Both the position numbers and the translations under genes were made by a program. Source: a virus. Taken from it: a DNA stretch of 64,000 bases. The notes under the pieces are model-generated. The model saw only the letters and a list, made by a program, of their open reading frames with translations, was not told the origin of the DNA and made no database searches. Where the stretch lies: IMG/VR virus record IMGVR_UViG_3300044638_004201, positions 1 through 64,000 of that record; one strand, given 5' to 3'. Positions 1 to 64,000 of this stretch are shown here, in pieces (positions within the stretch are counted from its first letter, which is position 1; every line of letters begins with the position of its first letter).

Positions 1-214
1 CCACATCAAACATATTGTTCTGAACAATCAACAATAGTTTTTCTATTTCTTCATCTGTTATATCTAAAAGCAATACACCAATATAAGAATTTGCCTCATC
101 GACTGTGGCAAAGGCTTCTAGCCTAGGATCATTCTTTGAGGTGCGACTCATATCCCCTAGAGATGTAGTTCCGTCATCGCCAGTCTTTGTATAAATTCGA
201 GTTAGGTGGACCAT
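1..214 (-). CDS. pduO: PduO-type ATP:cob(I)alamin adenosyltransferase (N-terminal part; runs off window)
   Basis: Manual translation from ATG at 214: MVHLTRIYTKTGDDGTTSLGDMSRTSKNDPRLEAFATVDEANSYIG...QNNMFDV. Contains the PduO signatures IYTKTGDxGxT, VDEANS and QNxxFD. Not in the ORF track. Confidence 0.93.
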   Translation of the reverse strand, partial: MVHLTRIYTKTGDDGTTSLGDMSRTSKNDPRLEAFATVDEANSYIGVLLLDITDEEIEKLLLIVQNNMFDV

Positions 215-336
215 CAGTGTCCTGTCATTGAGCGCCAAATATCTACAGTAATTTTGTTGGCTACATACATAGTAATCAAAGTTATTGATAGTTGAAGAAT
301 AATTTCAGCAGAAGTCTTGCTTTTAGTTTTTAACAT
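214..336 (-). CDS. 40-aa putative single-pass membrane peptide
   Basis: MLKTKSKTSAEIILQLSITLITMYVANKITVDIWRSMTGH; coupled by TGATG overlaps to the genes on both sides. Confidence 0.7.
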   Translation of the reverse strand: MLKTKSKTSAEIILQLSITLITMYVANKITVDIWRSMTGH

Positions 337-788
337 CAAGGCCATTGTAGGTCTCCATTTGTAGAAAATACTAAACCTAAAGAGTCGCCTTCAGATAAAG
401 AAATTTCGTTGATTCCTGTTTGAGCCCAGCCCCACTCGTTAAAAAATGGAAGTAGTTTCTTTTCTTTTACTATGACAGCCCAGTAGGCATCTTCTGGTGG
501 CATAACTTCGCAAGTCTCTACAGATTTATCTGGAAGACCATTAAGTCTACAAATAACAGCATCACCATATTTTTGTGTGCCTTCTGTTATATAGCCAGAG
601 ATTTTTAGCAATTCTAACGCGTTTGTTTCAGCAGAAATATCTATACATTTTTCTACTTTTGTTTCAGCATTGAGAGAACCAAAATCAACATACAAGTTCA
701 CGCAATTACTGTCGGGCTTACTTAAAAAAGACAAACCAATGTAAGTAAAACTAATAATTAAAAAAGACAGTATTAGTTTATTCTTCAC
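336..788 (-). CDS. Membrane-anchored/exported protein, putative cobalamin-binding beta-grasp domain (DUF4430/SCO2322-like)
   Basis: N-terminal hydrophobic anchor; GTQKYGDAVICRLNGLP...C..MPP..AYW...W.WAQTG.....L.EGDSLGLVF pattern; GTGA overlap with RNR stop. Confidence 0.6.
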   Translation of the reverse strand: MKNKLILSFLIISFTYIGLSFLSKPDSNCVNLYVDFGSLNAETKVEKCIDISAETNALELLKISGYITEGTQKYGDAVICRLNGLPDKSVETCEVMPPEDAYWAVIVKEKKLLPFFNEWGWAQTGINEISLSEGDSLGLVFSTNGDLQWP

Positions 789-2827
789 TGGTTTTCCCTA
801 ATAAGTTTCACCTCGCAAGCGTCAGTAGTGCAGTATGCCTCACCGATAGCATCAGCCGCAAGTCCCGCATAAACTCCTGAGAAGTCAATTGGAAAGAGTT
901 TTAGAGTTCCCTCTTCTTCATATTCTTCTTCAGTGATTTGTGTGTATGGCATCTGTGGGTATGTAAAGTTTCCTGATGGAAGGAATGAAACTGTTTTTAG
1001 TTGACCATCGTAAAGATGGAGAACAGTTCCGACTGCGCTTGCTTCCTTTTCAGGGTCAAAGGAGATAGTTACTGAGACAGAGTTATCTGACCAATAGCGT
1101 TGTGCGTATGCTGCTAACGCCATCTTTTCGTAGATTGAGACATCCTTCTCAGCCCTCTTGGACTCAGACTTGATTGGAAAATAGACAACCGATGTAGTGT
1201 TCGGTGATTCCGACGCTGGTTCAACTTTGTAGTTCGCCATCTTAAATAAGGGAAGCATAGGGTCCGAATTAGCAAAGCGAATGGTACGCATAAAATACTT
1301 ACCGCCAGGAGTCCAATGTACGCCAGGACTTTCACCAGCAAGAATGGAAACCGTGCCAGAAGGCTTAATGGTTGTTGTCTTGATAGATTCACGGATTCCG
1401 AGCCATTCTGAATAAGTAGTGTCGTAATACTTAATTGTCTCGTATCCCTTGTCCATCCATTCACGAAGAAGTGGAAGACCACGGTTGTCTGCAAAGTTTG
1501 CTACGCCTGACATTGAAGTTCCAATGCGACGGTTACGCTGCATAATTGCGTTTGTCTCTGCCCAGTGGGTAGGAAGAAGTGTCACGGTTTTTGCGTAAAG
1601 ATAAGCAAACTTAAGAGTGCGCTTGTAATCTTCCAGTGACTCGTGTCGGTTGAGATATGTTTCAACAAGAGTACACATTTCGTAAGACTCAAGTGATTGC
1701 TCAGCGCAAGGGTTATAACCTTCTACACGATAATCTTTATTGTTAGGTGGGTCAACCAAACGTCCATACTGTCTAGAGACATCTAGCCAAATAACTCCAG
1801 GTTCTCCGTTGCGAGCAATACCTTCAACAATAGGGTCAAGGTTTGCGCCAACGTAAGCCTCTACAGAATTGTTAGACATCCAAGCCCAGCCAGGATTTTC
1901 TGGGTCATAAGAGTTACGCTCTGGATAAATCTCTGCGTTCTTCAAGTTCAAAAAGTCTTCGTCATCAATGCGACCAATAAGAAGTTCTGCGGAACGACGA
2001 ACGTTTCCTGATACAACGCAAACGCCAATCATATTTCCAATGTCAGCAATGTCTCTGCGAGTTACTTTCTCTCCCTTGCGACCTGCGAACAACTTAGTAA
2101 TGTGATTGTGTAAACGCTCTAACGGTTGGTGTCCTGCTGCTGTTCCTCCGAAGGTTTTGATTGGGGTGCCTTCTGGACGGACTTCTGAGTAGTCAAATAG
2201 TGGAGTCTTCTGATCTGGTCGTAGGTAAGCATTGATGATGAGTTCGAGGGATTTGACCCAACCTTCTCTGGTATCTGGGACGACATATGTTTCTTCTCCT
2301 TCTGGTTCATAGATTTGGAATTCTTTATCAGCACCCTTGTCATCAAATCCAACACCAACGCCAAGCATTGATGCTTCCATTAAAAATGTAAATGGTTTTG
2401 ATGGGTCTGCCTTACTCATTTCTTTTGTTGAAACAAATGCGCAATTTTGAAGTGCAGCAGAGTTGCGTTGAGTATTAACAATTGGAGTTCCCATAACCCA
2501 TAGACCACGTCCTGGAGGAGACCACTTCAACTCAAACAAACGCTCGAATGCTTCTTTAGCAGAAGCCGCTGCTTTAGTGTCAGACCAAGGAAGACGGTTG
2601 TTCTTAGCGTGTTCCTTCTGTAATGAATACATTCCGTTGATAACACGTTCGCATACATCAACCCAAGTTTCTTTATGTCCATCTTCTTTTAGTCGTGAAT
2701 ATGTTCGTAGAAAAGTAATTTCTCCTACAGAGTTTCCAGCAGCATCACGATAACCAAATGGTGCTTTTTTATTGCGGAAGCCCTCTACGAAATCATCAGA
2801 CAACTTGAAAGAAAATGAAACAGACAT
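785..2827 (-). CDS. nrdJ: Class II (adenosylcobalamin-dependent) ribonucleoside-triphosphate reductase
   Basis: RTYSR, PPGRGLW, LQNCAF, GNVRRSA, NPCAEQSL, TTIKPSGTVS motifs and C-terminal CTTDAC cysteine pair. Confidence 0.95.
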   Translation of the reverse strand: MSVSFSFKLSDDFVEGFRNKKAPFGYRDAAGNSVGEITFLRTYSRLKEDGHKETWVDVCERVINGMYSLQKEHAKNNRLPWSDTKAAASAKEAFERLFELKWSPPGRGLWVMGTPIVNTQRNSAALQNCAFVSTKEMSKADPSKPFTFLMEASMLGVGVGFDDKGADKEFQIYEPEGEETYVVPDTREGWVKSLELIINAYLRPDQKTPLFDYSEVRPEGTPIKTFGGTAAGHQPLERLHNHITKLFAGRKGEKVTRRDIADIGNMIGVCVVSGNVRRSAELLIGRIDDEDFLNLKNAEIYPERNSYDPENPGWAWMSNNSVEAYVGANLDPIVEGIARNGEPGVIWLDVSRQYGRLVDPPNNKDYRVEGYNPCAEQSLESYEMCTLVETYLNRHESLEDYKRTLKFAYLYAKTVTLLPTHWAETNAIMQRNRRIGTSMSGVANFADNRGLPLLREWMDKGYETIKYYDTTYSEWLGIRESIKTTTIKPSGTVSILAGESPGVHWTPGGKYFMRTIRFANSDPMLPLFKMANYKVEPASESPNTTSVVYFPIKSESKRAEKDVSIYEKMALAAYAQRYWSDNSVSVTISFDPEKEASAVGTVLHLYDGQLKTVSFLPSGNFTYPQMPYTQITEEEYEEEGTLKLFPIDFSGVYAGLAADAIGEAYCTTDACEVKLIRENQ

Positions 2828-2906
2828 AGATATGCTCCCTTAGTAATTACGAATTTGTTTTTTCGTCTATGGTATTTCGAACCCTAGACGTAAATTTTAC
2901 AGCGTC

Positions 2907-3134
2907 TTAGAACAACTCAGGTTGCTCTTCTGAAGCCTTTCCCTCTTTATGTAAGTCTAGTACTACAGCAAGACCGAGTTCCATTCCAGAAATGAAATGA
3001 TTCGTTACTCCACGAGAGCGTGCTTGTTCTATTTTTTGTTCTATAACTTCAGCAATTTTATGTCTCGTCTCATATTCAATACGAGTCCTGTGTTGGTCAT
3101 AACTGCTCCAAGTAAAGGCTGTGTCTTCAGACAT
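2907..3134 (-). CDS. Hypothetical protein
   Basis: ORF overlapping the upstream stop, co-oriented in the operon. Confidence 0.6.
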   Translation of the reverse strand: MSEDTAFTWSSYDQHRTRIEYETRHKIAEVIEQKIEQARSRGVTNHFISGMELGLAVVLDLHKEGKASEEQPELF

Positions 3135-3450
3135 CAAATATCTGTCCTTCCGTCGCTAGTAGTTCTTGAAGTAATCTAACAGGAATACCGCACTGGGTCG
3201 CAACTGCAACTTCAAGTTGAGCCCCTGTGGATAACTCCCATCCTGGAAGTAAAGCAACTACATCTGATTTCAAAAGTTCTTCAATGTCTTTTCGCATATA
3301 AACTTCTTTTGGTAGGTCTGTTGCTCCCTCAAATGCTTCTGACGGATCAAATACAAAGTGCCCTAAATCTCGTAAAGTTTTAGATGCTTGTCTAAAAGCA
3401 GGGTAGTTGTATTCAGGGATTCCTGTCATCGGTCCCGATAAATAAATCAA
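3127..3450 (-). CDS. DUF4406 / nucleoside 2-deoxyribosyltransferase-like protein
   Basis: IYLSGPMTG..YN..AF...LPGWE.S.GA.LE motif; probable TTG start at 3450 after AAGGAG. Confidence 0.8.
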   Translation of the reverse strand: MIYLSGPMTGIPEYNYPAFRQASKTLRDLGHFVFDPSEAFEGATDLPKEVYMRKDIEELLKSDVVALLPGWELSTGAQLEVAVATQCGIPVRLLQELLATEGQIFDV

Positions 3451-3458
3451 TGTTCTCC

Positions 3459-3719
3459 TTAGTGAGGTGGGTGCGTAGCAAGCAGAATATCTTGGTAGTC
3501 GCACTCTCCGCAATAGATTGTTTCAGCAGACGGGTCTTCTAAATCTAGACACAAAAACAAAGAGCCTTCAATCTCTGTGCTATCTGGCAGATTCAATTTC
3601 TCTACCTCTGTAAGCCACGCCTTTACATCACTTATGGAAAGTGCTTCTCCATCTTCGGCTTTGGCAAAGATAAAAACACTTGCTGACTTCTTTATGTTGT
3701 TCTTAATTTTCTTGGACAT
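3459..3719 (-). CDS. Hypothetical protein with C-terminal CxxC
   Basis: ORF in operon; CGEC motif. Confidence 0.55.
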   Translation of the reverse strand: MSKKIKNNIKKSASVFIFAKAEDGEALSISDVKAWLTEVEKLNLPDSTEIEGSLFLCLDLEDPSAETIYCGECDYQDILLATHPPH

Positions 3720-3906
3720 CTTCACCCGTAGTTTCATAGCCAACTGGAAAACTGGCTGCAAAAAATGCTAGGCAGTCAGTAGAGTGAAAGTACCTTACTT
3801 GGTTGCCCCATACAAGAACCATTATCCCTGAGCCACTTACATTTGCCCTAGTGTGAGACGGACAGCCTTCCCAACTGCAACGGATAGTCAGAGTCGGTGA
3901 GGTCAC
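3703..3906 (-). CDS. Small Cys/His metal-binding protein
   Basis: CSWEGC...YFHSTDCL. Confidence 0.5.
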   Translation of the reverse strand: MTSPTLTIRCSWEGCPSHTRANVSGSGIMVLVWGNQVRYFHSTDCLAFFAASFPVGYETTGEDVQEN

Positions 3907-3942
3907 TAGATAATCTTAACAGTTGAGGGTAGACTTTCGGCT

Positions 3943-4602
3943 ATGACAACACGCTCTGACATTTTGATAGCAACTCCTGGACATTCAGCAAAAATGGAGT
4001 ATGTAAAAAGCCTTGTAAAGACTTGTAAAGCCTTAGATGAAAGAGGGCTGACATATCGCTTTATTTCGCAGTATTCATCATTTGTGCCAACCGCCAGAGA
4101 ACTAACTGCTTTAGACAGCACGCAACACGACTTCGGAACAACTTCGGTTGCTGGGGGCTGGGATTATAAAAAGATTATCTGGATTGATTCAGATATAGAA
4201 TGGGAGCCTGAAGACTTCCTAAAGTTGTATGAAAGTGATTTGGATATTGTCTCTGGGCTTTATCAGTTGGACTGGGCTGGAACTGTGGCTGTGAATTACC
4301 CTAATGAGTATGGGGCGCCAACAAGGGTCAATAAGGTTGAGTTCCTGCTCCACGATGCCCCTGTAGAGGTCGGTGGGGTGGGGTTTGGGTTTGTGGCTAT
4401 CAAGGCTGGGGTCTTTGAAAAGATGGCTAGACCTTGGTTTCTAATCAACAGGGTTCAATGGAGCCCCTTAAATCCTGACCTGAAAGTCAATGTTGGGGAA
4501 GATTATTCTTGGTGTGCCAATGCTTCAAGGGCTGGTTTTAAGATTTTTGTAGACCCTCTGGTCAAGGTAAAACACCATAAAGAAACTGTCTACGAGGTTT
4601 GA
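3943..4602 (+). CDS. Glycosyltransferase (GT-A fold)
   Basis: WIDSDI (DxD), GFGFVAIK..VFE and GEDYSWC motifs; TAGACT -10 just upstream suggests a leaderless start. Confidence 0.8.
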   Translation: MTTRSDILIATPGHSAKMEYVKSLVKTCKALDERGLTYRFISQYSSFVPTARELTALDSTQHDFGTTSVAGGWDYKKIIWIDSDIEWEPEDFLKLYESDLDIVSGLYQLDWAGTVAVNYPNEYGAPTRVNKVEFLLHDAPVEVGGVGFGFVAIKAGVFEKMARPWFLINRVQWSPLNPDLKVNVGEDYSWCANASRAGFKIFVDPLVKVKHHKETVYEV

Positions 4603-4967
4603 TTTCTTACTAAAAGTGTAGTAGGATTGCCCTTTTTTCTGCCCTTTTGGGGTATAGTATCCTAGTTGGATAAAGTGTCAAATAATGAAAATTACGGTCT
4701 AGAAATAGTGATGCCGTAATTGATTTTTGCTGACCGTATCACTATTATTGAATTATGTAATATCTTAAAAGTTAAGTAATATTTTAGAGGCTTCGGAACG
4801 AAACCCTTAACGCGTAAGGAAAATATAGTTGAGTTTTGAATAATCAAATAATAGTTGAATTGAAAAATAGTGGTAGGATATTTAAGTGGATTCTTTGGAT
4901 AGAGGAATTCAGATTAGACAAAAAGAAAGGGTAGGAGTATGTTAAAGGAAAGCAAAAGGAGAGACAA

Positions 4968-5276
4968 ATGACGCAAGACGAAAGAGAAGTTGAGACACGT
5001 TTGCACCTTGTGGACAACCCATCAACTCCAGAAGAGATTGATATGGAGACAGAGTTTCTACAAAAGATTTCTGAGATGGAAGAGTTTCTTATTGAAGAAG
5101 TTGCTACTGCTTTGTTGAAGCGATGGTTCCCAAAAAGATTGCCAGTAGGTGATGATTTTGAAAAGTGGACTGAGATTGCTTTGGCTGATTCAACTGCTGT
5201 AGTCAAGCACTTGATTGAGAAGCAGATTCTTTTAGTAGAGGCGGTAACAGGTGTTGAGCCAACTCAGTCCAGTTGA
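4968..5276 (+). CDS. Hypothetical protein
   Basis: ORF with AAGGAG RBS. Confidence 0.65.
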   Translation: MTQDEREVETRLHLVDNPSTPEEIDMETEFLQKISEMEEFLIEEVATALLKRWFPKRLPVGDDFEKWTEIALADSTAVVKHLIEKQILLVEAVTGVEPTQSS

Positions 5277-5481
5277 GATATTGGTAATTGCTATAAGCCT
5301 TTATTTCATTGTATTTCTAGGTCATACATCTTCATTGTATTTCTTTAGATGGAGAGAGCAGATGTTTAGAAGAAGAATGATTGAGGATTTCATAGATAAC
5401 CTTCAATCAAAGATTCAGACAGAAGAAGATTTCAACGAGATAGTAAAACGATTCAGAAAGGACTTTGGCAATGAGCAATGA
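5251..5481 (+). CDS. Hypothetical membrane protein
   Basis: N-terminal hydrophobic helix; overlaps both neighbours. Confidence 0.55.
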   Translation: MLSQLSPVEILVIAISLYFIVFLGHTSSLYFFRWREQMFRRRMIEDFIDNLQSKIQTEEDFNEIVKRFRKDFGNEQ

Positions 5482-5956
5482 GACTACCCCTAAAAACTCT
5501 TCATTAGAAGCATTGGCTGCTACTGGTCTGAGTTATGAAGCAATCCAAAAAGTTTCTGAAACATTACTAACAACTCCTACAAAGGATGACCGAGTCTGCA
5601 TCTGCGGACACACTATGTCTAAACACAAGACCACATCTAGCGGATTGATTAGTTGTGTGCCTTCAAGACATCGCTGTCCTTGTAAGAGAATGCACGCAGT
5701 TCTAAAGTCAGACAACATCAGACCATTTATGAGAAAGACAAGTGGTCATGGGGAACAACACGCTTTGATGCTAGGTATGGTCAAATCTATAGAAGTGGGA
5801 GCAACGGTCAGTTGGATTAACACCCCTCTTACTTGCGAACGCTGTGGAGAAGAAAAAGCAGTAAGACCAGTCTGCTTGACTCAACAGGGATATAAGACTC
5901 CCTATAGCGTTGGCTACGATGCCTTGCTATGTGATGACTGCTTCGAGGAGGTATAA
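5471..5956 (+). CDS. Cys-rich zinc-finger protein
   Basis: CICGH...H, CPC, CERC and CDDC motifs. Confidence 0.65.
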   Translation: MSNETTPKNSSLEALAATGLSYEAIQKVSETLLTTPTKDDRVCICGHTMSKHKTTSSGLISCVPSRHRCPCKRMHAVLKSDNIRPFMRKTSGHGEQHALMLGMVKSIEVGATVSWINTPLTCERCGEEKAVRPVCLTQQGYKTPYSVGYDALLCDDCFEEV

Positions 5957-5958
5957 CA

Positions 5959-6264
5959 ATGGATAACAAACTTATGAGACAAGCCTTCATTGGGCACTTA
6001 GAAAACCTTGTCTATGAAAAACAACTTGACCCTCAAACTGGGTTGAAGATTATTGAAGTCTTTGATTTAGTAATACGAGACAGAGACGCTGGCATCATTG
6101 AGACTCTAACTTCTAAGATTCGTAACTGGGAAGATACAATGGATGGAGACGATAAATCTCTCTATACTTTAGGACTTCGCCATGGTGTTGATGCCATCAG
6201 AGGACTTGCGCCAACCAATTCCAAGGAATATAAACCGATTGATGAAGAAGACTTTAGGGCTTAA
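5959..6264 (+). CDS. Hypothetical protein
   Basis: ORF with GAGGAG RBS. Confidence 0.65.
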   Translation: MDNKLMRQAFIGHLENLVYEKQLDPQTGLKIIEVFDLVIRDRDAGIIETLTSKIRNWEDTMDGDDKSLYTLGLRHGVDAIRGLAPTNSKEYKPIDEEDFRA

Positions 6265-6502
6265 CTATCATACTTTTTAGGGAAAGCAAAAGCACTTTTT
6301 AGATTCTTTTCCTAAAGTTTTTATTGTAGATATTTAATTACAATAAACCCTTATTTTGTGCGGGGTTTCGGCATTTTTAGATTTTGTTGTTTATGTAAAA
6401 GTAGGGGCTATCAGCCCACTTTTCCAAAATTCGTCGGCATCATATAGCCCTATATTGGTGTATTGCTGGACTTATATCAATGACCAGCAGAAACGAGTAC
6501 TC

Positions 6503-6781
6503 GTGATTAACAAAGCAGCAATCGAGTCGTATGTCCGCAACCTTCTAGGTCAGGTAATTGGCGCAGTAATGATTGTCAGCCAGACCTCAGGTATCGGTTC
6601 ACCTCTCGACTTCGGTTCAGGTGAATGGCTCCTAGTAGCCAACGCACTCTGGGCATCAGTAATCCCTGTCGCCTTACGTTGGGTCAATAAGAAAGACCCT
6701 GCATTCGGGCGTCTTGCAGAAGTAGCGGCAAAAGAAGTTTCAAAGAAATTGGCAGCGGCTCCAAAAAAGAAAGCCAAGTAG
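6503..6781 (+). CDS. Holin-like small membrane protein
   Basis: Probable GTG start at 6503; two hydrophobic segments, PVALRWVNKKDPAFG, basic C-terminus. Confidence 0.55.
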   Translation: MINKAAIESYVRNLLGQVIGAVMIVSQTSGIGSPLDFGSGEWLLVANALWASVIPVALRWVNKKDPAFGRLAEVAAKEVSKKLAAAPKKKAK

Positions 6782-6800
6782 AAACAACTTCTGTAGATTT

Positions 6801-6859
6801 GTCAAGTCCCCGTCCCAGGTAAAAAATAATCAAAATATTCCTCTGGGGCGGGGCTTGAC
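6801..6859 (+). terminator. Long inverted repeat after holin-like gene
   Basis: GTCAAGTCCCCGTCCCAG ... CTGGGGCGGGGCTTGAC; no clear U-tract. Confidence 0.45.
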
Positions 6860-6882
6860 TCTAACAAAGGCAAAAAGTAAAA

Positions 6883-7815
6883 ATGGCAGATGACATCAAC
6901 ATATTTGAATCAGACGAAAAAGAAGACGAGACGGCTTCCCTTCCTGACATTAACACGGCTTACGACCTACGGCCTGATTTGTCCGAATTGGGCATTATGG
7001 AACATGAACGCGGCGTCTGTGAGGATACCTCCGAGAACCGCACAACTCTAAGACGGGCTGGCCTGAAATGGGATACGGTCTATGACGGCATGGGTCGCCC
7101 AATGGGTCTCATCATTGCCCGCTCCGAAGAAGCGCTCCGCGAGCGCCGAATACTTTCGCTAACCGAAAAGCGTCCGCTGCTGTCGGACCCAACTAACAAC
7201 AACTCAGATTTCTTAACGGGCCTGGATCTAATCTTGGAAGATGCCGCCATCAAACTCTCACCCCCTTGGGTCGTAGCGGCAAGTCGCAAATATGTAGAGC
7301 AACAACGCAAAGGCGGCTCGGACAATCCGAACCGTAAGCCACTGGCTCTACCACACCGTTGTCGGATGATAAAGACGGACGGCATCAGATGTATGTTATG
7401 GTCCAGCGGAAGGCCAGCCGATGACGGCCTCTGCCGTTTACACCTAGGTGGACTGCGTCGGCCAGGTCAAGATGTGGAACGGGCTCGCGCCAAGATTGTC
7501 CAGTCAGCGGCTTACGCTGTGGACGTTGTAGAAGAACTAATGGAGACGGCTCAGTCAGAACCCGTCCGACTCAAAGCGGCTACTGAAATCCTTGACCGTG
7601 CTGGAGTTCGAGGCGGCGTGGAGATAGATGTCGGCGTGGACGTAAGCCTGCGCTCACCCGCAGACATTATTGCTGAACGGTTACAACGGCTTGCCTCTAG
7701 CGCTGTGTATGCAGCGGCGAGTCTGCCAGATGTGAAAGTTATTGATGCTGAACCAGTGCTTGAAGAATCAACTAAACCAACGGATGACGAGGGACCTCAA
7801 GATGACGGCAAGTGA
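6883..7815 (+). CDS. Putative terminase small subunit-like protein
   Basis: RCx7RC...CRLH.G zinc motif followed by the helical VRLKAATEILDRAG segment often seen in phage TerS-like proteins. Confidence 0.5.
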   Translation: MADDINIFESDEKEDETASLPDINTAYDLRPDLSELGIMEHERGVCEDTSENRTTLRRAGLKWDTVYDGMGRPMGLIIARSEEALRERRILSLTEKRPLLSDPTNNNSDFLTGLDLILEDAAIKLSPPWVVAASRKYVEQQRKGGSDNPNRKPLALPHRCRMIKTDGIRCMLWSSGRPADDGLCRLHLGGLRRPGQDVERARAKIVQSAAYAVDVVEELMETAQSEPVRLKAATEILDRAGVRGGVEIDVGVDVSLRSPADIIAERLQRLASSAVYAAASLPDVKVIDAEPVLEESTKPTDDEGPQDDGK

Positions 7816-7978
7816 AAACAACTTGGAGATGTTAGTGGAGCGGCTAGCGGCCAGACTCCAGGAGGACATCGAACTAAGTAAAACCCGCGAGGAACATATC
7901 CGAGTAACGGCCCGCGCTAATGAAGCCGCTGAATTGTTGACGGTTGTAAGAACGGCGAGCGCTAACACAGTTCTTTAA
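7802..7978 (+). CDS. Hypothetical helical protein
   Basis: ORF overlapping the preceding stop. Confidence 0.5.
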   Translation: MTASENNLEMLVERLAARLQEDIELSKTREEHIRVTARANEAAELLTVVRTASANTVL

Positions 7979-8700
7979 CTAGACTGTCCTAACGGATAGT
8001 CTAGTAAAAGAACTTACATTTGTCAAATCCAAAAAGCGGCCTGGGGAAAGCCCGCGCCTATATATGCCTAACGGATAGCAAAAAGTAAAAGCGGCGTGCG
8101 CCAATAAGCGGCGAGCGCAAAGCGCTGGATATATAACGGGTGCTGCCTGGATCGCAGATCCGACTAACGGGTACCAGAGTTGTCTGTAGTTGCACCAGGA
8201 AGACCGTTGATAACCGTCACGGTATGTTAGGGTTCGTACAAGGTTAGTTCTAAGACTGTACGTATAACGGATGGACTCAGTCGGAGTTTGAACGTTTGAA
8301 CGTAGCCCCTAAAAGTTCAGAACGTTTGAACGTTTGAACGGCTGCCTGGTGATCGAATTTAACAACCAACAACTTCTCCACTTTAACGTCCGCCGCCTCC
8401 TCCAGAACCAGAACCACCGCCTCCGCCGCCTGGTTGCATCTTTCATAAGTTGTTTATAGTTTGACAGCGGCCAGGGCCCATGAGCAAAAAGTAAAAACGG
8501 TGACGGATCTGCTGTGGACTTCTAGAGTTGTTTGTAGTTTGGACCAGGCGGCCCGCTGCCAGACACCTCCAGACACTTGAGCGTGTCGGCTTGACAACGG
8601 AGGGGTTTCGATACTAAACTCGCTTTGCGGCTTTAGCCGCAAAGTCAAACACGAACAACTCAACAACTTTTCGAAGCGGCCCGCGCTTAGCGGCGAGCCC
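7979..8700. repeat. Non-coding repeat-rich junction (candidate origin, terminus or injection-stop region)
   Basis: CCTAACGGATAG x2, TAACGG repeats, tandem GAACGTTT units at 8287-8340, CCGCC tracts, copies of motifs A and B. Confidence 0.7.
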
Positions 8701-8736
8701 TTGACACATTGATAACGGGTGTGTAATCTGTAGATT

Positions 8737-8916
8737 ATGTTAATAGAACTTTTTATAGCGGCCCGCCTAAACAGTGCTGCGAAATCCCTTAAGCAGAGTG
8801 AACCGCTGTCCTTTTCTGAGCAGACGCTTGCAAACATCCTTGACGACTGGTATTTGAAATTAGTTGACCGTGGTGAAGAACGGCGTGCCCTAAAAGCAGA
8901 ACTTGACAAGGAATAA
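8737..8916 (+). CDS. 59-aa hypothetical protein (leaderless)
   Basis: MLIELFIAARLNSAAKSLKQ...AELDKE; ATG 7 nt after TAATCT -10; not in track. Confidence 0.6.
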   Translation: MLIELFIAARLNSAAKSLKQSEPLSFSEQTLANILDDWYLKLVDRGEERRALKAELDKE

Positions 8917-8981
8917 CAGTAGGGGTAGCGTTGTTGTAAGGACCGTAGTAACGGATGAGACCTATAGAGAAAAGAGACGAA

Positions 8982-9167
8982 ATGAAAAAAGTATTAGCGG
9001 TGCTGTTGATTTCAGCAGTATCAACATTGGTGGTTCCAGCAAGTGCTCAAGCAAGTGACCCAACCCCACCCGCTGAGTGGAAGATGCCAGCAACCAGCAA
9101 GTACATGAAGTACAAGGGAATGGATTGTTGGAAGTGGTGGCGAATCACCAAGTGTCTTCCAAAGTAA
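8982..9167 (+). CDS. Small secreted protein
   Basis: MKKVLAVLLISAVSTLVVPASAQA signal peptide; two Cys. Confidence 0.65.
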   Translation: MKKVLAVLLISAVSTLVVPASAQASDPTPPAEWKMPATSKYMKYKGMDCWKWWRITKCLPK

Positions 9168-9205
9168 AACTTGACAATCTAGATTTACTATGTTTTAATT
9201 AGTTT

Positions 9206-9284
9206 TGTTCGGAAGGCAGAAACCTGATGCGGGATGATGTAGAGGGGTGCGGACCTAGGCCAAAAACCCAGTTCCTTCCGAACA
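9206..9284 (+). ncRNA. Structured 5' leader RNA (copy 1)
   Basis: 11-bp closing stem TGTTCGGAAGG/CCTTCCGAACA starting at the predicted TSS. Confidence 0.5.
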
Positions 9285-9306
9285 CCTAAAAGACAAAGGA
9301 GACAGG

Positions 9307-9483
9307 ATGTCTACAAAAGTAAAGATGGCAGTTATTCCCCAATGCGACATCTGCCAAAACGAAATCGCAAAGTATGACGCAATGACAACACGAGGACCTT
9401 GGGCTTACCAATGCGAAGGTTGCTTCGCTGACTATGGCGTAGGGCTTGGACTTGGCAAGGGTCAAGAATTGGTGGTGGCGTAA
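9307..9483 (+). CDS. 58-aa zinc-finger protein
   Basis: CDIC...YDAMTTRGPWAYQCEGCF...GLGLGKGQ; AAAGGAG RBS; not in track. Confidence 0.75.
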   Translation: MSTKVKMAVIPQCDICQNEIAKYDAMTTRGPWAYQCEGCFADYGVGLGLGKGQELVVA

Positions 9484-9740
9484 TGAAGGCACGAGAGTTA
9501 GTAGACCAACTACAGAAGTATGACCCTGATGAAGAAGTCATTGCTTTAGTTTGGTTCAAAGATACATTTGATTTTGATAACAATGACGACCTCACCCTTA
9601 CTGATGAGGCATGGCTTAAAGTCGTGAAAGAGATGGAAGAGTCTGGCGGGATTGATTCAGGCGAGCAACAAATCTCTGAGCACATTTCAGAATCAGTAGT
9701 TGAACATTCAACCATAAACATAAAAGCAGAGGAGAAATAA
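9483..9740 (+). CDS. Hypothetical protein, paralog of 17183..17431
   Basis: MKxxxLxxQLQxYxPDxExIxxxWxKxT...LTDxxWLxVV shared by both. Confidence 0.75.
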   Translation: MKARELVDQLQKYDPDEEVIALVWFKDTFDFDNNDDLTLTDEAWLKVVKEMEESGGIDSGEQQISEHISESVVEHSTINIKAEEK

Positions 9741-9741
9741 G

Positions 9742-10131
9742 ATGGGTCAATATCACATCCTTGTCAATGTAGACAAGAAAGAAACTGTTGTGCCTCACGG
9801 GCTCGGCTTGGGTCTAAAGCAATACGAACACATTGGCGAGTTCAACGGCACGCTCGCAGATGCCATGTACATTTTAATGATGACCAGTCCAGCCAGAGGC
9901 GGTGGAGACTTCCCATCTACAAACATCTCTAGCCGTTGGGCTGGCGACAGAGTTCTAGTTCTTGGAGACTACACGGAAGATTCCGATGTGCCGTCTATCC
10001 CTAATGTCGGCTCGCTCTATGCGGAGTCTGAGTCCTACACGGACATAACGGATTTGGTTGCCGAAGCCTTTGAGCAAGTGTTCCGATTAAAGTTTTCAGG
10101 CGAGGGTTGGAAGAAACGGGTTTCTGTGTAA
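9742..10131 (+). CDS. Conserved phage hypothetical protein
   Basis: MGQYH..VN.DKKE...RWAGDRV..LGDY pattern; RBS. Confidence 0.75.
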   Translation: MGQYHILVNVDKKETVVPHGLGLGLKQYEHIGEFNGTLADAMYILMMTSPARGGGDFPSTNISSRWAGDRVLVLGDYTEDSDVPSIPNVGSLYAESESYTDITDLVAEAFEQVFRLKFSGEGWKKRVSV

Positions 10132-10407
10132 TACTCTCTATACAAACGGCGAGCGCTTTAAGTTCCGTGCAGTGATACGGGCAAGCGCTCGCTTTTGTAT
10201 TTAACGGCAAGCCCACATCGTGAAACAGAACCCGCTGTCAATCTAAATAAGTTGTTCCGATGTGCACCAGAAGATCCGTGCATTTTTACTTTTTGCTCAG
10301 ATCCGGCGTTCGGGCTTGCTGCACTACAAACAACTTCTTGATGTCCGCCCGATAAGTTGCTACTTCCTACGCTTGACAAAAAGAACGGCGTGCTCTATGA
10401 TACGGGT

Positions 10408-10557
10408 ATGAAAAAGAGAAACCCACTTGACGGCTTGCTTCGCTTGCGAGGTCGCTTCGTGCTGAACCAAAAAGCACAGGTGTTTGCGGATAAGCGGTCT
10501 AAGAGAAACAAAAGTCGTGCCGAACAAAAACGGCGTGCCCTAAACGAACAGGAGTAA
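10408..10557 (+). CDS. Small basic protein (leaderless)
   Basis: MKKRNPLDG...DKRSKRNKSRAEQKRRAL; ATG 6 nt after TATGAT. Confidence 0.6.
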   Translation: MKKRNPLDGLLRLRGRFVLNQKAQVFADKRSKRNKSRAEQKRRALNEQE

Positions 10558-10564
10558 AAAGTAA

Positions 10565-10810
10565 ATGACGAAAGACACAACGGAACAACGCTGGAATCAG
10601 GGATACTACTCAGCACTCAACGGGGCGAAGATTATCAACTTCGTAGGAACAGATGAGGACGAGTTTGGTGGAACTGGCTTTCCTAAGTTCTTGGCACAAC
10701 TTTCTAATGGCGAAATTGTAGAACTTGTTTTATCCCAAGACCCTGAAGGTAATGGTGGTGGATTTATGTTTGGACTTCCTGATTTTACTTTACCTGAGTT
10801 TCGCAAATAA
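10565..10810 (+). CDS. Hypothetical protein
   Basis: SQDPEGNGGGF motif; RBS. Confidence 0.7.
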   Translation: MTKDTTEQRWNQGYYSALNGAKIINFVGTDEDEFGGTGFPKFLAQLSNGEIVELVLSQDPEGNGGGFMFGLPDFTLPEFRK

Positions 10811-10868
10811 ACTTGACAAAGGAATAAAAAAGAGTAGTATGTAGTTGTCTTCATAGAAAGGGGAACAA

Positions 10869-11543
10869 ATGCCAAACTGGGTATTTAATCATCTGACCAT
10901 AGAAGGTTCAGAGGAAGACATAGCAAAAGTAAAGGCTCAACTCAATAAACCATTTACAAAACAATTCAGCGAGGAAAAAGACCCAGCAGTTTATTCCAAT
11001 CCTGTAATTGCGTTTTGGAACATTGTTGCGCCACCTGAGGACAAACTAGAAGAATACTTTGGTGTTCATGGATACGCTGATGGTGGAAAGCAAGGCGATA
11101 CTGAATACAACTGGTATAACTTCAATAACACTAAGTGGGGAACTAAGTGGGACATTGGCGTTGTTGATGGAGAAGGTTATTCAGAAACTTCTTTAGAAGA
11201 TGATGAACCAACTCATTTACGCTATCGCTTTGATACTGCGTGGTCTCCACCAACTCCAGCAATTCAAGAACTATCAAGTCAATACCCTGAACTGACAATA
11301 ACTCTTTCTTACGAAGAAGAGGGAGAGTGGGGTGGCGAGATTGAGTATCTTGCTGGCGAAGAAGTGAGTGTTGATGAATACGACTCTCCAGACTCTCATA
11401 AAGATTATGTGGATAGAGATAGAGAAGATAGTTGTGTCTGCTCTCGTGAAGAAGATAAAAGCGAGTGGTATGACGATTGCCCCGGTGCTAAAGGAAAAAC
11501 AATAACTCTAAAAGCAGTAAAAGAAATGGAGATAGTCAAATGA
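10869..11543 (+). CDS. DUF1281/YubB ferredoxin-like domain protein
   Basis: MPNWxxNxL, WGTKWD, FDTAWSPP, YPELxIxLxYEE. Confidence 0.8.
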   Translation: MPNWVFNHLTIEGSEEDIAKVKAQLNKPFTKQFSEEKDPAVYSNPVIAFWNIVAPPEDKLEEYFGVHGYADGGKQGDTEYNWYNFNNTKWGTKWDIGVVDGEGYSETSLEDDEPTHLRYRFDTAWSPPTPAIQELSSQYPELTITLSYEEEGEWGGEIEYLAGEEVSVDEYDSPDSHKDYVDRDREDSCVCSREEDKSEWYDDCPGAKGKTITLKAVKEMEIVK

Positions 11544-11680
11544 GTAATGATGTGGCTTGGCAATCAACTCTCACAGAAGAAATGATTGCCCACCTGAGCG
11601 AACAAGAAATAAGTTTGCTTATCAACTCCCTCAATGAGTCAGTAGAAGAAATCTGCAACATCTACGAAGTCAAGGGATAA
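11540..11680 (+). CDS. 46-aa acidic hypothetical protein
   Basis: ATGA overlap with GGAG RBS; not in track. Confidence 0.6.
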   Translation: MSNDVAWQSTLTEEMIAHLSEQEISLLINSLNESVEEICNIYEVKG

Positions 11681-11689
11681 AAAGTAAAA

Positions 11690-11890
11690 ATGGGAAAACT
11701 TATTTCAATAGAACCAACCACAGACAACTCAACTACCTACTTTGCTCTGGACGGAAATTATGGCGAAGCGCAAGGCATGGTTGTCATTGACACGACCAAA
11801 TGGTCTGAGGACGATTGGACTCAGATTGACGAAGCAGGAGACTCAGACAGGGCGCAGGTTGCTCTTGATTTGACAAACAAATACGCTTAG
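11690..11890 (+). CDS. Hypothetical acidic protein
   Basis: ORF; start embedded in motif A. Confidence 0.65.
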   Translation: MGKLISIEPTTDNSTTYFALDGNYGEAQGMVVIDTTKWSEDDWTQIDEAGDSDRAQVALDLTNKYA

Positions 11891-11930
11891 TGTATTGTAA
11901 TTCTTACACCTACTAGAAAGGGGAAACCAA

Positions 11931-12290
11931 GTGGGAGACAGATTCGTAGTTGGATTTCAGGATAAGCCTGAAAACCCAATCCTCTATCTTTACTCACATT
12001 GGGGTGGCGAAGCACAAGAAAAAATCTTGGCTGAGGCACTCAACAAATCACAAGGTCGCTGGAACGATTCAGATTATGGAACTCGCATAGTCGTATCACA
12101 AATCATTGGCGATAGTTGGAAAGACAATCTAGGATTCGGTCTTTCTGTCAATAACTTCGCTATGCCTGACTACGACACAATTCAAGTCGTAGAGTGGCAC
12201 TCTCAATCAGTATCCACACGCCAAGCCTCTGCGCCTAGCGTAGAACTAGAAAACACACCCTTTGAGCATTACTGCCTAGAAAGGGTATAA
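11931..12290 (+). CDS. Conserved phage hypothetical protein
   Basis: MGDR...LYLYSHWGG...RWND.DY.TRI; own promoter and RBS. Confidence 0.75.
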   Translation: MGDRFVVGFQDKPENPILYLYSHWGGEAQEKILAEALNKSQGRWNDSDYGTRIVVSQIIGDSWKDNLGFGLSVNNFAMPDYDTIQVVEWHSQSVSTRQASAPSVELENTPFEHYCLERV

Positions 12291-12390
12291 GACACGCCAT
12301 AAGTGGGGGGCAACCCAAACTTGACAAAAGCCCCCCACCTATGGAATACTTCGTAATAGCAAGACCAACACTAGACAAGGAGAAATACAA

Positions 12391-12846
12391 ATGTTGGACA
12401 AAGAAAAGAAGGTTCAAGGTATAGCAATCTATGCCGAGTTCCGTAAGCCCGGTGAGACTATGCAAATAGTTATCACACCTGACGCCTACACGACTTCAGG
12501 AAGTCTTATTCCTATGACTATGGTTCGTAGAATTGTAACTAAAATTACGCCAAAGAAACAATGGAAAATTACTTCTTTCAGAGATAACCTCAGCGAAATG
12601 GTTTCTAAAGGTGAATTGGTCGCAGATAGCGACAAGGAAACTTTCACAGAGACTCGTATGCGCTACGCAACTTCCTACTTTGACTTAGTAATAAATCAAG
12701 GTTGGGAACTAGAAAAAAAGCCAATCTTGCTAGAGACTTCTCGCCACGACGCAGATGATTTAGCAAAAGGCAAAACACCTAATAAATTACTTTACAGGGC
12801 GCACATCTCTAGGAAAGCACTTGGCTTCCCTGAGTTGTCAGCGTAA
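12391..12846 (+). CDS. Hypothetical protein upstream of MoxR
   Basis: Own promoter and AAGGAG RBS. Confidence 0.7.
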   Translation: MLDKEKKVQGIAIYAEFRKPGETMQIVITPDAYTTSGSLIPMTMVRRIVTKITPKKQWKITSFRDNLSEMVSKGELVADSDKETFTETRMRYATSYFDLVINQGWELEKKPILLETSRHDADDLAKGKTPNKLLYRAHISRKALGFPELSA

Positions 12847-12863
12847 GAAAAGGGGAAAATAAA

Positions 12864-13919
12864 ATGGAAACTATGAAAGAGCGTTATGCTTCACTTAGTC
12901 CAAATCTCACACCTACATTGTGGGAAATGATTATTGAAGTTGCCACACAGGGAGTAAATGAAAATGCTTCACTTACACTCAACGCAAGCGTTGCCCCACA
13001 GGGTCGCTATGTTGAAAGAGCGATTGGTTCAGAGCGTGCGCCAAGAAACTCCAAACTGAAAATGGAACTTCCAAATGTTGAAGGACTTATTGGTGCGGAA
13101 ACTTACCTGCGTCCAAATGGTTCTGCCTACCACGCTCGTATGTGGGGAGAACACAAAGATGTGGAAGCCCTACGCAAAGCACGAGAAGCAACAACTCAAT
13201 CTGTTCTTACAGGTGTTGGTTCTCCAATGTTCCCACTTCTTTATGGTGCGCCGGGGTGCGGAAAAACTGCGCTAGTTGAAGCGTCTTATGGAAATGAAGT
13301 TATTACTCTTATGGGTAATGGCGACATTGAAGCCTCTGACCTAATTGGTTCTTATGTCCAAACTCCAAGTGGAAACTTTGAGTGGATTGACGGCGGACTA
13401 ATTCGGGCTATGGAAAATGGTTGGGTTTATTTCATTGACGAAATTGGTCTGATTGACCCAAAGGTTCTCGCACTTGTTTATGGTGCTATGGACGGACGCC
13501 GAGAAATTGTTATCACTACAAACCCTGAGAGAGGTGTTGTCAAGGCACACGAAAACTTCTTCGTAGTTGCAGCGACAAATCCAAATGCTCCCGGAGTTCG
13601 TCTAAGTGAAGCGTTAGTATCTCGCTTTACTGTTCAGGCAGAAATGACAACTGATTGGGCACTTGCTCGTAAGTTAGGTGTGCCAACACTTTTGGTAACT
13701 TCTGCTCAAAATCTTTATCGCAAACAACTTGCTAGAGAAGGTGTTTCTTGGTCTCCACAAATGCGAGAACTTCTTGCGTTTAGAGACATAGCAATAACTT
13801 TCGGAACTTCGTTTGCGCTTTCCAACCTGATTGCTTCTGCCCCTGAAAACGATAGGGCAGTTGTCGCAGATGTTTTGTCTCGTGCCTTCGGGGAAGAGAT
13901 GAAACCAGCCAAAATCTAA
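12864..13919 (+). CDS. MoxR-family AAA+ ATPase (CbbQ/NorQ/CobS-like)
   Basis: Walker A GAPGCGKT, DLIG, Walker B YFIDEI, AATNP, ALVSRF. Confidence 0.9.
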   Translation: METMKERYASLSPNLTPTLWEMIIEVATQGVNENASLTLNASVAPQGRYVERAIGSERAPRNSKLKMELPNVEGLIGAETYLRPNGSAYHARMWGEHKDVEALRKAREATTQSVLTGVGSPMFPLLYGAPGCGKTALVEASYGNEVITLMGNGDIEASDLIGSYVQTPSGNFEWIDGGLIRAMENGWVYFIDEIGLIDPKVLALVYGAMDGRREIVITTNPERGVVKAHENFFVVAATNPNAPGVRLSEALVSRFTVQAEMTTDWALARKLGVPTLLVTSAQNLYRKQLAREGVSWSPQMRELLAFRDIAITFGTSFALSNLIASAPENDRAVVADVLSRAFGEEMKPAKI

Positions 13920-14002
13920 GTATCCCTGTCCTTAGGTTTTGGTTCGGGGAGTTGGGGATTGAGCGTGGTTCATTGGGTGTCCTTCGCTCTCCCCAACACC
14001 CC
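13909..14002 (+). ncRNA. Double hairpin with pyrimidine-rich anti-SD-like loops
   Basis: Stems 13909-13942 (loop TATCCCTGTC) and 13946-14002 (loop ...TCATTGGGTGTCCTT). Confidence 0.45.
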
Positions 14003-14083
14003 ACCTTTAGATTTGACAAGGAAAAGCAAAAAGTGTAGTATCTAATTGTTAGGTCGGAAGCCTGACAGAAAAGGGGAAATAAA

Positions 14084-15862
14084 ATGGCTCATCTAAAAAT
14101 GGGTGAAACCAAAGCACAGGCTACTCCTGTTGAGTGGCTCAAAGTTGGTAGAGACATTGGCTACATGGCTAACAAGTGGTCTCTACGAGATGATTTAGTT
14201 GCGTATGTTGGTCCGGGTGCTGGTGGTCCGGCACCTGCGTGCTACTCACCTACACAAGCAGAAGTTGAAGTAAATGTTGATGTTGCGTTTGCTAAAGGTA
14301 TTACACCTGAGGAAATTGGCGACATAACACTTCGCAAAACACAATACGAGTTTCCTAAGGCGACAGGTGCGATTATGCACGAAGCCTTCCACGCTCGCTT
14401 CTCACAATGGTCTATGCCTAAGGCGTATGAGGAATTAGAGAAGGACGAATACAACGCACTTATTCTTTTAGAGGAAAGTCGCATTGAGTATCAAGGTGTC
14501 AAGTCTCTATCTATCGCTCGTCCTTTCCTTCGTGCTTGCGCTATGGAAATTGTTATTGGCGATACAAAAGAAGGTATGGAAAACGAAACACAAACACAAT
14601 CGCTAACTAATTTAGTTGGTCTTGTCTTTGCTCGCATTGACGCAGGTATCTTAGATGAACACGAAGTCTTTGCGATTACAGAAATGATTACAGACCAACT
14701 TGGTGTAGATGTTGTTGAGCAACTACGAACAATCGCTCGTTCAGCACAAATGCACGACAACCACAAAGACGCCACAGAACTTTATCCACTAGCAAAAGAG
14801 TGGGCACGAATTGTTCGTGAAACTGCTAAAGAGCGTGGAGATGAACAAAAGCCTGAAGGTAACAAAGGTATTCCTTCTGAAATCATGGAAGCAATCATGG
14901 AAGCGTTGTCTGAGGCTTCAGATGAAGTAATGGCAAACAACTTCTCCGACTTGGGCGACCAAGAGCAGGGTGAGGACATGAGAGAGGAAGTCAAGGCAAA
15001 AGCCTCTGACGCACAAGAGCAAAACGAAAATCGTGAAATTGCTAATCAAGTGTTCTCTAAATCTTCAGGGCCGGGGCAATCAAAAACCAATAGCAAGTTG
15101 ATTGAACAACGCCAACCAACAAGTGAAGAACTATCTGCCTCTGTTCGTATTGGACAATGGTTAGAGAAAGCAAAGTATCGTGAGCGAGATGAACTACAAA
15201 TCGCAAGCGTGCTTCCACCCGGACGCCTTCGCACTAGAGCAATCGTCCAAAATGCAGCCTTGAAATCTCGTGGAGTAAATCAGCGAGTAGAGCCTTTCCG
15301 TAGAACTGTTCGCAAACACACAGACGACCCAACACTCAATGTTGGAATTATGGTCGACATTTCAGGTTCAATGGGAAGTGCTATGAACCCTATGGCTACA
15401 ACTGCGTGGGTAATGGCTAACGCAGTAAATCGTATTCAAGGAAACTGCGCTATGGTCTATTACGGAAATGATGTGTTCCCAACTCTAAAGGTTGGACAAA
15501 AACTTTCTGAAGTAAATGTTTATTCTGCTTCGGACGGAACTGAGAAGTTTAGTAAAGCGTTCTCAGCATTGGAAGGCGCACTTAACTTACTTCACGGAAA
15601 TGGCGCAAAGTTGTTGGTAATTGTTTCGGACGGAGAATACACTTCAGATGAAACAAGAAATGCCAAAGAGATTGTTGCCAAATGTAAAGAGGCAGGTGTC
15701 GCAATTTTATGGCTACCTTTTGATAATGGCAGAAGTGCGAAAGCGATTGGTGGAGATTATGCCGAAGTTGTTTTGGACATAAGCCGACCTGCGGAAGCCT
15801 CTGAAATTATTGGTCGTTCAGCAGAAAAAGTAATGACGAGAATTGGGCAACGAGTGGCGTAA
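14084..15862 (+). CDS. vWA-domain protein with N-terminal HExxH metallopeptidase-like domain (CobT-like MoxR partner)
   Basis: HEAFH, LEESRIE, MIDAS DISGSM, IVSDG. Confidence 0.88.
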   Translation: MAHLKMGETKAQATPVEWLKVGRDIGYMANKWSLRDDLVAYVGPGAGGPAPACYSPTQAEVEVNVDVAFAKGITPEEIGDITLRKTQYEFPKATGAIMHEAFHARFSQWSMPKAYEELEKDEYNALILLEESRIEYQGVKSLSIARPFLRACAMEIVIGDTKEGMENETQTQSLTNLVGLVFARIDAGILDEHEVFAITEMITDQLGVDVVEQLRTIARSAQMHDNHKDATELYPLAKEWARIVRETAKERGDEQKPEGNKGIPSEIMEAIMEALSEASDEVMANNFSDLGDQEQGEDMREEVKAKASDAQEQNENREIANQVFSKSSGPGQSKTNSKLIEQRQPTSEELSASVRIGQWLEKAKYRERDELQIASVLPPGRLRTRAIVQNAALKSRGVNQRVEPFRRTVRKHTDDPTLNVGIMVDISGSMGSAMNPMATTAWVMANAVNRIQGNCAMVYYGNDVFPTLKVGQKLSEVNVYSASDGTEKFSKAFSALEGALNLLHGNGAKLLVIVSDGEYTSDETRNAKEIVAKCKEAGVAILWLPFDNGRSAKAIGGDYAEVVLDISRPAEASEIIGRSAEKVMTRIGQRVA

Positions 15863-15883
15863 GTCGTTCTTGCTCAAAAAGAA

Positions 15884-15983
15884 CTCTCGGTTCGGGTGCG
15901 TCCTTCCAACGCATTTCCCACCAAGAACCGAACCGAGAGCCTATGTAGGTGAAGCCCCACCCCCTTTTCGGGGCTTCACTTAC
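15884..15983 (+). ncRNA. Double hairpin with anti-SD loops
   Basis: 12-bp stem CTCTCGGTTCGG/CCGAACCGAGAG with inner TCCTTCC and TTTCCC; 14-bp stem with loop ACCCCCTTTTC. Confidence 0.55.
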
Positions 15984-16014
15984 TCAACCAAAAAGTAAAA
16001 AGGGGAGAGACAAA

Positions 16015-16428
16015 ATGACATACGAAATTAAATACAACGCTATTGACCCTGACCCAGCGCAACAAGACGCAATCTTTTATACGGGCATGGGTTTAATTGC
16101 TACTGTGATTTGGGAAGGTTTCCATGTTGATGTTTATTGCGACGGAGAAACGAGAGTAAATCTTTTAGACGCACCACAAGGGCAAGTTGTTTCTAGTCTC
16201 TACAATCCTTCAGATTTTATTGAAGCAGGGCTGGATACAGATGACGCCTTGCGAGTGGCTAACGACCAAGAACTTCTTGATTGGGTAAATAACTCTTGGT
16301 TTGATTTGTATTGCGAAGGCGAACACCTTGATGCGGTATCTCACGAACTCAATGAAGCCCTAGCCATAGCGACTAACTATGTGAAGCAAGAGTGGCAAAA
16401 CTCTGAAGAACTTGACAAAGCGTTCTAA
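16015..16428 (+). CDS. Hypothetical acidic protein
   Basis: Start after AAAAGGGGAG; WVNNSWFD motif. Confidence 0.7.
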   Translation: MTYEIKYNAIDPDPAQQDAIFYTGMGLIATVIWEGFHVDVYCDGETRVNLLDAPQGQVVSSLYNPSDFIEAGLDTDDALRVANDQELLDWVNNSWFDLYCEGEHLDAVSHELNEALAIATNYVKQEWQNSEELDKAF

Positions 16429-16471
16429 ATATGATTTACTAAGCAAAGACTAGGAAAGGGGAAAAAGTAAA

Positions 16472-17005
16472 ATGCACACTTGTCATTTACTGCTCATTGA
16501 AGCAGAGGACGCAGAAGAAGCAAAGGCAAAGGTTCAATCAGCGATTGAGCCTGAGGAAGGAAACTATCCGACTTGGTCTGATTGGCACGGCGGATTTGAT
16601 GAAGGACTTGCTGGACGCTGGTCAGGTTTGTTTGAGGGCTGGGAAGAAAACAGAGATGTTCTTCAATACACCGAGAACAAGGTTCTTGCTGACGACATCA
16701 TCAAACAATTTGTTGGTTATCGTTTAGAAGAAATGAAAAGCCTTCTAAGTCAGATTGAAACTGCTGGGGACTTTGATTTCAATACTTATGTAAAAGCCTA
16801 CGACCCATACAAGCAAGAGTTCAATGACGCAGGTATGAACCTTTGGCGGGCACAGAGCCTTGTAAAGATACTCAATAACGATTGGTGTCCTTACACATAC
16901 ATTTACGACATACAAGACTATACGGCGAACCTAGAGTATTTCAAGGCACGGCTGGAAACCGCACCTGAAAAACAATTCATTGTTCCTGTTGATTTTCACT
17001 ACTAA
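16472..17005 (+). CDS. Conserved phage hypothetical protein
   Basis: MHxxHL, WSDW..G...GRWSG and C-terminal VDFH motifs. Confidence 0.75.
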   Translation: MHTCHLLLIEAEDAEEAKAKVQSAIEPEEGNYPTWSDWHGGFDEGLAGRWSGLFEGWEENRDVLQYTENKVLADDIIKQFVGYRLEEMKSLLSQIETAGDFDFNTYVKAYDPYKQEFNDAGMNLWRAQSLVKILNNDWCPYTYIYDIQDYTANLEYFKARLETAPEKQFIVPVDFHY

Positions 17006-17021
17006 TAGAAACGGATAAAAA

Positions 17022-17162
17022 ATGGAAACCTGTAAGCATTGTGGCTGGGAAGTAAAACAAGATTTTGGCGTATGGATTGACGCTTGGGAACACCCTGTTT
17101 GTTTTTGGGTAGGAGATGAGCCACGCCAACACGAACCAATAAAAAAGTTTGCACACGCATAA
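17022..17162 (+). CDS. 46-aa CxxC protein
   Basis: METCKHCGW...HEP; not in track. Confidence 0.55.
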   Translation: METCKHCGWEVKQDFGVWIDAWEHPVCFWVGDEPRQHEPIKKFAHA

Positions 17163-17182
17163 CGGATAAGGAAAAAGTAAAA

Positions 17183-17431
17183 ATGAAAGTAAAAAATCTG
17201 ATTGAACAATTACAGGCATACACACCTGATACTGAACTGATTGTTGCTTACTGGGATAAAGAAACAGTAGAAGGCTACGCCTCTGGCTGGGGCGAACAAG
17301 ATAGGTTCGTGCTTACGGACGACCAATGGCTTGATGTTGTTGATAAGTATGATGACGGAGAGTGGCATTGGCAATCCTCTGCTGCACAAGATTTTACTGA
17401 CATGGCTAGAGATGTTGTTGCTAGTGAGTAA
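17183..17431 (+). CDS. Hypothetical protein, paralog of 9483..9740
   Basis: Shared motif pattern. Confidence 0.75.
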   Translation: MKVKNLIEQLQAYTPDTELIVAYWDKETVEGYASGWGEQDRFVLTDDQWLDVVDKYDDGEWHWQSSAAQDFTDMARDVVASE

Positions 17432-17588
17432 GACTTGGAAGGCTACCTTCGTATCCCACTTCGGAACTGAACTAGACGCTGATACCAAAAGAGAAGCAGA
17501 GACTAAAGCCCTTGCTTGGTTGCAGAACGAATACGGACACGACCTTGCTCGTGCCACAGAGTTTGATGTTGAAGTTGTTGAGGAGTAA
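17424..17588 (+). CDS. Hypothetical protein
   Basis: Probable GTG start overlapping the upstream stop. Confidence 0.55.
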   Translation: MSKTWKATFVSHFGTELDADTKREAETKALAWLQNEYGHDLARATEFDVEVVEE

Positions 17589-17645
17589 TCTCTGCAAAGG
17601 CAAAAAGTAAAAACTCACCAAAATCGCTAGTCACGAAAGGGAACT

Positions 17646-17801
17646 ATGGACAACTTGGAGATGTATGCAAATGCCATGACTTGGTGGAACTCAAAGACCC
17701 CTGAGCAGAAACTAAAGATTGTGGGAGTAGAAACTTTGGACAAATGGGTTGAAGGGATAGTCCGAAAGGAGTATCTCGCCCCTGCCGAAAGTGTGGTCTA
17801 A
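17646..17801 (+). CDS. 51-aa hypothetical protein
   Basis: GAAAGGG RBS; not in track. Confidence 0.55.
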   Translation: MDNLEMYANAMTWWNSKTPEQKLKIVGVETLDKWVEGIVRKEYLAPAESVV

Positions 17802-17922
17802 ATCACATAAGATTTATGCCCTTTTGATTTGACAAGCGTAAGCCTACTCGTGTAAAGTCTGTTTTGTTAGGTCGGATACCTAATGAAGGACAAAATGACA
17901 AACGAAAGAGGGAATTGGGCTT

Positions 17923-18309
17923 ATGCCTAGAACCGAAATCGCACAAGAGGTAGTAGTCAAAACTACTATCGCAGTAGCAACAAAGGAAGTAGCACTTGAC
18001 GCTACAAACGCTGGCGCACTTATCGCAGAACTCAATGCGACAAAAGACGCAATCAAAACTGCTCAGGACAAGGCGAAAGCCCTTCAGGCAGACATTTATC
18101 CTCTACTTGGATACACACTCGTAAATGGTGAGTGGGTTGGCGAAGCAGAGGTTGGCACAATCGCTGGTAATGTTGTTGTGAAGGTCGCAACAATCAACGC
18201 AACAAAGTTTGAGAAGGATAGACTTCTCAACGACAAGCCTGAACTCGCACCTGTGTTCGAGGCATACACAATCCCAGCCCCTTACAAGGCTATGAAAACA
18301 GGGAAGTAA
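17923..18309 (+). CDS. Hypothetical protein (coiled coil plus beta domain)
   Basis: Own promoter and terminator. Confidence 0.75.
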   Translation: MPRTEIAQEVVVKTTIAVATKEVALDATNAGALIAELNATKDAIKTAQDKAKALQADIYPLLGYTLVNGEWVGEAEVGTIAGNVVVKVATINATKFEKDRLLNDKPELAPVFEAYTIPAPYKAMKTGK

Positions 18310-18320
18310 TTTCCAAAGGA

Positions 18321-18352
18321 AAAGCCCCTCACCTTCGGGTGGGGGGTTTTTC
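18321..18352 (+). terminator. Intrinsic terminator
   Basis: GCCCCTCACC-TTCG-GGTGGGGGGT-TTTT. Confidence 0.85.
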
Positions 18353-18454
18353 TATAAAGATGTTTGGCAAAAAGTAAAAATGGAAGTTAATCAAATCTTC
18401 GAGGGAAACTACGAACAACTTGCGTAGAAAGGGAAAACCTGATAGGGTGCATTT

Positions 18455-19669
18455 ATGAAACCAACAGACGCACTAGACATACGCGCTAACTTCAAGAGTA
18501 AGTGTGGCGATGCTCGATGGAAAGAAATAGTAAAACAAAACATTATGATTTCTTCAGGGGCAAAGTTTCTTGCAGGAAACTTGGTCTCTATTCACCATAA
18601 GGACGAGAACACAACACTAAGAGAAAAAGCAATAGATGTTTATGTTCAGGACATTATTCGTGCTGGTTCTTCAGGAGAGTGCTTCTTCGTCAAAGATGAA
18701 ATGACTGACCTTGTTCTCTTTGCTTCAGAGAAGTTAGATGAAACAGATTTATTTGACCCAACCCTTGCGCCGACAGATAAAGGGTTTGCTTACTTTGAGA
18801 AGCCTATCCCACTTACAGATGTTCGAGGTAGAACACTTTTCATAAATGTTATTACTTGGGAAAAACTATTCAACAAAACAACTGGTGAGTTTCAAGTAAC
18901 TATGTCTTGCTGGAACGATACTGCAAGAACACCTGATGATGTTGCAGTTGAGATTATGTCTAACCCCGACAAAGACTATCAAGAGTTTGTAAGACAACTG
19001 GGTCGCTTCCAATGGATAAAGAGCCAAACTGTAAAGTCTGGAACTATTGTTGGTGCTAAGCAAATAGAACTAACAGAAGAACAGATGCAAGAAATTAGAG
19101 CAATCACTTTCCAAAATAGCCACGGGTTAGACAAGAGCGTGGAAGATGTTGATGGAACTAAAAAACTAATAGATAAAGTAGTCAAGGACAACACACACAG
19201 AACAAAAGAAATTGGCGCACAAATACAAAGCAACTTGGGTTGGGATAAACTTACAGATGAGCAATGGGAAGAATACAGAAAAAGAGTAGTTACAAACCCT
19301 ACAAACTTGGTGCGGATACTTCACGCTTACTGGCTACTTATGTCGCAGACGATTGTTGAAAAAGCAAAAGAAACTGGCGATAGAACACAACGCAGAAGAT
19401 TAGAACGCGAAAGTTGCCCAACAGAGGTTGTTGTTATTCAATTCCGCAAGCGTAAGTATTACAATGAAAAAGGCGAAGAAACTGAGGACAGTAAAAAGAT
19501 AGATTGGTCGCACAGGTGGTTGGTTGGTGGGCATTGGCGTTGGCAACCATACAAAGACCCTGCGAGTGGTGGGGAAATCAAAAAGCGTATTTGGATTAGC
19601 CCTTATGTGAAAGGTCCGGAAGATAAACCTCTAGTGATGAAGGAAAGGGTTTATGTTCTCGCTAAATAA
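18455..19669 (+). CDS. Conserved phage protein with C-terminal GHWRxQ...WIxPYxKG motif (leaderless)
   Basis: WSHRWLVGGHWRWQPY...IWISPYVKGP; TTGCGT-17-TAGGGT promoter 6 nt before ATG. Confidence 0.8.
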   Translation: MKPTDALDIRANFKSKCGDARWKEIVKQNIMISSGAKFLAGNLVSIHHKDENTTLREKAIDVYVQDIIRAGSSGECFFVKDEMTDLVLFASEKLDETDLFDPTLAPTDKGFAYFEKPIPLTDVRGRTLFINVITWEKLFNKTTGEFQVTMSCWNDTARTPDDVAVEIMSNPDKDYQEFVRQLGRFQWIKSQTVKSGTIVGAKQIELTEEQMQEIRAITFQNSHGLDKSVEDVDGTKKLIDKVVKDNTHRTKEIGAQIQSNLGWDKLTDEQWEEYRKRVVTNPTNLVRILHAYWLLMSQTIVEKAKETGDRTQRRRLERESCPTEVVVIQFRKRKYYNEKGEETEDSKKIDWSHRWLVGGHWRWQPYKDPASGGEIKKRIWISPYVKGPEDKPLVMKERVYVLAK

Positions 19670-19737
19670 TTAAATAGATACTTGACAAAACTATCAAAGT
19701 ATGATTTACTTAGGTATAAGGAAAGGGGGTTAGTCAA

Positions 19738-19992
19738 ATGACTAACGAAGTTATAAGTTTAGAGATTGACGCAGAAGAAGGCGCATTTATTAATATGGGC
19801 TTGGCTCTGCTACTTGAGATGTTGAGTGAGGACATTGACAGGGTGGCGAACTTAAAGAAAGACCACCACCTAGAAAAGTTGATGTTCCTTATGGATACAA
19901 AAATGGGCGTAGGTAGTTTGTGGCGCAAGGTTCTAGTTACCTGTGGTGCTGACCCTGAGGACATAGCAGAACACCTAAGAGAGCAGAACTAA
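19738..19992 (+). CDS. Hypothetical protein
   Basis: Own promoter and RBS. Confidence 0.7.
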   Translation: MTNEVISLEIDAEEGAFINMGLALLLEMLSEDIDRVANLKKDHHLEKLMFLMDTKMGVGSLWRKVLVTCGADPEDIAEHLREQN

Positions 19993-19994
19993 TA

Positions 19995-20165
19995 ATGGTA
20001 ATCAAAGAAGTAGAGTTGGAATACACGCCAAACACTCTTGCTAAGTTGGTAAGAGATAACTACGGAAAAAATGCCGTTGAGTATTTGATTGGCAGACTAA
20101 CTAGCGTCATAGACGAAAGACAACTAAAAGTTTTGATTGACTATGAAAGAGGTAAAAATGGATAG
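19995..20165 (+). CDS. 56-aa hypothetical protein
   Basis: Fills the operon gap; not in track. Confidence 0.55.
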   Translation: MVIKEVELEYTPNTLAKLVRDNYGKNAVEYLIGRLTSVIDERQLKVLIDYERGKNG

Positions 20166-20391
20166 CATACTTCTCAGTAGAACTGTGATGTTTGTTGGCG
20201 ATTACTTTACGCTAATGACCACTATTGTCTTAGACGAAAAACTACGCAACGAAAATGAAAGCGACAATGACTTTGCGGTTCGTGTTGCCTCTATTTTTAT
20301 GAACGAGTATTACGGATTTGATGTTGAGGCAGTATCTAATAGCATTGGTGTTGTTGATGAAAATGGAGATGAGGTAGAGGAAGATGTCTAA
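20158..20391 (+). CDS. Hypothetical acidic protein
   Basis: Overlapping operon ORF. Confidence 0.65.
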   Translation: MDSILLSRTVMFVGDYFTLMTTIVLDEKLRNENESDNDFAVRVASIFMNEYYGFDVEAVSNSIGVVDENGDEVEEDV

Positions 20392-20728
20392 CCTTGACTT
20401 TCTAGTATCTATTACTGAAGCCATTGAAACTGGCAAAGTAGATAATCAACTGGACACGATTGCTAAAGCAATTCAAGAGCGAAAGAACTTGTTGCGAACA
20501 GGAGTATCCATAGACGACTTCTCCATTGGGGATAGGGTTGTTATCAACGAAAGATGTGGCACAAAGTATTTGCGTGGTGAAGTAGCGACCATTGTTGGTA
20601 TTCGCAGAACCAAGATAACAATTCAGTTTGATAACCCTTCGGGCAGATTTGTTCGCAAGAACTCAGACGGAACTATCTACTCCTCAGATGTGGTTGTGCC
20701 GATTGAGATTGTTGATAGGAAAAAGTAA
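20384..20728 (+). CDS. SH3/KOW-like fold protein
   Basis: FSIGDRVVI...YL.GEVATIVGIRRTKITIQFD. Confidence 0.65.
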   Translation: MSNLDFLVSITEAIETGKVDNQLDTIAKAIQERKNLLRTGVSIDDFSIGDRVVINERCGTKYLRGEVATIVGIRRTKITIQFDNPSGRFVRKNSDGTIYSSDVVVPIEIVDRKK

Positions 20729-20759
20729 AAAACCTAAAAGTATGTTAAAGTGGTAACTC

Positions 20760-20862
20760 CTTAGGTGTGGGAGTTATCCCCCTTTCACCCACCCTGAGAT
20801 GAGAGTGGCATACCCTTCCACTCCGCTAACCTCTTTCTCCCTGTCTGAGACTGGGGTTAGTG
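20760..20862 (+). ncRNA. Triple hairpin with anti-SD loops
   Basis: Loops ATCCCCCTTTC, CATACCCTT and CCCTGTC; TGnTAAAGT extended -10 upstream. Confidence 0.5.
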
Positions 20863-20947
20863 TCTAGAACTACTTGACTTCTGTGCGGTTTATGTTATGT
20901 TATAAAATCTAAAATCACTTCTTACAGACCCCATTACTATTTTGTGT

Positions 20948-21193
20948 ATGGAAATTGTCTCTAAGGATTATCACCCAAATGGTTCGGCTGCACCTTTTAT
21001 GATTGCGATTGTTGATGACCCTGCGGACGGGGACACTAAACTGGTAATAATGTTTGATGAAACTGACTATGTTGCGGTTTTATCACTTGACTCTCTACAA
21101 AGAGACGAGGACATTTCAGCAAGAAACAATGGATACCACGGGGATAGATACGAAAGATTGCGTTTAGACTTGTGGGACGGGTTTGCTGGCTAG
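20948..21193 (+). CDS. Hypothetical protein
   Basis: ORF downstream of a -10 element. Confidence 0.6.
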   Translation: MEIVSKDYHPNGSAAPFMIAIVDDPADGDTKLVIMFDETDYVAVLSLDSLQRDEDISARNNGYHGDRYERLRLDLWDGFAG

Positions 21194-21230
21194 GCAAAAA
21201 GTAAAAACTTACGAGGGTTGAGGGTGCGCT

Positions 21231-21797
21231 GTGACTACGATTGCTGCTGTTCAGGGTGAAAACTGGGCTGTCGTTGGTTATGACTCACGAGTAACTGAAG
21301 AAAACGAAAAGATTTACACACTTCCAAAAGATAATGGGAAGTTATTTAAGAACGGGGCATACCTTATTGGGGTAGCCGGCGACATGAGGGCTATCAACTT
21401 ATTATCATTTGTGTTCAAGCCGCCTGCAATAACACCAACAACTTATGGAGTTAAACTCGACAAGTTTATGACTGCCATTTTTATACCTGAACTGAAGAAA
21501 TGCTTTGAGGACAACTCATACTCAAAAGATGGCGACCAAGATAGCCAAGTGATGGTTCTTATAAATGGAACTGTCTATGAGATTGGCAACGACTATTCGT
21601 GGGCACGGGACGAGAGTGGGGTTTATGCCATTGGTTCTGGAAGTGCTTACGCTCTGGGTGCTTTGCTGGGGACTCTAGAAACAAGAAAGAGGACTCTGGC
21701 AACTGCCAAGACGCTAATCAGACAAGCATTGACTATCTCTGCCAAACTTGACCCTAACACAAGTGCGCCTATCTATATAAATGTGCAGCATTTTTAA
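21231..21797 (+). CDS. Ntn-hydrolase, HslV/proteasome beta-subunit-like protease
   Basis: N-terminal TTIAA, DSRVT, K, GVAGD, AIGSGS.YALGAL. Confidence 0.85.
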   Translation: MTTIAAVQGENWAVVGYDSRVTEENEKIYTLPKDNGKLFKNGAYLIGVAGDMRAINLLSFVFKPPAITPTTYGVKLDKFMTAIFIPELKKCFEDNSYSKDGDQDSQVMVLINGTVYEIGNDYSWARDESGVYAIGSGSAYALGALLGTLETRKRTLATAKTLIRQALTISAKLDPNTSAPIYINVQHF

Positions 21798-22024
21798 TAC
21801 CTAGTTAAGGCAAACTACAAACAACTTCTGTGCTGTGAGGACCGGCGTGCCGTAGATTTTTACTTTTTGCTGATGCACTGCTGCCGCTGCTGGTGACCTT
21901 CTGGAATTGTTGGTAGTCGTTAATACCTGGTTGAACAACCTATGAAACGATTTGCGTTAGCCCTTGTAAAAATAATTTGCGACACTACTTGACTTGCCTA
22001 TCCTAAAATGCTATCCTTCAGTTA

Positions 22025-22101
22025 TTCGGTAGGGGGAAGTCGCTGGTCACCTGAACGCCTATAACTTGCAAGGGGCGGAAACAATACGACTCCCTACCGA
22101 A
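22025..22101 (+). ncRNA. Structured 5' leader RNA (copy 2)
   Basis: TTCGGTAGGG..GTCG / CGAC.CCCTACCGAA closing stem at the predicted TSS. Confidence 0.5.
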
Positions 22102-22117
22102 CCTAAAAGGGGGAAAA

Positions 22118-22348
22118 ATGGATTCAGTAGAGTTTGACGAGTTTGGCAGAGTTTATCTTCGCCCAACTTATTACGCGGGTCGTGGTATTGCGGGGCCGGG
22201 TAGAACACCAACAAAAATAAACACAAAGATTCGTTTCTGCGTTATCTGCGAAAAGAAACTTTCTATTTACAACACCGACAAAGATAATGTTTGCTTTAGC
22301 GATACCTGCGAAAAAAAGTTTCAAGACTCAAAAAAGAATAAGAAATAA
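22118..22348 (+). CDS. Zinc-finger hypothetical protein
   Basis: CVICEKKLSIYN....C. Confidence 0.65.
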   Translation: MDSVEFDEFGRVYLRPTYYAGRGIAGPGRTPTKINTKIRFCVICEKKLSIYNTDKDNVCFSDTCEKKFQDSKKNKK

Positions 22349-22412
22349 TACTTGACTTTACTTTGGTAAAGTGTTACACTTGCTACAACAACAACTTACA
22401 GGGGGTAAGTAA

Positions 22413-23091
22413 ATGTCCGACATGATTCTAAAGCACCTAGCACTCTATGCGAGTGGCAAGGTTGTCCCTATTTGCGGTGAGTGCGAGAAAGCACTTACAC
22501 CCAATGAAATTGGGTATGGACACGATTGTGAGGTAGCGTAATGAACACTATCTCAATGAGTTATCACTTGCGTGGAAACTTTTATCCACCACTACCACTT
22601 GACTATGCAGAACCTGCTATCAAGGCTTGGGAGTTTTATCAAGAAGAAAACTATGATGCGGTAGTCGTATTACCTGCCGACATAGTGCCTCACCCTGCTA
22701 CTGCCGTAAAGACAGATGCTGGTTGGGAAATAACTGCTAGCGAACTTGTAAGAATACTTAGATTGGATAGGTAATGAGCACACTAACAGAAGTATTTGAT
22801 ACTTTGGTAAAAGAAAGAGTTAGCGAGGCTAAGGCTATTGCCTTTGATACTTGCCACAAGATTTATCTGCTTATGGACAATGAACAGGTAGAACTAATGA
22901 GAACTTATGGCTACGACCCACTTATTACTAAAGAAGATGCCACACCTGATGTAATGCTTGCGACACTGCAAGAGTGGTATGAAGATTCTTGCGGGCTTAG
23001 ATTTATTGAAGCGGTTAGCACTAATCACGAAAATCCTAATGCTGGATTCGAAACCCTAATTGGTCAAGGAGATTTTGCTGAAGACGACTAA
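22413..23091 (+). CDS. Three coupled small genes (22413-22541, 22541-22774, 22774-23091)
   Basis: TAATG overlaps; own promoter at 22352 and terminator at 23105-23131. Confidence 0.65.
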
Positions 23092-23275
23092 CAAACAATT
23101 AGAAATGCCCCGCCTAGTGCGGGGTATTTTTATTTAATTTGCAGTGGGACGCTGTGGCAAAAAGTAAAAACCTGCAATAGCGCCCAGTGCATTTGCACAC
23201 TACAAACAATTTGAGAAGTCTAAAATCCCAGAAACCCTGACCCAAATGATGTGAAGACAAAACGGACATTTTGCC

Positions 23276-23291
23276 TGTGAAATAGGTCACA
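23276..23291. promoter_or_regulatory. CRP/GlxR-like site TGTGA-N6-TCACA
   Basis: Exact consensus; related sites at 17792, 29482, 29943 and 30632. Confidence 0.55.
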
Positions 23292-23367
23292 AAAATAATC
23301 CATTGAGAAATGCCTACCTCAATCGTCATAAGAGGTAGAGGGAAAAACAGAAAGGAGGAAAGCCTCA

Positions 23368-23994
23368 ATGGAAAAGACACTACAACAGAAACTAGACGAA
23401 CTAAGTAAAGCCTTAGAACCTGTCCTGTGGGATTTGCTAGATGAAGTGGAGAAAGACTAAGAGTCATTGACTTTTGGCTTACTTAATCGTCGTTAATAAG
23501 TAGAGGGATAAATAATCCCAAGAGGAGGAAGAAATGCTAAAACTGAAACAAACAAGAAAGGCAAGAAAGCAATACGAGCCAGAAGATGAGTTAGTGCTAG
23601 TAATGGACACACCTGACCTAGACGCTATGGAACACGAAGCCTTTAGGCTCAACACGGAAGTTTGGCTAGATGAAGTCTTAGGTTTGGGTGGGGGTGAATA
23701 AAAGGTATTTGACTTTTGTTTAGAGATGTAGTAAGATTAACTTATCAAAGAAGGAAGGGGGTGAAATAAATGATTTCTTTCGGAGATTTTGTAAATTGGG
23801 TAGAGCCTAATGGCAACTACGAGAACTACTGTATTCAATGCGGACGCAAGACAGGTAAGAACGCTTACCTAGTAAATGTATCCACAGGTGGTGCGGTGCT
23901 ACACCCAGCCAGCGAAGCAGACTCACAGGGGTTCTGGAACATAGGCAGAGAGTGTGCCAAAGAGTTTGATAAAGCGGTTCTGGTCAAGAACTAA
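23368..23994 (+). CDS. Three small genes (23368-23460, 23534-23701, 23770-23994)
   Basis: Each has a strong RBS; terminator at 24013-24043. Confidence 0.6.
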
Positions 23995-24215
23995 AGCCCA
24001 ACAGATTTTAGAGAAGCCCCCGTTGATGCGGGGGTTTTTTCTTTGGCAACTATAAACAACTTGGTCAAATCGAGGGCCCGGTGGTGCATTAGCAAAAAGT
24101 AAAAACTCTCCTTCAGATCCGCTGCAAGTAAAAACAACTTGGGTTGTTTGCTGAAGGGACTTGACAAATGTCAGGAAGGTTTGATAGTATGTGGATACCT
24201 AAGAAGGGGGAACTT

Positions 24216-24449
24216 ATGTTTAGAGATTGGCTATTCGGTGATTTCAAATACGCATACCGAACAACGAAGGTAGAGAAGATTATCTATAAGAAAATCGCTT
24301 TAGTAGTTATTGCGGTTCTGTTCATTATGATAATGATTGACGCCTCTGCTCTAGGTCTTGTTCTGTTCTTTGGTCTTGGCTGGTATGCCAAGCAAAAGTA
24401 TGACTTGAAAAAGAAAGTAGTGCGTAAGCGCAAGAAAAAAGTTTCATAA
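24216..24449 (+). CDS. Small membrane protein with basic tail
   Basis: Two hydrophobic segments; KKKVVRKRKKK. Confidence 0.65.
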   Translation: MFRDWLFGDFKYAYRTTKVEKIIYKKIALVVIAVLFIMIMIDASALGLVLFFGLGWYAKQKYDLKKKVVRKRKKKVS

Positions 24450-24508
24450 GCCGATTTGACAAATGTCAGGAAGGTATGATAAACTCTCCATAGAAAGGGG
24501 AAATACAA

Positions 24509-25042
24509 ATGAACACTTCTCCACAAGATGAAGCACTAGAACTACTAGAAACAAAAATAGCACCACGCTCTTATACGATTGACTATCCAAAAGAATTGTG
24601 GTCTGAGTTATTGCCCGGCTTATGGCAGGGTGGAACTGATGATGACGACATTTATGACCAACTAGCAACGCCAGCAATTACAAAAAAGAACTTTGATTTT
24701 GTGATTACAGCCTACGCTTGGGCTAATCCTGTTGATTGGTTTGTCAAGGAAATCCGTTTCGGATTTTATGACAGCGACATGGCAGACTTTGACCCAAATG
24801 ATTTACAAGGAATTGTTCGTATGGCTCACGCAGAGTGGAAGCGAGGACAGCGTGTCCTTATTCGTTGCCAAGCAGGTATGAACCGAAGTGGTCTAATTAT
24901 GGCTCTAGTCCTTATTCGTGAGGGCTACACGCCACAAGAAGCGATTGACTTGATACGGGCTAAGAGAAGCAAGCACGCCTTGTTCAATGGTCGCTTTGAG
25001 AAGTGGCTGAGTGAAGTTGATGTTTCGGCGTGGAGAAACTAA
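24509..25042 (+). CDS. Dual-specificity/tyrosine protein phosphatase
   Basis: CX5R loop VLIRCQAGMNRSG, upstream FYD, AIDLIRAKR. Confidence 0.88.
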   Translation: MNTSPQDEALELLETKIAPRSYTIDYPKELWSELLPGLWQGGTDDDDIYDQLATPAITKKNFDFVITAYAWANPVDWFVKEIRFGFYDSDMADFDPNDLQGIVRMAHAEWKRGQRVLIRCQAGMNRSGLIMALVLIREGYTPQEAIDLIRAKRSKHALFNGRFEKWLSEVDVSAWRN

Positions 25043-25139
25043 GACACGCCGAAAGTCAGGAAGGTTTGACAAAAGGTCAGGAAGGCTGTAATCTTAGGGT
25101 ATTGACTAGGAAAGTCAATAGAAAAGGGAGAAAGACAAA

Positions 25140-26073
25140 ATGAAAACAGAAGCAAAGTTTATTAGACGCAGAATTGCCGTTGGACTTATTTTGCTTGCTT
25201 TGTTCGCTTGGGCTCTTGACGCTACTACACCTGAGATGTGTAAAGTGCCGACAGAACAAATGAATCAATTTTGTTTAGACCTGTTGTATCCATAATAACT
25301 AAAGGGGGTAGTAATAATGTCAGGTTGGAGAACTAAAAAAGCAAATGCTTTAGCAAAAAGAGAAGCCTCTTTTATCAAAAGCAGAGAAAGACTTAGCACA
25401 CCTCGTGCGGAGTTTTTACTAAAGTTTGCTTTTATGAGTGATGAGCAGTTTGAGAAATGGTCTGAACTAAAGACAAGTGCCGAAGCAAGAGCCTTTATGG
25501 AAGCACTACCAATGCCTCAAATAAAAACAAATGAAGTGTTTATCAAACTAGACAAAGAAGAAAGATAGGGAAAAAGTAAAAATGAAGAAATGTATAAATG
25601 CTACTTGCGAAAGCACGGAGTTAGTTTATTCAGGCGTAGATGCGTTCTTGCTTGGTGGTATTGAAACAGAGAAGTGGTGCTACACCTGCGCCAATGCGAT
25701 TGCTTTATCTAACAGGAAGGAAGAATCAAATGTTGCTTGATAATGGAACAATGTTCGCAATAATTATTGCGCTTGCGGGTTCATGCTTTGTTATGGTTGT
25801 TGGTATCAGAGCGCAAGGTAAGTTGATACGGGAGAACAACAGACTTCGTAAAGAACTAACTGAACTTCACTACGAGAAGGTGAAGGGAGGAATCTAATGG
25901 AAGAAACTAATGTAATGCTTGACCCAATGGATTGCGGTCTTGCCTGTCAGTTTGAGTGGATAGAAGTATCATCAAACTTCTTCAGCGTTGCTGTCTATAC
26001 ACCTGCGTTGATAGTTGGTGTGCTTTCTTATTTCATCTACAAAGCGATAAAAAAGAAGAAACGAAAGGCGTAA
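25140..26073 (+). CDS. Run of five small genes (25140-25295, 25317-25568, 25582-25740, 25730-25897, 25897-26073), several membrane or Cys-containing
   Basis: Manual translation; RBS and overlaps. Confidence 0.55.
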
Positions 26074-26080
26074 TTCAGAA

Positions 26081-26284
26081 GTGGCAAAAAGTAAAAAGAT
26101 AGAGATTGATGCTGCAAAGTTATACAACTCTGGTCTTGCCATAGATGATGTGGCTGAAGAACTTGGTGTCTGTTATAGGACAGCGAGGAAAGCGATTCGT
26201 AGTAGTGGAGTTGTTTTGAGAGACCCTTCAGCCCGTCTCAGAGGTAGAACTAGCCCTAAAAGAAAGAAGGCAGGAAATGAATAA
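26081..26284 (+). CDS. Helix-turn-helix DNA-binding protein
   Basis: LYNSGLAIDDVAEELGVCYRTARKAIRSSGVVLR. Confidence 0.8.
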   Translation: MAKSKKIEIDAAKLYNSGLAIDDVAEELGVCYRTARKAIRSSGVVLRDPSARLRGRTSPKRKKAGNE

Positions 26285-26470
26285 TCTCAATGTAGTTTGG
26301 TCTGCGGTAGTTGCCAGCGTGGCATCTGCGCTCGCTGTTGTAATGGCTATCTGGGGAGACTCAGATGTGTCCTTAGCCCTCGGCGCTGTGGCGATTACTT
26401 CGGCTGTTCTGTCCATAAGGGAGAAACCTTAGGACTTGATTTCCTGTCAATAGTATGACATAATGAAGTT

Positions 26471-26525
26471 GGACTAGAGGCTCTCTGACACAAACCTTCC
26501 CCCGTCAGAGGGTCTCTATTCTTTT
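26471..26525 (+). ncRNA. Stand-alone hairpin sRNA with C-rich loop
   Basis: TTGATT-17-CATAAT promoter, 15-bp stem, loop ACAAACCTTCCCCC, U-tract; no ORF. Confidence 0.55.
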
Positions 26526-26585
26526 GGCGTGTCGCTTGACAAAGAACTTGGACTATTGTATTGTTGTCTATGAAAGGGGAAGAAA

Positions 26586-26702
26586 ATGACAAAAACCAAG
26601 AAAAAACAAATCATTTACATAGCCTGTTGGAAGTGCGGTAGCCAGTTTTCCCTGTATGAAAACGACTACAACCACGGGGCTTGTTGCGGAAAGTGCCTGT
26701 AA
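26586..26702 (+). CDS. 38-aa zinc-ribbon peptide
   Basis: CWKC...CGKC; own promoter and RBS; not in track. Confidence 0.55.
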   Translation: MTKTKKKQIIYIACWKCGSQFSLYENDYNHGACCGKCL

Positions 26703-26886
26703 AAGGCTACCTTCCTGACTTTCCTGTGATAGAGTATTACCTATGAACGACATACGACCTAACGACAAACTTAGGAAAGGTAAGTAATACCTGTCTCCCC
26801 AATGAGGGTGGCTCGGTTGGCTTAGTCAGCAACCCAACTGCGGTTTATACAACGCAGAGTCCATGTCCCCAAACAAAGGAAAATCA

Positions 26887-27519
26887 ATGCAGAAAACTAA
26901 GAGCAGAGTTGTCGAACAAATCTTGAGCGTATTGCTTTCGGTTGGAGTTATTTCGACTTTCTCTACCTATGTTCAAGCGTCCAACGCAGACGAACAAAAA
27001 GTAAAAACTGTTGTCGAAGTGCAGCAGCAACAGCAAGAAAAGAAAACCTACGAACAACTTATCGAGGCTGAAATCGTCGCCCATAAGGAAAAAATCAAGG
27101 CTCTACAACTCCAGAGGTTTGCTGACCAGCGAACCACCTTCACGGACGAAGAACTCGCTCAACTGCTCTATGCCGTTGGGTTTGAGGGCAAAGCCCTAAA
27201 GGTCGCTTGGGCTGTTGTGAAGAAGGAGTCTAATGGTCGCCCTATTGCCTTCAATGGCAATACAAGAACAGGCGACTCTTCATACGGAATCTTCCAGATT
27301 AATATGATTGGCGGACTAGGAGTAGACCGCCGAGAAAAGTTTGACCTCAAATCAAATGCGGAACTATTCAACCCAGTAGTCAATGCTGAGATTGCTTATC
27401 ACATGAGTAATGGTGGCGAAAAATGGGAGGCTTGGAAAGTTGGTAGCGGGTATAATGGTGTAGACCAAGAACGCTATGAATCTTGGCTCAAGAAGTTTCC
27501 CGAAGGAGTAACCCCTTGA
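26887..27519 (+). CDS. Membrane-anchored lytic transglycosylase (SLT/lysozyme-like)
   Basis: N-terminal TM, coiled coil, KKESNG, SYGIFQIN, LFNPVVNA, WEAW. Confidence 0.85.
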   Translation: MQKTKSRVVEQILSVLLSVGVISTFSTYVQASNADEQKVKTVVEVQQQQQEKKTYEQLIEAEIVAHKEKIKALQLQRFADQRTTFTDEELAQLLYAVGFEGKALKVAWAVVKKESNGRPIAFNGNTRTGDSSYGIFQINMIGGLGVDRREKFDLKSNAELFNPVVNAEIAYHMSNGGEKWEAWKVGSGYNGVDQERYESWLKKFPEGVTP

Positions 27520-27995
27520 TAGAGAACGCCAAAGAACCTGAGGTCTCAGAGCCAACACCCGTGCTTGAGAGTGCGGAAGTTGTCCCTACATTTGCCCCAC
27601 CAGCGCAACCCGAACCCGTGTGGACAGAGCCAGAAACTCTAGAAGCAGAAGTTGTTGAAGAAGTTGTTGCTGTTGCTGCACCTGTCGAAGAGGCAAAAAG
27701 TAAAAATGATGCACCAGCCCCGTCAAAACTTGCTGCATCTAAAAAAGTTGTTTCGTTGTCGAACCTTGTTTTCGAGTCGAAATCCAGAAATTCTGCATCA
27801 GTTGGTTTGGTGCAATTCCGTCTTGTCGAACTCGGCTTTCTCGATGCGGGTAGTGACAAGTTTGGTTGGCTAAGTGCAGGGACTATGAAGTCTCTCGCTC
27901 AGTTTGCTAAGACTTCGGTAGAAAAAGTCAATGCTCAGGACGAGAAACTAATCTCTTGTTTGTTCGAAGGGACTTCAGTAGAAGTCACTAACTAA
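27516..27995 (+). CDS. Protein with low-complexity N-terminus and peptidoglycan-binding-like C-terminal domain
   Basis: SVGLVQFRLVELGF...G.....T..SLAQF; start codon uncertain. Confidence 0.55.
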   Translation: MIENAKEPEVSEPTPVLESAEVVPTFAPPAQPEPVWTEPETLEAEVVEEVVAVAAPVEEAKSKNDAPAPSKLAASKKVVSLSNLVFESKSRNSASVGLVQFRLVELGFLDAGSDKFGWLSAGTMKSLAQFAKTSVEKVNAQDEKLISCLFEGTSVEVTN

Positions 27996-28007
27996 GTATT
28001 AACAAAA

Positions 28008-28145
28008 TCAACGCCTTGCTCGTCACTTAAACTTGACTTGCAGGGCGTTGTTTTTTACTTTTTGCGTCCTTGTGTGGAGTTTGGAAGGACGGCATAAGGC
28101 GTCAAAAAAGAAACCCCCTAGCAAAAACTAGGGGGCTTTCTTTAT
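28008..28145. terminator. Convergent terminators
   Basis: CAACGCCTTGC/GCAGGGCGTTG+T-tract (+); CCCCCTAG/CTAGGGGG with A-tract (-). Confidence 0.75.
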
Positions 28146-28159
28146 TCCAGAACCAGAAC

Positions 28160-28825
28160 TTAGACTGTGCTTCTGTTTTTGTGTAGAACGGGCTTGTAGG
28201 AAGAAGATTTTCCTAGTGTAGTTGTGCGGTATCCATACCGAACCAAGCGGAAAGCAAGTGCCGAAGTAGTTACTCCTAATAACTTTGCCAAGCGATAGAG
28301 AGTAACTTTTTGTTCGTTGTGTGCTTGATTGAGTAGGTAGGTGTATTCCTCAGCCTCAGCGCGAAAGCGAGGGCTGTTTGCTCTTACCTGCTGTGCGTAG
28401 GGTTGAAGTTCCTTCAGCCTTGCCAGTAGTTCAGGTGTAGGCATTACATAACGAGATTGCCCTACCTTTGGTGCGTGCTTTGGAACGGGTGGAACAAATA
28501 GCGTTGGCGGAACGCCTGTGCTAGTGTGAGAGTTTAGAATTACTCTAATCATCTGCGGAGATAATTTAGACGCTCTCGCTACGGACGCTTGTGTCCAGCC
28601 AGCACCTACTAACGCCACTACATAATCGTTTCTCATTTTTTTATCTAGTGGGCTTGTCAGCATAGAAAAAGCCACAACCACATTTTCAGGTAGTTGTAGT
28701 TTTGCTATTTTGTTCTGCCCTGCCCTGCGATAGAAAGTAGGTCTTTCTGTTCTAATTGCGTAGCGTGCCCCGTGAGCCTTTTCTAGTTGGCCGGGGTTAG
28801 TGCGGAAGTTGATTGCGGTTGTCAT
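28160..28825 (-). CDS. Double-HTH DNA-binding protein, paralog of 31115..31615
   Basis: GWTQASVARAS and VTLYRLAKLLGVT HTH segments joined by a Pro-rich linker. Confidence 0.75.
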   Translation of the reverse strand: MTTAINFRTNPGQLEKAHGARYAIRTERPTFYRRAGQNKIAKLQLPENVVVAFSMLTSPLDKKMRNDYVVALVGAGWTQASVARASKLSPQMIRVILNSHTSTGVPPTLFVPPVPKHAPKVGQSRYVMPTPELLARLKELQPYAQQVRANSPRFRAEAEEYTYLLNQAHNEQKVTLYRLAKLLGVTTSALAFRLVRYGYRTTTLGKSSSYKPVLHKNRSTV

Positions 28826-28842
28826 TTTGTCCTTTGTTTGAG

Positions 28843-29178
28843 TTAGTCAATACGGAGAAACTCACGAAGTTGTTTCGCGGTTTCATCATTGAGTCCTAGC
28901 GTTTCGCCTTCCTCACCTGTGCCACCTGTGAAGATTACATCTCCACAAATAAAGTCAGTAAGTCCGAAATACTTTTCCCATAAGAAAGTTGCCATAGGGT
29001 TGATTGGCAACCCATAAAGTTTTCCTTCTTCATTTACCCAGATTGTCAAGTCTGCGGTGAAGTCTATCGCTTGAACAAGTCCGCCTACGGCAGATTGAAG
29101 TTGCTCTAGTTGAGAACCTTCATCTGCTAGTTGGACTTCCTCTGCTTGTCCTTCAGCATTTAGTTTGATAGCAAGCAT
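28843..29178 (-). CDS. DUF3846 domain protein
   Basis: LQSAVGG.VQ...VNEEGKL.GLPIN..AT...ICGDVIF. Confidence 0.8.
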   Translation of the reverse strand: MLAIKLNAEGQAEEVQLADEGSQLEQLQSAVGGLVQAIDFTADLTIWVNEEGKLYGLPINPMATFLWEKYFGLTDFICGDVIFTGGTGEEGETLGLNDETAKQLREFLRID

Positions 29179-29239
29179 TTTATTTCCTTTCTGTTTGATA
29201 AGTGTAAGGCTAGACCATAGGAATAGCCCTTGTCAAGTT

Positions 29240-29413
29240 TTATTTATAAATTACTTTGTGCGTTGCTTTTATTGCTTTTACTACGACCCAAGAGAATAAT
29301 TTACCAATTATTTCTGCTTGCTCGTCATAACTAACAATAGGTGCTTTACGCTTTGGCTTGCGGTGTAGGCGTTTGTAAGTTCCTACTATTGCGCTATCAG
29401 GTAGTCCTCGCAT
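29240..29413 (-). CDS. 57-aa basic protein
   Basis: MRGLPDSAIVGTYKRLHRKPKRKAP...; own promoter and RBS; not in track. Confidence 0.65.
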   Translation of the reverse strand: MRGLPDSAIVGTYKRLHRKPKRKAPIVSYDEQAEIIGKLFSWVVVKAIKATHKVIYK

Positions 29414-29631
29414 TTTCTTTCCTTTCCCTTGTCTTAGTGATAATACTATGGCATAGCCTTACGCTTGTCAAGTCTTTAGGGTGTGTTTTAGGACACATTT
29501 AGTCTAGGGTTTAGAACGCTGTGTGCGGATAGTCTGCGAAAGTTGTTTGTAGAAGTAGAACCGGTTAGCCAGATTTTTACTTTTTGGCTACCTTCGCCAG
29601 AAAAAAACCCCCTTTCGGGGGCTTTTAGTTT

Positions 29632-29874
29632 TTAGACTAGGGTTAGCGAGGCTTCGCTTTCCCTTTGTCTTGATACCTGTAAGCGGTATTCAAGTCTGCT
29701 CTCTGGGCGATTTATGGCTTTTTGGCAACCTGTCCAGTCTGTGTGCGCTAGTGCCATAGTCTCTGCGCCTTTTTGTTTATGGACTAGTGCGGTGTAATCC
29801 TCGTTGCTCATAATCTCTACCGAGCAGGAATAGCAGACCTTTCCAAGTCCTACTACTTTCTTTTTGTTTTTCAT
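29632..29874 (-). CDS. Small CxxC protein
   Basis: Own promoter, RBS and terminator. Confidence 0.7.
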   Translation of the reverse strand: MKNKKKVVGLGKVCYSCSVEIMSNEDYTALVHKQKGAETMALAHTDWTGCQKAINRPESRLEYRLQVSRQRESEASLTLV

Positions 29875-30008
29875 CTTTCCCCCTTGTTTGTGCTTATAAG
29901 ATAAGCCTATGCTAGTGTCTTACGCTTGTCAAGTCTTTAGGGTGTGTTTCCTATCACATCTTTAGGGCAAAAGAAAAACCCCCCTTGCGGGGGGCTTCTC
30001 TGTAAGTT

Positions 30009-30167
30009 TTAGTTAGTTGCCCAGAAGTTTTCTACTGCGAAGTTCTCAGGCTTGGACGCCTTGCGCTTTGGCTTGCTCACCTTGCGGGCTTCCATAATCC
30101 ATAGGATGATGAGAGGTGTGTTTAGAAGTAGTGCGCCTGCGATAATCTGAAGTAGTGCTGTTGTCAT
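30009..30167 (-). CDS. 52-aa membrane peptide
   Basis: MTTALLQIIAGALLLNTPLIILWIMEARKVSKPKRKAS...; own promoter and terminator; not in track. Confidence 0.65.
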   Translation of the reverse strand: MTTALLQIIAGALLLNTPLIILWIMEARKVSKPKRKASKPENFAVENFWATN

Positions 30168-30316
30168 TTTATTTCCCCTTGTCTGTAAGCACTCTCTGTG
30201 CTTATGAGATAAGACTATGATACTGTTCCACGCTTGTCAAGCCCTAAAAGGCAGATGACTGGTCATACTTTTGGCAACAAAAAAGCCCCCTTGCGGGGGC
30301 TTCCTTGCCTAGTTTA

Positions 30317-30538
30317 TTAGACTAGAGATAGGGCTGGCTTTGGGTGGTTGAGGACAATAGCCAAGATTTCCTCAGCGTTTAGCATACGGGCTTCCTTGCC
30401 GTAGCCTTCTTCCATAACAATTACCTCAGTAATTGGTGCGGTGGTGTTGAGTAGCAAGTCTCTAACCTGTGCGGTGGTATCTACTACGAAGTTGTAGTTA
30501 TGTCCTTCAGTTGTAATGCTTACCCCGTGTTGTGTCAT
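30317..30538 (-). CDS. Hypothetical protein
   Basis: Own promoter, RBS and terminator. Confidence 0.7.
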   Translation of the reverse strand: MTQHGVSITTEGHNYNFVVDTTAQVRDLLLNTTAPITEVIVMEEGYGKEARMLNAEEILAIVLNHPKPALSLV

Positions 30539-31114
30539 TTCTTTTCCTGTCTTTTCGTGTAGCCCCTTTGACTACATACCTAACACTAGAACACGCCTAG
30601 ACTATTGTCAAGTATTGTCCTAGTCTTTGTTAGTGTTTTGTATCACACCTTTAGACAAGAGCCTAGCCCCCTTGTTATCTAATCGTTATCAAAAGCCTTG
30701 ACACTTAGCCCCCTTATGTCTAAGACACTAGCCAAGTTGTTTGTAAGTTAGTCAGCCGGAGAGATGACCAAGTGATAACACTAGACACTAGAGAAAGTTT
30801 AGAAAATAAAATAAATAATAATTGTTTGTAAGTTTTTAGAGACAAGAACGCCTCAATAAAAGTCTTATAGCCCAAATAAATAAATAAAATAATAAAAAAA
30901 GATTACCTAAGACTTCAGAACCTAAGAAAAAAATAAAAAGTTGTCTGTAGTTTATTTTTATCCGGAAACGATTTGGAAAAGTGTTAATACTATGCAGAGC
31001 CTTGTCACAGGCCAAAACCAAAATATGGAAAGGTTCATATATTCGTCTTTGTCGTCCAATGATTTTGCTGCTTTAGTCTTGTACGGCATCTAAAAAACCC
31101 TGTAGGATAGGGGT

Positions 31115-31615
31115 ATGAAGAAAAAGACAAGACTCCCAGATGATGAGGTGAGATTTTTGTCCAGTCTTCCAGATGAAATGCTTCCCCCACGCCTCCGTGC
31201 CCTTTGGGAGGCTGGCTGGTCATTGGCTGTAATTGCTAACTCACTCAAACCTGTTCGTCCTAAGTCAACAGTTCACTTCTGGGTCAAGAATGCTAAGTCA
31301 GAAGAGCAGAGAAGGCCAGTCCCACCTACCCCACCTAAATCTTTAACCTCTACCGCCCCACTAAACAATGCCCCACGCATGAGGTCTATCTCCCCAAGCG
31401 TTCCGCCAGAGTTGAGACCTCAACTCAAGCAACTTGCTGACCTCTCAAAGAGATATAGAGCAAAGACACCAAGCAATAGCCCCCTTGCGATAGCCAACAA
31501 GGAACTCACAGCGATTGCAAAAGAACTTAGAGACCGTGGCGTACCCGCTGCGGACATCGCTGAAGCCGCTGGAGTTACCTACAGAGCAATGGCAAGGCGA
31601 CTAAGCAATGTCTAG
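31115..31615 (+). CDS. Double-HTH DNA-binding protein (leaderless)
   Basis: GWSLAVIANS and VPAADIAEAAGVTYRAMARRL; TAGGAT 6 nt before ATG. Confidence 0.75.
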   Translation: MKKKTRLPDDEVRFLSSLPDEMLPPRLRALWEAGWSLAVIANSLKPVRPKSTVHFWVKNAKSEEQRRPVPPTPPKSLTSTAPLNNAPRMRSISPSVPPELRPQLKQLADLSKRYRAKTPSNSPLAIANKELTAIAKELRDRGVPAADIAEAAGVTYRAMARRLSNV

Positions 31616-31955
31616 AACCTATAAAAACACTTCTGGCACATACTCTGAAGAAGACCTTGTAGTAGCAGTCTGGTTCAACCCTAAAAAAGTAAAGTCCAGA
31701 CCTAACGCCAGACGTTTAGAGACACTTACCTCTGAAAAATCACACTACCCTATTGCTTTTCCATTAGCAACACTTCAGGAAACAGAGTCTTGGATGTATT
31801 GCCCTGTTGCTAAACAGCCTAGCGACTTAGAAACCTTTCTAACACCAGAGAAAGCAACTAGAGAGAAGCCTCTACTAGTCCCACTAACTCTTGCTAAGTC
31901 TTATCTTGGCTGGCTTGAGTTCCACATACCATCTGAATACACGGAGACTAAGTGA
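31608..31955 (+). CDS. Hypothetical protein
   Basis: Coupled ORF. Confidence 0.65.
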   Translation: MSRTYKNTSGTYSEEDLVVAVWFNPKKVKSRPNARRLETLTSEKSHYPIAFPLATLQETESWMYCPVAKQPSDLETFLTPEKATREKPLLVPLTLAKSYLGWLEFHIPSEYTETK

Positions 31956-32311
31956 GAGTACAAGCAGATGTATTTCCATCAGTAGTTGCTTTGGCAGAAC
32001 CGAATTCTTTAGAGGATTTGAGAGAGTTGATGCCCAAAGGTGCTGCCCCGAAAGGAACCAGAAGGCTTGATAGGTGTCGTGTCGTGGTTTTCAACAATAA
32101 GTTGCTTATCGCTGTAGACTCTCCGTCAGGACCTAATCTAGTGTTCCAAGAAAATATTACTTTTTATGAGAAATACGAAAAGGTACATCGAGTGATTACC
32201 GAAACAGGAAAACTTATAGCCTTCAAAAAGGATGACAACTGTGGATGCGGCTCACGCTTGCGTTCTTGGAGCCCTTATGGAAGCACTTTGATGGTTCAGG
32301 GGGATAATTGA
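31952..32311 (+). CDS. Hypothetical protein with CGCGS motif
   Basis: Coupled ORF. Confidence 0.65.
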   Translation: MRVQADVFPSVVALAEPNSLEDLRELMPKGAAPKGTRRLDRCRVVVFNNKLLIAVDSPSGPNLVFQENITFYEKYEKVHRVITETGKLIAFKKDDNCGCGSRLRSWSPYGSTLMVQGDN

Positions 32312-32601
32312 TTACAGACTTCTTCCAGTTAGCAATTGCTGGACTAGCGACCTACAGAATATCTAGGTTGATAGTTAGAGACGAGATTTTTGATAAACCC
32401 CGTAACTGGATATGGGAAAAGTTCCCTCCAGAGAGCAATAAGTTCGGGTATTTCTTTACCTGTATGTGGTGTACTAGTGTTTGGGTCGCATCATTACTTG
32501 TAATATCCCGTATCATTATTCCAGAGGCCACGCAAGTAGTTGAAATAGTCTTAGCGCTTTCTGCTATTGCTGGCTTGTTATCCGCACACGAGGATAGGTA
32601 G
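32308..32601 (+). CDS. DUF1360-like membrane protein
   Basis: LATYRISRLIVRDEIF...FTCMWCTSVW. Confidence 0.7.
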   Translation: MITDFFQLAIAGLATYRISRLIVRDEIFDKPRNWIWEKFPPESNKFGYFFTCMWCTSVWVASLLVISRIIIPEATQVVEIVLALSAIAGLLSAHEDR

Positions 32602-32637
32602 TCCTGGTGTTCCGTAACGAAGACGAGGAGTAAATCT

Positions 32638-34407
32638 GTGGGCGTATTCAAACGCGAAGAACCATCCAGTGAACCTGTTCGTCCTGCCGTTCCCAAGAAA
32701 GCATCCTCGCCTAAAAAGGGTAAATCAAAATCTACTACTCGCTCTACACAATTAGTTGCTCGTCGTAGTTCTTCTAAAGTTTCTGGACCTGCCTCAGTAT
32801 TTTTATCATCACCTGCATCTTCTGTTGCATATTCAACTCCACGTTCTTTAACTGCTGCCGCAGTTCAAATCAAAATTAATGATAAAGGCGAGTTTGAACA
32901 ATTTAGACAACGTCGCGCCGCTGGTTCATCAGCATGGCAAGCAGAAGCATGGGAATACTACGACGCAATCGGTGAAGTGAAGTATGCCTTCAACCTTGTT
33001 GCATCAGTTGTTTCACGAATTAGAATTTATGCAGCGGTTGTAGAGAACGCATCTGAGTCCCCAACATCTGTACGCAATGCACGAATTATTGATCCACGTC
33101 TTGCTGCTGCCGCAGAAAGAGCACTTGCTCGTTTAGATTCTGCATACGGCGGACAAGCAGGACTTCTTAAGGATGCAGCACTTAATCTTTCAGTTGCTGG
33201 TGAATGTTATTTAGTTCAGATGCCAGAGAAAAAGGGATCAGGCGTTCCTGAATCTTGGGACATTCGTTCCGTTGATGAAATTATGGCAGATGCTCGTGGT
33301 GGATACAACGTTATTGGTCGCCGTGAACAAACAGCAGGTGGATCTATAGGAGTTAATCGTCTTGCTAATGGTGCATTCGTAGGACGCATTTGGCGTTCAC
33401 ATCCACGTTACTCAGATGAAGCAGATTCATCACTACGCGGTCTTCTAGACCTTTGCGCAGAACTTCTTTTGCTCAACAGAACATTCCGTGCAACAGCACG
33501 CTCTCGCCTAAACGCTGGCGCTCTTTACTTACCAGATGGTTTATCAGTTGCTGCACAAGGCGACCCTGACTATCCATATGATGAGGCAGACAGTGAATTA
33601 AATCCTGGCTTTACAGCAGAAGAAGCAGAAGATGAGTTTGAAGAACAACTTATTGATGCAATGACAACTCCGATTCGTGATGAAGAATCCGCATCAGCAG
33701 TTGTTCCGCTTATCATTCGTGGCCCTGCCGAACTTGGCGATGCCATTAAACAATTTAAGTTTGAGCGTTCGTTCGACCCTGCGTTGGCTCAACGTGCAGA
33801 CCGTGTTCTTGAACGTATCCTTCAAGGTTTAGATGTTCCAAAGGATGTAGTCACTGGTCTTGCCAATGTGAAATATTCGAACGCTCTACAAATTGACGAA
33901 GCACTCTACAAGGCACACATTGAACCATTGATGTTGCTCATTGCAGATGCTTTGACTATCGTCTATCTACGCCCATACCTCACTGCTCAAGGTTTCAACG
34001 CAACTGAGGTTGACAGAATTGTTGTTTGGTATGACCCAAGCGCAGTTTCAACTCGCAATGACAGAGCAATGGATGCTGACTCTGGATTTGACAGAGGAAT
34101 TATCTCTGGAGAGACATGGCGTCGTGCTCACGGCTTCTCTGCATCTGATACACCTACAGCAGAAGAAGTTGGAATCAGAATGCTCTTTGAAAAGGGAGCA
34201 ATCACACCTGAACTTACTGAAGCAATGCTTGGTGCACTAAGTCCTGAACTTATGATGAAGGTAAGAGAGGCTCAACAAGGCGCATCTGTTGCTCCGCTAC
34301 CTGAAAGTGTTGAACAACTTCTACAACAAGCAACTTCTGGAGCACCTGCGGAAGGCGGTGAACCAAATGTCGAAGACAATCAGCCAGACACCAGCACCGA
34401 AGTCTGA
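32638..34407 (+). CDS. Portal protein (actinophage cluster-B-like)
   Basis: WQAEAWEYYDAIGE, NLSVAGECYL, SRLNAG.L.LP, ASAVVPLI; position before the head genes. Confidence 0.8.
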   Translation: MGVFKREEPSSEPVRPAVPKKASSPKKGKSKSTTRSTQLVARRSSSKVSGPASVFLSSPASSVAYSTPRSLTAAAVQIKINDKGEFEQFRQRRAAGSSAWQAEAWEYYDAIGEVKYAFNLVASVVSRIRIYAAVVENASESPTSVRNARIIDPRLAAAAERALARLDSAYGGQAGLLKDAALNLSVAGECYLVQMPEKKGSGVPESWDIRSVDEIMADARGGYNVIGRREQTAGGSIGVNRLANGAFVGRIWRSHPRYSDEADSSLRGLLDLCAELLLLNRTFRATARSRLNAGALYLPDGLSVAAQGDPDYPYDEADSELNPGFTAEEAEDEFEEQLIDAMTTPIRDEESASAVVPLIIRGPAELGDAIKQFKFERSFDPALAQRADRVLERILQGLDVPKDVVTGLANVKYSNALQIDEALYKAHIEPLMLLIADALTIVYLRPYLTAQGFNATEVDRIVVWYDPSAVSTRNDRAMDADSGFDRGIISGETWRRAHGFSASDTPTAEEVGIRMLFEKGAITPELTEAMLGALSPELMMKVREAQQGASVAPLPESVEQLLQQATSGAPAEGGEPNVEDNQPDTSTEV

Positions 34408-35320
34408 TCAGATTAAAGGTTCATCAAAAAACAAAAAAGATTCTGCTAAAGGAACTAAAGAAGCACGCAAAGTAAAATTTTCAGCATCAGTTGAAGCATC
34501 TTTGAAAGAAAAAGTTTCTAAGCATAATGAAAAAGCACCATCTGGACGTAAAGCATCGCTAGGAATGCTCAAAGCGGTCTATCGCCGTGGCGCAGGAGCA
34601 TTTAGTGTCTCGCATCGTCCTGGAATGAATCGCAATCAATGGGCTATGGGTCGCGTCAATGCTTTTCTAAAACTTCTCAAGTCTGGAAAGCCTACTAACT
34701 CTGCTTACACCACTGACAATGACCTTTTACCTTCTGGACATCCTCGTTCTACTAAAAAATTTAATTCAATTACAGCAGCAGGTCTTGTTCCAGAAGAACA
34801 AGAGTTAGCAGCAGCACTTGTTGAGATTGCTACCAAGTATGGAAAGTTTAATGAAGATGAAACTGGCATATGGGCTGGCTACACATCTGCGGCAGATAAC
34901 AAAGACCAAGAAATCGGCGTTCATTGCGCCAACTGCGTTCTTTATGCTGGCGGAGACCAATGCCAAATCATTTCCCTACCTGTAGAGCCAATGGGAGTAT
35001 GTCGTTTTGCTGTTCTTCCTGATGGCGTAATCAAAAAAGAAGGAAAAACATCTATGAAAGATGTTGAAGAGTTTGCATACGAGCAAGAACTTAATATTGA
35101 ACTAAAAAATAAAGAAGATTACCTATATCCAGAAGACGCTATCCTTGCTATGGCAGAGTATTCAGGTTATGGATATGAAGCAGAAGAAGCAATTAGAGCA
35201 AGTTGGCTTCGCGGCGTAAGAAATGGCGATGACCCTTTTCTTCGTGCTTCGCTTTTAGCATCTTTGGGTCATGCAAGTCTTGATGGAGATTTATTACCAG
35301 AGTTTGAGGAAGGTATATAA
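34367..35320 (+). CDS. Head-associated protein with HiPIP-like Cys cluster
   Basis: VYRRGAGAF...WAMGRVNAF...DLLP..HPRS domain; CANC-x8-C-x12-C. Confidence 0.65.
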   Translation: MSKTISQTPAPKSDQIKGSSKNKKDSAKGTKEARKVKFSASVEASLKEKVSKHNEKAPSGRKASLGMLKAVYRRGAGAFSVSHRPGMNRNQWAMGRVNAFLKLLKSGKPTNSAYTTDNDLLPSGHPRSTKKFNSITAAGLVPEEQELAAALVEIATKYGKFNEDETGIWAGYTSAADNKDQEIGVHCANCVLYAGGDQCQIISLPVEPMGVCRFAVLPDGVIKKEGKTSMKDVEEFAYEQELNIELKNKEDYLYPEDAILAMAEYSGYGYEAEEAIRASWLRGVRNGDDPFLRASLLASLGHASLDGDLLPEFEEGI

Positions 35321-35322
35321 GA

Positions 35323-38300
35323 GTGAGCAGAATTCGCAGACTAAGTCACGCAATTTCAGAAGAGGGACGTCGCTCTCAATCAATGAGCCAGGCTCTTCGT
35401 ATTCGTGAGTCAGCACTTTCTGTAATTGAACAGGCGAACACAAATGCTAATACTTCTCGCCGTATCACAAAGAAGGCAGCATTTACTGTAGTTCTTCGCT
35501 CACTTCAAGCAACACGTCATCTTCCATTCTCACTACGTGAGCATATGGCTTTGAAGGAACTTACTCAGTACATCAACCTTGCTCAAAACAATAAGAACAA
35601 CTCTTTAACTCTTTCACACACAGATTTACTTCCAATCTCACACCCACGCTCAACTCGTGACCACTCTCTTACAGCATCTGCTTTAGAATCTTCTCGTGCT
35701 CGTTGGTTTGTTGATGACGCACGAATTACAGATGAACGTGCACGAGTAATTCTTGCATCAGCACTTACTTCAGAGTTTGGCTCTGTAGAACACACTTACT
35801 ACAACTCAATTCTTGCTGGTCTACCACAAGGAACTTTGCCAACCGAGACATTGCTTGCTGCTATGGGCGATGGAAATTCTCCAATTGCTCGTTCTCTTCG
35901 TGCAAAACTACAACGTCGTGACCGCAAAGGTCGATTCGCATACCAAGGCGGAGGTCTTCGTGCTCTAGTTCGTCGTGCTGGAAAAGTATTTAGCGTTGTT
36001 GGTAAAACTCTTATGGACTCCAATGATGGAGAAAATGTTCTTGTAGAACTTCCAGATGGTCGAATTGCTAAAATTCCACCTTCAAAGGGCGAGTTCGTAA
36101 AAGCAATCCTTAATCCAACTGCTGACGGATTTAGCAAAGCACCAGTTCGTTATTCAGTTAGCGATGATGTAATAAACGAAGAAGATATTGAATTTGTTGA
36201 AGCACCAGACGGCTGGGAAAAATTAGGTGGCTACACTTGGAAGAATGAAGAGTGGAGAGTTACTAAGGATGATTTTGGTAATCTAACTGCAAGCAATGGC
36301 AAAGGCCCAATTATCGATGCCAAATCTTGGTCAGAGATTTTAGATAAGATTGATGAAATTGATAAGCCTTCTCAGGAAACAGAATTTCCAGAAGCAAAAG
36401 AACAACAAAAACAAAAACAAGAAATTATAAAACCTAAAGAAAAAGCAGCGGCTTTTGCTTTTGCTATTCCTGAAGGCGCAAAAATAATTAACCCAGATTC
36501 ATCATATGACCCTGAAGGTCGTATTGATGAAGAGTCAACAGATTTTACTGATGACCCTGTAGAACTTGCACAAAAGTATGACCCTCGTGATTTAGTTGCT
36601 GCTTTAGAAGAAGCAGTTATTCCAAAAGAAGATGGCGAAAACGCAACTGGCTATGGAGCACTTGGTTTCAATAACGGAGACGAGTTTGTTCCAGCAGAAG
36701 CATTGTTTTTTGCTCTTCAAGAGGCTGGCGAAGATGCTCCTCTAGAACTTGCAAGAATCTACGACAAAAAACTTGGAACTAAACAAAACGAAGAAGCACT
36801 TGCTGACTTCCGTAAGGGCTCAGAGAATGTTAGTGGACCTAATCCAGATATTGCTGAAGCGTTTGAAAGAACTATTGAGCGCGACGCAGATGAGGCACCA
36901 GCAGCAGAGATTCCAGATTTCAATAAAGAAGAGATGGACCTAGTTCCACTTCCAGTTGTATTAGATGGTCTTGGCGAAGCCGAGATGGCTGAATTTATGA
37001 AAACTAAAGACCACACTCCTTATCTTCCAAAAAATGATGATATTGATATGCCAGCGGGATATCACAAAATCAATCCTGAGCCATACCAAAACTGGAAAGA
37101 AGTTACTGAAGAAGACCAGAATGAAAATCTTCCAGTTGGATTTAGCGACAACCCTGTTTTCTTGGCGCAGTCTGTTGAAAAAGAAAAACTTGTTGAAGAA
37201 CTAAAGCGTGGTATTGAGCCAGGTAATCCAATTCCAGGACACGCAAACGTGTCTATGAAAGATGATGATGGCGAAGAGTTTGTAGCAAACGTTCCTGTAG
37301 AAGCAGTGCGTGATGCTTTACAACTTCTTGGAGAAGATACAAACGCACTTGTTAAGTCAATTGCTGATGAAGGATTTGTTGGACAAGAAGAGCAACAAGC
37401 AGAACTTCCTCTAGACCTTCCAACTGAAGCAAAGCCAATGAATGCTTACGAGCGTTTGATGGCAGAGCAAGCAGCAGAAAGAAAGGCTGTCGAAGACCGC
37501 ATAGCAGAACTAAAAGCCAATGCTGAAGCCCGTGTTGATGACCAAGGACGTAATGTTCCTGAGGGTTGGGGAATCTCACAAACAGTAGGAAGAATGTTTG
37601 GCCGTGCTCTTCCAGAAAACTATAACAACGTTTATGGTTTGAATAACTTTGAAGCATCTACTGATAAAGATGGAAAGATAACTGTAAAAGACCGCAATGG
37701 TCTTGTTGAACCAAAGACTTATGAAAACTGGGATGAAGTACAGGCAGACCTAGATGCTCGCAAGGCAGAGTATGCAAAAGCATCTCGTGAAAAAATTAAA
37801 GAGTTTGCTAAAGGCTATGGTTTTTCTGACGAACAGATTGCCGCTTTTGATTCAATGACTCAAGCGGAGATTGCAGATTTCTTCGCTAACCCAGATAACC
37901 ATACAGAAGCCTACAAGAGCGCTTTAGATGATTTTGAAACATCATGGGCAGTTGATATGCCTCGTCCTGCTCAAAGAGAACGCTGGGCAGCCTTTGGAAA
38001 AGAAAAGCGTATTTCAGAACAGGCTGGAGATTTCCCAGATGGAAATGCACCAGTTGCAGAACTTCCAGTTGCAGCAGAGCGCAAGCCAGGCACTGCTACA
38101 GAAGGTGAAAAAGGTTTAGACATTGTTTCTGTTCCAGAAAACAAAAACATTAGACCAGCAGCCCCAGATGATTTTGAGGTTGATGGATTACAAGAGATTC
38201 CAGACGGATTTGAAGAATATCCAGCGGCAGCAAACGTTGCACCTGCTCCAGCCCCAGGGGACGGTGGAGATGGACCAACACCTCCAGGTGGAAATGGAAA

Positions 38301-41300
38301 TAGACCACCAATTCGTATTACTGTAAAAGCAAAAGACATTTTGCCTGGTGATATTACTGTTGGCGACCATTTTGTAATTACAGAAGTTGGCGAGAAAGTT
38401 CCAGGAACAGATCGCATAAAGATTAAGGGTTACTACCCAGGCCATGTCGAACAAGATACAAAGCAGTGGAATGAATGGCGTGAGATTCCAGTAATTCGTG
38501 GCGCACAGGCTCCTGAAATGGGAGACCTACCAGTTCTTTCTAAGCCAAAAGAAAAAGATTTTGGTCGCAGAAAGAAAAACGCAGATGGCTCTTGGGGATT
38601 TGCTAAGGCAGAAGACCAAGCAGCCTTTGATGCTGCTCGTGCTGACTACGACATACAACTAGACGCAGCAAAGAAGCGTTTTGTTGACCCAACAGAACCA
38701 GCAAACCAGCCACATCGTGTTATCTCTCGTGCTGCTGATTTGAAGGCTGGAGATGTAACTACAGACCCTAAGAAGGGTCACTTTGTAATTGAAAGAATTT
38801 TTGTTGACGAAAACACAAAGCCAGAGTTTGTCAGTGTTGAGGGTTACTACCCAGGACACGTCACTCAAAGAAAAGAGTGGAAGGCAAACGGCCCTATCGA
38901 TGTTATTCGTAACGTTGAACCACCTGCAAAGGGTGATTTAGAAGAGTTACACCAACCTCACAACGTTGTTGATGGTAAATGGCGTCCAGATAAGGACCCT
39001 GCCAAGCGTGCAGAGCATCAGAAGAAACTTGATGAGGCCGCAGCCTTGTGGCAAGCACCAGCAGACCTTCCAGTTATTAACCAGAAGGATAATGTTGCAG
39101 AGCAAGATAAAGATATTCCTAATGCTGTCGCTGTGCGACGCCCTACACCTCCACGTCAGATTGAAATGCCAGCCTTCCAAGGTGATATGGCTGCAATTGC
39201 TCGTGAAGCAGGTGGAGACTGGAATAAGTTCCGTGAACTTCTTAAGGATAAAGATTTAGTCTTCTTTGATTTTGAAACAACTGGAGTAGATCCAGAAGAT
39301 GGCAACGAGCCATGGCAAGTTGCTGGTGTTCGTGTTCGCAACGGTGAAATTATTGACCGCGTAAATATTTTTATGAACCCAGGTCGCTCTATTGCTGATA
39401 CATATGCTGGTCGTGATACAGATGGAATCCCTAACGCTGTAGATGACAAGGGCAACAAACTCAATGATGATTTCTTAGGTCAGCAACCAAACCAAGAAGA
39501 TGCAATGCGTCAGTTCTTGGAGTGGGCAGGACCAAATGCAATCTTCGGCGCACAAAATATGGTTTTTGATGATGAAGTTGCTCGTCGTCTTGCTGACCGT
39601 CATGGTCTTGACTGGGCTCCAGGAGGTCTATTAGACATTCTGCCAATGGCACGAGACATCTTCAAAGACCAACCTAAGGAAAACCGTCCTCAGGCTCCTA
39701 AGGGCCGTAAAAATCATTACGCTTTAGGAAACCTTGCTAAACATCTTGGCGTTGACTTAGAAAATTGGCACGCAGCAGATGCTGATGCAGAAGCAGCAGC
39801 AAAGATTTTCAATGCTCTTATTGACAAGGGAATTGAACTTGATGCTGGTAAAGATTTGTTTGATGTCGATGCTCGCAACGATGAGTATGTGGCAAAGATG
39901 GATGGATATAACGCAGCCTTCGATGCTTACGAAGGACAACTTGCTGAATACGCTGCTGCTAAGGCAATGCGAGATGGTCTCAATGGCAAGCCCGTAAACA
40001 CTGATGGTGCTGTAAAAGATGCTGTTGGTACTCCAAACCCTGGCGAAAATATTGATGCTGGTCCTGTCGGCCTTGAGCCAGAACCAGTTCGTGCTCGTGA
40101 TGAAGTTGTAGTTCTTGATTTCACACCTAACACGATGTTCCCTCAAGGAAAGATGAGAATGATGGACCGCGACTGGGTGCTTAACCCAGACAACGCCGTT
40201 CTTCTACCTCGTGAAAATATTCGTATGCGTGATTTACTTCCTGGAGACTTTATGTCTTCTAAGGATGGAAACATTATCTGGCAAGTAGTTGCTCTTCGTG
40301 GTGGAGAAGAGTTTGGTCTTGAGCCAGGAAAAGTTAGAGTTTATCGACGTAATATTGAAAACGGAGAAGTTTCTACATACGAACATTTCCATACAGTGTT
40401 CTTAGACGGAGTTCGTCGTCCTAAGAATCCAGAAGATTTGAATGTTCCAGAAGTTATGCCAGAAGGTGAAGCAGCACCGTTTATTGCTAACGACCCTGTT
40501 GATTTAGATAAGAATGCAGAAGAGGTAGGAGCAGAGAGAATTTGGCTTGATGCTTTTGGTCTTCCAGGCATTGGCATTGGCACAATTATTATTGATAAGA
40601 CACCTGGAGGAAGATTTGCACTTCGTGCACTTATCCACAATAGCGATGATGGAAATGAAATCTACAGAGTAGAAGAAGAGTACAGAACTGCTGAAGGTGC
40701 TAAAGCAGAGGGTGAAGCACTTATCAAACTTCATGCAAAAGATTTGCTTGACCAAAAGCGTAAGGAACAAGCAGAGCCAGAAGAGGCACGAGCAAAAGAT
40801 GTTCCTATTGCTCGCGGAGACATTCCAGGCGATGCCAACAATGCCCCACAAATTATTGAAGTACAAGACCTACCAGACAATCTTGCTGGAGACATCAAGA
40901 TTCAAAACGTTGGCGACGAGAAGCCAGACTTCCAAGCAGACGCTGTTGTTCGTGACCTTGACGGAGATTTGTTAGCAAATCAGACTACAAATCATCCTGA
41001 CAAAGATAAGGCAGAGAAAGAAGGCCGCGAGTTTATTGCTCGTGTAGTTGACGCTCTTCAAAATCCAGAACAACCAGTAGAAGATAAAGATGCGCCAAAG
41101 AACATTAATGGAAGACCTGTTGGCACTAAAGCCCGCGTTAAATTTATACCGAGTGCTCCTGGAGTTCCTCCACGAGAAGAAGTTTATATTCTTCAAGAAG
41201 ATGGAAAGTGGAAGAACGAAGAAACAGGTGCAGTAAGAGATGAACTTCCTAAAGCCTGGTCTGCTGAAAAAGATGGTTTTGGACGCGGAGGATATAACGA

Positions 41301-44300
41301 ACCTGTATTTGAAGAGCCAAAGAAGAAGAAAAAGAGAGAGCCAAAACCTCTATCTGAAGATGCAAAAGCAAAAATTGAAGAAGAAAAGGCAAAAGAAAAA
41401 GATAACGCTTGGGTTGAGGAAAACGCTGGTCGTTTAGCACCTATTGAAGCCCAAGAAGTTCAAGTTGGCGATTTCTTCTGGTCTCCATTCTGGGGTAACT
41501 TCGAGGAAGTTCTTGCAGCACGCTACATCGGTGTCCTTGATAGGTATGAATTCATGATTCAAAACCGTGTCAATGGAAGAATTGAACCTCGCTACTTCAA
41601 GGCTGACTCACCGCTTCGTAACATTCGTCGTCCTGGTGTTGAAGATCAAGAGTTTGAAATTATTGATGAGCCAAAGGGAACAAAAGCAGTTCCTGGAGCA
41701 AAGCGTGGACAAATTAAGCGTAAGCCTCTTGGAGAAAGAATTGTTGCTAAAGAGGGTCGCCCAATGGGTGGAAGATATAAAGAAGAAGGATTCTACGAAG
41801 ATAGAAATGGCATTGCCCTACAAGAGGGAGATGTTGTTCGCTTCAAGGACCCAGTAAAAAATGCTAAGTGGGGCCGTGGTGTTGTAAAGGCTCGTATGGG
41901 CGCACAAGTTGAAGAAGGTCAAAAGGCTGGTGGTCAAGGCCGTAAAGGAGTTATTTACCTAGACAAACTTATCATTCAATTTGAAGGTGAAGATGAAAAA
42001 TGGGCATTCCGTCAAGGTGGCCGTGAACTGAAGGGTAGAAATCTTATTCTTCAAAAGGGAGATAACACTGACATTGTTCTTCCTGATTTCCGTGGACCAA
42101 AAGCAAAGCCAGTAGATCGTGGACTTGGCATTGAAGGTCCTGGCGGACGTGTTGTAAAAGAGCCTAAGGTAGAGCCAGCATTACCTAAAGCAGAAGACGA
42201 CCAAAAGGCTAAAAAACTTAGAGCAAAAGAATTAGGACGTCAAGCATTTGCTAGAGGTGGTAGAGGAAATCAACTACCAGCAAACGACAAAGAGTTTATG
42301 GAAATGTGGGAGTTTGGACCTGCTGGACCTAATAAGGCTGAACTCTGGAACGAATGGCTTGCAGGGTTCCAAGAAGCAAAAGATGGGGCACCTGTTGATG
42401 TAGAGCCACAAGAACCAGTACGGGCTCAGGGGCAAAGGATTCGTGCTTTAGTTGACCGAAACCTAGGTAGAGACAAAGAAGAAGATTTGAAAGAGCAAAT
42501 TGAGCAAGCAATTGCTGATGGAGATGCTATTGCTTTTATGTACAACGGAAAAGCAAGAAACTTTACTCCTAAGCGCGTCTGGGTAAATCCACAAAATGGA
42601 AATGTAAATGTTGGTGGCTTTGAAGGTGGCCAAATGAAAAACTTTACAATTCAAAAAATGGACTTTATGCCAACTGATGAAAATGGAATTGTAGAAGGTA
42701 TTCCAGTAGAGGCTCCAGCCGCAGATAAGCCTGATGCTGATGCTGCTGATGCCAAATTAGAAAAATTCAAGGCTGACTTCGGGAACAAGTTTGACGACCT
42801 TGAGAATAGGGAAAATGTTGTCGCTGGGCTTCAGCAAATTGCTGATGCTCTTCCAAAAGCAAGAAACTACAAAGCCGCGTTAAACTTAAGAAACGCTCGT
42901 CAAGCACTAGATGATATTAATTCTAAATTTGCTGGAGGCGCTGGTGTAGACGAAATAAGCGAATACAATTTAGATGCAGCAATTCGCCGTTTGAGAAGAG
43001 AATCTAATGATGCTTTTGCTCAAGATGCAGCGGATAAACTTGAAAAAATATCTAAAGAGATAAAAGCAAAACGTCAAGAACTTGTCAACAAGAGACTTGC
43101 TGCACCGCTTCCTGAACTCCCTGAGCCTAAGGGCGTAGACAAAGATGGAATGAAGAATGTTATCAATGAGATTATTCAAAGACTTCCAGAGTATGGAGAC
43201 TATAACGCACGGAAGTCTGCTAATAGAGATGCTGGCATACAGAGAGATGCACTAAGAAAATATCTTAAGTCTATAGATCAAGATATGCTTGATTTGGATG
43301 ACATCATTCATTCAGACTTAGAAGAAATCGCTAATGCTTTAAGAAGAGTCGCTAGTGTAGAAGCAAAGGACGGCAATCAGCCTAATGCTGATAAGTATGA
43401 AAACTTTGCTGACATATTAGATGGCTACCGCACAGAGTTAGAAAGTCGCGGTGGCGGTCCAGTAGTAAAGCAACCATTAAATAATCTAGACCCTGAAGAA
43501 GTAGCAAAGCAAAGAATTGCTGATAAGGCAAACGAGTTTGCTCCTGTAGAAAAACTTCAAGCATTTATGGCTGATGATTTGAATGTTGATAACGACAGAC
43601 TTCTTCAACCATTCAAAGATGAATTACAAGAGTTTTTTGCCAACGGCGACCCTAAGCCACTAGCAATGTTAACTCCCGCTGCTCGTCAAGCACTTGGTTT
43701 TTTTGTTGGTAAGGCGCTGAAAGATTCTAATAATCCAGTTGATCCAGACAAGAGCGAAGAGGTAGTTAATAATCTTGGTGATTTGGCTGTACAACTTCAC
43801 GCTGAAAGACTTGCTTTTACTCCTAACGCTCCTGATTTAGGGGTTGGCGATGCTCTTCTTGATATGGACTTTTCAAAGATAAAAGAACTAGGAGACTTCC
43901 TATACAGGAACAGAGTTGAAAGAGATGTAAAACTAAAAATAAACGGTCAAGACACTGGATTCAATATAAAAGTAGCAATCGATGAAGATAAAGGTGTAAA
44001 CACAACTTATTTCATAACTCATAGAGCGTCTGGTCGTAAGTTTGTTATGAAGTTAGACACTATGGTTGGAGAGCGTGGTGCTGACGCAGAAATTGCATCA
44101 GCGGCCCTTAATCGTGCTTTAGGAAACATTGGCGCTTATCAAGTATTCCGTCATAGGAGTAGAAGAGATGTAGTTGTCACATCCTGGGCTGGAGAAATGG
44201 TTGACTTTGAGTCAGAGCCAAAGCGTATCGGAGACACCAAGTACCTAAGACAACATGAACAAGCCGCGATGAACGGTGCTTTTGTAGATGTTATTGGACT

Positions 44301-44733
44301 TGCTATTATGGATGCAATTCTTATCAATGGTGATAGACATAGAAATAATCTCCTTGTAGGAAAAGTAAAAAATCTTGATGGTGTAAATGCAAATGACGAC
44401 ACCGAAGCAGTTCAATTTATGGCTGTTGATCACGGACTAGCGGGACTTATCGTCAAAGGCGGAATGATGTCTCCAGACGATTACATCCAAGGCGCTGACA
44501 GTGACGATAGTCATAGAAGAGCAATAAATATTGCTTCTCAACTTGTCGACAAAATTGGCGTTGATTTGTACAAACGAATTAATGATATGACCATACAGCA
44601 AGCAGTTCAAGCACTAGAACGAGAGCGCGGAAAAGACATTACTGACGCTGATTTAGATGCAATAATTAAAAGACTAGAACTTCTTCGTGGAATTGATAAT
44701 TCCAAGTGGAAGCGCATATTGAGGAAAAGATAG
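35323..44733 (+). CDS. Giant polyvalent virion protein: repeats, DEDDh exonuclease, WYL-like domain, C-terminal HipA/PI3K-like kinase
   Basis: DFETTG / NxxFD / HxAxxD at ~39250-39830; IAFMYNGKARNFTP...MKNFTIQKM at ~42500-42670; FVMK, E, DRHRNN, VDHG at ~43960-44730. Confidence 0.8.
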   Translation: MSRIRRLSHAISEEGRRSQSMSQALRIRESALSVIEQANTNANTSRRITKKAAFTVVLRSLQATRHLPFSLREHMALKELTQYINLAQNNKNNSLTLSHTDLLPISHPRSTRDHSLTASALESSRARWFVDDARITDERARVILASALTSEFGSVEHTYYNSILAGLPQGTLPTETLLAAMGDGNSPIARSLRAKLQRRDRKGRFAYQGGGLRALVRRAGKVFSVVGKTLMDSNDGENVLVELPDGRIAKIPPSKGEFVKAILNPTADGFSKAPVRYSVSDDVINEEDIEFVEAPDGWEKLGGYTWKNEEWRVTKDDFGNLTASNGKGPIIDAKSWSEILDKIDEIDKPSQETEFPEAKEQQKQKQEIIKPKEKAAAFAFAIPEGAKIINPDSSYDPEGRIDEESTDFTDDPVELAQKYDPRDLVAALEEAVIPKEDGENATGYGALGFNNGDEFVPAEALFFALQEAGEDAPLELARIYDKKLGTKQNEEALADFRKGSENVSGPNPDIAEAFERTIERDADEAPAAEIPDFNKEEMDLVPLPVVLDGLGEAEMAEFMKTKDHTPYLPKNDDIDMPAGYHKINPEPYQNWKEVTEEDQNENLPVGFSDNPVFLAQSVEKEKLVEELKRGIEPGNPIPGHANVSMKDDDGEEFVANVPVEAVRDALQLLGEDTNALVKSIADEGFVGQEEQQAELPLDLPTEAKPMNAYERLMAEQAAERKAVEDRIAELKANAEARVDDQGRNVPEGWGISQTVGRMFGRALPENYNNVYGLNNFEASTDKDGKITVKDRNGLVEPKTYENWDEVQADLDARKAEYAKASREKIKEFAKGYGFSDEQIAAFDSMTQAEIADFFANPDNHTEAYKSALDDFETSWAVDMPRPAQRERWAAFGKEKRISEQAGDFPDGNAPVAELPVAAERKPGTATEGEKGLDIVSVPENKNIRPAAPDDFEVDGLQEIPDGFEEYPAAANVAPAPAPGDGGDGPTPPGGNGNRPPIRITVKAKDILPGDITVGDHFVITEVGEKVPGTDRIKIKGYYPGHVEQDTKQWNEWREIPVIRGAQAPEMGDLPVLSKPKEKDFGRRKKNADGSWGFAKAEDQAAFDAARADYDIQLDAAKKRFVDPTEPANQPHRVISRAADLKAGDVTTDPKKGHFVIERIFVDENTKPEFVSVEGYYPGHVTQRKEWKANGPIDVIRNVEPPAKGDLEELHQPHNVVDGKWRPDKDPAKRAEHQKKLDEAAALWQAPADLPVINQKDNVAEQDKDIPNAVAVRRPTPPRQIEMPAFQGDMAAIAREAGGDWNKFRELLKDKDLVFFDFETTGVDPEDGNEPWQVAGVRVRNGEIIDRVNIFMNPGRSIADTYAGRDTDGIPNAVDDKGNKLNDDFLGQQPNQEDAMRQFLEWAGPNAIFGAQNMVFDDEVARRLADRHGLDWAPGGLLDILPMARDIFKDQPKENRPQAPKGRKNHYALGNLAKHLGVDLENWHAADADAEAAAKIFNALIDKGIELDAGKDLFDVDARNDEYVAKMDGYNAAFDAYEGQLAEYAAAKAMRDGLNGKPVNTDGAVKDAVGTPNPGENIDAGPVGLEPEPVRARDEVVVLDFTPNTMFPQGKMRMMDRDWVLNPDNAVLLPRENIRMRDLLPGDFMSSKDGNIIWQVVALRGGEEFGLEPGKVRVYRRNIENGEVSTYEHFHTVFLDGVRRPKNPEDLNVPEVMPEGEAAPFIANDPVDLDKNAEEVGAERIWLDAFGLPGIGIGTIIIDKTPGGRFALRALIHNSDDGNEIYRVEEEYRTAEGAKAEGEALIKLHAKDLLDQKRKEQAEPEEARAKDVPIARGDIPGDANNAPQIIEVQDLPDNLAGDIKIQNVGDEKPDFQADAVVRDLDGDLLANQTTNHPDKDKAEKEGREFIARVVDALQNPEQPVEDKDAPKNINGRPVGTKARVKFIPSAPGVPPREEVYILQEDGKWKNEETGAVRDELPKAWSAEKDGFGRGGYNEPVFEEPKKKKKREPKPLSEDAKAKIEEEKAKEKDNAWVEENAGRLAPIEAQEVQVGDFFWSPFWGNFEEVLAARYIGVLDRYEFMIQNRVNGRIEPRYFKADSPLRNIRRPGVEDQEFEIIDEPKGTKAVPGAKRGQIKRKPLGERIVAKEGRPMGGRYKEEGFYEDRNGIALQEGDVVRFKDPVKNAKWGRGVVKARMGAQVEEGQKAGGQGRKGVIYLDKLIIQFEGEDEKWAFRQGGRELKGRNLILQKGDNTDIVLPDFRGPKAKPVDRGLGIEGPGGRVVKEPKVEPALPKAEDDQKAKKLRAKELGRQAFARGGRGNQLPANDKEFMEMWEFGPAGPNKAELWNEWLAGFQEAKDGAPVDVEPQEPVRAQGQRIRALVDRNLGRDKEEDLKEQIEQAIADGDAIAFMYNGKARNFTPKRVWVNPQNGNVNVGGFEGGQMKNFTIQKMDFMPTDENGIVEGIPVEAPAADKPDADAADAKLEKFKADFGNKFDDLENRENVVAGLQQIADALPKARNYKAALNLRNARQALDDINSKFAGGAGVDEISEYNLDAAIRRLRRESNDAFAQDAADKLEKISKEIKAKRQELVNKRLAAPLPELPEPKGVDKDGMKNVINEIIQRLPEYGDYNARKSANRDAGIQRDALRKYLKSIDQDMLDLDDIIHSDLEEIANALRRVASVEAKDGNQPNADKYENFADILDGYRTELESRGGGPVVKQPLNNLDPEEVAKQRIADKANEFAPVEKLQAFMADDLNVDNDRLLQPFKDELQEFFANGDPKPLAMLTPAARQALGFFVGKALKDSNNPVDPDKSEEVVNNLGDLAVQLHAERLAFTPNAPDLGVGDALLDMDFSKIKELGDFLYRNRVERDVKLKINGQDTGFNIKVAIDEDKGVNTTYFITHRASGRKFVMKLDTMVGERGADAEIASAALNRALGNIGAYQVFRHRSRRDVVVTSWAGEMVDFESEPKRIGDTKYLRQHEQAAMNGAFVDVIGLAIMDAILINGDRHRNNLLVGKVKNLDGVNANDDTEAVQFMAVDHGLAGLIVKGGMMSPDDYIQGADSDDSHRRAINIASQLVDKIGVDLYKRINDMTIQQAVQALERERGKDITDADLDAIIKRLELLRGIDNSKWKRILRKR

Positions 44734-44742
44734 GATGACACT

Positions 44743-45504
44743 ATGACAATAAAAATATATCGCGGATATCCAGATAACGAAGTTTATACTGGCTATAACT
44801 ATGTGTTGTCTATCGTAGCAGCAGACTCCGATTTTATTTATATCTCAGACCCAGATAGTGGGTTTGATGATGAAAGAAAAGAGATGCTTATTGATGTTAT
44901 GAAGCATAATAAGAGAAGCCTTCCTAAAGATGCTGACGGCTGGGCTGCTCTTGCTATGTATAACATTTCTGGTCTCTCCTATAAAAATGTAACTGGAGAT
45001 GAAGAAATTTCAGACGACTCCTATGACGAGGTTGTTATGGATGAAATTGTTTCTTTTGAAGATGCAAGAGAATTTAGAGCAAGTCAAGAAGAGCCAATGA
45101 CCGCAGCAGTTGGAGATGCTTGCCCACCTGCTACTCAAGACATCGCTCTAAACCTAAAGAACCGTAAAAATGCTATTGACACTGCTATGTACGGTCCACT
45201 AAATCCAGATGAGCCAAATAATGAATATTGGCAAGCACTGGCAACAGAGTGGAGCGTAGATGTGGAAACTGCAAAGCAACAGCGCTGTGGTAATTGCGCT
45301 GTTTTCGTAGTCACATCATCAATGAAGGATTGCATCTCTCAAGGGCTGACTGGAGAAACTCAGTCCGATGAGTTTGATGCAATAGACGAGGCTGGAGAAC
45401 TTGGATACTGCGAAGCATTCGATTTCAAATGTGCGTCTGCTAGAACCTGCCGTGCATGGGTTTCGGGAGGTCCAATTGATGACGAAAAGGCTAAGGAGCA
45501 GTAA
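44743..45504 (+). CDS. Acidic N-terminal domain plus Cys-rich (HiPIP-like) C-terminal domain
   Basis: CPPATQD, RCGNC, GYC...FKCASARTCRAW. Confidence 0.7.
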   Translation: MTIKIYRGYPDNEVYTGYNYVLSIVAADSDFIYISDPDSGFDDERKEMLIDVMKHNKRSLPKDADGWAALAMYNISGLSYKNVTGDEEISDDSYDEVVMDEIVSFEDAREFRASQEEPMTAAVGDACPPATQDIALNLKNRKNAIDTAMYGPLNPDEPNNEYWQALATEWSVDVETAKQQRCGNCAVFVVTSSMKDCISQGLTGETQSDEFDAIDEAGELGYCEAFDFKCASARTCRAWVSGGPIDDEKAKEQ

Positions 45505-45803
45505 TGGCATTCTCACCAAACAATCCAGAGTTTCCAACTGACTTAATATGTCATTGCGACACTGACCTGGATGAGGCAGCATTTCTTACTTACCAATCTG
45601 ATGATGGTGATTTTTACCGCGACAAAGGTCAATGGAAAGAAATCTCATTAGAAGACGATTGGGAGTTAGATTTTGATGGTTTAATTATCGTATACGTAGA
45701 CCCCGCCTTCATTTCTGTCTATGACGAAGCCGATGAGCAAGACTTGGCTATTCCGATTGAAGAAGTTGTGAAGTACGAGTCAGTAAGTCCAGAGACGGAG
45801 TAA
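45504..45803 (+). CDS. Small acidic protein
   Basis: TAATG-coupled ORF. Confidence 0.65.
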   Translation: MAFSPNNPEFPTDLICHCDTDLDEAAFLTYQSDDGDFYRDKGQWKEISLEDDWELDFDGLIIVYVDPAFISVYDEADEQDLAIPIEEVVKYESVSPETE

Positions 45804-45806
45804 AAA

Positions 45807-48800
45807 GTGCAATTTATTGGTCGCAGTGGCAATGAGGTTCTATTCGTTGCCGATAGCAAAGCCGTAATTGTTGACGAACAAACAAAACTCGTATGCTCTG
45901 TAGGTGATGCTGACTCTATGGTCGCATCTTTCATACCTGATGGCGACCAAACAAAACCAGAATCTTCTATCCCTTTTGAACTTGCTGTTGCTGCTACAAC
46001 AGACCTTGATATTAAAGTTTTTTCCAACAATGACCGCTTATACACAATTCCTAAATCAGTTCAGGCCGAAGCAAAACGAGCATTGGAATGGCGTAAGGAA
46101 GAAAAGCGTGGCGGAACTCCAGTCGGTCTAAACACTGCTCGCACTCTTGCTCGTGGTGGACAAATTGGTATTCGTAAAATTCGTCATATTGCTAAATATT
46201 TTCCACGCCATGAAGTAGATAAAAAAGGCAAAGGCTACAAGCCTGGACAAGAAAACTATCCAAGCAACGGACGTATCGCTTGGGCACTGTGGGGCGGGGA
46301 TGCTGCTAAGTCTTGGGCTACAGCAATTGTAAATCGTGAAAATAGAAAAGCCCAATCTAACTCTATTACCGCCTCTTTCGAGTATGTCATGTCTGACTAC
46401 GCTAAGCCAGAGTCAGTTGACCTTAACTCATTTATTGAAGCAGAAGTTATGCCAGAAGAAATGGCACCTCAATTTTATATGCGTGTTCGTTTAGATGGTT
46501 CAGGGATTGACCGTCTTTATAAAGTAAATCCAGATGGCTCTGTCTTTGTTTGGGACGATGCTATGTGGGAAGATTTAGGAAATATAAATCACGACTTTGA
46601 AACCTACGATAAGTCTCTTGACGATGCTTATGACAATGTATCAAAACTACACTTGCCTATAGATTCCAAAACAGCAGTAATTATTTCTGGTCTCTTTGAA
46701 GCAGACCCTTTCAAAGCAGTTTATGTTTCTCAAATTGAGCCAGAAGAGTCTCAACTATTTGTTGATGAGATGGATGGCGTCGACTGGGATTTAGTAGACG
46801 AAGTTGAATACGATGAAACTGATTATAGTGAGTATGAAGAATATTCAGAAGTAGATGATTCTCTAACTGCCGCAGGTGAAGCACCATCAAGTGGCGCACC
46901 AACAAATCAAGATGGAAACTACACCCCAGAAGAGCGCTCAGAAAAGGCTCGTGGTCAGGTTCGTGACAAAATGGGCAAGTTTGCTAAGGCTGGTGGAAAA
47001 GTTGTTATTGGTGGAAACCCTGAATACACGGGAACTATCGAGTCAATAAATCCAGAAAGTCAAAGCGTAAAAGTAAAACTTACAAATGGTAGTTATGTAG
47101 ATGTACCTGCTAATACAACAGAGTCAGTAGACACTTTCAAACCAATGCCTCAGGTTCAGTCTGCTGTTTCAACTAAGCAGTTAACTAAAAATATTCTTGG
47201 AGAGCCTCGCACTCCTATTGATAGACCAGCAGCAACTCTTACAGCAAAACTTCCACAGTTGCAGGTAAATCAAGTGAAAACAATTCTTAGTGATTTCTCC
47301 CCCTGGGCAGTAGACCTTAGACAAGCAGCACAAACTCCAGCATCTTCTCCAGATGCTCCAACCGAACTTCGTAAAACACCTAATGCCTATAACGACCCAT
47401 CTTTACGTGCATTTTTAGAGAAGACAGTAGTAAAAGATGGAAAGACTTCTAATCCAAATGCAATTTGGTACCGACCAGATATTTCTAAGACACCAGTAAA
47501 ACCTTCCGATGTTGAAGCATATAAACCAGCAAAAGATTTGAAACCATCTCCTGGTCTTACACCAGTGCCTTGGTTAACACAGCCAGCAAAAGGATTTACT
47601 TCTTCTGCTGAAGCAGCAGAGGTAGAACTTACTCCAGACACATCTGATGTTCCTCCTATCTATATGGCAATTGTTTCTCCAGATGACCCTCAGGCTGTTA
47701 TGGAATTAGTTTCATTAGTACCTGCTACTAATAAAACAACTACTCCAATGACTTATAAGCGTAAGCCAGGCAAGTGGGAAAAAGATGAGCAGATTCTCAA
47801 TGACCTAAACAGTCCTACTCCTCCACCAGTTATTGTTTTAGATAATGACAACCTTGCTTTGGTATTAGACCAAATTGATTCTGTAAAACCAGCAACTGCC
47901 TCTATCAGCAATATTGATTCAAGAATCATTGCTTTGATGGCAGCAGGTGGTGCTGATAGAAACCGTGGCAACGCTGAAAAACTTCGTCGCTACTGGTTAT
48001 ATGGAAAAGGCGCAGCAAAGATTCGTTGGAATACTCCAGGAGACTGGACACGCTGTGTTCGTCAACTTTCTAAATATATGGGACCTCGTTCTAAGGGCTA
48101 TTGCGCCTTACGCCATAAAGAAGCCACAGGTATGTGGACAGGCGATAAAGAGCATCGTCAACTGTTTGGTAAAAAAGGAAAAGCAAAGAATACTTTTAGT
48201 AATGATTTTGTCATTCCATCAGAGGCAGTTCTTGCTTCAGTAATTATGAAAGCAAGAATTGCTGACGCTAAGAATCGTGTTTTGACTGCTGGTGCTTCTA
48301 TGGAAGAGCCTGGAGTTGGGGCACAGTTTTATATTCCTCTAGTTATCCCTGAAGCCATAGAGTCTGGCGATGGACGTAAATTTGTTCCAGGGGCTATCTC
48401 AATGAGAGAACTACCACTACCTTTCTTATGGCAAATCAAGACTGGCGAAGGCCATTCCGGATCAGTTGTTATAGGAAAAATTACCAAGATGGAAAGAGTA
48501 GAAAATGGCATAGGAAATGCCTATGGCTATTTTGACACAGGTGAGTACGGAAAAGAAGCGGAAAGACTCGTTCGTGGCGGATTTATCCGTGGAGTTTCTG
48601 CTGACTTAGATATGTTTGAAGCAAATGAAGAAACAAATGCTTCAGAAAAAGAATCCGACGGCAAAGTCGGAGCAGGTAAAATGAAGATAACAAAGGCAAG
48701 AGTTATGGCTGTAACGCTTGTCCCTAAACCCGCTTATCAAGAGTGCACTATTGAACTCGTTGATGAGAGTGGGAGAGACCAGGAGGAAGAAGTGATTCAA

Positions 48801-50546
48801 GATGGAGTGTACGTCGAGGGAGTAAATCCACTCGATGCTTCAGCACTCGTCGCTTGCGGAATTGTTGCTGGTGCTATTCCAGTACATCCGCCTAAGGAGT
48901 GGTTTGATAACCCTGGCTTAAACAAGCCAACCGCTCTGACGGTAACTGATGAAGGAAAAGTTTTTGGTCACATTGCCGCTTGGCACGTTGACCACATTGG
49001 AATGTCTTTTGGAACACGACCACCACGCAGTAAGAGTAACTATGCCTATTTTCATACTGGCGTAGTTCGTACTGAGGAAAGTGTCGATGTTCCAGTTGGA
49101 CAATTAACATTGGCTGGAGGACACGCTTCTCTAGAAGCCAGTGCTTCAGAAGCAGTTCGTCACTATGACGACACAGCGTCTGCTATCGCAGATGTTCACG
49201 CAGGAGAAGATGCTTATGGCATCTGGGTTTCAGGAGCACTTCGCCCTGGAACAACTCCAGAGCAAATTCGTTCCCTTCGTGCTTCAGCACCATCTGGTGA
49301 CTGGCGCCCAATCAAGGGTTCACTTGAACTTGTAGCAGTTTGCCAAGTAAACGTTCCTGGCTTCCCAATTGCTCGTGCTCGTGTTGCATCAGGTCAGGTA
49401 ATGGCTCTTGTTGCTGCTGGAGCAAATGTTCTTGCTCAACTCAAGCATGACCCACTACGTGAATTAAATGAGCGTATTGACAAACTTGAAGCACCTATGG
49501 TTGCTGCTGCACAAGATGCTAAGTCTCGCATTGAGACAATAACTGCTGCTATCAAGGCTTCAGAACTTTCAAGCAGAATTGCAGAAACAAAAAATGCTGA
49601 CAGCGCTTATATGCTTCAGACACTAGAAGATGCTGATACTGAACTAGCAGTGATTTCCCGCAAGATGCGTGAAAAACTTGCTGGCGAAAAGAAAGCACTT
49701 CCAGATGGCTCATTCCCAATCAGAAATGTTTCTGACTTAAGAAATGCTGTTCAGGCATACGGACGTTCAAAGCCAGGAAAACGTGGACTAGTTCGTCGCC
49801 ACATCGTAAAGCGTGCCCGTCAACTTGAGAAGACAGACTTAATTCCAGAAAATTGGAAAGAAGCATCTGACACTTCAGACACTTTAATTGCCAGTATGAG
49901 AACCAAAATTGAAGCACTTAAAACAGTTGTTGCCGCAGCCGAAATCACCGAGAAAGACCTAGAAGGTCTGACCGATGAAGAACTTGACATACTAAAAAAA
50001 GAAGTTAAGGGCAAGAAACAAGCAGATGCAGAACGTGCCAAATACACACCTAAAACCCAACCCCGCGATGCCGCAGGGAAATTTCGACAAGTTCTTGCCC
50101 GGTTGAAATTAGACTTAGGTGATGCTGGCGCTGACGCTGCTCTAAAAAAGATTGAGCAAGCAGAAAACTTAGATAATGCTGGAAACTACGCTGGCGCAGC
50201 CAAGGCAGCGGGTGACCTTCTAGGCATTATTGACCGCTTGGACACTGGAGCACTAAATTCTGAATCTTTAGAAAATGTCAGAAGTAGTGCTGGTGAACTT
50301 GGAAAAGTTATTGCTAACCTTCCCTTTGCCTTTGGTCAGGACGCCCAAAAGATTCGTTTTAGCGATATCCCTCCTGCGCTACAACAACTTATGGAAGACA
50401 TGATTACACGGGTAGAGGCCAAGATTGGCAAGGATGACGCCGCTATTGCCACAAAGGATTTGAACACCTTTATGTCTGGCGGCGACTATTACAGCCAATC
50501 AGAGATTTCTAGTCAGATGGCTAAGTTACTTCGGTTACTTACCTAG
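45807..50546 (+). CDS. Multidomain capsid maturation protease / head protein
   Basis: Position before the capsid gene; SGDGR.F...LP..Q...GH.GSVV.G protease-like core; accessory domains (IAWALWGG; KIRWNTPGDWTRC; ALPDGSFPI). Confidence 0.72.
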   Translation: MQFIGRSGNEVLFVADSKAVIVDEQTKLVCSVGDADSMVASFIPDGDQTKPESSIPFELAVAATTDLDIKVFSNNDRLYTIPKSVQAEAKRALEWRKEEKRGGTPVGLNTARTLARGGQIGIRKIRHIAKYFPRHEVDKKGKGYKPGQENYPSNGRIAWALWGGDAAKSWATAIVNRENRKAQSNSITASFEYVMSDYAKPESVDLNSFIEAEVMPEEMAPQFYMRVRLDGSGIDRLYKVNPDGSVFVWDDAMWEDLGNINHDFETYDKSLDDAYDNVSKLHLPIDSKTAVIISGLFEADPFKAVYVSQIEPEESQLFVDEMDGVDWDLVDEVEYDETDYSEYEEYSEVDDSLTAAGEAPSSGAPTNQDGNYTPEERSEKARGQVRDKMGKFAKAGGKVVIGGNPEYTGTIESINPESQSVKVKLTNGSYVDVPANTTESVDTFKPMPQVQSAVSTKQLTKNILGEPRTPIDRPAATLTAKLPQLQVNQVKTILSDFSPWAVDLRQAAQTPASSPDAPTELRKTPNAYNDPSLRAFLEKTVVKDGKTSNPNAIWYRPDISKTPVKPSDVEAYKPAKDLKPSPGLTPVPWLTQPAKGFTSSAEAAEVELTPDTSDVPPIYMAIVSPDDPQAVMELVSLVPATNKTTTPMTYKRKPGKWEKDEQILNDLNSPTPPPVIVLDNDNLALVLDQIDSVKPATASISNIDSRIIALMAAGGADRNRGNAEKLRRYWLYGKGAAKIRWNTPGDWTRCVRQLSKYMGPRSKGYCALRHKEATGMWTGDKEHRQLFGKKGKAKNTFSNDFVIPSEAVLASVIMKARIADAKNRVLTAGASMEEPGVGAQFYIPLVIPEAIESGDGRKFVPGAISMRELPLPFLWQIKTGEGHSGSVVIGKITKMERVENGIGNAYGYFDTGEYGKEAERLVRGGFIRGVSADLDMFEANEETNASEKESDGKVGAGKMKITKARVMAVTLVPKPAYQECTIELVDESGRDQEEEVIQDGVYVEGVNPLDASALVACGIVAGAIPVHPPKEWFDNPGLNKPTALTVTDEGKVFGHIAAWHVDHIGMSFGTRPPRSKSNYAYFHTGVVRTEESVDVPVGQLTLAGGHASLEASASEAVRHYDDTASAIADVHAGEDAYGIWVSGALRPGTTPEQIRSLRASAPSGDWRPIKGSLELVAVCQVNVPGFPIARARVASGQVMALVAAGANVLAQLKHDPLRELNERIDKLEAPMVAAAQDAKSRIETITAAIKASELSSRIAETKNADSAYMLQTLEDADTELAVISRKMREKLAGEKKALPDGSFPIRNVSDLRNAVQAYGRSKPGKRGLVRRHIVKRARQLEKTDLIPENWKEASDTSDTLIASMRTKIEALKTVVAAAEITEKDLEGLTDEELDILKKEVKGKKQADAERAKYTPKTQPRDAAGKFRQVLARLKLDLGDAGADAALKKIEQAENLDNAGNYAGAAKAAGDLLGIIDRLDTGALNSESLENVRSSAGELGKVIANLPFAFGQDAQKIRFSDIPPALQQLMEDMITRVEAKIGKDDAAIATKDLNTFMSGGDYYSQSEISSQMAKLLRLLT

Positions 50547-50611
50547 TCTGTCTAAAAATCGTACAAAACTAAAAATCACACTAATAGAAGTAATGTAGTA
50601 TTCAGTATTAG

Positions 50612-50714
50612 GTGGAGTGCCTCCACGCTATCTACACAGCGTTTCGGAGTCCCTCGGCCTCGATTGATTAGCGAGATAGGTAATAGACCTATCGTGACTG
50701 GCCAGAGGAAGGAC
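50612..50714 (+). promoter_or_regulatory. Structured leader sequestering the capsid RBS
   Basis: GTCC-CTC-GGCC pairs with GGCC-A-GAG-GAA-GGAC and encloses two hairpins. Confidence 0.45.
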
Positions 50715-50719
50715 AGTTC

Positions 50720-52834
50720 GTGGACCAAATTAAAGAACAGATGGATCAACTCGCAGAGTTAGGCGACGATCAAGTTGTCGAACTTCAGAGTTCAATCTTG
50801 AAGCAATTTGAATTGGTTGAGAAAGAAGATCCTACCCCGCAAACAGTCGACGCGATGACGTCACTTGCCGATATGCTCGATGGAGTTAGAAACGAAGTCA
50901 AGCGCCGCGAGGCCGCAGCCATAGAACTCGCTCAGCGAGCCACTGAGGCCGCCTCCCGCGTTTACGGACAAGACGGCGAAAAAGAGGAAGAAAACATGGA
51001 AGCAAAAACAGAAGAGGCTCCAATGGCAGAGGAAGCACCAGTTGCTCCAATGACAGAAGAAGCACCTGCTGAAGAAGCACCTGTTTCTGACACTCCTGCT
51101 CCAATGGAAGAGGAGAAAAAGATGGATGAGGCAGCAGAGATGCCTGTCGCTCCTGAAAAAGAAACTCCTTCTGATATGGAAGAGGACGAGAAAAAGAAAG
51201 AGGAAAAAACCATGACCGAAGCGTCTACCGAAGCGGGAAAGAACACAGAGTTCTCAACTGAATCACAAATTGAAACACCAGCACCAGTTGCTGTTGTAGA
51301 AGAACCAGTTGTTGCCGCTGCTGAAGAATCAGTAGCACCAGCAGCAACAGAAGAGGCACCAACAGCAGAAGTTGCATCAGCAGAGGCACCAGTTGCCGAA
51401 GCAGTTGCAGAGACTGTTGTAGATGCTCCAGTGTCAGCAGAAGCATCTGTTGAAACTGTTGAAGGTGCAGAAGCATCTATTCAAGAAACATCAACCCAAG
51501 CAAGTGAACCAACCTTGGTTCAAGAAAATATGGAGGCACCCGTGACCGCCGCTGCAAATGCAGACAACCTCAACATTGAGGTCCCGGCTGACCGCCGTCC
51601 AACATCTCGGACATCTGCCGCTCCTGTGGCAATCACAGCGGGTGCAGATATTCCAGGATATACGGCTGGAAGCCCATTAACAGATATGAGCGCTGTTGCT
51701 GAAGCAATGGCAAAGCGTCTACATGGCCTACGCCGTGTAAACGGTGGAGATGGAGAACAACACATTGTTGCTTCTGTAACCACTTCATTCCCAGAAGACC
51801 GCACTCTTACACAAGATGCTGAATCAAACTGGGCAAAAATCAACGCTGTGACAAGCCCAGAAGCACTTGTTGCTTCAGGTGGACACGCAGCACCATTCGA
51901 GACCAAATACGACATTTTTGGACTTGGAACAACAGCACGTCCAGTACGTGATGCTCTTCCTCGTTTCCAGGCTGATCGCGGCGGTATTCGCTTCGTAACA
52001 CCACCAGTGCTTTCCTCATACGGAAACGCAGTTGGCGTGTGGACAAACGCAGTTGATACAGCACCTGGTACCGATGTTAAAGCAAGCCTCACCGTTTCAG
52101 CAGCAGCAGAGCAAACCGTCGCAACAGACGCAGTAACTTTGCAACTACAGTTCGGTAACTTGATGACTCGTGCTTATCCAGAACTCATCGCTCGTCACAA
52201 CGAGTTGGGTCTGATTCAGCACGCTCGTGAAGCAGAGCAAAACCTTCTTTCAAAGATTGGTACTGCTTCAACAGCAGTTACAACTACTTCCCTAATCGGA
52301 TTTGGTCGTGACTTCCTAGTACAACTAGGTCGCGCTTCTGCTGCTTACCGTTCACGTCATCGCCTAGAGGCTGATGCACCACTTCGTGCGATTATCCCAG
52401 CATGGGTTAAGGACGCGATGGCTGCTGACCTTGCTTTGGCAATGCCAGGAGATTCAACTCTCAACGCATACGCAGAAATCGACGGATACGTTGCTTCTCG
52501 TGGAGTCACACTAAGTGCTTCACTAGATCAGAACGTGTTTGGCGCACAATCATCGTCCGCTGCTCTAAACGAGTTCGCAGATTCATTCACTTGGTACCTA
52601 TTCGCAGAAGGTTCATTCTTGTTCCTTGATGGCGGTACTTTGGATCTAGGAATCATCCGTGATTCTACCCTTGTTGGAACTAACGATTACAAGATGTTTG
52701 TTGAAACCTTTGAAGGTATCGCATTCGTTGGCGTAGAAGCACTAGCAATTACTTCAACCATTTCTATCAACGGTGTGGCTGCTGCCCTCCGCGATACAAC
52801 TGGTGGAGCAACTGCTGCTGCTATTGAGTACTAA
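50720..52834 (+). CDS. Major capsid protein with N-terminal scaffold-like acidic region
   Basis: Coiled coil plus E/A/P-rich linker, then ALVASGG...RGGIRF...GN...RAYPELI...FLFLDGGTLDLGIIRDSTL..NDY.MF.ETFEG (cluster-B hexamer type). Confidence 0.85.
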   Translation: MDQIKEQMDQLAELGDDQVVELQSSILKQFELVEKEDPTPQTVDAMTSLADMLDGVRNEVKRREAAAIELAQRATEAASRVYGQDGEKEEENMEAKTEEAPMAEEAPVAPMTEEAPAEEAPVSDTPAPMEEEKKMDEAAEMPVAPEKETPSDMEEDEKKKEEKTMTEASTEAGKNTEFSTESQIETPAPVAVVEEPVVAAAEESVAPAATEEAPTAEVASAEAPVAEAVAETVVDAPVSAEASVETVEGAEASIQETSTQASEPTLVQENMEAPVTAAANADNLNIEVPADRRPTSRTSAAPVAITAGADIPGYTAGSPLTDMSAVAEAMAKRLHGLRRVNGGDGEQHIVASVTTSFPEDRTLTQDAESNWAKINAVTSPEALVASGGHAAPFETKYDIFGLGTTARPVRDALPRFQADRGGIRFVTPPVLSSYGNAVGVWTNAVDTAPGTDVKASLTVSAAAEQTVATDAVTLQLQFGNLMTRAYPELIARHNELGLIQHAREAEQNLLSKIGTASTAVTTTSLIGFGRDFLVQLGRASAAYRSRHRLEADAPLRAIIPAWVKDAMAADLALAMPGDSTLNAYAEIDGYVASRGVTLSASLDQNVFGAQSSSAALNEFADSFTWYLFAEGSFLFLDGGTLDLGIIRDSTLVGTNDYKMFVETFEGIAFVGVEALAITSTISINGVAAALRDTTGGATAAAIEY

Positions 52835-52867
52835 GCCGTACCCAGTACTAGAAGTAAATCTTGTAGA

Positions 52868-52893
52868 GGGAGCGCTCAGCAATGGGCGCTCCC
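52868..52893 (+). terminator. Hairpin after capsid gene
   Basis: GGGAGCGCTCA-GCAA-TGGGCGCTCCC; no U-tract. Confidence 0.55.
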
Positions 52894-52944
52894 GATACAG
52901 AATAAGTAACTAAATTAACTTTTAAGTTAGAAAGTAGAGTAAAG

Positions 52945-53820
52945 ATGGCCTTTACGGGAGTTTTTGAAGCACCGAAGCATATGCCTTCACAGTACGGGCT
53001 ACTCTCTGTCGCAAAGCCAGAAGCAGGTCCTAAAGAGGATCAATGGATTCGTGGCTTTTCACAAGAGTGGACCACTCAGTATTACTCTGCAAAAAATATT
53101 GACGACACAGACACGACACTTATTACTGTTGCAACTAATGCAACCCCTACTCGTTATGACGAGATTAAACCATTTTTTATTGAAGTCGAAGATTACCGCT
53201 CAACCCTAGGATTACTTGGCGTTGACCCAATTGAAAGAATTAAGAATCAGTTAGAGGGAATTACACAGCACGCAATTGAAAAAGAACTTTGGGAAGGTGG
53301 AGTCCGCATTGGCGAGACTCACACTAACAGAGCACTAGTTAGCCCAGAAGCATCGATTCTAAACTCAGGCACTGCACTGTCTCCTCGTCGAGCACTGGCT
53401 CTTCTTGATTTCCAAATTGGCTCAGCATCTCCTTCTGGAGAACAAGGCGTTATTCACATGACTCGTGACGTTGCTGCGTTACTCGCAAGCGACGCTCAGT
53501 TGCTTATACATAGTGAAGGTAAAGACCACCTTCAAACAATAAGCGGAACGCCCGTAATTGTTGGTTCTAGTTACACAGGTGCAGGTCCAACTGACGCTGC
53601 TGGTGATACAGAGACGCCAACATCTACAAACAAATGGATGTACGCCACTGGTACTGTCAAGGTTATCCTTGGTGATATCGATGTCGTCACTGACACACTG
53701 GCACAGGGATACAACGTGTCGGGAAATCAGAATGATATGAACCTTAAAGCAATTCGCCCAGCGGCGGTTTACTTTGACACCTCTATTCACTTAGCAATCA
53801 GAGTAGATTTAACAGCGTAA
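52945..53820 (+). CDS. Second capsid protein (pentamer/minor capsid type)
   Basis: YGLLSVA, E..LW.G, GVIH, T..GTPV..G.SY, WMYATG.V. Confidence 0.7.
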   Translation: MAFTGVFEAPKHMPSQYGLLSVAKPEAGPKEDQWIRGFSQEWTTQYYSAKNIDDTDTTLITVATNATPTRYDEIKPFFIEVEDYRSTLGLLGVDPIERIKNQLEGITQHAIEKELWEGGVRIGETHTNRALVSPEASILNSGTALSPRRALALLDFQIGSASPSGEQGVIHMTRDVAALLASDAQLLIHSEGKDHLQTISGTPVIVGSSYTGAGPTDAAGDTETPTSTNKWMYATGTVKVILGDIDVVTDTLAQGYNVSGNQNDMNLKAIRPAAVYFDTSIHLAIRVDLTA

Positions 53821-53858
53821 AATAAGAACAAGTAAGACCGACTAAAGGAGAAATCAGT

Positions 53859-54905
53859 ATGGCCACTCAGGACTACGCGGCAAGCGTCCAAGGTGTGGCG
53901 ATCCGAGTCACCAGACTGGACGCCTCAGGCAACTTACTCACCGAACCAGGTGATAGTTATACAACCTCGGCGTTCCTCCGCGCTTCATTCACACCAGAGT
54001 ACGAAGAAGGCGATGAAATTGTAGAAAAGTCAGCAGACGGTACAGTCTGTGTTTCTTACAAAGCCCCAGACACTCTAAAGCGCATCACAATGGAACTCGC
54101 AATTTGCGAACCAGACCCAGAACTAACAGCACTACTATCAGGTGGTTTGTTACTTCGTAAGAATTTTGGAACTTTTGCTTCACCAGACAACGAAAGCATC
54201 GGTTGGGCCGCGCCAGCCGTAGGAGACGATCCTGCTGGAAACGGCGTTGCTATTGAAGTTTGGTCATTCGCAGTAAAGGATGGAAAGCGTGCAACAACAA
54301 ATCCATACTTCTACTGGGTATTCCCATACGCAAAATTGCGTCAATCAGGTGACCGCGTAATTGAAAACGGTTTACTTGCTAACACATTTGAAGGTTATGG
54401 TTTAGGAAACGAAAACTTTGACACAGGTCTAGATGGCCGTTGGGAGTTCCCAATCGCAACAGAGCGTCCATACTCATACGCTCGTGCATCATGGGCACCA
54501 ACAGGTCTAAAGGGCTTCTACGAGTGGTACGACAACCTATCAGCCGTAGTAAACAACAAGTCTCTTACATCTAACGTAGCAACAATAACTACTGCTTCAG
54601 CCCACGGCTTTGAAGCAGGTCAGAGCGTTGTTGTAGCAGGTGTTGATGCCACATTCAATGGTACTTACACAATTACCACTGTTGGAAGCAACACAACCTT
54701 CTCTTACGCAAAGGTTGCTACAAACGTTGCTAGTGCTGCTGTATCCCCTGTGGGCTCAGCGGTTCGTCAACGTGGATACACAGCGGTTACAGACTTTGCC
54801 TCACAAGGCTCAACAACAACATACAACGTTCCTGGTAACTCAGATTACAACGCTGATGCTGCTGTTGACTTTATTATCGCATCGTCAGAAAACCCAACAG
54901 AGTAA
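53859..54905 (+). CDS. Major tail protein with inserted beta-rich accessory module
   Basis: IRVTRLDA.G, EYEEGDE...K.A.G.VC, AIEVWS, Y.VFPY. Confidence 0.82.
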   Translation: MATQDYAASVQGVAIRVTRLDASGNLLTEPGDSYTTSAFLRASFTPEYEEGDEIVEKSADGTVCVSYKAPDTLKRITMELAICEPDPELTALLSGGLLLRKNFGTFASPDNESIGWAAPAVGDDPAGNGVAIEVWSFAVKDGKRATTNPYFYWVFPYAKLRQSGDRVIENGLLANTFEGYGLGNENFDTGLDGRWEFPIATERPYSYARASWAPTGLKGFYEWYDNLSAVVNNKSLTSNVATITTASAHGFEAGQSVVVAGVDATFNGTYTITTVGSNTTFSYAKVATNVASAAVSPVGSAVRQRGYTAVTDFASQGSTTTYNVPGNSDYNADAAVDFIIASSENPTE

Positions 54906-54919
54906 TTAGATAACTGAGG

Positions 54920-54972
54920 GCGGACGACGTGCCAGTCGTGTCATTAGCACACATGGTAAGTCGTCCGCTTTT
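54920..54972 (+). terminator. Intrinsic terminator
   Basis: GCGGACGAC...GTCGTCCGC-TTTT. Confidence 0.7.
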
Positions 54973-54989
54973 AGTATTTAGGAGACAAA

Positions 54990-56135
54990 GTGAGCAGTAA
55001 TCTTTGGACTAACGTAGAAGATTTAGGTAGCGCATATGCTGATTCTGACTACGCTTACGATGCTGTAAAAACTGCTTCCTATTTATTGTGGGGAATGTCT
55101 GGCCGCAAATACAGCGGAACAACAACTGTTACAGAACGCTATGTTTCTGTCTACGACCCATACCTTCGTGCTGGTGCATCAATAATGACTTACTCACCAA
55201 CTCTTATTCAAGGTGAGGTTAAGAACCTAAGAATTGGTGGCTCTGGTCTTTATGGAGACGATGACTACCTAGGTGATGGAACATCATCAAACACTCGTAT
55301 CCGTCTTCGTGGTCGTAAAGTTGTAAAAATTCATACTGTAAGAGATATTGATGGAAATATCATTGACCCGTCTCAATACTATTTAGTAGAGCACTCAACT
55401 CTTTTAGCAACACCTGGAGCCACTTGGACTCCATCAAACGTAGAGGTTACATATACCTACGGAACTCCTCCTCCAACAGCAGGTAAAAACGCTGCTCGTA
55501 TGTTGGCTATTGAACTTGTAAAACTTTATGAAGGCGATGACACTTGCGCCCTACCTCAACGTGTTACTTCTATTTCTAGACAAGGTATTTCTTATACAGT
55601 ACTTGACAATCAAGATTTTATTGATGACTTGCGTACTGGACTATACGCTGTTGATTTATTTTTGAAAACTTCTAACCCAGATAAAGCCCGTGCTCGTGCT
55701 CGTGTATTTAGTCCAGATGTTCCTAAGGCTCGTCGCATTACACCAAAGCCTTTCTTGTATACAGAAACAGCATTTGACCTAAGAGTCTTGCCAACAGGTG
55801 GAAGTGTTGTACTTTACTTAGATGAGGTAAGTGGAGATTTCTTACTAAACGACAATGCTTGGGTAGTCTCTATGACTGTCTCTGATTACACAGGATCTAA
55901 AACCGAGACTTTCACTGGCGCAGCCGTGTTGAATCGTGGAACTGAAAAGATAACTATTACAGTTAACTATTCAGACATCCTCGCTGTGCTGGGACCAAGA
56001 GAACCAGGTGTATACGATATTTACTGCACTAGACCAAGTTTGGCAAACCCTGCTGTAGATGAGGTAATCAATCTTCTTACAGCAAATGCATCAATCCAAC
56101 TTGGAACAAGAGTAGAGCCTATCTACACCTTGTAG
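54990..56135 (+). CDS. Head-to-tail adaptor
   Basis: ASYLLW.MSGRKY, VTYTYG.PPP.G..AA..LA.E, C.LP.RVTSISRQG. Confidence 0.75.
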   Translation: MSSNLWTNVEDLGSAYADSDYAYDAVKTASYLLWGMSGRKYSGTTTVTERYVSVYDPYLRAGASIMTYSPTLIQGEVKNLRIGGSGLYGDDDYLGDGTSSNTRIRLRGRKVVKIHTVRDIDGNIIDPSQYYLVEHSTLLATPGATWTPSNVEVTYTYGTPPPTAGKNAARMLAIELVKLYEGDDTCALPQRVTSISRQGISYTVLDNQDFIDDLRTGLYAVDLFLKTSNPDKARARARVFSPDVPKARRITPKPFLYTETAFDLRVLPTGGSVVLYLDEVSGDFLLNDNAWVVSMTVSDYTGSKTETFTGAAVLNRGTEKITITVNYSDILAVLGPREPGVYDIYCTRPSLANPAVDEVINLLTANASIQLGTRVEPIYTL

Positions 56136-56166
56136 AATTTACGTAAAAGACGAAAGAGAGACATAA

Positions 56167-56673
56167 GTGGCAACACCTATAAATAAGGCATCTGTTAGCA
56201 GTAATGCTAAAAATCTTGCTGTATTTTTGCAAGCAGTCTTAGACCAAGTTGTTTCTTCTTATGCTTCTTACAATATGCCTTTGCCTTCTAGAAGGTATTA
56301 CACCTTAGGACAACCAGCAGTCGACTGCGAACAACTTGTTGTTTCATTTATTCAGATGTATGTCGGCTCTCCAGGAGATGAAGCAACAGAACCCCGCCGT
56401 TGCCAAGACCCTCGAAGCGCGACAATCAACGTTTCTATCTCTAGAGAAGTGCCAGTCGTTGGTCAAAATGGAAGACCACCATCAGCAGACAACATTGAAT
56501 CTTTCGCTGAGATTTCAGCATACGATGCTTGGATTTTATTAGACAGCGCTGCTCAATTAGATACCTGGGAACCGTCAGGTTTTGGTATGGGAGTAATTGC
56601 AACTGTAGAAGTTCAGGCACCAGAAGGCGGATTTCAAACCGTAGTTCTTACATTGACAGCGGCGATTCCATAA
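56167..56673 (+). CDS. Tail completion/terminator-like protein
   Basis: Position; DCEQL.V and PEGG motifs. Confidence 0.55.
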   Translation: MATPINKASVSSNAKNLAVFLQAVLDQVVSSYASYNMPLPSRRYYTLGQPAVDCEQLVVSFIQMYVGSPGDEATEPRRCQDPRSATINVSISREVPVVGQNGRPPSADNIESFAEISAYDAWILLDSAAQLDTWEPSGFGMGVIATVEVQAPEGGFQTVVLTLTAAIP

Positions 56674-56674
56674 A

Positions 56675-57058
56675 ATGGCAACAGTAATTATTAGAAAAGC
56701 AGAACTAGATTTCATGCTCAATAATCCATCTGGTGATGTCGGAAGATATTTAGCAAAAAAAGGAAGAATAGTTCAGGCTGCTGCTAAGTCTCAGGTTGGA
56801 GTACGAACTGGAGCACTTCGTTCCTCTATTCATATGCGCCACCTTCGTGATTCTAGAGGTCAATTTGTAAAAATTGGCTCATCATTGAACTATGCACTAC
56901 TTCACCATGAGGGAAGTAAGCCTCATCTAATCGTTCCCAACAGGGCAACGGTACTTAGGTTTGTTAACAGGGGCCGTGTGGTCTATGCCCACGCAGTCAT
57001 GCATCCTGGAACAAAGGCAAATCGCTATCTTACTGACAACCTAAAGTTGGTAAAATAG
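56675..57058 (+). CDS. HK97 gp10-like neck protein
   Basis: VRTGALRSSI, YA..HHEG.KPH.I, V.HPGT.AN.YL. Confidence 0.75.
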   Translation: MATVIIRKAELDFMLNNPSGDVGRYLAKKGRIVQAAAKSQVGVRTGALRSSIHMRHLRDSRGQFVKIGSSLNYALLHHEGSKPHLIVPNRATVLRFVNRGRVVYAHAVMHPGTKANRYLTDNLKLVK

Positions 57059-57117
57059 TTAGTAATTTACTATGCCAATAGTAAATAAAGACATACGAGA
57101 AACGAGGATAAACAAAG

Positions 57118-57471
57118 ATGACAAATCCGAGATTTAGGGATTTTGGTGCTGGTGACAGCATTTCAGAACCCCTTTCTTTCAAACTCCATGGGGAAGAGTT
57201 TCACTGCAAGCCAGCACTCCAAGGAAAAGTTCTTTTGGACATGGTTGCTACTGCCCAGTCGGGTGCTGAAAGCGCTATTGCAAACAACCTAATTGAAACT
57301 TTTTTTGCAAAAGCACTTATTCAAGAAAGCCTTGTTCGTTTTGAGGCCTTACTACAAGACCCAGAAAAAATCGTAACTGTAGAAACGTTAGGAGAACTTA
57401 CTTCCTGGTTAGTGGAGCAATACTCAAGCCGCCCTACGCAGGGGCCAGGGGACTCCTTGAGTGGGCAGTAG
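57118..57471 (+). CDS. Tail assembly chaperone (G)
   Basis: Directly before tape measure; WLVEQYSSRPT end motif. Confidence 0.8.
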   Translation: MTNPRFRDFGAGDSISEPLSFKLHGEEFHCKPALQGKVLLDMVATAQSGAESAIANNLIETFFAKALIQESLVRFEALLQDPEKIVTVETLGELTSWLVEQYSSRPTQGPGDSLSGQ

Positions 57472-57845
57472 ACCTTTGGCCTTATGTCAACGGGAAAGCA
57501 CTAATGAGCGGCCTACAGATTTCTGAGTTGTCTTCTTCTGAAATGTTAGACGTTATACACGTCTTATTTGAAGAAGATTACACTAGCGCTGTTAGTGGAG
57601 AACAAGTTGACGCAAAGAACAAGATTAGAAAAATTATGTATAAAGAGTTCTATGACAGAACTTATACATATGGCGGAGGTTCAAACGATTACTCTGAAGA
57701 GCCTTTAGGGTCTCAGGTGGATTACAGCGATGTAACTCCATTTGATCCAAAAAAGGCAGCAGTAAAGCCGTTTGTTCCTGCTACAGATATTAATGAAAAC
57801 TCTCCAAAACCATTTGGAAAAGTATTAGACGGCCCACTGGGCTAA
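57432..57845 (+). CDS. Tail assembly chaperone -1 frame extension (T)
   Basis: -1 frame is open across the end of G (PYAGARGLLEWAVDLWPYVNGKAL-MSGLQ...). Confidence 0.65.
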   Translation, partial: PYAGARGLLEWAVDLWPYVNGKALMSGLQISELSSSEMLDVIHVLFEEDYTSAVSGEQVDAKNKIRKIMYKEFYDRTYTYGGGSNDYSEEPLGSQVDYSDVTPFDPKKAAVKPFVPATDINENSPKPFGKVLDGPLG

Positions 57846-57867
57846 GAATGTCGGGAGGTGATGGTAC

Positions 57868-60800
57868 GTGGCAGTTGTAGGTGATGCATATGTGGTTGTT
57901 CGGGCCATCACCACTGGCGTTGAAAAAGATATTAAAAACGCTTTTAATGGTACTGATCGTATTGGTGAAAATGCTGGAGATCGTGTCGGTAGGTCTTTTG
58001 TAAAAGGCTTTATGCGTGGTGGCGATGGCAGAAGTATGTTTTCCAACATTATTAGCCAAGCCACTGCTGCTAGAGAAAGATTTACTTCTTTAACTAGAGC
58101 AGGATACGCACTTGCCCCAGCCTTAACTGCCCTTGGTGGAATTATTGGTTTACTTGGCACAGGTCTACTCTCTCTTGGTTCAGTTATAGCCGCTGCGACA
58201 GCGCCTGCTTTTTATGTTCTTGCACAAAGTGTTACTGCTGTTGCTCAAGCGGCGATTACTCTTAAATTAGCATTTTCTGGAGTTGGTAAAGCAATCCAGG
58301 CTGGAAGTAAAGCCAAAAAGGCTGGAGCAGACAGAGCAAAAGCACTTGAAAAAGCAGAAGATAGGCTTACTAAAGCACAAAGGGCTCTAGCAAATGCTTA
58401 TGAAGATGCAGCAACTAGAGAAGTAAAAGCAAAGAAGACAATTACAGATGCAGAAAAAGAACTTTCTAAAGCCCGTGAACAAGCAATTGAAGATTTACAA
58501 CAAATTGGTTTTGAGTCAGAAGATGCCGCTATTGCTGAGCAAAAAGCAGCAATTGAACTTGAAAAAGCCCGTGAAACTCTTGCTCGTGTCTCTGACCTTC
58601 CACCAAACTCTCGTGCTCGTAAAGAAGCAGAACTGGCGTTTGCTCAAGCAGATTTGAATTATAGAAAAGCCATTGATGCAAACAATGACTTAAAAAAGAC
58701 AGAAGCAAAGAACGCTGAACTTGCTAAAAAGGGTCCCCAAGCCCTTATTGATGGTCAAGAAAATGTTGTTAATGCTTTGGCGTCAGTAGATGATGCTACA
58801 AATGCTTATAACGAAACAATAAAAGACAATGAACGTTCAATTCTTAGTGCCACTGAGGCACGAGACGAAGCGGCAGAAGCCGTAGATGATATAAAAAATA
58901 ACAAAGATGCGACAGATGCCTACGCCGATGCTCTAGCAGAGTTATCAAAAGAGGCAAGAGCATTTGCTGAGTATATGGTTAACACTTTTATACCAGCCCT
59001 TAAAGACTTAAAAGCAGCAGCAGGTGAAGAACTATTTCCAAAGTTAGAAACCGCTCTAGAAAATCTTAGAACTAAATTATTCCCGGCGCTAATCCCGCTC
59101 CTTAAGGAGACTGGCGGAGTTATCGGCGACATCGCTGTAAAGTTCTCTGAAGCAGTAACAAAGGGAGAGAATCTAGAAAGACTAGAAAGAATTTGGAAAT
59201 CTAACGACAAAGTATTGAAAAATTTTGGTGATGCTTTAGTTAGTCTTTACGAGAACCTGCTAATTATTCTTGACAACATTAGCCCTCTTACAGAAGAATT
59301 TTCTGCGTGGATTGCTGCTGTAACTGCGGGTTGGACAGAAACCCTCAAGGCTGATGAAGCCTCTGGAAAACTTAATGAAAAATTTCAAACTGCTAGAGGA
59401 ATCCTAAAAGACTTAGGTAAAATTATTGGAAACACTTTTGGCGGACTAGGCAAAATTATTGCTGCCAACGTTGGTCCAGGCAGTGGTGGTCAGTTCTTCC
59501 TAGACTATCTCAAAGAGGTTACTGGCAGATTTAAGAATATAACCGAAATTGATGGAAGACCTCTAAAAGACTTCTTTTTAGATGCTGCTGAAAACGGCAC
59601 TAGATTATTAGACTTAATTGGAAATATTCTTGGTGGATTTATTGGCCTGGCTGACAACGAAGGACTTGGAATTTTTCTACTTCAACTTAATGATGTAGTA
59701 GACATATTCCAAGAAATTGGCGAAAATCTTGATGCTTCTTTGCCATCATTTGGAAATTTCTTAATTCAGTTTGCAACATTTGTCGCTTTAGTTACAGAGA
59801 GCGGCTCAATTACAATATTTTTTGATACTCTTTCCAAAGTATTAGGAAAAATAAATGAATTTTTAGCAAGCGATTTGGGTCAAAAAATATTAAACATATC
59901 TGCTCAAGTCTTGCCGCTACTAGCAGCCATTGGTCTTATTGGTAGCGTTGCAAAATTTGCCTTTTTAGTTGTTCTTGGAGGAATTGTAAAACTAATTACC
60001 CCATTTATAACATTAGGCACTGTTATATTTAATGCATATAAGGCTTTTATGGGTTTGAAGATTGTTATGCTACTTGGTGCTGGACCTGTTTTAGCAATTG
60101 TTGCAGGGATTGCCGCTTTAGTTGCAATTGTTGTACTTTTATTTACAAAAAGTGAAAAACTTAGAGAAGCGTTTATGCTTCTTATAGATGGCGCTCTTGG
60201 TGCTCTTAAGGGAGCCTTTAATGACATTATGGGAGCAATTGACAGCATAATGCCATCAATTAGAAGTGTTGGTGAACTTTTTGAAAGCGTTGGAAACTTC
60301 TTAGCAGTAACCCTTGTTCCTATTTTAAGTTTTATTCTTGTTAGAGCCATTGGTGTTCTTTCTGGAGCAATTCAAAAAGTTATTTATGTTATTGGTGGAA
60401 TTATTGAAGCCTTCAAGGCTGTGTGGTACTTTGTAAAGGGTATCTTCCAACTCCTAACAGGTAACACCGAAGGTGCTGCCGACTCTATGAAGAAGTCTTT
60501 CTCGGCAGCATTTAGTGCTATCAAGAATGTGATTAAATCAATTGTTGCTCCTTTCACTGGAGTAATCAACGCAATCTCAGATGCTTGGAATAATTCTGTA
60601 GGTAAACTTAGTTGGACTATCCCTAAATGGGTGCCAGGTATTGGCGGAAATACCTTTAGTGTCCCTAAACTACCTCGCATTAACTTAGCAAATTTTGCCG
60701 AAGGTGGAACTGTATTCCCTCAAACAGGCGGAGTAATTGCTCGTGTTGCTGAAGCAGGTAGACCAGAGCGTATTGAGCCTTTAGACCCAGAAGGTTTGTC

Positions 60801-60954
60801 AGTTAGAGATAAAGCAATCATTGACAGACTTTCTGGTGGTGGTGGAAAGGGAGTTGTTATAAATGTTCATCCATCTGAAGGCATGGACGAGAGAGAACTA
60901 GCAGCAATAGTTTCTCGTCAGATTGCTTTTGCAACTCGTAGGGGAGCAGCATAA
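57868..60954 (+). CDS. Tape measure protein
   Basis: 1028 aa, helical and Ala-rich; N-terminal VGDAYV; hydrophobic segments; C-terminal FAEGG...AEAGRPE. Confidence 0.9.
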   Translation: MAVVGDAYVVVRAITTGVEKDIKNAFNGTDRIGENAGDRVGRSFVKGFMRGGDGRSMFSNIISQATAARERFTSLTRAGYALAPALTALGGIIGLLGTGLLSLGSVIAAATAPAFYVLAQSVTAVAQAAITLKLAFSGVGKAIQAGSKAKKAGADRAKALEKAEDRLTKAQRALANAYEDAATREVKAKKTITDAEKELSKAREQAIEDLQQIGFESEDAAIAEQKAAIELEKARETLARVSDLPPNSRARKEAELAFAQADLNYRKAIDANNDLKKTEAKNAELAKKGPQALIDGQENVVNALASVDDATNAYNETIKDNERSILSATEARDEAAEAVDDIKNNKDATDAYADALAELSKEARAFAEYMVNTFIPALKDLKAAAGEELFPKLETALENLRTKLFPALIPLLKETGGVIGDIAVKFSEAVTKGENLERLERIWKSNDKVLKNFGDALVSLYENLLIILDNISPLTEEFSAWIAAVTAGWTETLKADEASGKLNEKFQTARGILKDLGKIIGNTFGGLGKIIAANVGPGSGGQFFLDYLKEVTGRFKNITEIDGRPLKDFFLDAAENGTRLLDLIGNILGGFIGLADNEGLGIFLLQLNDVVDIFQEIGENLDASLPSFGNFLIQFATFVALVTESGSITIFFDTLSKVLGKINEFLASDLGQKILNISAQVLPLLAAIGLIGSVAKFAFLVVLGGIVKLITPFITLGTVIFNAYKAFMGLKIVMLLGAGPVLAIVAGIAALVAIVVLLFTKSEKLREAFMLLIDGALGALKGAFNDIMGAIDSIMPSIRSVGELFESVGNFLAVTLVPILSFILVRAIGVLSGAIQKVIYVIGGIIEAFKAVWYFVKGIFQLLTGNTEGAADSMKKSFSAAFSAIKNVIKSIVAPFTGVINAISDAWNNSVGKLSWTIPKWVPGIGGNTFSVPKLPRINLANFAEGGTVFPQTGGVIARVAEAGRPERIEPLDPEGLSVRDKAIIDRLSGGGGKGVVINVHPSEGMDERELAAIVSRQIAFATRRGAA

Positions 60955-62111
60955 TGTCATTGACACAAGCGGAAGAAAATAATTATGTAGACCGCTCGCT
61001 CATTCCGCTACCGCAACCGCACCTAACAGGTATGAAGTTGCAGGAAGACATCTCGCTCAACGAGTTTGTTTTCAACAGGGTAGATGAGTTTGGCGTTGTT
61101 TGGGTCATTACAAATATTGAAGGATGGTGGCAACACCCTGCACCAGATGTTCCAGATATCAGACGCGGCTGGGGAGATGGCTCTTACGACGTTAAGGGTC
61201 GCTACAACGCTAGAGATATTACTCTTGAGGGTGTAATTCTTACACCTAACCCAAGCCTACTTGCTGCTGCTAGAGCACGATTTATTGCTGCTACAAACCT
61301 TGTCTATTCGGGAGGATGGTTAAAAACAGATGAAAACCCTACTAAGGCTTGCTGGGTTAGACTCAGTGGAGAGCCAAAGATTGAAACAGTCAATGCTCGC
61401 GGTAGAACTGAGTTTTCCATTGGTCTTCGCGCTGCTGACCCAATAAAGTATCAGTGGAATGCGGCAAATGAAAGTGGCTATTTTGAACAAGAGATTCTTG
61501 CTAAATCAGTAAGCCCTTCTCGCACAGGCTCCGCTGTTATTACAAATAGTGGTGATTACCCTGTCAGTACATATATAACAGTTGTAGGACCAGTTGTTGG
61601 TCCAGCAGTTATCTCTAACGAAACAAATGAAGAGTTTATTACTATTACTGGAACCCTTCGTGCTTTGACAACAAAAACTATCAACAACCGAGGAATCACA
61701 GACAACTTAGTCACTATCGGCACAACTGCGGCTCATGGGCTGACTGCTGGAGATTCTGTAACTATTAGCGGACTAGGTGCTCCATACGACGGAGTGCAGA
61801 TAGTTGCTAGTGTTGTTGGCTCAGAGTCTATTTCTACTCAATTTACTTTTGAAGTTAGTTCAGGAAATGTTGCATACGGTGCTGGCTCTGGCTCACTTGT
61901 TTATGGACCTGACCTACTTGAGATTGATACATACAACAGAACTGTCTACCTCAATGGTCAATACTTTGGAGCACGAACAAAACTTGAGGTCTACAACGAC
62001 TGGGTTACTCTTTCCCCTGGCGCAAATACAATTCTTTATTATGACAATGGAGCAGCCTCTGCTTCGGCTTCAAAAATTACAGTTGAATACAGGTCTGGCT
62101 GGCTAGGCTAA
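60954..62111 (+). CDS. Distal tail (Dit-like) minor tail protein
   Basis: Follows TMP; R.ITLEG, L.AADP.KY, NSGDYP, W..L.PG.N. Confidence 0.78.
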   Translation: MSLTQAEENNYVDRSLIPLPQPHLTGMKLQEDISLNEFVFNRVDEFGVVWVITNIEGWWQHPAPDVPDIRRGWGDGSYDVKGRYNARDITLEGVILTPNPSLLAAARARFIAATNLVYSGGWLKTDENPTKACWVRLSGEPKIETVNARGRTEFSIGLRAADPIKYQWNAANESGYFEQEILAKSVSPSRTGSAVITNSGDYPVSTYITVVGPVVGPAVISNETNEEFITITGTLRALTTKTINNRGITDNLVTIGTTAAHGLTAGDSVTISGLGAPYDGVQIVASVVGSESISTQFTFEVSSGNVAYGAGSGSLVYGPDLLEIDTYNRTVYLNGQYFGARTKLEVYNDWVTLSPGANTILYYDNGAASASASKITVEYRSGWLG

Positions 62112-62139
62112 AAACAACAAAACAAAAGGAAAAAGTGAC

Positions 62140-64000
62140 ATGGCAACGAATGAAGTAACACCAGCGGATTATCGCTACTACACTGTTGATTTGCTGACCA
62201 ACAATGTAATTGCTGAAATCCCTTTTACTGGCGTTTCCTATTCTCGTGCTCTTAGCAAGGCTGGCTCATTTTCTGGCGATATTCCAATGATTGATGCCAC
62301 TTCCTCTTTTAATCTTTATGAAACAACTATGCCTGGAAAGACAGCACTCTATGTATTGCGTAACGGAGTCTGTGTGTGGGGCGGAATTATTTGGTCTCGC
62401 TCATACTCTCCAGCAAACAAAACCCTGACTATTGATGGTCAAGAGTTTATAAGTTACCTCTATCACCGTGCTGTTTGGCAGACTCTTTACTACGGCTCAG
62501 AGGGCGTCTACTGTTCTAAGTATCAAGCAGGATCTGGTACAGCAACTGTATTTACAGATGTAGACCACGGCTTTGCTATAGGAGACAAAGTAAGAGTTGC
62601 GTCCCTCAATCCAGCAATTAATGGAGACCACACCATTACTGCAACTCCATCTTTAGCAAGTTTTAGTTTTGCTAGCGCAGCGACTCTTGCCTTGAGTCCA
62701 TCAAGTACGGGACTGGCAAGAACTATCGTTGATTCTTACGAAGTTGTACGAGATATTTTAGGCTGGCTTTCTGATGATTTTGGTGATAACCAATTTATCA
62801 ATGATGAAATTAAGCCAGCAAGTGAAATTGAATACTCAATTGTAAATAAGGCTATGACAAGTGGCTTAGCAACCCTTACTACATCTCTGCCTCACGACCT
62901 TATTGAAGGACAACTTTTAGAGATTATTGATGTCGATGCTGCTATTGATGGATACAGAATAATTACATCTATACCTACCTCTACAAGTTTTACATTTCAA
63001 GTAGAAGGAAGTAGTGCAAATGTGGCTTCTGCTGCTACATCTGGTCTTTCTACATATAACGTAACCGCAAAAGCCATAGTAAATAATCTTTACTCTGTAA
63101 CCAATAAACTTGCCTCAAACAACATTGTTACTCTCACAACTAATGCTGCTCATAATTTAGTTCCAGGAGATGAAGTAAGCATTGCTAAGGTGGACTCCAA
63201 CCTCAACGGAACATATACTGTTCTTACCACCCCTGCTGCTAATACTTTTACATACGCAAAAACAGTAACTAATATTGCATCTACCGTTGTAACTGGCGGT
63301 GAGGCTTCATACAAGACTGCTGTTCTTGTGACCTCTACAAATCACGGACTTAGCGCTAGAAAAACTATTGTTGTTGATATAGATGATGCAGCGTATGACG
63401 GTGTAAAAACAGTGTCAAGTATTGTAGATGCTACGACTTTGAAGTTTACTCTATTTAGCACGCTCACCGCAGCAACAGAGAGTGTCTTTGGCGGAACTCT
63501 CAAGTGGGGCTCACGGGCTGTTGCTGGTACTTATGGTTCATACTCTTCTAACTCCAGTATTGGAATTGACACTACTAACAATTTGAGCGGAAAGTATCTT
63601 GGAGCAACCCAGCAGGTCTTTAGAGGCTCTGAGTTGAAGTACTTTGGAGAAATCCTCGAAGACTTTGCTAAGAATATTGACGGTTTTGAGTATAGGATTG
63701 ATTGCGACTTTACTAACGATGAGTTTACTCGTACATTTAGATTTGTTCCTTTTATCCCGCCTCCACAAAAAATCAATGTTGTAAATAAGCAACTTACATC
63801 TAATATTGCTACTTTGACAACTGAAGGCGCTCACGGGCTAGAAGTAAATGAAGAAATTGTTATTGCTGATGTTGGTTTGAACTTTAATGGAACCTATGTT
63901 GTTTTATCAACCCCAACTTCTAACACCTTTACATATCAGTCATATGGCAACAATGTTCCCTCTACTGCTTGTTTAGGTTCTATCGGCTCTGTTCATCCGC
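62140..64000 (+). CDS. Minor tail/baseplate hub protein with repeated beta modules (runs off window)
   Basis: Manual translation MATNEVTPADYRYYTVDLLT...AEIP...LSKAGSF...VWGGIIW; open to the window end; not in track. Confidence 0.8.
   Translation, partial: MATNEVTPADYRYYTVDLLTNNVIAEIPFTGVSYSRALSKAGSFSGDIPMIDATSSFNLYETTMPGKTALYVLRNGVCVWGGIIWSRSYSPANKTLTIDGQEFISYLYHRAVWQTLYYGSEGVYCSKYQAGSGTATVFTDVDHGFAIGDKVRVASLNPAINGDHTITATPSLASFSFASAATLALSPSSTGLARTIVDSYEVVRDILGWLSDDFGDNQFINDEIKPASEIEYSIVNKAMTSGLATLTTSLPHDLIEGQLLEIIDVDAAIDGYRIITSIPTSTSFTFQVEGSSANVASAATSGLSTYNVTAKAIVNNLYSVTNKLASNNIVTLTTNAAHNLVPGDEVSIAKVDSNLNGTYTVLTTPAANTFTYAKTVTNIASTVVTGGEASYKTAVLVTSTNHGLSARKTIVVDIDDAAYDGVKTVSSIVDATTLKFTLFSTLTAATESVFGGTLKWGSRAVAGTYGSYSSNSSIGIDTTNNLSGKYLGATQQVFRGSELKYFGEILEDFAKNIDGFEYRIDCDFTNDEFTRTFRFVPFIPPPQKINVVNKQLTSNIATLTTEGAHGLEVNEEIVIADVGLNFNGTYVVLSTPTSNTFTYQSYGNNVPSTACLGSIGSVHP

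Follow-up and report, generated by a model that had tools for sequence, protein, structure and literature searches.

The window analysed here comprises 64,000 nucleotides of viral DNA and starts at base 1 of its source contig, a linear, 73,789-bp IMG/VR record estimated to be 55% complete. Four open reading frames, all on the minus strand and read directly from the sequence, lie next to this end in the order nrdJ, a gene for a 150-residue putative corrinoid binder, a gene for a micro-peptide, and pduO:

785-2827, minus strand: nrdJ, 680 amino acids, predicted monomeric-type class II ribonucleoside-triphosphate reductase (RTPR type)
336-788, minus strand: 150-amino-acid protein, putative corrinoid binder, predicted helix plus beta-grasp domain
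214-345 (alternative start 336), minus strand: micro-peptide, 43 amino acids (alternatively 40), predicted single-pass membrane peptide
1-214, minus strand: 5' part of pduO, 71 codons, predicted PduO-type ATP:cob(I)alamin adenosyltransferase, cut by the contig end

The four genes of this cassette are real and translationally coupled, since their stops and starts overlap and Shine-Dalgarno-like motifs are present. GTGA at 788-785 holds both the nrdJ stop and the start of the binder gene, the binder gene ends with TGA at 338-336, and TGATG at 216-212 holds the peptide stop and the pduO start; AGGGA (799-795) precedes the GTG start of the binder gene at 788, GGAG (356-353) the ATG of the peptide at 345 and AGGA (223-220) the ATG of pduO at 214. 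The layout given in an initial annotation of the window, four minus-strand genes joined by GTGA and TGATG overlaps, is thereby confirmed, except that the peptide, described there as 40 residues long, is likelier to have 43 residues and to begin at 345. The GGAG lies 7 nt upstream of that ATG, from which the peptide gene overlaps the binder gene by 10 nt, whereas the ATG at 336 has no Shine-Dalgarno-like motif; moreover, many peptide homologues start with MAL or MAV at the same -10 overlap. On these grounds the ATG at 345 is the most likely start. An open reading frame listing with a minimum of 60 amino acids and without open ends would omit both the peptide and the pduO fragment. Promoter and terminator scans of window positions 1-4300 and of a related viral locus, L002, returned fewer sites than shuffled sequence, so operon boundaries could not be set by this means, and Rfam at gathering thresholds detected neither a cobalamin riboswitch nor any other family in the window and nine bacterial loci. 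In four metatranscriptome runs, contigs were found over parts of nrdJ and over positions 98-291, not over the binder gene; such contigs indicate neither transcription nor its absence.

RTPR-type class II ribonucleotide reductases (RNRs) need adenosylcobalamin and are common in aquatic viruses. The nrdJ product passes the curated equivalog cut-off of the TIGR02505 RTPR model (346.8 bits against 340.05) and matches phrog_367 (E 3.9e-138) and the Lactobacillus leichmannii RTPR (1l1l; E 2.6e-98); with the RTPR of Actinomycetia phage DSL-LC01 it shares 77% identity. Against 1l1l, NPCAEQSLESYEMC of the nrdJ product aligns to NPCGEISLANGEPC, its NPCAEQ...C to NPCGEI...C, with the thiyl and redox cysteines, and its LQNCAFV to LNNCWFV, which places NC(A/W)FV at C119. 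In L. leichmannii RTPR, the thiyl-radical cysteine of the NPCxE motif and its redox-pair cysteines are C408, C419 and C119. These alignments strongly support nrdJ as an RTPR-type class II RNR with intact catalytic cysteines and a predicted dependence on adenosylcobalamin; RTPRs tie viral DNA synthesis to vitamin B12.

PduO-type enzymes make adenosylcobalamin from cob(I)alamin and ATP. The pduO fragment of the window matches PF01923 over profile positions 1-68 of 171 (E 1.2e-20) and TIGR00636 PduO_Nterm (E 1.6e-16), and is truncated because the window starts at contig base 1, not by mutation. In L002 the whole of its orthologue is present, covering PF01923 positions 1-170 of 171 (E 1e-61), and this orthologue aligns over its full length to Mycobacterium tuberculosis PduO (2g2d, 6wgs; E 4e-64, ∼63% identity). 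The full copy in relatives has 187 amino acids, and a second phage lineage has a shorter PduO of 172. TKTGDDGTT can be read directly in the window fragment, and aligns to the M. tuberculosis enzyme in the L002 orthologue; it conforms to T(K/R)xGDxGxT, the N-terminal ATP-binding motif of PduO enzymes. The longer N-terminal motif TRIYT(K/R)TGDDGTT is common to M. tuberculosis PduO, the L002 orthologue and the window fragment, although the cassette enzyme, unlike the mycobacterial one, is phage-encoded and only 71 of its codons fall in the window. Judged by these relatives, from which we assume the intactness of the window copy, the fragment is not a pseudogene, and the earlier assignment of positions 1-214 to PduO is borne out by the full-length copies in relatives and the ∼63% identity to M. 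tuberculosis PduO. The last gene of the cassette is accordingly strongly supported as a PduO-type adenosyltransferase, complete in relatives and of predicted activity. PduO matches among deposited phage records were to unrelated records and were rejected.

The 150-residue protein has a basic N-terminus before a hydrophobic signal or anchor helix (residues 3-22), followed by a predicted extracytoplasmic domain of the transcobalamin-beta or SLBB-type beta-grasp class (residues 28-147), and C29, C48, C80, C93 and W119-G-W121, as well as MPP residues, are invariant in its family. Anchoring or export by the N-terminal helix is strongly supported by these features, and we place the domain outside the cytoplasm because of the basic N-terminus and hydrophobic helix and because the four cysteines are common with bacterial lipoprotein homologues. 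Neither this protein nor the micro-peptide matched any Pfam, NCBIfam or PHROG family at E ≤ 0.1, so that the peptide appears to be without a known relative among the families searched; the 150-residue protein itself gave no match to the DUF4430 (PF14478), Cobalamin_bind or SCO2322 (NF040672) HMMs, its family profile had chance-level matches only among PDB sequences (E ≥ 0.18), and tblastn found it in none of 50,697 deposited phage records. Searching with a profile built from the phage family nevertheless retrieved 377 relatives, and 27 of 48 sampled relatives matched NF040672 SCO2322_fam, with one match each to DUF4430 and Cobalamin_bind, counted at E ≤ 0.01 and not by curated cut-offs. Some distant relatives are fused to toroid domains of the prenyltransferase or squalene-cyclase type.

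An AlphaFold2 model of the protein (pLDDT 76) gave as its top five VIA-align matches 2bb6, 5no0, 4kkj, 2pmv and 3u7z (Z 10.3-9.3, the next fold scoring 5.9), which are exclusively beta domains of B12 carriers (transcobalamin, haptocorrin, intrinsic factor) and the DUF4430 structure 3u7z; Foldseek returned the same top matches. The four carrier domains align over 89-96 residues with an rmsd of 2.3-2.8 Å (Z 9.6-10.3). In contrast to them, the phage protein is membrane-anchored, has no alpha (toroid) domain and is only 14-17% identical in sequence. The alpha domain supplies half of the binding site in animal B12 carriers. The model thus supports a transcobalamin-type beta-grasp (SLBB) fold, and the searches support a relationship to the SCO2322/DUF4430 family that is transitive, through intermediates. 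Of the earlier description of the protein as DUF4430/SCO2322-like, the fold (Z 9.3-10.3) and the distant relatives that match SCO2322 stand, whereas a direct HMM match does not. A common fold is not proof of a common ligand, 3u7z having been deposited as a 'putative metal binding protein'; it is from the modelled fold together with the gene context that we infer B12 binding and uptake.

The closest cellular homologues, from the Microbacteriaceae Aurantimicrobium and Aquiluna, are lipoproteins with a lipobox and linker that share 35-42% identity with the phage binder. Downstream of the lipoprotein gene come one gene that fuses EcfT, EcfA and EcfA' and another for a multi-pass membrane protein, and metH is convergent with them. 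In the tree, the phage binders group within Microbacteriaceae sequences as a single long-stemmed clade (support 100/99), and descent of the phage protein from actinobacterial SCO2322-type lipoproteins is strongly supported by this comparison. DSL-LC01 is the closest described phage and a WhiB gene adjoins the cassette in L002; together with the position of the binder clade within Microbacteriaceae, this agrees with the actinophage origin assumed at the outset and fits a freshwater (lake-water) actinobacterial phage. A class-level survey found a homologue in 20 of 401 genomes. In four Microbacteriaceae genomes that carry the lipoprotein gene beside the ECF-type and metH genes, and which serve as surrogates for the host, neither a PduO-type nor a CobA-type adenosyltransferase was detected.

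We found the binder and peptide together in all of 80 related viral loci, with pduO immediately after the peptide in 77; three loci (L127, L129 and L131) have nrdJ, binder and peptide and no pduO. In 34 of the 80 a class II RNR gene lies directly upstream, of the RTPR type (nrdJ) in 32 and of another kind in two, and the order nrdJ-binder-peptide-pduO occurs in the window and 29 further loci. Where a long contig had no RNR next to the cassette, as in five cases, a class II-like RNR was encoded at another place in all five, so the linkage of binder and PduO to a class II RNR, on which the initial annotation had relied, is conserved. Across the 80 loci the cassette proteins span 48-100% identity and the start-stop overlaps are conserved, while the position of the cassette varies among phage lineages. 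The binder-peptide-PduO arrangement was found in none of 80 bacterial loci. A check of the adjoining DNA for ECF transporter or flavin reductase genes had also been suggested; no transporter or reductase gene was seen to accompany the cassette, and five phage contigs, of which two are at least 92% complete, contained neither CbiQ/EcfT nor an ABC ATPase. Nor were genes for lower-ligand or nucleotide-loop assembly seen near the cassette. An AAA_5/VWA pair was considered as CobS/CobT and rejected, as it had no NCBIfam CobS or CobT match.

The peptide, whose gene always sits after the binder gene and before pduO, combines a basic N-terminus with a single transmembrane helix and an invariant tail, ...D(I/V)WRS(L/M)(T/R)GH. 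It is intact in 80 of 80 related viral loci. Among its 44 distinct sequences, which are 41-57 amino acids long, W, R, G and H close to the C-terminus never vary, and pN/pS is 0.42 in its own frame compared with 1.0 and 2.0 in the other two. Because of its many intact versions, its invariant residues and the low own-frame pN/pS, the peptide is, on this comparative evidence, a real gene under purifying selection and not a chance open reading frame. The tail motif was not found in six frames of the 80 bacterial loci, and no longer protein containing the peptide, fused to binder, PduO or a transporter, was found, which is weak evidence. A complex prediction for binder and peptide scored 0.00, with controls not run, and speaks neither for nor against binding. 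The peptide may be an adaptor to a host transporter or a second ligand-contacting piece, this being the least supported step of the scheme below.

Among known systems, the Lactobacillus nrdJ-cbrS-cbrT-pduO cluster comes closest; it mediates B12 uptake via ECF-CbrT, a transporter that also carries cobinamide (PMC5997447, 2018, citing Rodionov et al. 2009). Its logic and outer order are the same, with the B12-dependent RNR first, PduO last and membrane or uptake parts between. The phage cassette, in contrast, has neither a CbrT-like six-helix S-component nor an ECF module; a single-pass 43-residue peptide and a transmembrane-anchored SLBB protein stand in their place, and the whole is virus-borne. 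SLBB domains bind diverse soluble ligands, and SLBB proteins encoded in CbiO/CbiQ operons have been predicted to scavenge B12 (Burroughs et al. 2007, PMC1796856). The bacterial DUF4430/SCO2322 proteins, for which B12 scavenging is likewise a prediction, have in common with the phage protein the fold, a distant family relationship, an extracytoplasmic place and the four cysteines. They are, however, lipobox lipoproteins adjoining a transporter, whereas the phage version has an uncleaved-looking transmembrane or signal helix, is coupled to PduO and NrdJ, and is paired with a peptide absent from cellular loci. Searches of the literature on SCO2322, on DUF4430 with phage and on auxiliary metabolic cobalamin adenosyltransferases retrieved no description of such a cassette. 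Previous reports of phage RTPRs of the same type as nrdJ, in marine virioplankton (PMC10547690) and in DSL-LC01 (OQ999401; PMC10611076), describe the RNR alone. We found no binder, peptide or PduO in DSL-LC01, and since this phage has the same RTPR without the cassette, the cassette is, by genome comparison, dispensable for RTPR-carrying phages.

Taken together, the predicted beta-grasp fold, the complete pduO of relatives and the conserved link to class II RNRs support the reading proposed initially, and we consider it probable that the locus is a cassette with which a freshwater phage of actinobacteria captures, activates and uses cobalamin. In such a scheme, the binder and the 43-residue peptide on the outer face of the host membrane would capture external corrinoid during infection, and the binder would hand it to the host's own ECF-type importer, as the phage encodes no transporter motor. 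After reduction supplied by the host, PduO would adenosylate the imported cobalamin and NrdJ would use the adenosylcobalamin in producing the dNTPs from which phage DNA is synthesised. Such a supply might help in B12-poor hosts or waters, as proposed at the outset. The surrogate genomes suggest a plausible reason for a phage PduO: in streamlined hosts MetH may be the sole user of B12, as methylcobalamin, and an adenosyltransferase of the host's own may be missing.

The cassette could instead serve a different salvage step, if the binder recognised something other than complete cobalamin: a corrinoid precursor such as cobinamide, a metal, or some unrelated soluble ligand. The breadth of SLBB ligands (PMC1796856), the annotation of 3u7z as a putative metal-binding protein, cobinamide transport by ECF-CbrT (PMC5997447) and the 14-17% sequence identity to transcobalamin all lean this way. 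We nevertheless regard it as improbable, because the best structural matches are all corrinoid carriers, because the genetic partners (PduO and NrdJ in phage, metH in cells) all use complete cobamides, and because lower-ligand or nucleotide-loop assembly genes were not seen nearby. Somewhat less probable still is that only the PduO-NrdJ half concerns B12, the binder-peptide pair being a surface mimic of the host's B12-capture lipoprotein that occupies or masks host ECF uptake, for example in superinfection exclusion, or modulates the host. B12 uptake proteins such as BtuB are phage receptors in other bacteria, which counts in favour of such a mimic, as do the derivation of the phage binder from a host surface lipoprotein family, its loss of the lipobox and gain of a transmembrane anchor and of a phage-specific peptide without cellular counterpart, and the lack of transporter genes in the cassette. 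The pair is, however, coupled to pduO in 77 of 80 loci and co-occurs with a class II RNR wherever this can be judged, and the core of the binder domain, with its four cysteines and aromatic WGW motif, is as conserved as in the cellular homologues, which fits retained ligand binding.

That the cassette is bacterial DNA carried along passively (a moron), without any part in infection, seems very unlikely to us. The cassette is indeed absent from DSL-LC01, the closest described phage with the same RTPR, and its genomic place differs among lineages; yet it is intact in 80 loci whose proteins diverge to 48% identity (range 48-100%), its peptide is under purifying selection and its start-stop overlaps are conserved, its binder-peptide-PduO arrangement occurs in none of the 80 bacterial loci, and the phage binders form a single long-stemmed clade.

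B12 is scarce and traded among plankton. The 2023 study of marine RTPR virioplankton speculates that such viruses may enhance B12 uptake (PMC10547690), and for this idea the capture, activation and use cassette offers a concrete, widespread and directly testable genetic candidate. If confirmed, vitamin acquisition and cofactor activation would join the auxiliary metabolic functions of phages, with a bearing on lake B12 fluxes, and the cassette would open two things to experiment: the bacterial SCO2322/DUF4430 family, so far uncharacterised, and a minimal B12-binding domain.

A more specific and distinctly tentative proposal is that the binder and its His-tailed peptide constitute a minimal, virus-invented two-piece corrinoid receptor. 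The invariant ...WRSxTGH end of the peptide, lying outside the cytoplasm, would then complete the site, for instance as a lid or an axial contact in place of the alpha domain, the peptide would also dock the loaded binder on the host ECF importer, and a MetH-only host would be rewired into an adenosylcobalamin producer. Such a receptor, if real, would be a viral device for vitamin uptake of a new class, and with it would come a new family of functional micro-proteins.

Four tightly packed ORFs on the minus strand occupy the start of the window, which is base 1 of a linear 73,789-bp IMG/VR viral contig with an estimated completeness of 55%:

785-2827, minus strand: nrdJ, 680 aa
336-788, minus strand: the binder gene, 150 aa
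214-345, minus strand: the membrane micro-peptide, 43 aa
1-214, minus strand: pduO, open at the contig end

These ORFs and their junctions are as described in the initial annotation: nrdJ and the binder gene meet at GTGA (788-785), the binder stop codon is TGA at 338-336, and peptide and pduO overlap at TGATG (216-212). Shine-Dalgarno-like motifs lie 5-7 nt 5' of each downstream start (AGGGA 799-795, GGAG 356-353 and AGGA 223-220). A 40-aa peptide spanning 214-336, the version originally proposed, is possible; however, since the GGAG serves ATG 345 and not ATG 336, we prefer on sequence grounds a start at 345, giving 43 aa and a 10-nt overlap with the binder gene. Just upstream of nrdJ on the same strand, 3127-3513 encodes a DUF4406 protein resembling nucleoside 2-deoxyribosyltransferases (E 2.9e-24), which may form with the cassette one nucleotide-metabolism transcription unit from ∼3906 to the contig end.

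NrdJ scored above the curated RTPR equivalog cut-off (TIGR02505, 346.8 bits versus 340.05), matched phage RNR phrog_367 (E 3.9e-138) and aligned to the Lactobacillus leichmannii RTPR structure 1l1l (E 2.6e-98), with conservation of the thiyl cysteine in its NPCxE motif, of a second cysteine 11 residues on and of the equivalent of C119. The pduO fragment covers positions 1-68 of the 171 in PF01923 (E 1.2e-20) and also matched TIGR00636 (PduO_Nterm), in agreement with the family first assigned; its truncation is due to the contig end, which corrects the earlier account. A related 134-kb viral contig (L002) carries the same four genes in identical order, with a complete PduO (PF01923 positions 1-170 of 171, E 1e-61) that aligns end to end with the Mycobacterium tuberculosis enzyme (2g2d, 6wgs; E 4e-64, ∼63% identity). 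Two PduO lineages occur in the cassette: a 187-aa form (L002 8575-9138), shared by close relatives of the window and 71-84% identical to the L002 protein, and a form of ∼172 aa (L005 8563-9081, L103 8563-9084), 46-49% identical, for which the Pfam alignment implies an internal deletion of ∼25 residues.

The binder matched nothing in Pfam, NCBIfam or PHROGs, and its profile matched no PDB sequence. Its metagenomic family (221 matches at 90% clustering, several on 110-134-kb contigs) keeps C29, C48, C80, C93, an MPP motif and W119-G-W121 invariant. The binder's AlphaFold2 model (17 homologues, pLDDT 76) comprises an N-terminal helix (residues 3-22) followed by a beta-grasp domain. We compared this model exhaustively with 48,161 PDB representatives. 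The top five matches (Z 10.3-9.3, 89-96 aligned residues) were the beta domains of bovine and human transcobalamin, haptocorrin and intrinsic factor, and 3u7z, which we take to be a DUF4430 structure and which is entitled 'putative metal binding protein'; the next-best fold was a generic beta-grasp at Z 5.9, and Foldseek returned an identical top list. A profile search of 1.84 billion representatives yielded 377 relatives; 27 of 48 sampled matched NCBIfam SCO2322_fam, and one each matched Cobalamin_bind and DUF4430. Several are fused to SCO2321-type membrane domains or to prenyltransferase/squalene-cyclase toroids, a fold class to which the transcobalamin alpha domain belongs. These structural matches and SCO2322_fam relatives therefore support the transcobalamin-type beta-grasp fold and the distant DUF4430/SCO2322 family originally proposed, the latter through relatives rather than a direct HMM match. 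We regard the binder as a putative corrinoid-binding protein.

Synteny was surveyed in 80 viral loci with 45 different binders, whose identity to that of the window is 47-87%. Binder and peptide occur together in all 80, and PduO comes next in 77. A class II RNR lies directly upstream of the binder in 34 loci (RTPR-type nrdJ at 59-94% identity in 32, a different enzyme at 28% identity in 2), and nrdJ lies 6 kb upstream in one more. In other lineages the binder-peptide-PduO trio sits within a replication module (Pol III alpha, RecA, 2OG oxygenase, Cas4-like nuclease, RuvC), and all five long contigs of this kind encode a class II-like RNR elsewhere, 30% identical. The trio is therefore a constant unit that travels with viral class II RNRs, which bears out the linkage originally proposed. 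The cassette is nevertheless accessory, since Actinomycetia phage DSL-LC01, the closest deposited phage, matched neither binder nor PduO; its RTPR is 77% identical to the window's and is followed by small hypothetical genes. One phage lineage (L127, L129 and L131; 8399-8527 and downstream) has nrdJ, binder and peptide with no pduO after the peptide. Downstream of pduO, relatives carry WhiB, Hsp20, dCMP deaminase and methyltransferase genes; the adjacent ECF transporter or flavin reductase genes sought in the initial annotation were not found there, nor was any other transporter. Five phage contigs, two at least 92% complete, held no CbiQ/EcfT or ABC ATPase. In one lineage a 1,155-aa ORF with no Pfam match (L005 9116-12583, plus strand) lies directly 3' of pduO.

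All 80 viral loci have an intact peptide ORF (41-57 aa) after the binder gene and before the pduO position. Its start overlaps the end of the binder gene by 4 or 10 nt, and in most loci its stop and the pduO ATG overlap as TAATG or TGATG. All 44 different versions have a basic N-terminus followed by a single hydrophobic helix and end in D(I/V)WRS(L/M)(T/R)GH, where the W, R, G and H never vary; pN/pS calculated for the last 29 codons is 0.42 in frame versus 1.0 and 2.0 in the other frames. That the tail is merely a pduO ribosome-binding site is ruled out by L127, L129 and L131, where WRSLTGH is intact despite the absence of pduO. By the positive-inside rule, binder and peptide would both be N-in, C-out, so that the tail ending in His would face the side on which the beta-grasp domain lies. 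We found no counterpart in 80 bacterial loci and no fusion within longer proteins. In L005 and L006, which share one sequence (L005 8456-8587), the frame is intact, yet the codon matching the ATG start of close relatives (L132) reads ATA, which may initiate non-canonically or be a start that was recently disabled.

The nearest cellular binder homologues (35-42% identity) belong to Microbacteriaceae (Aurantimicrobium, Aquiluna, Pontimonas, Cryobacterium, Agromyces), with more distant ones in Intrasporangiaceae. They are lipoproteins, with an L-x-G-C lipobox and linker, that share the four cysteines of the phage protein. In Aurantimicrobium and Aquiluna the lipoprotein gene is followed by one for a 580-600-aa protein (a membrane region at the N-terminus and two ATPase domains of ECF/CbiO type) and one for a 240-273-aa multi-pass membrane protein, with the B12-dependent methionine synthase gene metH convergent. 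This arrangement agrees with a published study that predicts B12 scavenging for transcobalamin-like SLBB proteins encoded in CbiO/CbiQ operons (PMC1796856). None of the 80 bacterial loci had nrdJ, peptide or pduO near the homologue. Small freshwater Microbacteriaceae (genomes G006-G009; loci L017 and L036) encode the SCO2322-like lipoprotein together with ECF genes and metH. Neither a PduO-type (PF01923) nor a CobA-type (PF02572) adenosyltransferase was detectable in these four genomes, which appear to reserve imported B12 for methionine synthase. We hypothesize that, if the phage hosts resemble them, such hosts import B12 for MetH but are unable to make adenosylcobalamin, which would explain a phage PduO alongside an adenosylcobalamin-dependent RNR. 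Maximum-likelihood analysis places the 45 phage binders in a single long-stemmed clade (support 100/99) that lies among Microbacteriaceae sequences. This topology is compatible with one capture and subsequent remodelling, a TM helix replacing the lipobox and the peptide being added.

The closest known system is the L. delbrueckii nrdJ-cbrS-cbrT-pduO cluster, which led to the B12 importer ECF-CbrT (PMC5997447). Logic and outer gene order are common to both, whereas the phage cassette has neither S-component nor motor, relies on an SLBB protein anchored by a TM helix and includes a novel peptide. A 2023 study of RTPR virioplankton raised enhanced B12 uptake by such viruses only as a speculation (PMC10547690), and our literature searches turned up no account of a binder/PduO cassette carried by a phage; we therefore regard it as a new, viral version of a known type of system. 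The initial observation is confirmed and its interpretation supported at the levels of gene identity, fold, family and synteny, with the peptide start and the cause of the pduO truncation corrected. A model in which the cassette captures, activates and uses B12 is probable, though well short of certain; within it, binding of corrinoid, its passage through the membrane and the role of the peptide are inferred.

Fourteen DNA runs, each from a different study (2016-2025) and two of them possibly the source sample, contained 74% or more of the words sampled from the region; 13 carry a lake water or freshwater metagenome label and one is labelled simply 'metagenome'. Contigs from RNA libraries cover parts of nrdJ and positions 98-291, matches that do not establish transcription. 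Elsewhere in the window, an AAA_5 (MoxR/dynein-type) ATPase (12864-13919, plus strand) adjoins a 592-aa protein that ends in a VWA domain (14084-15862, plus strand), the architecture of CobS/CobT pairs often annotated in aquatic phages; a cobalamin link is unsupported here, neither protein matching the NCBIfam CobS or CobT models. The structural region contains giant ORFs of 3,136 aa (35323-44733, plus strand) and 1,579 aa (45807-50546, plus strand), together with a Dit-like tail protein (60954-62111).

Follow-up and report, generated by a model that had tools for sequence, protein, structure and literature searches.

Phages T5 and BF23 are restricted solely through sites that lie in their first-step-transfer DNA (PMC10644984), and in the Autographiviridae only motifs in the early-injected region determine restriction sensitivity; according to the latter study, location-aware avoidance analyses had not been done (PMC12455610). 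The leading region of conjugative plasmids, which is first into the recipient and bears anti-defence genes, is depleted of 4-8 bp palindromes in some plasmid groups (bioRxiv 10.1101/2025.04.03.647016). The vulnerability of first-entering DNA is thus a known principle in T5/BF23, in T7-like phages and in the leading regions of plasmids; the extent seen in the locus described here is far greater.

The window analysed is a stretch of 64,000 nucleotides (positions 1 to 64,000 of IMG/VR record IMGVR_UViG_3300044638_004201) that was found only in lake-water metagenomes. A megablast search of its purged block and virion genes against 50,697 phage records gave no matches, and the lineage is known through protein similarity alone; its source is probably a large siphovirus, of about 130-160 kb, infecting freshwater Actinobacteria. 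The purge spans ~20.6 kb of early genes between ~10.3 and 31.0 kb. The reading that we favour, at slightly better than an even chance, is that this block is an early module inside a terminal repeat of ~24 kb and is unprotected before early products act. Selection has stripped nearly all short type II restriction palindromes from its genes and intergenic DNA. This DNA would probably sit unprotected in the cell until early products shield or admit the remainder of the genome. The block would then be functionally like T5 first-step-transfer DNA, without homology to it.

The likeness to T5 and BF23 lies in a long direct terminal repeat with small early genes under the host polymerase, and the non-coding stop region at one end of the T5 repeat may have counterparts here in candidate non-coding regions at 7.8-8.9 and 30.6-31.1 kb. 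However, the first-step-transfer repeat of T5 and BF23 measures about 9.7-10.2 kb as against the ~24 kb proposed here, and our phage belongs to another virion lineage (actinophage siphovirus). No homologs of T5 pre-early proteins were found at E<=0.01 when 12 proteins, A1, A2 and dmp included, were searched by tblastn against genomes G000-G005. T5 is almost unpurged, with an observed/expected ratio of four-letter palindromes of 0.84 versus 0.94, whereas the same comparison in this phage gives 0.32 versus 0.58, and several words are missing entirely. Two-step transfer, a property of T5, is a prediction for the present phage. The sensitivity of T7-like phages (Autographiviridae; Marinomonas Murciavirus) to restriction likewise depends solely on recognition motifs in the DNA that enters first, but in Murciavirus these are Type I motifs over a few kb, with a 532-nt repeat and polymerase-driven entry, in contrast to the ~20.6 kb purged of Type II-like palindromes here. 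Plasmid leading regions differ in their single-stranded entry by conjugation and in a modest depletion confined to certain groups.

The depletion was evaluated against a null in which synonymous codons were shuffled within each gene (300 shuffles), preserving protein sequence and codon usage. Observed versus expected counts in block genes were 0 versus 65 for AGCT, 0 versus 44 for ACGT, 0 versus 41 for GTAC, 0 versus 38 for GATC, 0 versus 19 for CCWGG, 3 versus 50 for ATAT, 3 versus 28.5 for GGCC, 5 versus 38 for CGCG and 10 versus 69 for TTAA, the last four being 7- to 17-fold below the codon-preserving null. Thirteen of the 16 four-letter palindromes were depleted, and for 13 palindromes the observed counts were reached by none of the 300 shuffles. 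When the 136 four-letter word classes were ranked, the lowest 13 were all palindromes; palindromes had a median observed/expected ratio of 0.22, as against 1.03 in the 120 classes that are not palindromic. Non-coding DNA of the block was purged too (4 sites versus 44.9 expected). These data support a depletion that is regional, palindrome-specific and maintained by selection. The preliminary description had listed GATC within 8.6-31 kb at 10273, 10300 and 24116 and nowhere else, a single CCWGG at 21926 and no ACGT, with all three words present on both flanks. The recount reproduced every position, the ACGT gap running from 8387 to 31711 with zero sites, and showed the three words to be common on both flanks, and the codon-aware analysis revealed a regional loss far beyond chance that is broader and stronger than had been stated. 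Mutational or compositional drift was rejected as a cause, since GC content and codon usage barely differ between compartments, and so was hairpin avoidance, since 4-bp palindromes form no hairpins.

The limits of the clean core are 10,337-30,927. On the left the purge sets in gradually across 8.6-10.3 kb, and on the right it stops abruptly at 30,962-31,010. The parts of the locus are listed in Table 1.

Table 1. Features of the purged block and its surroundings, in window coordinates.
Feature	Position	Strand	Remarks
Small membrane-protein-like gene	6504..6781	+	Sits on proposed left repeat boundary; homologs in G001 and G003
Gene 1, 310 aa	6883..7815	+	Unpurged; homologous to first gene of 8 cultured phages
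GC-rich, repeat-dense, palindrome-rich spacer, probably non-coding	7816..8950		Sequence repeats
Transitional segment, sites thinned but present	8447..10336		Four small early genes at 8955-10131
Purged core, ~40 small early genes	10337..27995	+	Most with own TTGACA-type promoter
Purged core, 6 small genes	28160..30538	-	5 near-consensus promoters
Right composite motif copy, compartment end	30928..30951		Inverted relative to copy at 10283-10336
Conserved non-coding boundary element	30955..31100		At sharp right boundary
Start of late (virion) operon: four small genes, then portal	31115..34407	+	Ordinary site density resumes

The spacer contains five copies of GAACGTTT together with copies of AAGAACGGCGAGCGCTAA-like and TAACGG motifs, and the palindrome ratio at its position is 1.0-1.5 across ~58 related lineages; it may act as an inner stop signal, an origin or a packaging region. 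The transitional segment is flanked by inverted copies of a composite motif, formed by the 12-mer AAAAAGTAAAAA and the 14-mer ACTACAAACAACTT; the complementarity between inverted repeats I3 and I13 is 100%. On the plus strand the core encodes a DUF1281_C protein, a MoxR-like AAA_5 ATPase, a dual-specificity phosphatase and an SLT transglycosylase, with weak, sub-threshold matches to a VWA-like protein and an HslV/proteasome-like protein. Its minus-strand genes include a DUF3846 protein and an HTH protein (weak, sub-threshold HTH_3 match) homologous to gene 49 of Microbacterium phage Pumpernickel, which lies inside the terminal repeat of that phage. An AT-rich tract at 30.8-30.95 kb lies near the right boundary, and the boundary element itself may be the end of the repeat, a terminase site or a control region of the late operon.

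That the block is an early-type array, as had been proposed, is borne out by ~25 host-type promoters close to the TTGACA consensus, each of which serves a single small gene or a few of them. The argument rests on an explicit listing of the form cTTGACAa-N16-18-TAnnnT ahead of small genes and not on a generic promoter scan, which was only modestly above shuffles (36 versus 27.7). The block at 10.3-31.0 kb would accordingly be read by host polymerase as an early module. The match between compartment edges and the edges of this early transcription module could also be taken to mean that there is no staged entry and that selection guards the early expression units only, cuts elsewhere being tolerated through early products (end protection, ligation, recombination) or a fast shut-off of restriction. 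We consider this quite unlikely: within the block the purge is as strong between genes as inside them, gene 1 and the early-type genes at 8.9-10.1 kb are incompletely purged, and a single double-strand break within a unique late gene is as a rule fatal.

Outside the block, avoidance takes a narrower form. The flanks hold 0 AGCT versus 257 expected, 5 CCGG versus 49 and 33 GATC versus 154, a set nested in that of the block, and the rest of the genome probably avoids this subset only. The strong avoidance of these three words in the flanks implies that any later protection is incomplete. A flip in Pro-Gly codons at the boundaries had also been described, and it is real: all ten listed sites in the block use CCC (6) or CCG (4) and none CCA or CCT, whereas the flanks use CCA (34) or CCT (32) and never CCC or CCG. 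It does not reflect a general change in codon usage, however. The flip is forced, because CCN-GGN necessarily makes either CCWGG or CCGG, and the only change is in this trade-off: the block concedes CCGG and the flanks concede CCWGG. Outside Pro-Gly codons, CCGG occurs 3 times in the block versus 12.7 expected.

The compartment recurs in relatives. Of ~58 related lake-phage lineages, roughly half show a purge of the syntenic block, and the words removed are particular to each lineage. The block is also purged in G001, G002/G005 and G003, with differing word sets, and that of lineage L156 lacks 14 of the 16 four-letter palindromes altogether. Close relatives that have diverged by 6-10% carry 8 block sites versus 59.6 +/- 7.2 under random substitution. 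A block that is purged across lineages with differing words and kept clean in close relatives speaks for ongoing selection and against a foreign module. The boundaries are sharp and CCGG occurs in the block while being near-absent from the flanks, as would be expected of a recently acquired module (mosaicism) or an assembly chimera carrying the avoidance history of another host. Such an origin is nevertheless barely credible and is largely refuted: codon usage is near-identical in both compartments, Pro-Gly codons fully account for the CCGG excess, the word set of the flanks is nested within that of the block, synteny and compartment are kept across many lineages and cultured relatives, and purifying selection still acts on the block. 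Furthermore, metagenome contigs cross the left edge and contigs of close IMG/VR relatives cross the right edge.

The cultured actinophages compared (Microbacterium phages Pumpernickel, Zooman, Cece, Big4 and A3Wally and Arthrobacter phage Racecar) share with this phage a homologous portal, capsid, tail, gene 1 and boundary element, and the same order of gene 1, small-gene array, late operon, portal and giant protein. They differ in having a terminase gene beside the portal, which is elsewhere in this phage's clade, a GC content of 58% and repeats that are unpurged of palindromes; a regional purge was absent both from Pumpernickel, the repeat-bearing cultured relative, and from MAG DSL-LC01. 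In Pumpernickel the syntenic array falls within a direct terminal repeat whose copies are identical over 19,963 bp, a length measured directly from the sequence, and in Zooman the array forms such an exact repeat of 17,079 bp; a literature search on the repeat of Pumpernickel yielded no relevant paper. In 8 of 8 cultured Microbacterium/Arthrobacter phages the first gene is the gene 1 homolog, which each record contains in two copies and whose start lies 48-281 bp inside the left physical end. The boundary element aligns to Pumpernickel positions 19,930-20,040, straddling the repeat end at 19,963, with a local score of 49 (null 23.3 +/- 4.0, maximum 37). The best match in Zooman is in the same intergenic region, ~155 bp off the repeat end. 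More than 50 relatives match the element at 70-93% identity and 45 columns are invariant among 13 diverged phages; no conserved RNA structure was found in it, and an Rfam search of the window gave no matches. G003 carries the element elsewhere in its contig.

Contig depth, taken at the left boundary in four lake metagenomes from contigs and not raw reads, rose 2.2-2.8-fold at 6.5-6.75 kb in three of them (X1, 8.0 to 17.6; X3, 16.1 to 45.1; X9, 12.9 to 30), the step in the remaining run being only ~1.2-fold as against more than 2-fold in some runs. Three runs share a contig end at 6518, and step and shared break (6518-6752) lie 130-365 bp upstream of gene 1. The step could reflect co-occurring strains sharing the module instead of a repeat, and the shared break suggests an assembly-graph branch. 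The contig joints in the metagenomes are short skips typical of related strains, without pile-ups. The contig ends of relatives are also concentrated immediately upstream of gene 1 and around 30.75-31.4 kb; we discounted this clustering because short contigs picked for the query gene bias it and an AT-rich tract is nearby. Taken with homology, depth makes a direct terminal repeat of ~24 kb, from about 6.5 to 31.0 kb, most likely, and the purged block would make up the larger part of it. The earlier suggestion of a long terminal repeat thus fits the direct repeats of cultured relatives and the ~2-fold rise in depth, but its left end had probably been misplaced: the terminus expected at 8.0-8.7 kb most likely lies at ~6.5-6.8 kb instead.

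Over its initial 2-3.8 kb (gene 1 and spacer) the proposed repeat is palindrome-rich and unpurged. If the block is unprotected first-entering DNA, then either the right end must enter first or the leader must be shielded. Staged, T5-like entry and its direction are inferences. In the preferred geometry the last-packaged, right copy of the repeat would enter first, with the end at ~31.0 kb leading, and the palindrome-rich spacer at 7.8-8.9 kb would be the pause point. That the block is a true first-step-transfer segment in a non-T5 lineage, with the right end of the ~24-kb repeat leading and a pause at the spacer, itself conserved, we propose tentatively, as a possibility that falls short of probable. 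An unlikely alternative is that the left end enters first from ~6.5 kb, in T5 or T7 geometry, and pauses near the 31.0 kb element. Rightward host RNA polymerase from promoters at 8.5-26.5 kb would help pull the array in, and the leading 2-3.8 kb with its many sites would have to be protected, perhaps inside the ejection channel or by ejected virion proteins. This geometry agrees with the T5 record, in which the stop signal is at the inner end of the repeat, with the direction of genes from 8.9 to 28 kb, nearly all of which point away from the 6.5-kb end, with the conserved non-coding element and AT-rich tract at 30.6-31.1 kb, and with a giant virion protein of 3136 aa that has an exonuclease domain and is encoded beside the portal. 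However, it would place dense ACGT, CCWGG and GATC sites in the earliest DNA to enter, the leading DNA is palindrome-enriched in nearly all lineages, and shielding is an ad hoc assumption.

The search for GATC or CCWGG methyltransferases that the preliminary description had called for found none, including in a complete relative of 160.7 kb. DNA methyltransferases of families PF00145, PF01555 and PF02086 are absent from G000, G002, G003 (complete) and G005, and self-methylation therefore does not explain the tolerance of CCWGG or ATAT in the flanks; G001 has two N6/N4 DNA methyltransferases. Known anti-restriction genes were not recognised in the block, nor were nuclease genes. The latter result bears on the possibility that the selective agent is a degradation of host DNA, run or unleashed by the phage. 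As in T5, host DNA would be broken down at a time when the first DNA alone has entered, and that DNA would need to be free of the short palindromes cut by the nuclease or nucleases. Although a few restriction systems would not easily account for 14 of 16 palindromes at zero in some lineages, and T5 does degrade host DNA during its first-step-transfer stage, we judge this very unlikely indeed: besides the lack of a recognised nuclease in the block, word sets vary between close lineages, as varied host restriction systems predict, and the flanks share the same type of avoidance in weaker form.

The rule that only first-entering DNA need be site-free has so far rested on few laboratory phages and single sites. 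Here it appears to be written into ~20.6 kb, more strongly than in T5, in a pattern of sharp edges, two tiers and a codon-level trade-off that recurs in dozens of uncultured lineages. If our reading is true, the block would supply a list of candidate early anti-restriction genes, unassigned to family. The word sets of the lineages would document, from sequence alone, which restriction specificities uncultured freshwater Actinobacteria possess, including some such as ATAT, for which we know of no restriction enzyme, and would show indirectly which of them predominate in hosts that resist cultivation. The purge would also provide a computational marker for terminal repeats and staged entry, making staged DNA entry readable from genomes alone across hundreds of uncultured phages.

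Tabulation of the sixteen 4-letter palindromes in 2-kb bins divides the contig into two compartments, an early-gene block of about 10.3 to 31.0 kb (the purged core) and its flanks. AGCT has no copy across the entire 73.8-kb contig, with ~320 expected in genes. CCGG is nearly missing outside 10,303-30,962, and inside these limits ACGT, ATAT, GTAC, GATC, GGCC, CGCG and CCWGG are nearly gone. The preliminary description had reported a ~22-kb region purged of GATC, CCWGG and ACGT, and every site position it gave proved exact on recount. The depletion also stands against a codon-aware null, built by shuffling synonymous codons gene by gene with each protein and each gene's codon usage kept constant; none of the 300 shuffles reached counts this low. 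Observed and expected counts in block genes were 0 and 44 for ACGT, 3 and 50 for ATAT, 0 and 41 for GTAC, 0 and 38 for GATC, 3 and 28.5 for GGCC, 5 and 38 for CGCG, 0 and 19 for CCWGG, 0 and 65 for AGCT, 10 and 69 for TTAA, 17 and 57 for TATA, and 17 and 48 for TCGA. Site depletion in the block is thus confirmed and highly significant.

The depletion falls on palindromes as a class. The lowest 13 of the 136 four-letter classes in the block are all palindromes (median observed/expected ratio 0.22 vs 1.03 for other classes), as are the lowest 11 in the flanks (0.53 vs 1.02). CTAG and GCGC are the only palindromes not depleted in the block. For the eight main words, 4 sites lie in the non-coding DNA of the block, where the density in flank non-coding DNA would predict 44.9. 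Since non-coding DNA is purged as strongly as genes, selection acts on the DNA itself, not on proteins or mRNAs. That the selective agent is a nuclease induced by the phage seems very improbable.

Pro-Gly pairs reveal how the two compartments are related. Because Pro-Gly is written CCN-GGN, either CCWGG or CCSGG, which includes CCGG, is unavoidable. The block uses CCC or CCG in 10 of 10 pairs and the flanks CCA or CCT in 66 of 66, so that the synonymous switch described earlier holds for these pairs; it does not extend to a wider codon change, codon usage being otherwise nearly alike on both sides. CCGG looked at first like an exception, present in the block and missing from the flanks. Outside Pro-Gly pairs, however, the block has only 3 copies vs 12.7 expected, so that both compartments avoid CCGG: to lose CCWGG the block gives up CCGG avoidance, and the flanks do the reverse. 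Flank avoidance (observed/expected AGCT 0/257, CCGG 5/49, GATC 33/154, several others about 2-fold) involves a subset of the words avoided in the block. These nested sets fit one genome under the same selection at two intensities. They misfit a foreign module, and a mosaic origin of the block is extremely doubtful.

The window takes in positions 1-64,000 of an IMG/VR virus contig of 73,789 bp (CheckV completeness 55%). Among its products are a class II ribonucleotide reductase, a portal, a protease-related protein of 1579 aa, a major capsid protein and a tape measure. The portal shares 73% identity with its counterpart in the lake metagenome-assembled genome 'Actinomycetia phage DSL-LC01' and 46-62% with those of cultured Microbacterium and Arthrobacter siphoviruses with genomes of 186-194 kb, and no fewer than 19 metagenome runs from lakes or freshwater contain the sequence. 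Portal similarity and habitat together identify the virus as a large siphovirus of freshwater Actinobacteria. In DSL-LC01 and the cultured relatives the large terminase gene adjoins the portal; here there is none beside the portal (28000-32640), and the gene is missing from the contig, itself incomplete. In two long relatives, G001 and G003, it lies distant from the portal on the opposite strand (64.9-66.3 kb and 85.3-86.7 kb, oriented).

Portal relatives in IMG/VR numbered 419, of which five long contigs were taken whole. G001 (125 kb) lacks AGCT, GATC and TCGA genome-wide, and its block has also lost ACGT, ATAT, GGCC, TTAA and most TGCA. Neither G002 and G005 nor G003 (160.7 kb, rated complete) lacks any palindrome genome-wide; the block has lost ACGT, AGCT, GGCC, GTAC and CCWGG, with ATAT retained, in G002 and G005, and ACGT, CATG, GTAC, GATC and GGCC in G003. 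In all fetched relatives the block is purged of CCWGG and CCSGG is elevated there, so that the codon flip is conserved. DSL-LC01 (129 kb; OQ999401) has ATAT and TTAA at 0 genome-wide and no regional purge. Of ~58 loci containing gene 1, about half show the same drop, which sets in 2-3 kb past that gene; no avoidance whatever is seen in the others, most of which are higher in GC. Over the 7 kb downstream of gene 1 in five related loci (L132, L140, L153, L156 and L159), CTAG is always and TATA usually spared, even where the other 14 palindromes are at or near zero, and CTAG is, if anything, elevated in the block; in L156 all 14 are at zero, leaving CTAG (30) and TATA (11). Close relatives, 6-10% diverged, differ by 516 substitutions in 8.3 kb of block and have 8 sites vs 59.6 ± 7.2 from random substitutions. 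The purge is therefore maintained at present, and each lineage follows a word set of its own.

The preliminary description took the block for first-injected DNA, possibly a long terminal repeat. Microbacterium phage Pumpernickel has the gene order seen here, and in its record the plus-strand small-gene array forms an exact direct terminal repeat of 19,963 bp, with genes 1-52 recurring as 302-353; the repeat of Zooman is 17,079 bp. Two landmarks can be transferred. On the left, gene 1 has homologs in eight of eight cultured relatives; these begin at a distance of 48-281 bp from the left physical end, and each record contains two copies. On the right lies a non-coding boundary element; 13 diverged phages share 45 invariant columns in it, and a search for RNA structure found none. 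Its top local alignment against 50 kb of Pumpernickel scores 49 (null 23.3 ± 4.0, maximum 37) and spans 19,930-20,040, across the repeat boundary at 19,963; the best match in Zooman is in the corresponding intergenic region, yet 155 bp from the boundary. In G003 the best match and three of four small late genes sit at one contig end (2285-5163, oriented), distant from portal and purged block, which points to rearrangement or a second copy.

Contig depth (Logan contigs, four lake metagenomes; whole-contig means on the left side) rises exactly at the left end predicted by gene 1 homology, from 8.0 to 17.6 in run X1, 16.1 to 45.1 in X3, 12.9 to 30 in X9 and 6.3 to 7.3 in X6. Contigs from three of the four runs stop at 6518, and raised depth continues to at least 20 kb. 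Depth in X1, X3 and X9 falls gradually between 6.7 and 20 kb (e.g., 45 to 29, 17.6 to 13.8), unlike the flat depth that a simple 2x repeat predicts. Strains carrying a shared module could also produce the step and the common contig break. Together, gene 1 homology, the boundary element and depth place a repeat of ~24 kb at ~6.5-31.0 kb. Homology and depth thus support, short of proof, that the block belongs to such a repeat, the left end of which would fall near 6.5 kb, not at the 8.0-8.7 kb proposed earlier.

Features of the proposed repeat and its surroundings
Feature	Position	Strand	Remarks
Gene 1	6883-7815	+	left landmark; homologs in eight cultured relatives
DUF1281_C protein	10869-11543	+	core product
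DUF3846 protein	28843-29178	-	core product
Boundary element	30,955-31,100		right landmark; non-coding; conserved in >50 relatives
3136-aa protein	35323-44733	+	between portal and protease; RNase_T (DEDDh) exonuclease domain, weak PI3/4-kinase-like match; candidate ejected polyvalent protein
12-mer AAAAAGTAAAAA	6872, 10284(-), 11679, 16462, 17172, 18369, 25571, 27695, others		abuts ATG of many early genes, gene 1 included
Composite 12-mer/14-mer element	8447-8545, 10283-10336, 30928-30951		inverted copies

The purged core equals the proposed repeat less its left 2-3.8 kb. In this left part a gene for a small membrane protein and gene 1 precede a repeat-dense spacer of 1.1 kb, after which comes a short transitional segment. 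In nearly all lineages gene 1 and the spacer have a palindrome ratio of 1.0-1.5 vs ~0.7 in ordinary flank. The transitional segment (8.5-10.3 kb) and the core (10.3-30.9 kb) each lie between inverted copies of the composite element, and the few residual core sites (GATC 24116, CCWGG 21926, GGCC/CCGG 24075-24078) adjoin such elements. Copies of the 12-mer lie almost all within 6.8-31 kb; their position at start codons suggests a shared translation leader or regulator site, and elsewhere they are paired with ACTACAAACAACTT, ~30-40 nt apart. Near-consensus TTGACA promoters number ~25 in the core, and each serves a single small gene or a few. Few products are recognisable: a MoxR-like AAA_5 ATPase, a dual-specificity phosphatase, an SLT transglycosylase, weak sub-threshold matches to VWA-like, proteasome/HslV-like and HTH proteins, and members of the DUF1281_C (Api92-like) and DUF3846 families, which on plasmids and conjugative elements are found next to anti-restriction genes. 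Among the block proteins none was recognised as a known anti-restriction product. The preliminary description had suggested looking for GATC or CCWGG methyltransferases; a search of the present contig for DNA methyltransferases (PF00145, PF01555, PF02086) returned none.

The principle involved is already known from T5/BF23, in which the only sites that expose the phage to restriction are those in the first-step-transfer DNA, within the terminal repeat (PMC10644984), and from T7-like phages, which obey the rule that only first-entering sites matter (PMC12455610); leading regions of conjugative plasmids show a milder version of site depletion (bioRxiv 10.1101/2025.04.03.647016). Location-aware avoidance analyses were lacking, according to the authors of PMC12455610, and our literature search found no description of a purge of the present strength, breadth and two-tier structure spread over an uncultured clade. 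A search for homology to T5 pre-early genes found none. T5 first-step DNA shows almost no purge of 4-letter palindromes (observed/expected 0.84 vs 0.94 in the remainder of its genome, sampled at 60-100 kb), whereas the same measure gives 0.32 vs 0.58 in the present phage.

If a genome enters all at once, a cut is equally lethal at any position. A region of far stronger avoidance with sharp limits therefore implies that the remaining DNA is protected in time or space. There is good support for restriction avoidance limited to the early block. That gene units are protected in the absence of staged entry is distinctly unlikely, the intergenic DNA being purged too. Entry in the T5 geometry, left end first with a stop at the conserved element near 31.0 kb, would require shielding of the site-rich leader, and we consider it unlikely. 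Staged entry is the best explanation, although an inference, and we prefer the opposite polarity, in which the right repeat copy, packaged last, would exit the capsid first. The DNA would then end physically at the sharp edge near 31.0 kb, the minus-strand block and its five strong promoters would be first into the cell, and the palindrome-rich spacer may serve as the inner stop.

Follow-up and report, generated by a model that had tools for sequence, protein, structure and literature searches.

A two-word composite with one preferred spacing in the early gene block of a freshwater actinobacterial phage family

Why does an early gene block that has been purged of restriction-type sites keep a few of them, and why beside two short recurrent words? 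The question arises in a 64,000-nucleotide stretch of DNA (the window) from an uncultured freshwater actinobacterial phage, whose early-gene word is shared by dozens of relatives. An earlier note on the window had described short islands holding both words and proposed that two proteins bound there either shield the DNA between them or present the sites as decoys.

Anatomy and spacing of the islands

Motif A (tAGCAAAAAGTAAAAA) is a directional word of 14-16 bases found in early genes, and motif B (caaaCTACAAACAACTT) is a single asymmetric 13-mer. In the window, motif A has 23 matches at up to two mismatches (2.5 expected) and 19 at up to one mismatch, all within 6870-29587. Motif B has 26 matches (3.2 expected), and the 12 with at most one mismatch all lie within 8447-30950. 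No information was detected in motif A beyond its 16 nt. Both motifs, conserved in many IMG/VR relatives, are confined to the early block of 6.8-31 kb; in the 125-kb relative G001, motif A is likewise confined to one block of about 23 kb. Motif A follows the local direction of transcription in 17 of the 19 copies, and 16/18 and 13/14 copies lie on one strand in relatives. About a third of the A copies have B 41 bases away. Both motifs are real, and their co-occurrence in short islands was borne out in the window and in relatives. The block and its islands are as follows.

8600-31000: small-gene early block carrying about 25 sigma-A-type promoters; A and B sites are found only inside it or at its left edge
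8078-8189 (+): loose island in an iteron-rich non-coding region; A variant 8078-8091, B(-) with two mismatches 8177-8189, offset 99; inverted pair GGATC-gca-GATCC at 8149-8161
8447-8537 (+): island at the left edge of the purged block (8484); B(-) 8447-8459, A(+) 8484-8497, CAGATCC(-) 8505-8511, B(-) 8525-8537; offsets 37 and 41; GATC 8506, CCWGG 8471, GGGCCC 8474
10240-10336 (-): island; A(-) 10283-10296, B(+) 10324-10336, offset 41, degenerate B on the other side; GATC 10273 and 10300 flank A; sigma-A-like promoter follows at 10373
18367-18421 (+): island preceded by terminator 18325-18351; A 18367-18380, B 18409-18421, offset 42; at its 3' end B overlaps a TTGCGT-17-TAGGGT promoter, predicted to start transcription at the ATG of gene 18455, a leaderless layout
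21815-21870 (-): island facing the 3' end of an HslV-like gene; A(-) 21857-21870, B(+) 21815-21827, offset 42; CCGG 21842, CCWGG 21926 nearby
23157-23212 (+): island after terminator 23108-23131; A 23157-23170, B 23200-23212, offset 43; three TGCA in the spacer; 97% identical in relative L018
24050-24140 (+): island after terminator 24017-24040; B 24050-24062, A 24092-24105, CAGATCC 24114-24120, B-like 24128-24140; offsets 42 and 36; GATC 24116, GGGCCC 24074, CCGG 24078; promoter TTGACA-18-TAGTAT follows at 24161
26994-27060 (+): A and B with one mismatch each, 54 bp apart, in the linker of SLT-lysozyme-like gene 26863-27519; also present in the close relatives L018, L019 and L026
29540-29587 (-): island in a leftward gene block, preceded by terminator 29601-29620(-); A(-) 29574-29587, B(-) 29540-29552, offset 34; CCGG 29561; promoter 29443-29471(-) follows

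On re-measuring, all left-coordinate offsets quoted in the earlier note were correct (41, 41, 42, 42, 43 and 42 bp); the window also holds offsets of 34, 36, 37 and 54 bp. When B was placed at random in the block, 0.058 A-B pairs were expected at 41-43 bp, compared with the six found (p<5e-5), so that the spacing is enriched, as the earlier note had asked to be checked. Among 45 non-redundant islands from the window and relatives, 21 have offsets of 41-43 bp, with a peak at 41-42 bp and tails at 34-37 and 45-59 bp. B occurs as often downstream of A as upstream, and the centre distance is identical for both orientations of B on both sides. The free orientation of B suggests recognition at the level of DNA rather than RNA. 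It also fits poorly with a stereospecific contact between proteins. Where B copies flank A, they may be direct, inverted or single. A 10.5-bp periodicity was not found among the A-B offsets, the vector strength (0.27) being equal to that of unrelated periods. The geometry is one preferred distance without helical periodicity. Of the proposal that two proteins bind about four helical turns apart, two sequence-specific sites at a fixed distance remain, and the phasing by helical turns does not.

Motifs, spacing mode and site retention all recur in relatives, the spacing at portal identities down to about 75%, as the earlier note had expected of a real arrangement. The islands are old and orthologous across relatives, and in one relative that is 92-96% identical overall they are 97-99% identical. 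A sister clade carries equivalents at equivalent places (gGGGTAAAAA and TTCCAAATAACTT) with the same local palindrome enrichment, both words having changed spelling together. Among 185,579 species-representative genomes of bacteria and archaea, the composite gave only nine scattered single matches, and no prophage form was found. The islands are composites of two sequence-specific sites ~41 bp apart, conserved across the phage family. Independent elements would not give so sharp and conserved a spacing mode, which argues against A and B being unrelated.

Two uses of motif A

Motif A also occurs outside the islands, in many cases close to gene starts.

6870-6883 (+): gene-proximal A, ending on the first base of the ATG of gene 6883-7815
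11677-11690 (+): gene-proximal A variant; fills the stop-to-start gap and adjoins the ATG of gene 11690-11890
15988-16001 (+): A variant (CC) downstream of a hairpin; a GGGGAGAG ribosome-binding site and ATG come next
16460-16473 (+): GG-spelled A variant overlapping the ATG of gene 16472-17005
17170-17183 (+): GG-spelled A adjoining the ATG of gene 17183-17431, with TAACGGATA directly before
17600-17613 (+): A with gene 17646 32 nt downstream; that gene has a ribosome-binding site of its own
20718-20731 (+): GG-spelled A across the end of gene 20384-20728; the gene that follows has its own promoter at 20874
21194-21207 (+): A immediately past the stop of gene 20942-21193, with 23 nt left to the HslV-like gene; GGGGTAAAAAA stands at the identical place in the sister-clade ortholog
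25569-25582 (+): GG-spelled A filling the whole 13-nt gap from stop 25568 to ATG 25582
26084-26097 (+): A overlapping codons 2-6 of small HTH gene 26081-26284
27693-27706 (+): intragenic A in 27483-27995, translated as A-K-S-K-N; conserved at the orthologous site of about 17 relatives; in the sister clade this site reads GGGGTAAAAAA, beside that clade's only GATCs
28052-28065 (-): orphan A(-) in the gap of a convergent gene pair, past the terminator of gene 28160-28825(-), with nothing but a hairpin beyond it

An ATG is abutted by 27/140 non-redundant A sites (6-8/21 in the window), and spelling depends on context. The GG spelling accounts for 13/27 ATG-abutting sites vs 0/33 B islands, while 25/33 B islands have the GC spelling (p=4e-6 for spelling by context). 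Motif A has two uses, with GG copies at starts and GC copies in B islands. Compared with sites lacking B, more of the sites with B come after a terminator (12/36 vs 9/84), somewhat more precede the next sigma-A-like promoter (10/36 vs 13/84) and fewer abut an ATG (4/36 vs 17/84). Relative to A, sigma-A-like promoters are downstream at 30/140 sites and upstream at 5/140; no overlap of the two was found. In the sister clade the word, GGGGTAAAAA(TG), consists of a perfect SD and a spacer. Together with the gene-proximal copies, this spelling shows that A has part of its role in translation.

Restriction-type sites in and around the islands

Apart from a few exceptions, the block at 8600-31000 is free of GATC, CCWGG, ACGT and GTAC, and low in GGCC and CGCG. 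Between 8400 and 33000, GATC occurs only at 8506, 10273, 10300 and 24116, all in islands, and CCWGG only at 8429, 8471, 8544 and 21926, the last 56 bp from motif A; both GGGCCC sites are in islands. The claim that the otherwise forbidden sites lie in or beside islands thus holds for GATC, CCWGG and GGGCCC, every early-block copy of which in the window is in an island or ≤60 bp from one. It does not extend to CCGG, with only 6/19 early-block sites in islands, or to ACGT and GTAC, which are not retained. The suggested enrichment of palindromes near the motifs was confirmed, purged sites reaching 8-24 times the density in A-B spans that they have elsewhere in the early blocks. Intergenic DNA outside the islands (4.9 kb) shows the same depletion as coding DNA.

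To define neutral expectation, we shuffled 45 non-redundant spacers (1365 bp). GATC (16 vs 4.7 expected) and TGCA (18 vs 4.6) were ~3.5-fold over neutral, and AGCT, GGCC, CCGG and CCWGG were at neutral levels. In contrast, ACGT and GTAC were absent from these 1365 bp (0 vs 4.7 expected, p about 0.008 each). The GATC and TGCA excess is carried by the recurrent words AGATCC and GCAGC; GCAGC is present in 16/45 spacers and GATCC in 11/45, both enriched over shuffles. The retained palindromes vary by lineage (AGCT in the clade of relative G003, GATC and GGCC in the window phage). Spacer sequences turn over between relatives, so that any spacer requirement must be loose. The site counts point to a spacer whose own sequence is constrained (AGATCC, GCAGC); occlusion by a bound protein may add tolerance of AGCT, GGCC, CCGG and CCWGG.

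A selectively purged early block has a precedent in the first-step-transfer DNA of phages T5 and BF23, which, unlike the remainder of the genome, is free of restriction sites. The likeness lies in one purged early-gene block. The difference is that first entry of the window's block is only a surmise, and we know of no islands described in T5 that keep restriction sites.

Related systems and possible explanations

The closest known systems are the start-associated sequences (SAS) and extended SAS (ESAS) described in mycobacteriophages of Cluster K and Microbacterium phages of Cluster EF (PMC3203893, PMC7302621). Like motif A, SAS is a short asymmetric word of actinobacterial phages with 10-20 copies per genome, nearly always in one orientation (17 of 19 along transcription here), many of them at the ribosome-binding position. 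A second motif, whose spelling differs by subcluster, accompanies about half of the copies (SAS) or a third (here). However, only a subclass of A abuts starts, most copies, including the island class, lying elsewhere. The GC-spelled A does not pair with 16S rRNA: GCAAAAAGTAAAAA lacks an SD, which only the GG spelling and the sister-clade word offer. ESAS lies directly upstream of start copies as inverted repeats, whereas B is depleted at ATG-abutting copies and stands 41 bp away, on either side, with non-start copies. Restriction of A to one 23-kb block and local keeping of restriction-type sites are further differences.

Cluster A mycobacteriophage stoperators, the L5 gp71 repressor sites, are 13-bp sites in transcription regulation (PMC3203893). 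They resemble motif A in being asymmetric (about 13-16 bp), in copy number (about 20-30), and in lying in intergenic gaps, overlapping stops or starts, oriented with transcription. Stoperators are spread over both arms, however, whereas A is confined to one early block of ~23 kb in the window and in G001. In addition, no A copy overlaps a recognisable early promoter, partner B and its fixed spacing have no counterpart, and neither an integrase nor a repressor-integrase module or other sign of lysogeny was found among the window proteins scanned (contig 55% complete). The relative DSL-LC01 encodes a small 'recombinase family protein'. Also similar are the oriented intergenic repeats of Microbacterium phage Clusters EC, EG and EI and the 17-bp inverted repeats of Cluster O (PMC7302621), which lie 14-30 bp before starts in non-structural regions of actinobacteriophages and persist even beside differing genes. 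These are single motifs of other sequence, with no two-motif geometry or link to restriction avoidance described.

Our leading explanation, held tentatively and at somewhat less than even confidence, is that the islands are protein-binding regulatory modules at the gaps between early transcription units. Motif A would be this lineage's spelling of a directional control word for the early gene block. GG copies, which resemble start-associated sequences, sit at the ribosome-binding position directly before starts of genes without a promoter of their own, and GC copies (tAGCAAAAAGTAAAAA) form the cores of stand-alone ~100-bp modules. In such a module, one or two copies of B, facing either way, lie 41 bp (centre to centre) from the junction between the two heptads of A, to one side or to both, across a relatively GC-rich spacer of about 27 bp with AGATCC and GCAGC words. 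One sequence-specific factor would bind A and another B, and the resulting nucleoprotein complex most likely would control (block, insulate or time) transcription between units. Purged palindromes would survive through selection on the spacer's own sequence and probably through protein occupancy, not as decoys. The anatomy, spacing and conservation, the dependence of spelling on clade and context, and the site statistics are observations; protein binding, the binders and the effect on transcription are what we infer. Judged by sequence and distribution, the best candidate for an island-binding regulator is the following.

28160-28825 (-): two-HTH protein, 221 aa; homologues often score as Sigma70_r4

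When DNA was compared, this gene occurred only in A-type relatives and was missing from one A-type subclade; the phyletic profile yielded no other DNA-binding candidate.

Alternatively, A might be a phage-specific (middle-class) promoter read by host RNA polymerase modified by a phage factor, e.g. WhiB-like, with B as a site for an activator or a repressor. In favour, A has a direction, is limited to the early block and often comes after a terminator where no other promoter would fit; upstream of genes in the block stands either A or a sigma-A-like promoter. Each of the four relatives searched (three near-complete contigs and DSL-LC01) has two to three WhiB genes, and from copies abutting an ATG one would expect leaderless or near-leaderless transcripts, a common type in Actinobacteria. 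The classical distance of class II activators is also about 41 bp. A search for a single-subunit RNA polymerase gave no match, but neither did the control genomes, so that it carries no weight. We nevertheless consider a promoter unlikely: no -10/-35-like element was found at a fixed distance from A, which carries no information outside its 16 nt, the conserved A within gene 27483-27995 has nothing downstream to transcribe, and three A sites face convergent-gene 3' ends or a hairpin only. B, as often downstream as upstream, has a -10 at the right distance in only 2/52 cases and is not itself a -35 element. Somewhat less probable again is a role for A in RNA alone, as a start-associated leader or a translational operator of the kind seen in T4 RegA targets or the SAS of Cluster K, B being an unrelated DNA element in the same intergenic space. 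Exact abutment of an ATG by 22/163 copies (roughly 2.5 times chance), the filling of 13-nt stop-to-start gaps by several copies, the SD-like sister-clade word, the GG enrichment at starts and the strict mRNA sense of A all point this way. However, about a third of the copies lack a nearby start, are spelled in the non-SD GC form and hold the fixed distance of 41 bp to an orientation-free B, and some copies are antisense to neighbouring genes.

The original proposal, that proteins on A and B shield the spanned DNA so that selection against the sites lapses, or that the sites are decoys or traps, now appears improbable. The shield is weakened rather than dismissed: the sites are concentrated in A-B spans while other intergenic DNA is not exempt, and neutral AGCT, GGCC and CCGG with lineage-specific retention are as relaxed avoidance predicts. 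But the absence of ACGT and GTAC, together with GATC and TGCA above neutral, which indicates positive selection and not relaxation, argues against a general shield and against decoys, and nothing backs a trap function. Moreover, a shield would be needed already at DNA entry, and we know of no protein that shields DNA on entering a cell. Very improbable is a role of A and B as recombination linkers, or as pieces of mobile cassettes, that shuffle early genes, like the promoter-early stem-loop cassettes of T4 or miniature transposons, with sites persisting in young elements. Cassette indels do fall between islands (23292-24017 is absent in L018, 11544-11693 in relatives from RNA-library contigs), and homology to several relatives starts or stops at A 25569-25582. 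Yet only 6/209 homology breakpoints lie at A (4.3 expected by area), compared with 34 vs 10.8 expected at ordinary gene starts; flanking B copies lack consistent terminal repeats, and the islands are not young.

Beyond the regulatory reading, it is conceivable, though we think it doubtful, that the islands are protein-occupied 'safe harbours' that keep or enrich lineage-varying palindromes (GATC, AGCT, CCWGG, GGCC, CCGG) beside the control word. If so, they might serve as methylation-sensing switches that distinguish the infecting genome from its replicated copies, or alternatively be the footprints of a factor bound when the first DNA enters the cell.

Words A and B in the early block

The window covers the first 64 kb of a virus contig from IMG/VR (73.8 kb; completeness estimate 55%), and its genes for portal, capsid, tail and tape measure mark a siphovirus. 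Its nearest named relative is Actinomycetia phage DSL-LC01, a lake metagenome phage (portal identity 73%), followed by Microbacterium and Arthrobacter phages of ~190 kb; a related portal is encoded in >400 IMG/VR contigs. Between portal and protease, the gene at 35323-44733 encodes a 3136-aa protein, probably a virion protein that is ejected, in which an exonuclease domain of RNase_T type spans residues 1313-1496 and the C-terminus gives a weak PI3/PI4-kinase-like match. WhiB genes number 2-3 in each of the four relatives searched, namely DSL-LC01 and three near-complete contigs; this fits an actinobacterial host and the use of host RNA polymerase. A T7-like RNA polymerase that might read A was sought with PF00940, giving 0 matches in five genomes, and 0 in the control genomes as well.

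The block of small genes at 6.8-31 kb, upstream of the head genes, gave 0 megablast matches to phage records, and scans of it returned no Rfam family and no tRNA. The block or its close relatives are present in RNA-library contigs from lake metatranscriptomes. Contig depth was highest over the promoter-to-terminator unit 17829-18351, transcript ends and strand being not readable from contigs.

Two words recur in this early block. Both proved real: A, a directional word, has 23 matches (<=2 mismatches) compared with 2.5 expected, and B, a 13-mer, has 26 compared with 3.2. All good copies in the window lie within 6.8-31 kb. A is the 15-16-mer tAGCAAAAAGTAAAAA, built of two heptads, GCAAAAA and GTAAAAA; alignment of 165 distinct copies from relatives revealed no information outside the word. 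In G001, a 125-kb relative, 17 of the 18 A copies fall inside one 23-kb block, and 16 of the 18 are on the same strand. DSL-LC01 has neither A nor B. It carries its own stereotyped early-gene words (L009/L090, record positions 24000-43400; ~17 copies each), one promoter-like with TAAAGATGTTATA and the other a ribosome-site word with AACGACGAAAGGACAA. The composite of A and B gave 9 scattered single matches in representative bacterial and archaeal genomes, in unrelated AT-rich taxa and not beyond chance. A role of A as recombination linker was rejected, homology breakpoints not being enriched at A.

At the left edge of the block purged of restriction-type sites lies ~0.9 kb of non-coding DNA (7980-8960) that could be a replication origin or master control region. 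Within it TAACGGRTR is repeated seven times on one strand (window total 8, compared with 0.9 expected), and five iterons of 8 bp, GTTTGAAC/GAACGTTT, lie at 8286-8340; the latter account for a local ACGT cluster. TAACGGATA, at 8069 and 17160, also stands immediately before A. Only one gap of >4 kb in the early block is free of A copies, and it holds neighbouring genes for a MoxR/CobS-like AAA ATPase and a VWA-domain protein (12864-15862), side by side in mid-block.

Geometry of the islands and the two uses of A

A and B combine with an intervening spacer into short islands. The offsets listed in the earlier note are exact, and the preferred spacing withstood a test against random placement, with six pairs at 41-43 bp compared with 0.058 expected (p<5e-5). 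Among 45 islands that are less than ~75% alike, 21 have an offset of 41-43, and the remainder fall at 34-37 and 45-59. In relatives the positions of the B core, in both orientations, are concentrated at -45 to -41 and +35 to +51 relative to A; measured centre-to-centre, B lies ~41 bp from the heptad junction of A, on either side. The helical phasing proposed for this distance did not hold up: the vector strength of the 45 offsets at 10.5 bp was 0.27, not above that at unrelated periods.

B was rejected as a -35 box, only 2 of 52 sites fitting. A strong hairpin or antisense terminator in the spacer was likewise rejected, the folding tendency being weak (mean z -0.44, p=0.012); between the window and its close relative L018, the spacer of island 21857 shows no compensatory changes.

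About 25 sigma-A-type promoters (TTGAC[A/T]-N16-19-TAnnnT) map to 8591-30611, along with many terminators, and genes in the block are preceded by either such a promoter or A. Many of these promoters have a perfect TTGACA. A leftward block (29200-30611) repeats a promoter-gene-terminator unit four to five times, and the promoter at 18419-18447 would make a leaderless mRNA of gene 18455. Nine or ten copies of A are gene-proximal, several occupying a 13-nt stop-to-start gap and ending in the A of ATG. The contexts of A with and without B are as follows.

Context of A sites with B compared with A sites without B
Terminator just upstream of A: 12/36 with B, 9/84 without B
Sigma-A-like promoter within 130 bp downstream of A: 10/36 with B, 13/84 without B
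A abutting ATG: 4/36 with B, 17/84 without B

Sigma-A-like promoters lie downstream of A at 30 of 140 sites and upstream at 5 of 140. The spelling of A tracks context: the GG variant occurs in 13/27 ATG-abutting sites compared with 0/33 islands (p=4e-6), and the GC variant in 25/33 islands.

Two cassette indels were seen. The first (23292-24017), a segment of two small genes, is missing in L018 and wholly uncovered in four RNA libraries; the second (11544-11693) comprises a 46-aa ORF and an A copy and is skipped in contigs of two RNA libraries. A segment of ~80 nt downstream of B 23200 (23213-23290), within a 440-nt stretch free of plus-strand ORFs, has been kept in L018 and, with looser similarity, in the relative L041, and may be a small RNA or regulatory leader.

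The same architecture was recovered in a sister clade, whose members G003, L064, L085 and L065 lack A and have gGGGTAAAAA at equivalent kinds of place, among them orthologous positions ahead of the HslV-like gene and within the counterpart of gene 27483-27995; a B-like word, TTCCAAATAACTT, lies ~40-60 bp away. GATC, AGCT, CCWGG and CCGG are 3-5-fold enriched near the sister-clade word. On these sequence comparisons the architecture is family-wide and the spelling of both words shifts jointly, as expected if co-evolving phage factors recognise them.

A lead to such a factor, short of an assignment, is the protein of the leftward gene 28160-28825, a candidate binder. It has two helix-turn-helix domains (model pLDDT 82), and many of its homologues score as Sigma70_r4. 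Foldseek matches to the model were weak (E at least 0.03), mostly to sigma-A chains and paired domains. Its distribution is limited to A-type relatives, one A-type subclade lacking it. Two binder candidates from phyletic profiles were discarded: ORF 25897-26073, which had the highest correlation, encodes a small membrane peptide, and 30836-31021 (minus strand) is probably not a gene.

Restriction-type sites in the islands

AGCT shows the strongest avoidance in the window (0 compared with ~292 expected), which holds for the early as well as the late region; a few copies are retained in related phages, mostly beside the polar word. The early block is almost without GATC, CCWGG, ACGT and GTAC. 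As the earlier note had indicated, the exceptions are local: between 8400 and 31100, every GATC, CCWGG and GGGCCC is in an island or <=60 bp from one, and the remaining intergenic DNA (4.9 kb) shows the same depletion as coding sequence. CCGG shows the reverse regional pattern to GATC, CCWGG and ACGT, with 19 of 23 sites in the early block (10303-30962) and 4 in the 33-kb late region (32000-64000).

When the window is taken together with 16 relatives, GATC is denser in A-B spans than in the rest of the blocks (11.5-fold), as are CCWGG (24-fold), GGCC (11.5-fold), AGCT (13.5-fold), CCGG (8-fold) and TGCA (4.5-fold), bearing out the suspected association. ACGT, GTAC, CGCG, GCGC, CATG and CTAG are not enriched there. 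The 45 spacers (1365 bp in all, 51% GC) were shuffled to give a neutral expectation. GATC (16 compared with 4.7) and TGCA (18 compared with 4.6) exceed it, an excess due to recurrent words (AGATCC/CAGATCC, and GCAGC in 16/45 spacers). AGCT, GGCC and CCGG are at neutral levels, and ACGT and GTAC are both 0 compared with 4.7 expected. One relative shares 92-96% identity overall and 97-99% within islands, and in more distant relatives island GATC is kept at shifted positions.

Two explanations had been offered for these exceptions, namely that bound proteins shield the spanned DNA or that the sites act as decoys or traps for restriction enzymes. General shielding is contradicted by the continued lack of ACGT and GTAC in the spacers; nothing was found in favour of decoys. 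Selection on the spacer's own sequence best accounts for the persistence of purged sites, GATC and TGCA being above neutral, possibly with added help from protein occupancy for AGCT, GGCC and CCGG, which are at neutral levels.

A putative two-factor module

The most economical account is a two-factor regulatory module that would act at the DNA level, at the boundaries of early transcription units, and whose word A would double elsewhere as a start-associated leader; our confidence in this mechanism is modest. Among described systems, SAS/ESAS and stoperators come closest. Some defining features of both were tested and did not apply here, and the module is thus a related variant rather than a member. 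A tie between such modules and exceptions to site avoidance was not found in PMC3203893 or PMC7302621.

Directional repeats of actinobacteriophages (SAS/ESAS, stoperators and the Cluster EC/EG/EI repeats) are a long-standing puzzle. To this the present phages add a geometrically defined two-site module, one word split clearly between translation-start use and DNA-module use, and a link between the module and local exceptions in restriction-site avoidance. These phages are abundant in lakes and their hosts are uncultured low-GC Actinobacteria, so that regulation and restriction exposure matter for the ecology of viruses and their hosts in fresh water. Should protein occupancy underlie the exemption, maps of site avoidance could be read as computational footprints of the DNA-binding factors of uncultured viruses.

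Follow-up and report, generated by a model that had tools for sequence, protein, structure and literature searches.

Conserved hairpins at the 3' ends of predicted early transcription units of a freshwater phage carry loops complementary to the phage's own leaders and Shine-Dalgarno sequences

Only a few cases, each concerning a single gene, are known in which the 5' and 3' UTRs of a bacterial mRNA pair with each other. In Staphylococcus aureus icaR, a UCCCCUG motif in the 3' UTR pairs with the mRNA's own Shine-Dalgarno (SD) sequence, in cis or in trans, and the ensuing translation block and RNase III cleavage were experimentally proven (PMC3868564). Pairing of the 5' and 3' UTRs of B. subtilis hbs was reported to be protective (PMC5737220). 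The actinobacterial 6C sRNA is reported to pair through C-rich hairpin loops with G-rich mRNA regions without a chaperone (PMC6486639).

The hairpins analyzed here belong to a lake-water (freshwater) phage whose host is probably an actinobacterium, and were studied in a window of 64,000 nucleotides from its 73.8-kb record (IMGVR_UViG_3300044638_004201). Like icaR, they offer a C-rich or pyrimidine-rich 3' motif complementary to the G-rich SD or leader of their own predicted mRNA (9-13 nt in the VWA unit and 9 nt for hairpin 3a), and compensatory change is seen as natural co-variation (p=5e-5, 5e-5 and 0.0012; three non-pairing controls not significant). Unlike in icaR, the phage motif sits inside a conserved hairpin loop and occurs in several early units, sometimes with one hairpin per cistron, and it is complementary not only to SDs but also to the loops of leader hairpins and to 5'-proximal segments of leaders. 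There is no sequence homology, and the support is phylogenetic co-variation where that of icaR is experimental; we use "icaR-type" for a class of mechanism and not for a homology family. The phage differs from hbs in organism and sequences, and hbs pairing is reported as protective whereas the effect in the phage may go either way. With 6C the elements share C-rich-loop hairpins and the phylum of the probable host, but they are not stand-alone chromosomal genes, and their loops are mixed C/U words fitted to phage SDs. The c4 antisense RNA of phages P1 and P7 lies in the same operon as its target and pairs through its hairpin loops with the target's ribosome-binding region; it is encoded upstream of the target, is processed out and acts in trans as an immunity factor. 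The elements described here are instead 3'-terminal and multiple, and have no Rfam C4 match.

Folding bore out the claim of an earlier note on this DNA that four elements form strong plus-strand hairpins, with minimum free energies (MFE) and z-scores against dinucleotide shuffles of -49 kcal/mol and -5.9 for 13905-14010, -55 and -7.0 for 15862-15990, -42.8 and -2.3 for 20740-20870, and -26.2 and -3.6 for 26465-26530. The loop words that it quoted are present in the sequence, and early ribosome-binding site (RBS) words complementary to them are found at 12847, 14068, 19721, 17885 (GAAGGACAA) and, as AAGGACA, upstream of the minus-strand gene starting at 28825. Its family of stand-alone sRNAs did not survive: elements 1-3 start at or just 3' of a stop codon with no promoter-like site in front of them, and elements 1 and 3 end ~10 nt upstream of the -35 box of the next promoter. 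Since three of the four lie directly 3' of a stop codon, two of those directly before the next promoter, we regard them as 3'-UTR or terminator-embedded elements and not as separate sRNA genes. Their position relative to the stop codons and conserved promoters of the predicted units fits icaR-type 3'-UTR placement.

A covariance-model search of the whole window against Rfam retrieved no family at the gathering score, and no family, 6C and C4 included, matched 13850-16050 or 20650-26650 even at E<=10. An intrinsic terminator consensus scan flagged none of hairpins 1a, 1b, 2a, 2b and 3a-3c, and only part of element 4 (26494-26513); the tails ACCTTTAG, TCAACCAA and GTGTCTAG do not follow the pattern of a G+C-rich stem and then a U-tract.

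For comparison we assembled about 30 relatives, uncultured phages with flanking proteins 42-76% identical to those of the window. The elements are syntenic across these relatives, with stems that diverge yet still pair and loops that are kept; compensatory stem pairs were counted in hairpins 2a and 3c. Covariation among related phages, the check named in the earlier note, came out as base-pairing regulators should, the loops being conserved and co-varying with the phage SD and leader sequences. The co-variation test on the VWA unit covered 13 lineages (one representative per clade), took the mean longest perfect complement as its measure, and used identity, reverse and complement-only matches as controls.

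The VWA unit starts at a promoter (14013-14041, + strand; TTGACA-17-TAGTAT, 10/12 match) whose TTGACA is kept at the same place in relatives. Its 5'UTR holds a mini-hairpin with the loop TCGGAAG (14047-14065, + strand), retained in relatives with altered but pairing stems (CAGG/CCTG, TTGGG/CCTAA, GTTGG/CCAAC and CTCG/CGAG, read by eye), followed by the SD word GAAAAGGGG (14068-14076, + strand) of the VWA gene (14084-15862). This word, whose only other plus-strand occurrence in the record is the AAA gene's SD at 12847, is the exact 9-nt complement of the loop of hairpin 2b. Two plus-strand hairpins follow the gene. Hairpin 2a (15884-15939) has a 12-bp outer stem, an inner hairpin, an apical loop TCCTTCC (15901-15907) and an internal loop with CCACCA; GTCCTTCC is invariant in 9 aligned relatives, and the inner and outer stems change with compensation. 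Its apical loop is complementary to the mini-hairpin loop by 5 nt here and by 7-8 nt in L004, L008 and L010, and the major capsid gene has the 8-nt complement GGAAGGAC as its SD (50707-50714). Hairpin 2b (15945-15983; 14-bp stem, -24.1 kcal/mol) exposes the loop ACCCCCTTTTC (15959-15969) and has no U-tract 3' of its stem, and the next gene has no promoter. Its duplexes with the AAA, VWA and 19738 SDs reach z-scores of -2.0 to -3.3, and 7-mers of its loop complement lie in the RBS windows of 14 gene starts.

The perfect complement between loop and own 5'UTR in the VWA unit measures 9 nt both in this window and in L015, 12 nt in L026 and L034, and 13 nt in L028; L018 too is among the lineages with 9-13 nt, and the published genome DSL-LC01 has a 13-nt match. 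Over the lineages, the mean longest complement was 8.69 for cognate as against 6.73 for non-cognate combinations (p=5e-5), with none of the three controls significant. In 6 of 16 lineages no other SD, of the ~35-58 compared, matched better than the unit's own, and in L018, L034 and L028 none matched as well. The complement of L028 and L034 extends as far as the start codon; DSL-LC01 and some lineages have their match in the 5'-proximal leader instead of the SD. Some loop/target matches use G.U pairs (for example CGAAGGGG with CCCCUUUG in L012). Comparison of plus- and minus-strand folds was ambiguous for this VWA-3' element.

Upstream of the VWA unit, a sigma-70-like promoter (12321-12350, + strand; TTGACA-18-AATACT, 10/12 match) precedes a two-gene unit made of gene 12391-12846 and an AAA_5 ATPase gene (12864-13919). 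The -35 box of this promoter falls within the loop of a hairpin at 12297-12344. At the 3' end of the unit, hairpin 1a (13905-13947, + strand; loop TATCCCTGTCC, with CCCTGTC at 13924-13930) has the final codons of the ATPase gene and its stop codon (13917-13919) within its stem and is syntenic in relatives, and hairpin 1b (13945-14002, + strand) has a long G/C-rich stem and a loop containing TTGGGTGTCCTT, with TGTCCTT at 13978-13984. The loop core TGGGTG of hairpin 1b is kept across relatives while the stems vary. In 9-10 of 13 lineages the hairpin 1a loop complements the ATPase gene's own SD by 7-8 nt (6.75 cognate vs 5.58 non-cognate, p=0.0012; controls not significant). In relatives the hairpin 1b loop shows 7-9 nt of complementarity to the first gene of the unit (gene 12391 in the window), either in its 5'UTR or in its start region, and in L002, L007 and L008 it pairs with a leader segment close to the predicted 5' end; for the AAA-3' element and the first gene's start region the values were 7.78 cognate vs 6.07 non-cognate (p=5e-5; controls flat). 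Since the AAA-3' element matches the start region of the first gene and hairpin 1a the SD of the second, the unit appears to have one hairpin per cistron. The present window is exceptional, its hairpins 1a and 1b having lost the own-unit match (4-5 nt, and only 4 nt between hairpin 1a and the ATPase SD). The plus-strand fold of the AAA-3' element is the more stable one in 15 of 16 lineages.

A third unit, with four genes (19738-20728), is preceded by a promoter-like TTGACA-17-TTTACT, a 5'UTR and the SD word GAAAGGGGG at 19721-19729 (together 19682-19729, + strand), a layout kept in relatives; GAAAGGGGG occurs once on the plus strand of the record. Hairpin 3a (20760-20798, + strand) carries ATCCCCCTTTC (~20776-20786) in its loop, a 9-nt complement of the SD of the unit's first gene, 1.06 kb upstream. 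It was predicted in 9/9 orthologous regions with differing stems and a loop of the form CCCC(C)TTT(C). Hairpin 3b (20803-20823, + strand; loop CATACCCTTCC) was likewise found in 9/9 orthologs, with the loop consensus A(C/T)ACCC(C)TTC. Hairpin 3c (20824-20862, + strand) holds TCTTTCTCCCTGTCT in its internal and apical loops, with CCCTGTC at ~20840, shows compensatory changes in 6 of 13 aligned pairs, and is directly followed by a promoter (20874-20901). Duplexes formed between it and genes 20158, 25140 and 12391 at their start regions have z-scores of -3.7 to -4.2. To the SD of gene 25140 it is perfectly complementary over 11 nt. For element 3, the comparison of cognate and non-cognate pairs across lineages yielded no demonstrable lineage-specific co-variation, and the strand test was ambiguous.

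The fourth element is a single hairpin (26471-26532, + strand) with a 15-bp stem, the loop ACAAACCTTCCCCC (including CCTTCCCCC at ~26495-26503) and a U-rich tail, partly flagged as terminator-like. It lies 40 nt 3' of a stop codon (26430-26432) and just upstream of a promoter (26536-26564). Of the promoter and U-tract that it had been credited with, a promoter-like site is indeed found upstream (TTGATT-17-CATAAT, only 9/12 consensus), but the U-tract is interrupted (CTCTATTCTTTTGG). The relative L004 keeps the hairpin, with the loop ACCTTCCCCCG invariant and the stems altered but pairing. No convincing SD target was found for this loop, which is complementary to a repeat, GGAAGGTTTG, at promoters 24174 and 25060.

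Across the genome, 7-mers complementary to the nine loops match the RBS windows of 56 gene starts, as compared to 17.3 +/- 5.8 for shuffled loops (0/500 shuffles reach 56); the complement-only control gave 48. Because the dominant SD context GAAAGGGGAAA is nearly identical when read backwards, the polarity of these matches is unproven inside this single genome; the co-variation tests settle it. A naive test on 132 promoter-delimited units from 16 phages gave no overall own-unit excess (5.61 vs 5.68), and a general scan of strong-hairpin loops against SD windows did not exceed controls; own-unit complementarity is a property of particular units, not a general rule. Several loops match the SDs of other units equally well or better, which fits trans action or a mixed network. 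The best-supported targets in relatives are 5'UTRs or SDs belonging to the element's own unit and not to host mRNAs.

These comparisons make it reasonably likely that the loops act as anti-SD or anti-leader sequences towards early mRNAs of the phage itself, for the most part those from the element's own transcription unit, and that they pair in cis or in trans in the manner of icaR. The elements would be conserved structured RNAs of one to three stem-loops at the 3' ends of early transcription units, placed at or just past the stop codon and usually right before the next promoter. Plus-strand RNA would carry them, as the fold comparison supports for the AAA-3' element. Their putative targets in early 5'UTRs are an extended SD word, the SD-to-start spacer, a 5'UTR hairpin loop or the 5'-proximal leader, the best-documented lying in the 5'UTR of the element's own unit. 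Once the 3' end is transcribed, the loop would pair with the leader or SD, intramolecularly, or intermolecularly after processing leaves stable hairpins. We infer that such pairing takes place in vivo and represses: it would block 30S binding and possibly create a site for a double-strand RNase, and each early mRNA would therefore limit its own translation. The effect may be on stability and not on translation, since the target in DSL-LC01 and some lineages is the 5'-proximal leader and not the SD.

More tentatively, some early operons may carry an addressed 3' array, one stem-loop per cistron, each loop fitting the initiation region of one gene on that mRNA. In the AAA unit 1b would address the first gene and 1a the second; in the VWA unit 2a would address the leader hairpin and 2b the SD. 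Once fully transcribed, the mRNA would fold back onto its RBSs, a cis-encoded, protein-free timer capping the translation rounds per transcript; other early SDs and that of the capsid gene might be reached as well, by spill-over in trans.

The same pairings could also raise expression, not lower it, if they closed the mRNA into an hbs-like loop in which 5'-3' pairing shields its ends from RNases attacking the 5' end or leader and from 3' exonucleases. The 5'-proximal target of the 13-nt match in DSL-LC01, the pairing of the hairpin 1b loop near the predicted 5' end in L002, L007 and L008, and the B. subtilis precedent (PMC5737220) all point this way. We consider it unlikely, however, as the complement covers the SD or the SD-to-start spacer in most lineages, extending to the start codon in L028 and L034, and pairing there should compete with the 30S subunit. 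Doubtful, too, is the trans-acting layer pictured by the earlier note. In this model, hairpins either transcribed from promoters of their own or released from 3'UTRs would build up and titrate the SDs of many early phage or host mRNAs, shutting off early expression globally but sparing mRNAs whose leaders differ. In L028, L034, L015, L018 and DSL-LC01 only the element's own gene has the long complement, and a promoter of its own is lacking in three of the four elements; against this, 7-mers from the complements of the 2b and 3a loops are found within the RBS windows of 14-15 gene starts with the common SD GAAAGGGG, loop complements of 12-13 nt recur at many SDs in L026 and L022, hairpins 3c and 2a in this window match the SDs of gene 25140 (11 nt) and of the capsid gene (8 nt), and a promoter-like site lies immediately upstream of element 4.

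That the hairpins are plain transcription terminators, or 3'-end stabilising hairpins between packed early units, with loops that have no pairing function, seems improbable. Their location between a stop codon and the next -35 box and the partial U-tract of element 4 would suit such a role, and U-less "I-shaped" terminators have been proposed, and disputed, for actinobacteria. Yet the stems drift while the loops are conserved, hairpin 2b lacks a U-tract and the gene after it a promoter, and the loop/5'UTR complementarity co-varies by lineage in the base-pairing orientation only, which is not required of a terminator; a terminator role and pairing can coexist. At the level of duplex DNA, a word and its reverse complement form one and the same site, and an SD-region word and its inverted copy might be two sites for a DNA-binding protein or recombinase bracketing a gene module, and the element 4 loop does match a repeat overlapping two promoters (TCAGGAAGGTTTGA, ~24170 and ~25056). 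This we regard as very improbable: one copy always lies unpaired, in the loop of a stable hairpin whose stems change with compensation, and the other on an SD or leader, some matches rely on G.U pairs (L012), and the plus-strand preference of the AAA-3' element is G.U-dependent.

Natural co-variation over more than 12 phage lineages gives sequence-level evidence of 5'/3' UTR pairing in at least two conserved early units of abundant uncultured lake phages. If icaR-like pairing is indeed at work, these phages would own an RNA-only limiter or timer of early protein synthesis, an alternative to protein factors like T4 RegB or RegA, and their short, portable and readily reprogrammed 3' modules could serve to tune translation. 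Annotators would then have cause not to write off hairpins that follow genes as terminators only.

All four intergenic elements described in the earlier note (elements 1-4, at 13909-14002, 15884-15983, 20760-20862 and 26471-26525 on the + strand) folded into strong hairpins, and the positions of their loops and of the ribosome-binding-site (RBS) words were as reported there, confirming four hairpins with loops complementary to Shine-Dalgarno (SD) sequences. In element 1, the last part of the AAA-ATPase gene, stop codon included, forms the 5' arm of hairpin 1a, and 10 nt separate hairpin 1b from the −35 box of the promoter that follows, that of the VWA gene. Element 2, located 3' of the VWA stop codon, is composed of hairpin 2a, a long stem with the inner hairpin loop TCCTTCC and the internal loop CCACCA, and hairpin 2b (14-bp stem, loop ACCCCCTTTTC), after which the next gene follows with no intervening promoter. 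The three hairpins of element 3 (3a, 3b and 3c) lie 3' of a four-gene unit (19738-20728), with a promoter directly after them; element 4 is one hairpin with an interrupted U-tract, 40 nt downstream of a stop codon and just upstream of the next promoter. These positions relative to stop codons and promoters make the elements parts of early mRNAs (3'-UTR or intergenic), and the proposal that they are separate sRNA genes is not borne out. A further reading, in which the pyrimidine loops are the RBSs of minus-strand micro-ORFs, was rejected, as no start codon lies within RBS distance of the minus-strand GGAAGGAC at 15900-15907. Two more conserved-looking hairpins were seen at 12297-12344 and 25017-25059; one of this pair carries the −35 box of the following promoter in its loop, and the other the stop codon of a phosphatase gene (24509-25042).

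The record is 73.8 kb long (IMG/VR; its first 64 kb are the window), with an estimated completeness of about 55%; judging from its portal, capsid, AAA-ATPase and VWA proteins, it belongs to a group of large lake phages that are uncultured. The closest named relative is Actinomycetia phage DSL-LC01 (amino-acid identity of 73% for the portal and 46% for the VWA protein), followed in protein searches by Microbacterium, Arthrobacter and Gordonia phages; a megablast search of GenBank phages with 10 kb of the window gave no match, and window DNA was found in many lake-water metagenomes. A tRNA/tmRNA search of the DNA found none. The 10-27 kb region consists of tightly packed small + strand genes interspersed with sigma-70-type promoters (TTGACA-N17-TAGTAT), and most of these genes share one extended SD, (A)GAAAGGGG(A), with an A-rich spacer after it. 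N4-like hairpin promoters, prompted by the presence of a 3136-aa protein, were set aside given the abundance of sigma-70-type promoters in the early region; that the sole family match of this protein is a DNA-polymerase exonuclease domain argues further against them. Metatranscriptome runs X16-X19, compared with positions 10000-29999, yielded only fragmentary Logan contigs of 90-99% relatives, which carry neither strand nor end information and in which DNA carry-over is possible. Close-relative contigs from four RNA-library runs lack gene 19995-20165, with ~168-174 nt of 19998-20173 replaced by 5-11 other letters; this small early gene is a presence/absence polymorphism among close relatives.

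Searching with the VWA protein yielded 33 related loci (42-76% identity). In every lineage a hairpin is found 3' of the VWA stop codon, with a stem that differs and, as its loop, a pyrimidine word resembling TCCTTCC or CCCCTTTC. The AAA-VWA intergenic region of relatives likewise retains both 1a and 1b, together with the promoter and a small hairpin in the 5'UTR, on altered stems; the three-hairpin array of element 3 was predicted in 9/9 orthologous regions, and element 4 recurs in one related locus (L004) with an identical loop and different stems. For the inner 2a stem and for 3c, compensatory pairs could be counted. In the outer stem of 2a, C-G, U-A and G-C swaps at equal positions can be read by eye from the alignment; MAFFT with RNAalifold found only the inner stem of this long hairpin because of indels. 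The element 3' of the AAA gene folds more stably on the + than on the − strand in 15/16 lineages, a preference expected of a + strand RNA that has G.U pairs; the same strand test was ambiguous for the element 3' of the VWA gene and for element 3.

Loops and targets were found to co-vary in the VWA unit (VWA gene, 14084-15862). In a comparison of 16 representative phages, loops 3' of this gene gave duplexes of −12.2 kcal/mol with the VWA 5'UTR of their own phage and of −9.4 kcal/mol with those of the other phages (p=1e-4). With one representative per clade, the longest complement averages 8.69 in cognate (same-phage) and 6.73 in non-cognate combinations (p=5e-5), and identity, reverse and complement-only controls of the cognate test gave no signal. 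The matches are perfect, long and lineage-specific: CCCCCTTTTC/GAAAAGGGG in the window, TTCCGTTCCTTTC/GAAAGGAACGGAA in L028, TTTCCTTTCGTT/AACGAAAGGAAA in L026, GTCCTTCCGTCA/TGACGGAAGGAC in L034 and TCCTTCCAG/CTGGAAGGA in L015 (L-numbers denote loci of related uncultured phages), and the target word is unique within the 21-kb locus in L028, L034, L015 and L018. In the published DSL-LC01 genome, the VWA 3' hairpin loop complements this gene's own 5'-proximal leader over 13 nt, and there is an additional 8-nt complement to the SD.

The neighbouring unit, comprising gene 12391-12846 and the AAA_5 ATPase gene (12864-13919), has a comparable arrangement. The 1b loop is complementary to the leader/start region of gene 12391 (cognate 7.78, non-cognate 6.07, p=5e-5; pairing-geometry controls not significant), with the pairs ATGGGTGTC/GACACCCAT in L015, GTGTCCTTT/AAAGGACAC in L010, CTTGGGTG/CACCCAAG in L012 and CATGGGTGT/ACACCCATG in L034. 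The 1a loop is complementary to the SD of the AAA gene itself in 9-10/13 lineages (p=0.0012, controls not significant), examples being TCCCTGTC/GACAGGGA, TCCCTGTT/AACAGGGA, TTCCGTTC/GAACGGAA and TCGTCCTT/AAGGACGA. There are therefore two addressed hairpins for two cistrons. The best-supported elements flank two genes (12864-15862), for an AAA_5 (MoxR/CobS-like) ATPase and a VWA (CobT-like) protein, whose annotations in DSL-LC01 are AAA ATPase and cobalamin biosynthesis protein.

Within the window, 56 gene starts have in their RBS windows 7-mers complementary to the nine loops, compared with 17.3 ± 5.8 for shuffled loops; the complement-only control also reaches 48, since the dominant SD context is nearly identical when read backwards, and match polarity is therefore not provable from a single genome. 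Hairpin 2b has 9-nt matches to the VWA SD of its own unit and to the AAA SD, and overlapping 9-mers match several further early SDs. Hairpin 3a has a 9-nt match, unique in the genome, to the SD of the first gene in its unit. From the 3c loop region there are matches of 9 nt to the SD of gene 20158 and of 11 nt to that of gene 25140, as well as a match to the gene 12391 leader. The major capsid gene SD, GGAAGGACAG, is tiled by 2a, 1b and 1a. The own-unit matches of 1a and 1b are lost in the window, though present in relatives; together with the cross-unit matches, this gives a picture of a small network that is not strictly self-targeting. The capsid ribosome-binding region (50690-50722 and loci L035-L114) is very strongly conserved in 80 relatives, in the form ACTG(G/C)CC...GGAGGGACAG or GGAAGGACAG with GTG or ATG after it. 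The invariant 2a loop GTCCTTCC complements this region, with GGAGGGAC variants needing one G.U pair.

Broader scans gave no general signal. Own-unit complementarity was not enriched in a naive test of 132 promoter-delimited units, and a genome-wide RNAduplex scan with each loop was not discriminating. When 545 strong hairpin loops from 16 phages were compared with SD windows, 42 had a match of at least 8 nt, with no excess over three control transforms (30-59), in a crude pipeline that missed known cases. For element 3, 338/720 permutations were as good as the cognate assignment, the SDs being too similar from one lineage to the next and one start having been placed wrongly, so that lineage-specific co-variation did not emerge. 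Own-unit complementarity is a feature of particular conserved units.

The conservation of loops on drifting stems, and co-variation in the antiparallel Watson-Crick sense only, fit selection for 3' hairpin loops that pair, as RNA, with the translation-initiation region or leader of phage early mRNAs. The stems may at the same time act as terminators or 3' stabilisers, a role that can coexist with pairing but alone leaves the loops unexplained. As to the effect of pairing, self-limiting repression is favoured, since the SD or the spacer between SD and start lies within most targets; stabilisation, action in trans after processing, or a mixture of modes is also possible. The closest proven mechanism is that of the S. 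aureus icaR mRNA, in which UCCCCUG of the 3'UTR pairs with the mRNA's own SD, in cis or in trans, leading to an initiation block and RNase III cleavage (PMC3868564), and a precedent for a stabilising version is the protective 5'/3' interaction in hbs mRNA from B. subtilis (PMC5737220). Of the sRNA layer proposed earlier, SD pairing is supported; shut-off of host mRNAs and sparing of leaderless transcripts are not supported. Kinship with 6C RNA is likewise not supported: Rfam gave no family match across the window at gathering score, and at E<=10 the element regions retrieved just chance-level miRNA, leader and sar matches, with neither 6C nor C4.

A reading of the loops as sites acting in the DNA is unlikely for elements 1-3 and is worth considering for element 4, where the loop CAAACCTTCC (26489-26498) is the exact complement of GGAAGGTTTG. 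This is the 10-nt core of a repeat, TCAGGAAGG(TTTGA), found at 24170-24184, 25056-25071 and 25078-25086 and overlapping two early promoters in their −35 box or spacer; the repeat may be an operator-like DNA site and not an RNA target. Another repeat of the early region, the exact 11-mer AAAAAGTAAAA, has ~21 copies in 6872-29585 (for example at 6872, 8080, 11679, 15990, 16462, 17172, 20720 and 25571), or 34 with at most one mismatch (5.7 ± 2.5 expected), nearly all on the coding strand. It often abuts an SD-less ATG at its end or takes in the upstream gene's stop codon, and in relatives it occurs just 3' of the VWA hairpins and sometimes within hairpin loops; it could provide a start context other than an SD, act as a promoter specific to the phage, or mark a processing site.

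Both anti-SD sequences in 3'UTRs and 5'-3' UTR pairing were already known; the comparative support for them in these phage elements is unusually clear, and the phage layout is in places one hairpin per cistron.
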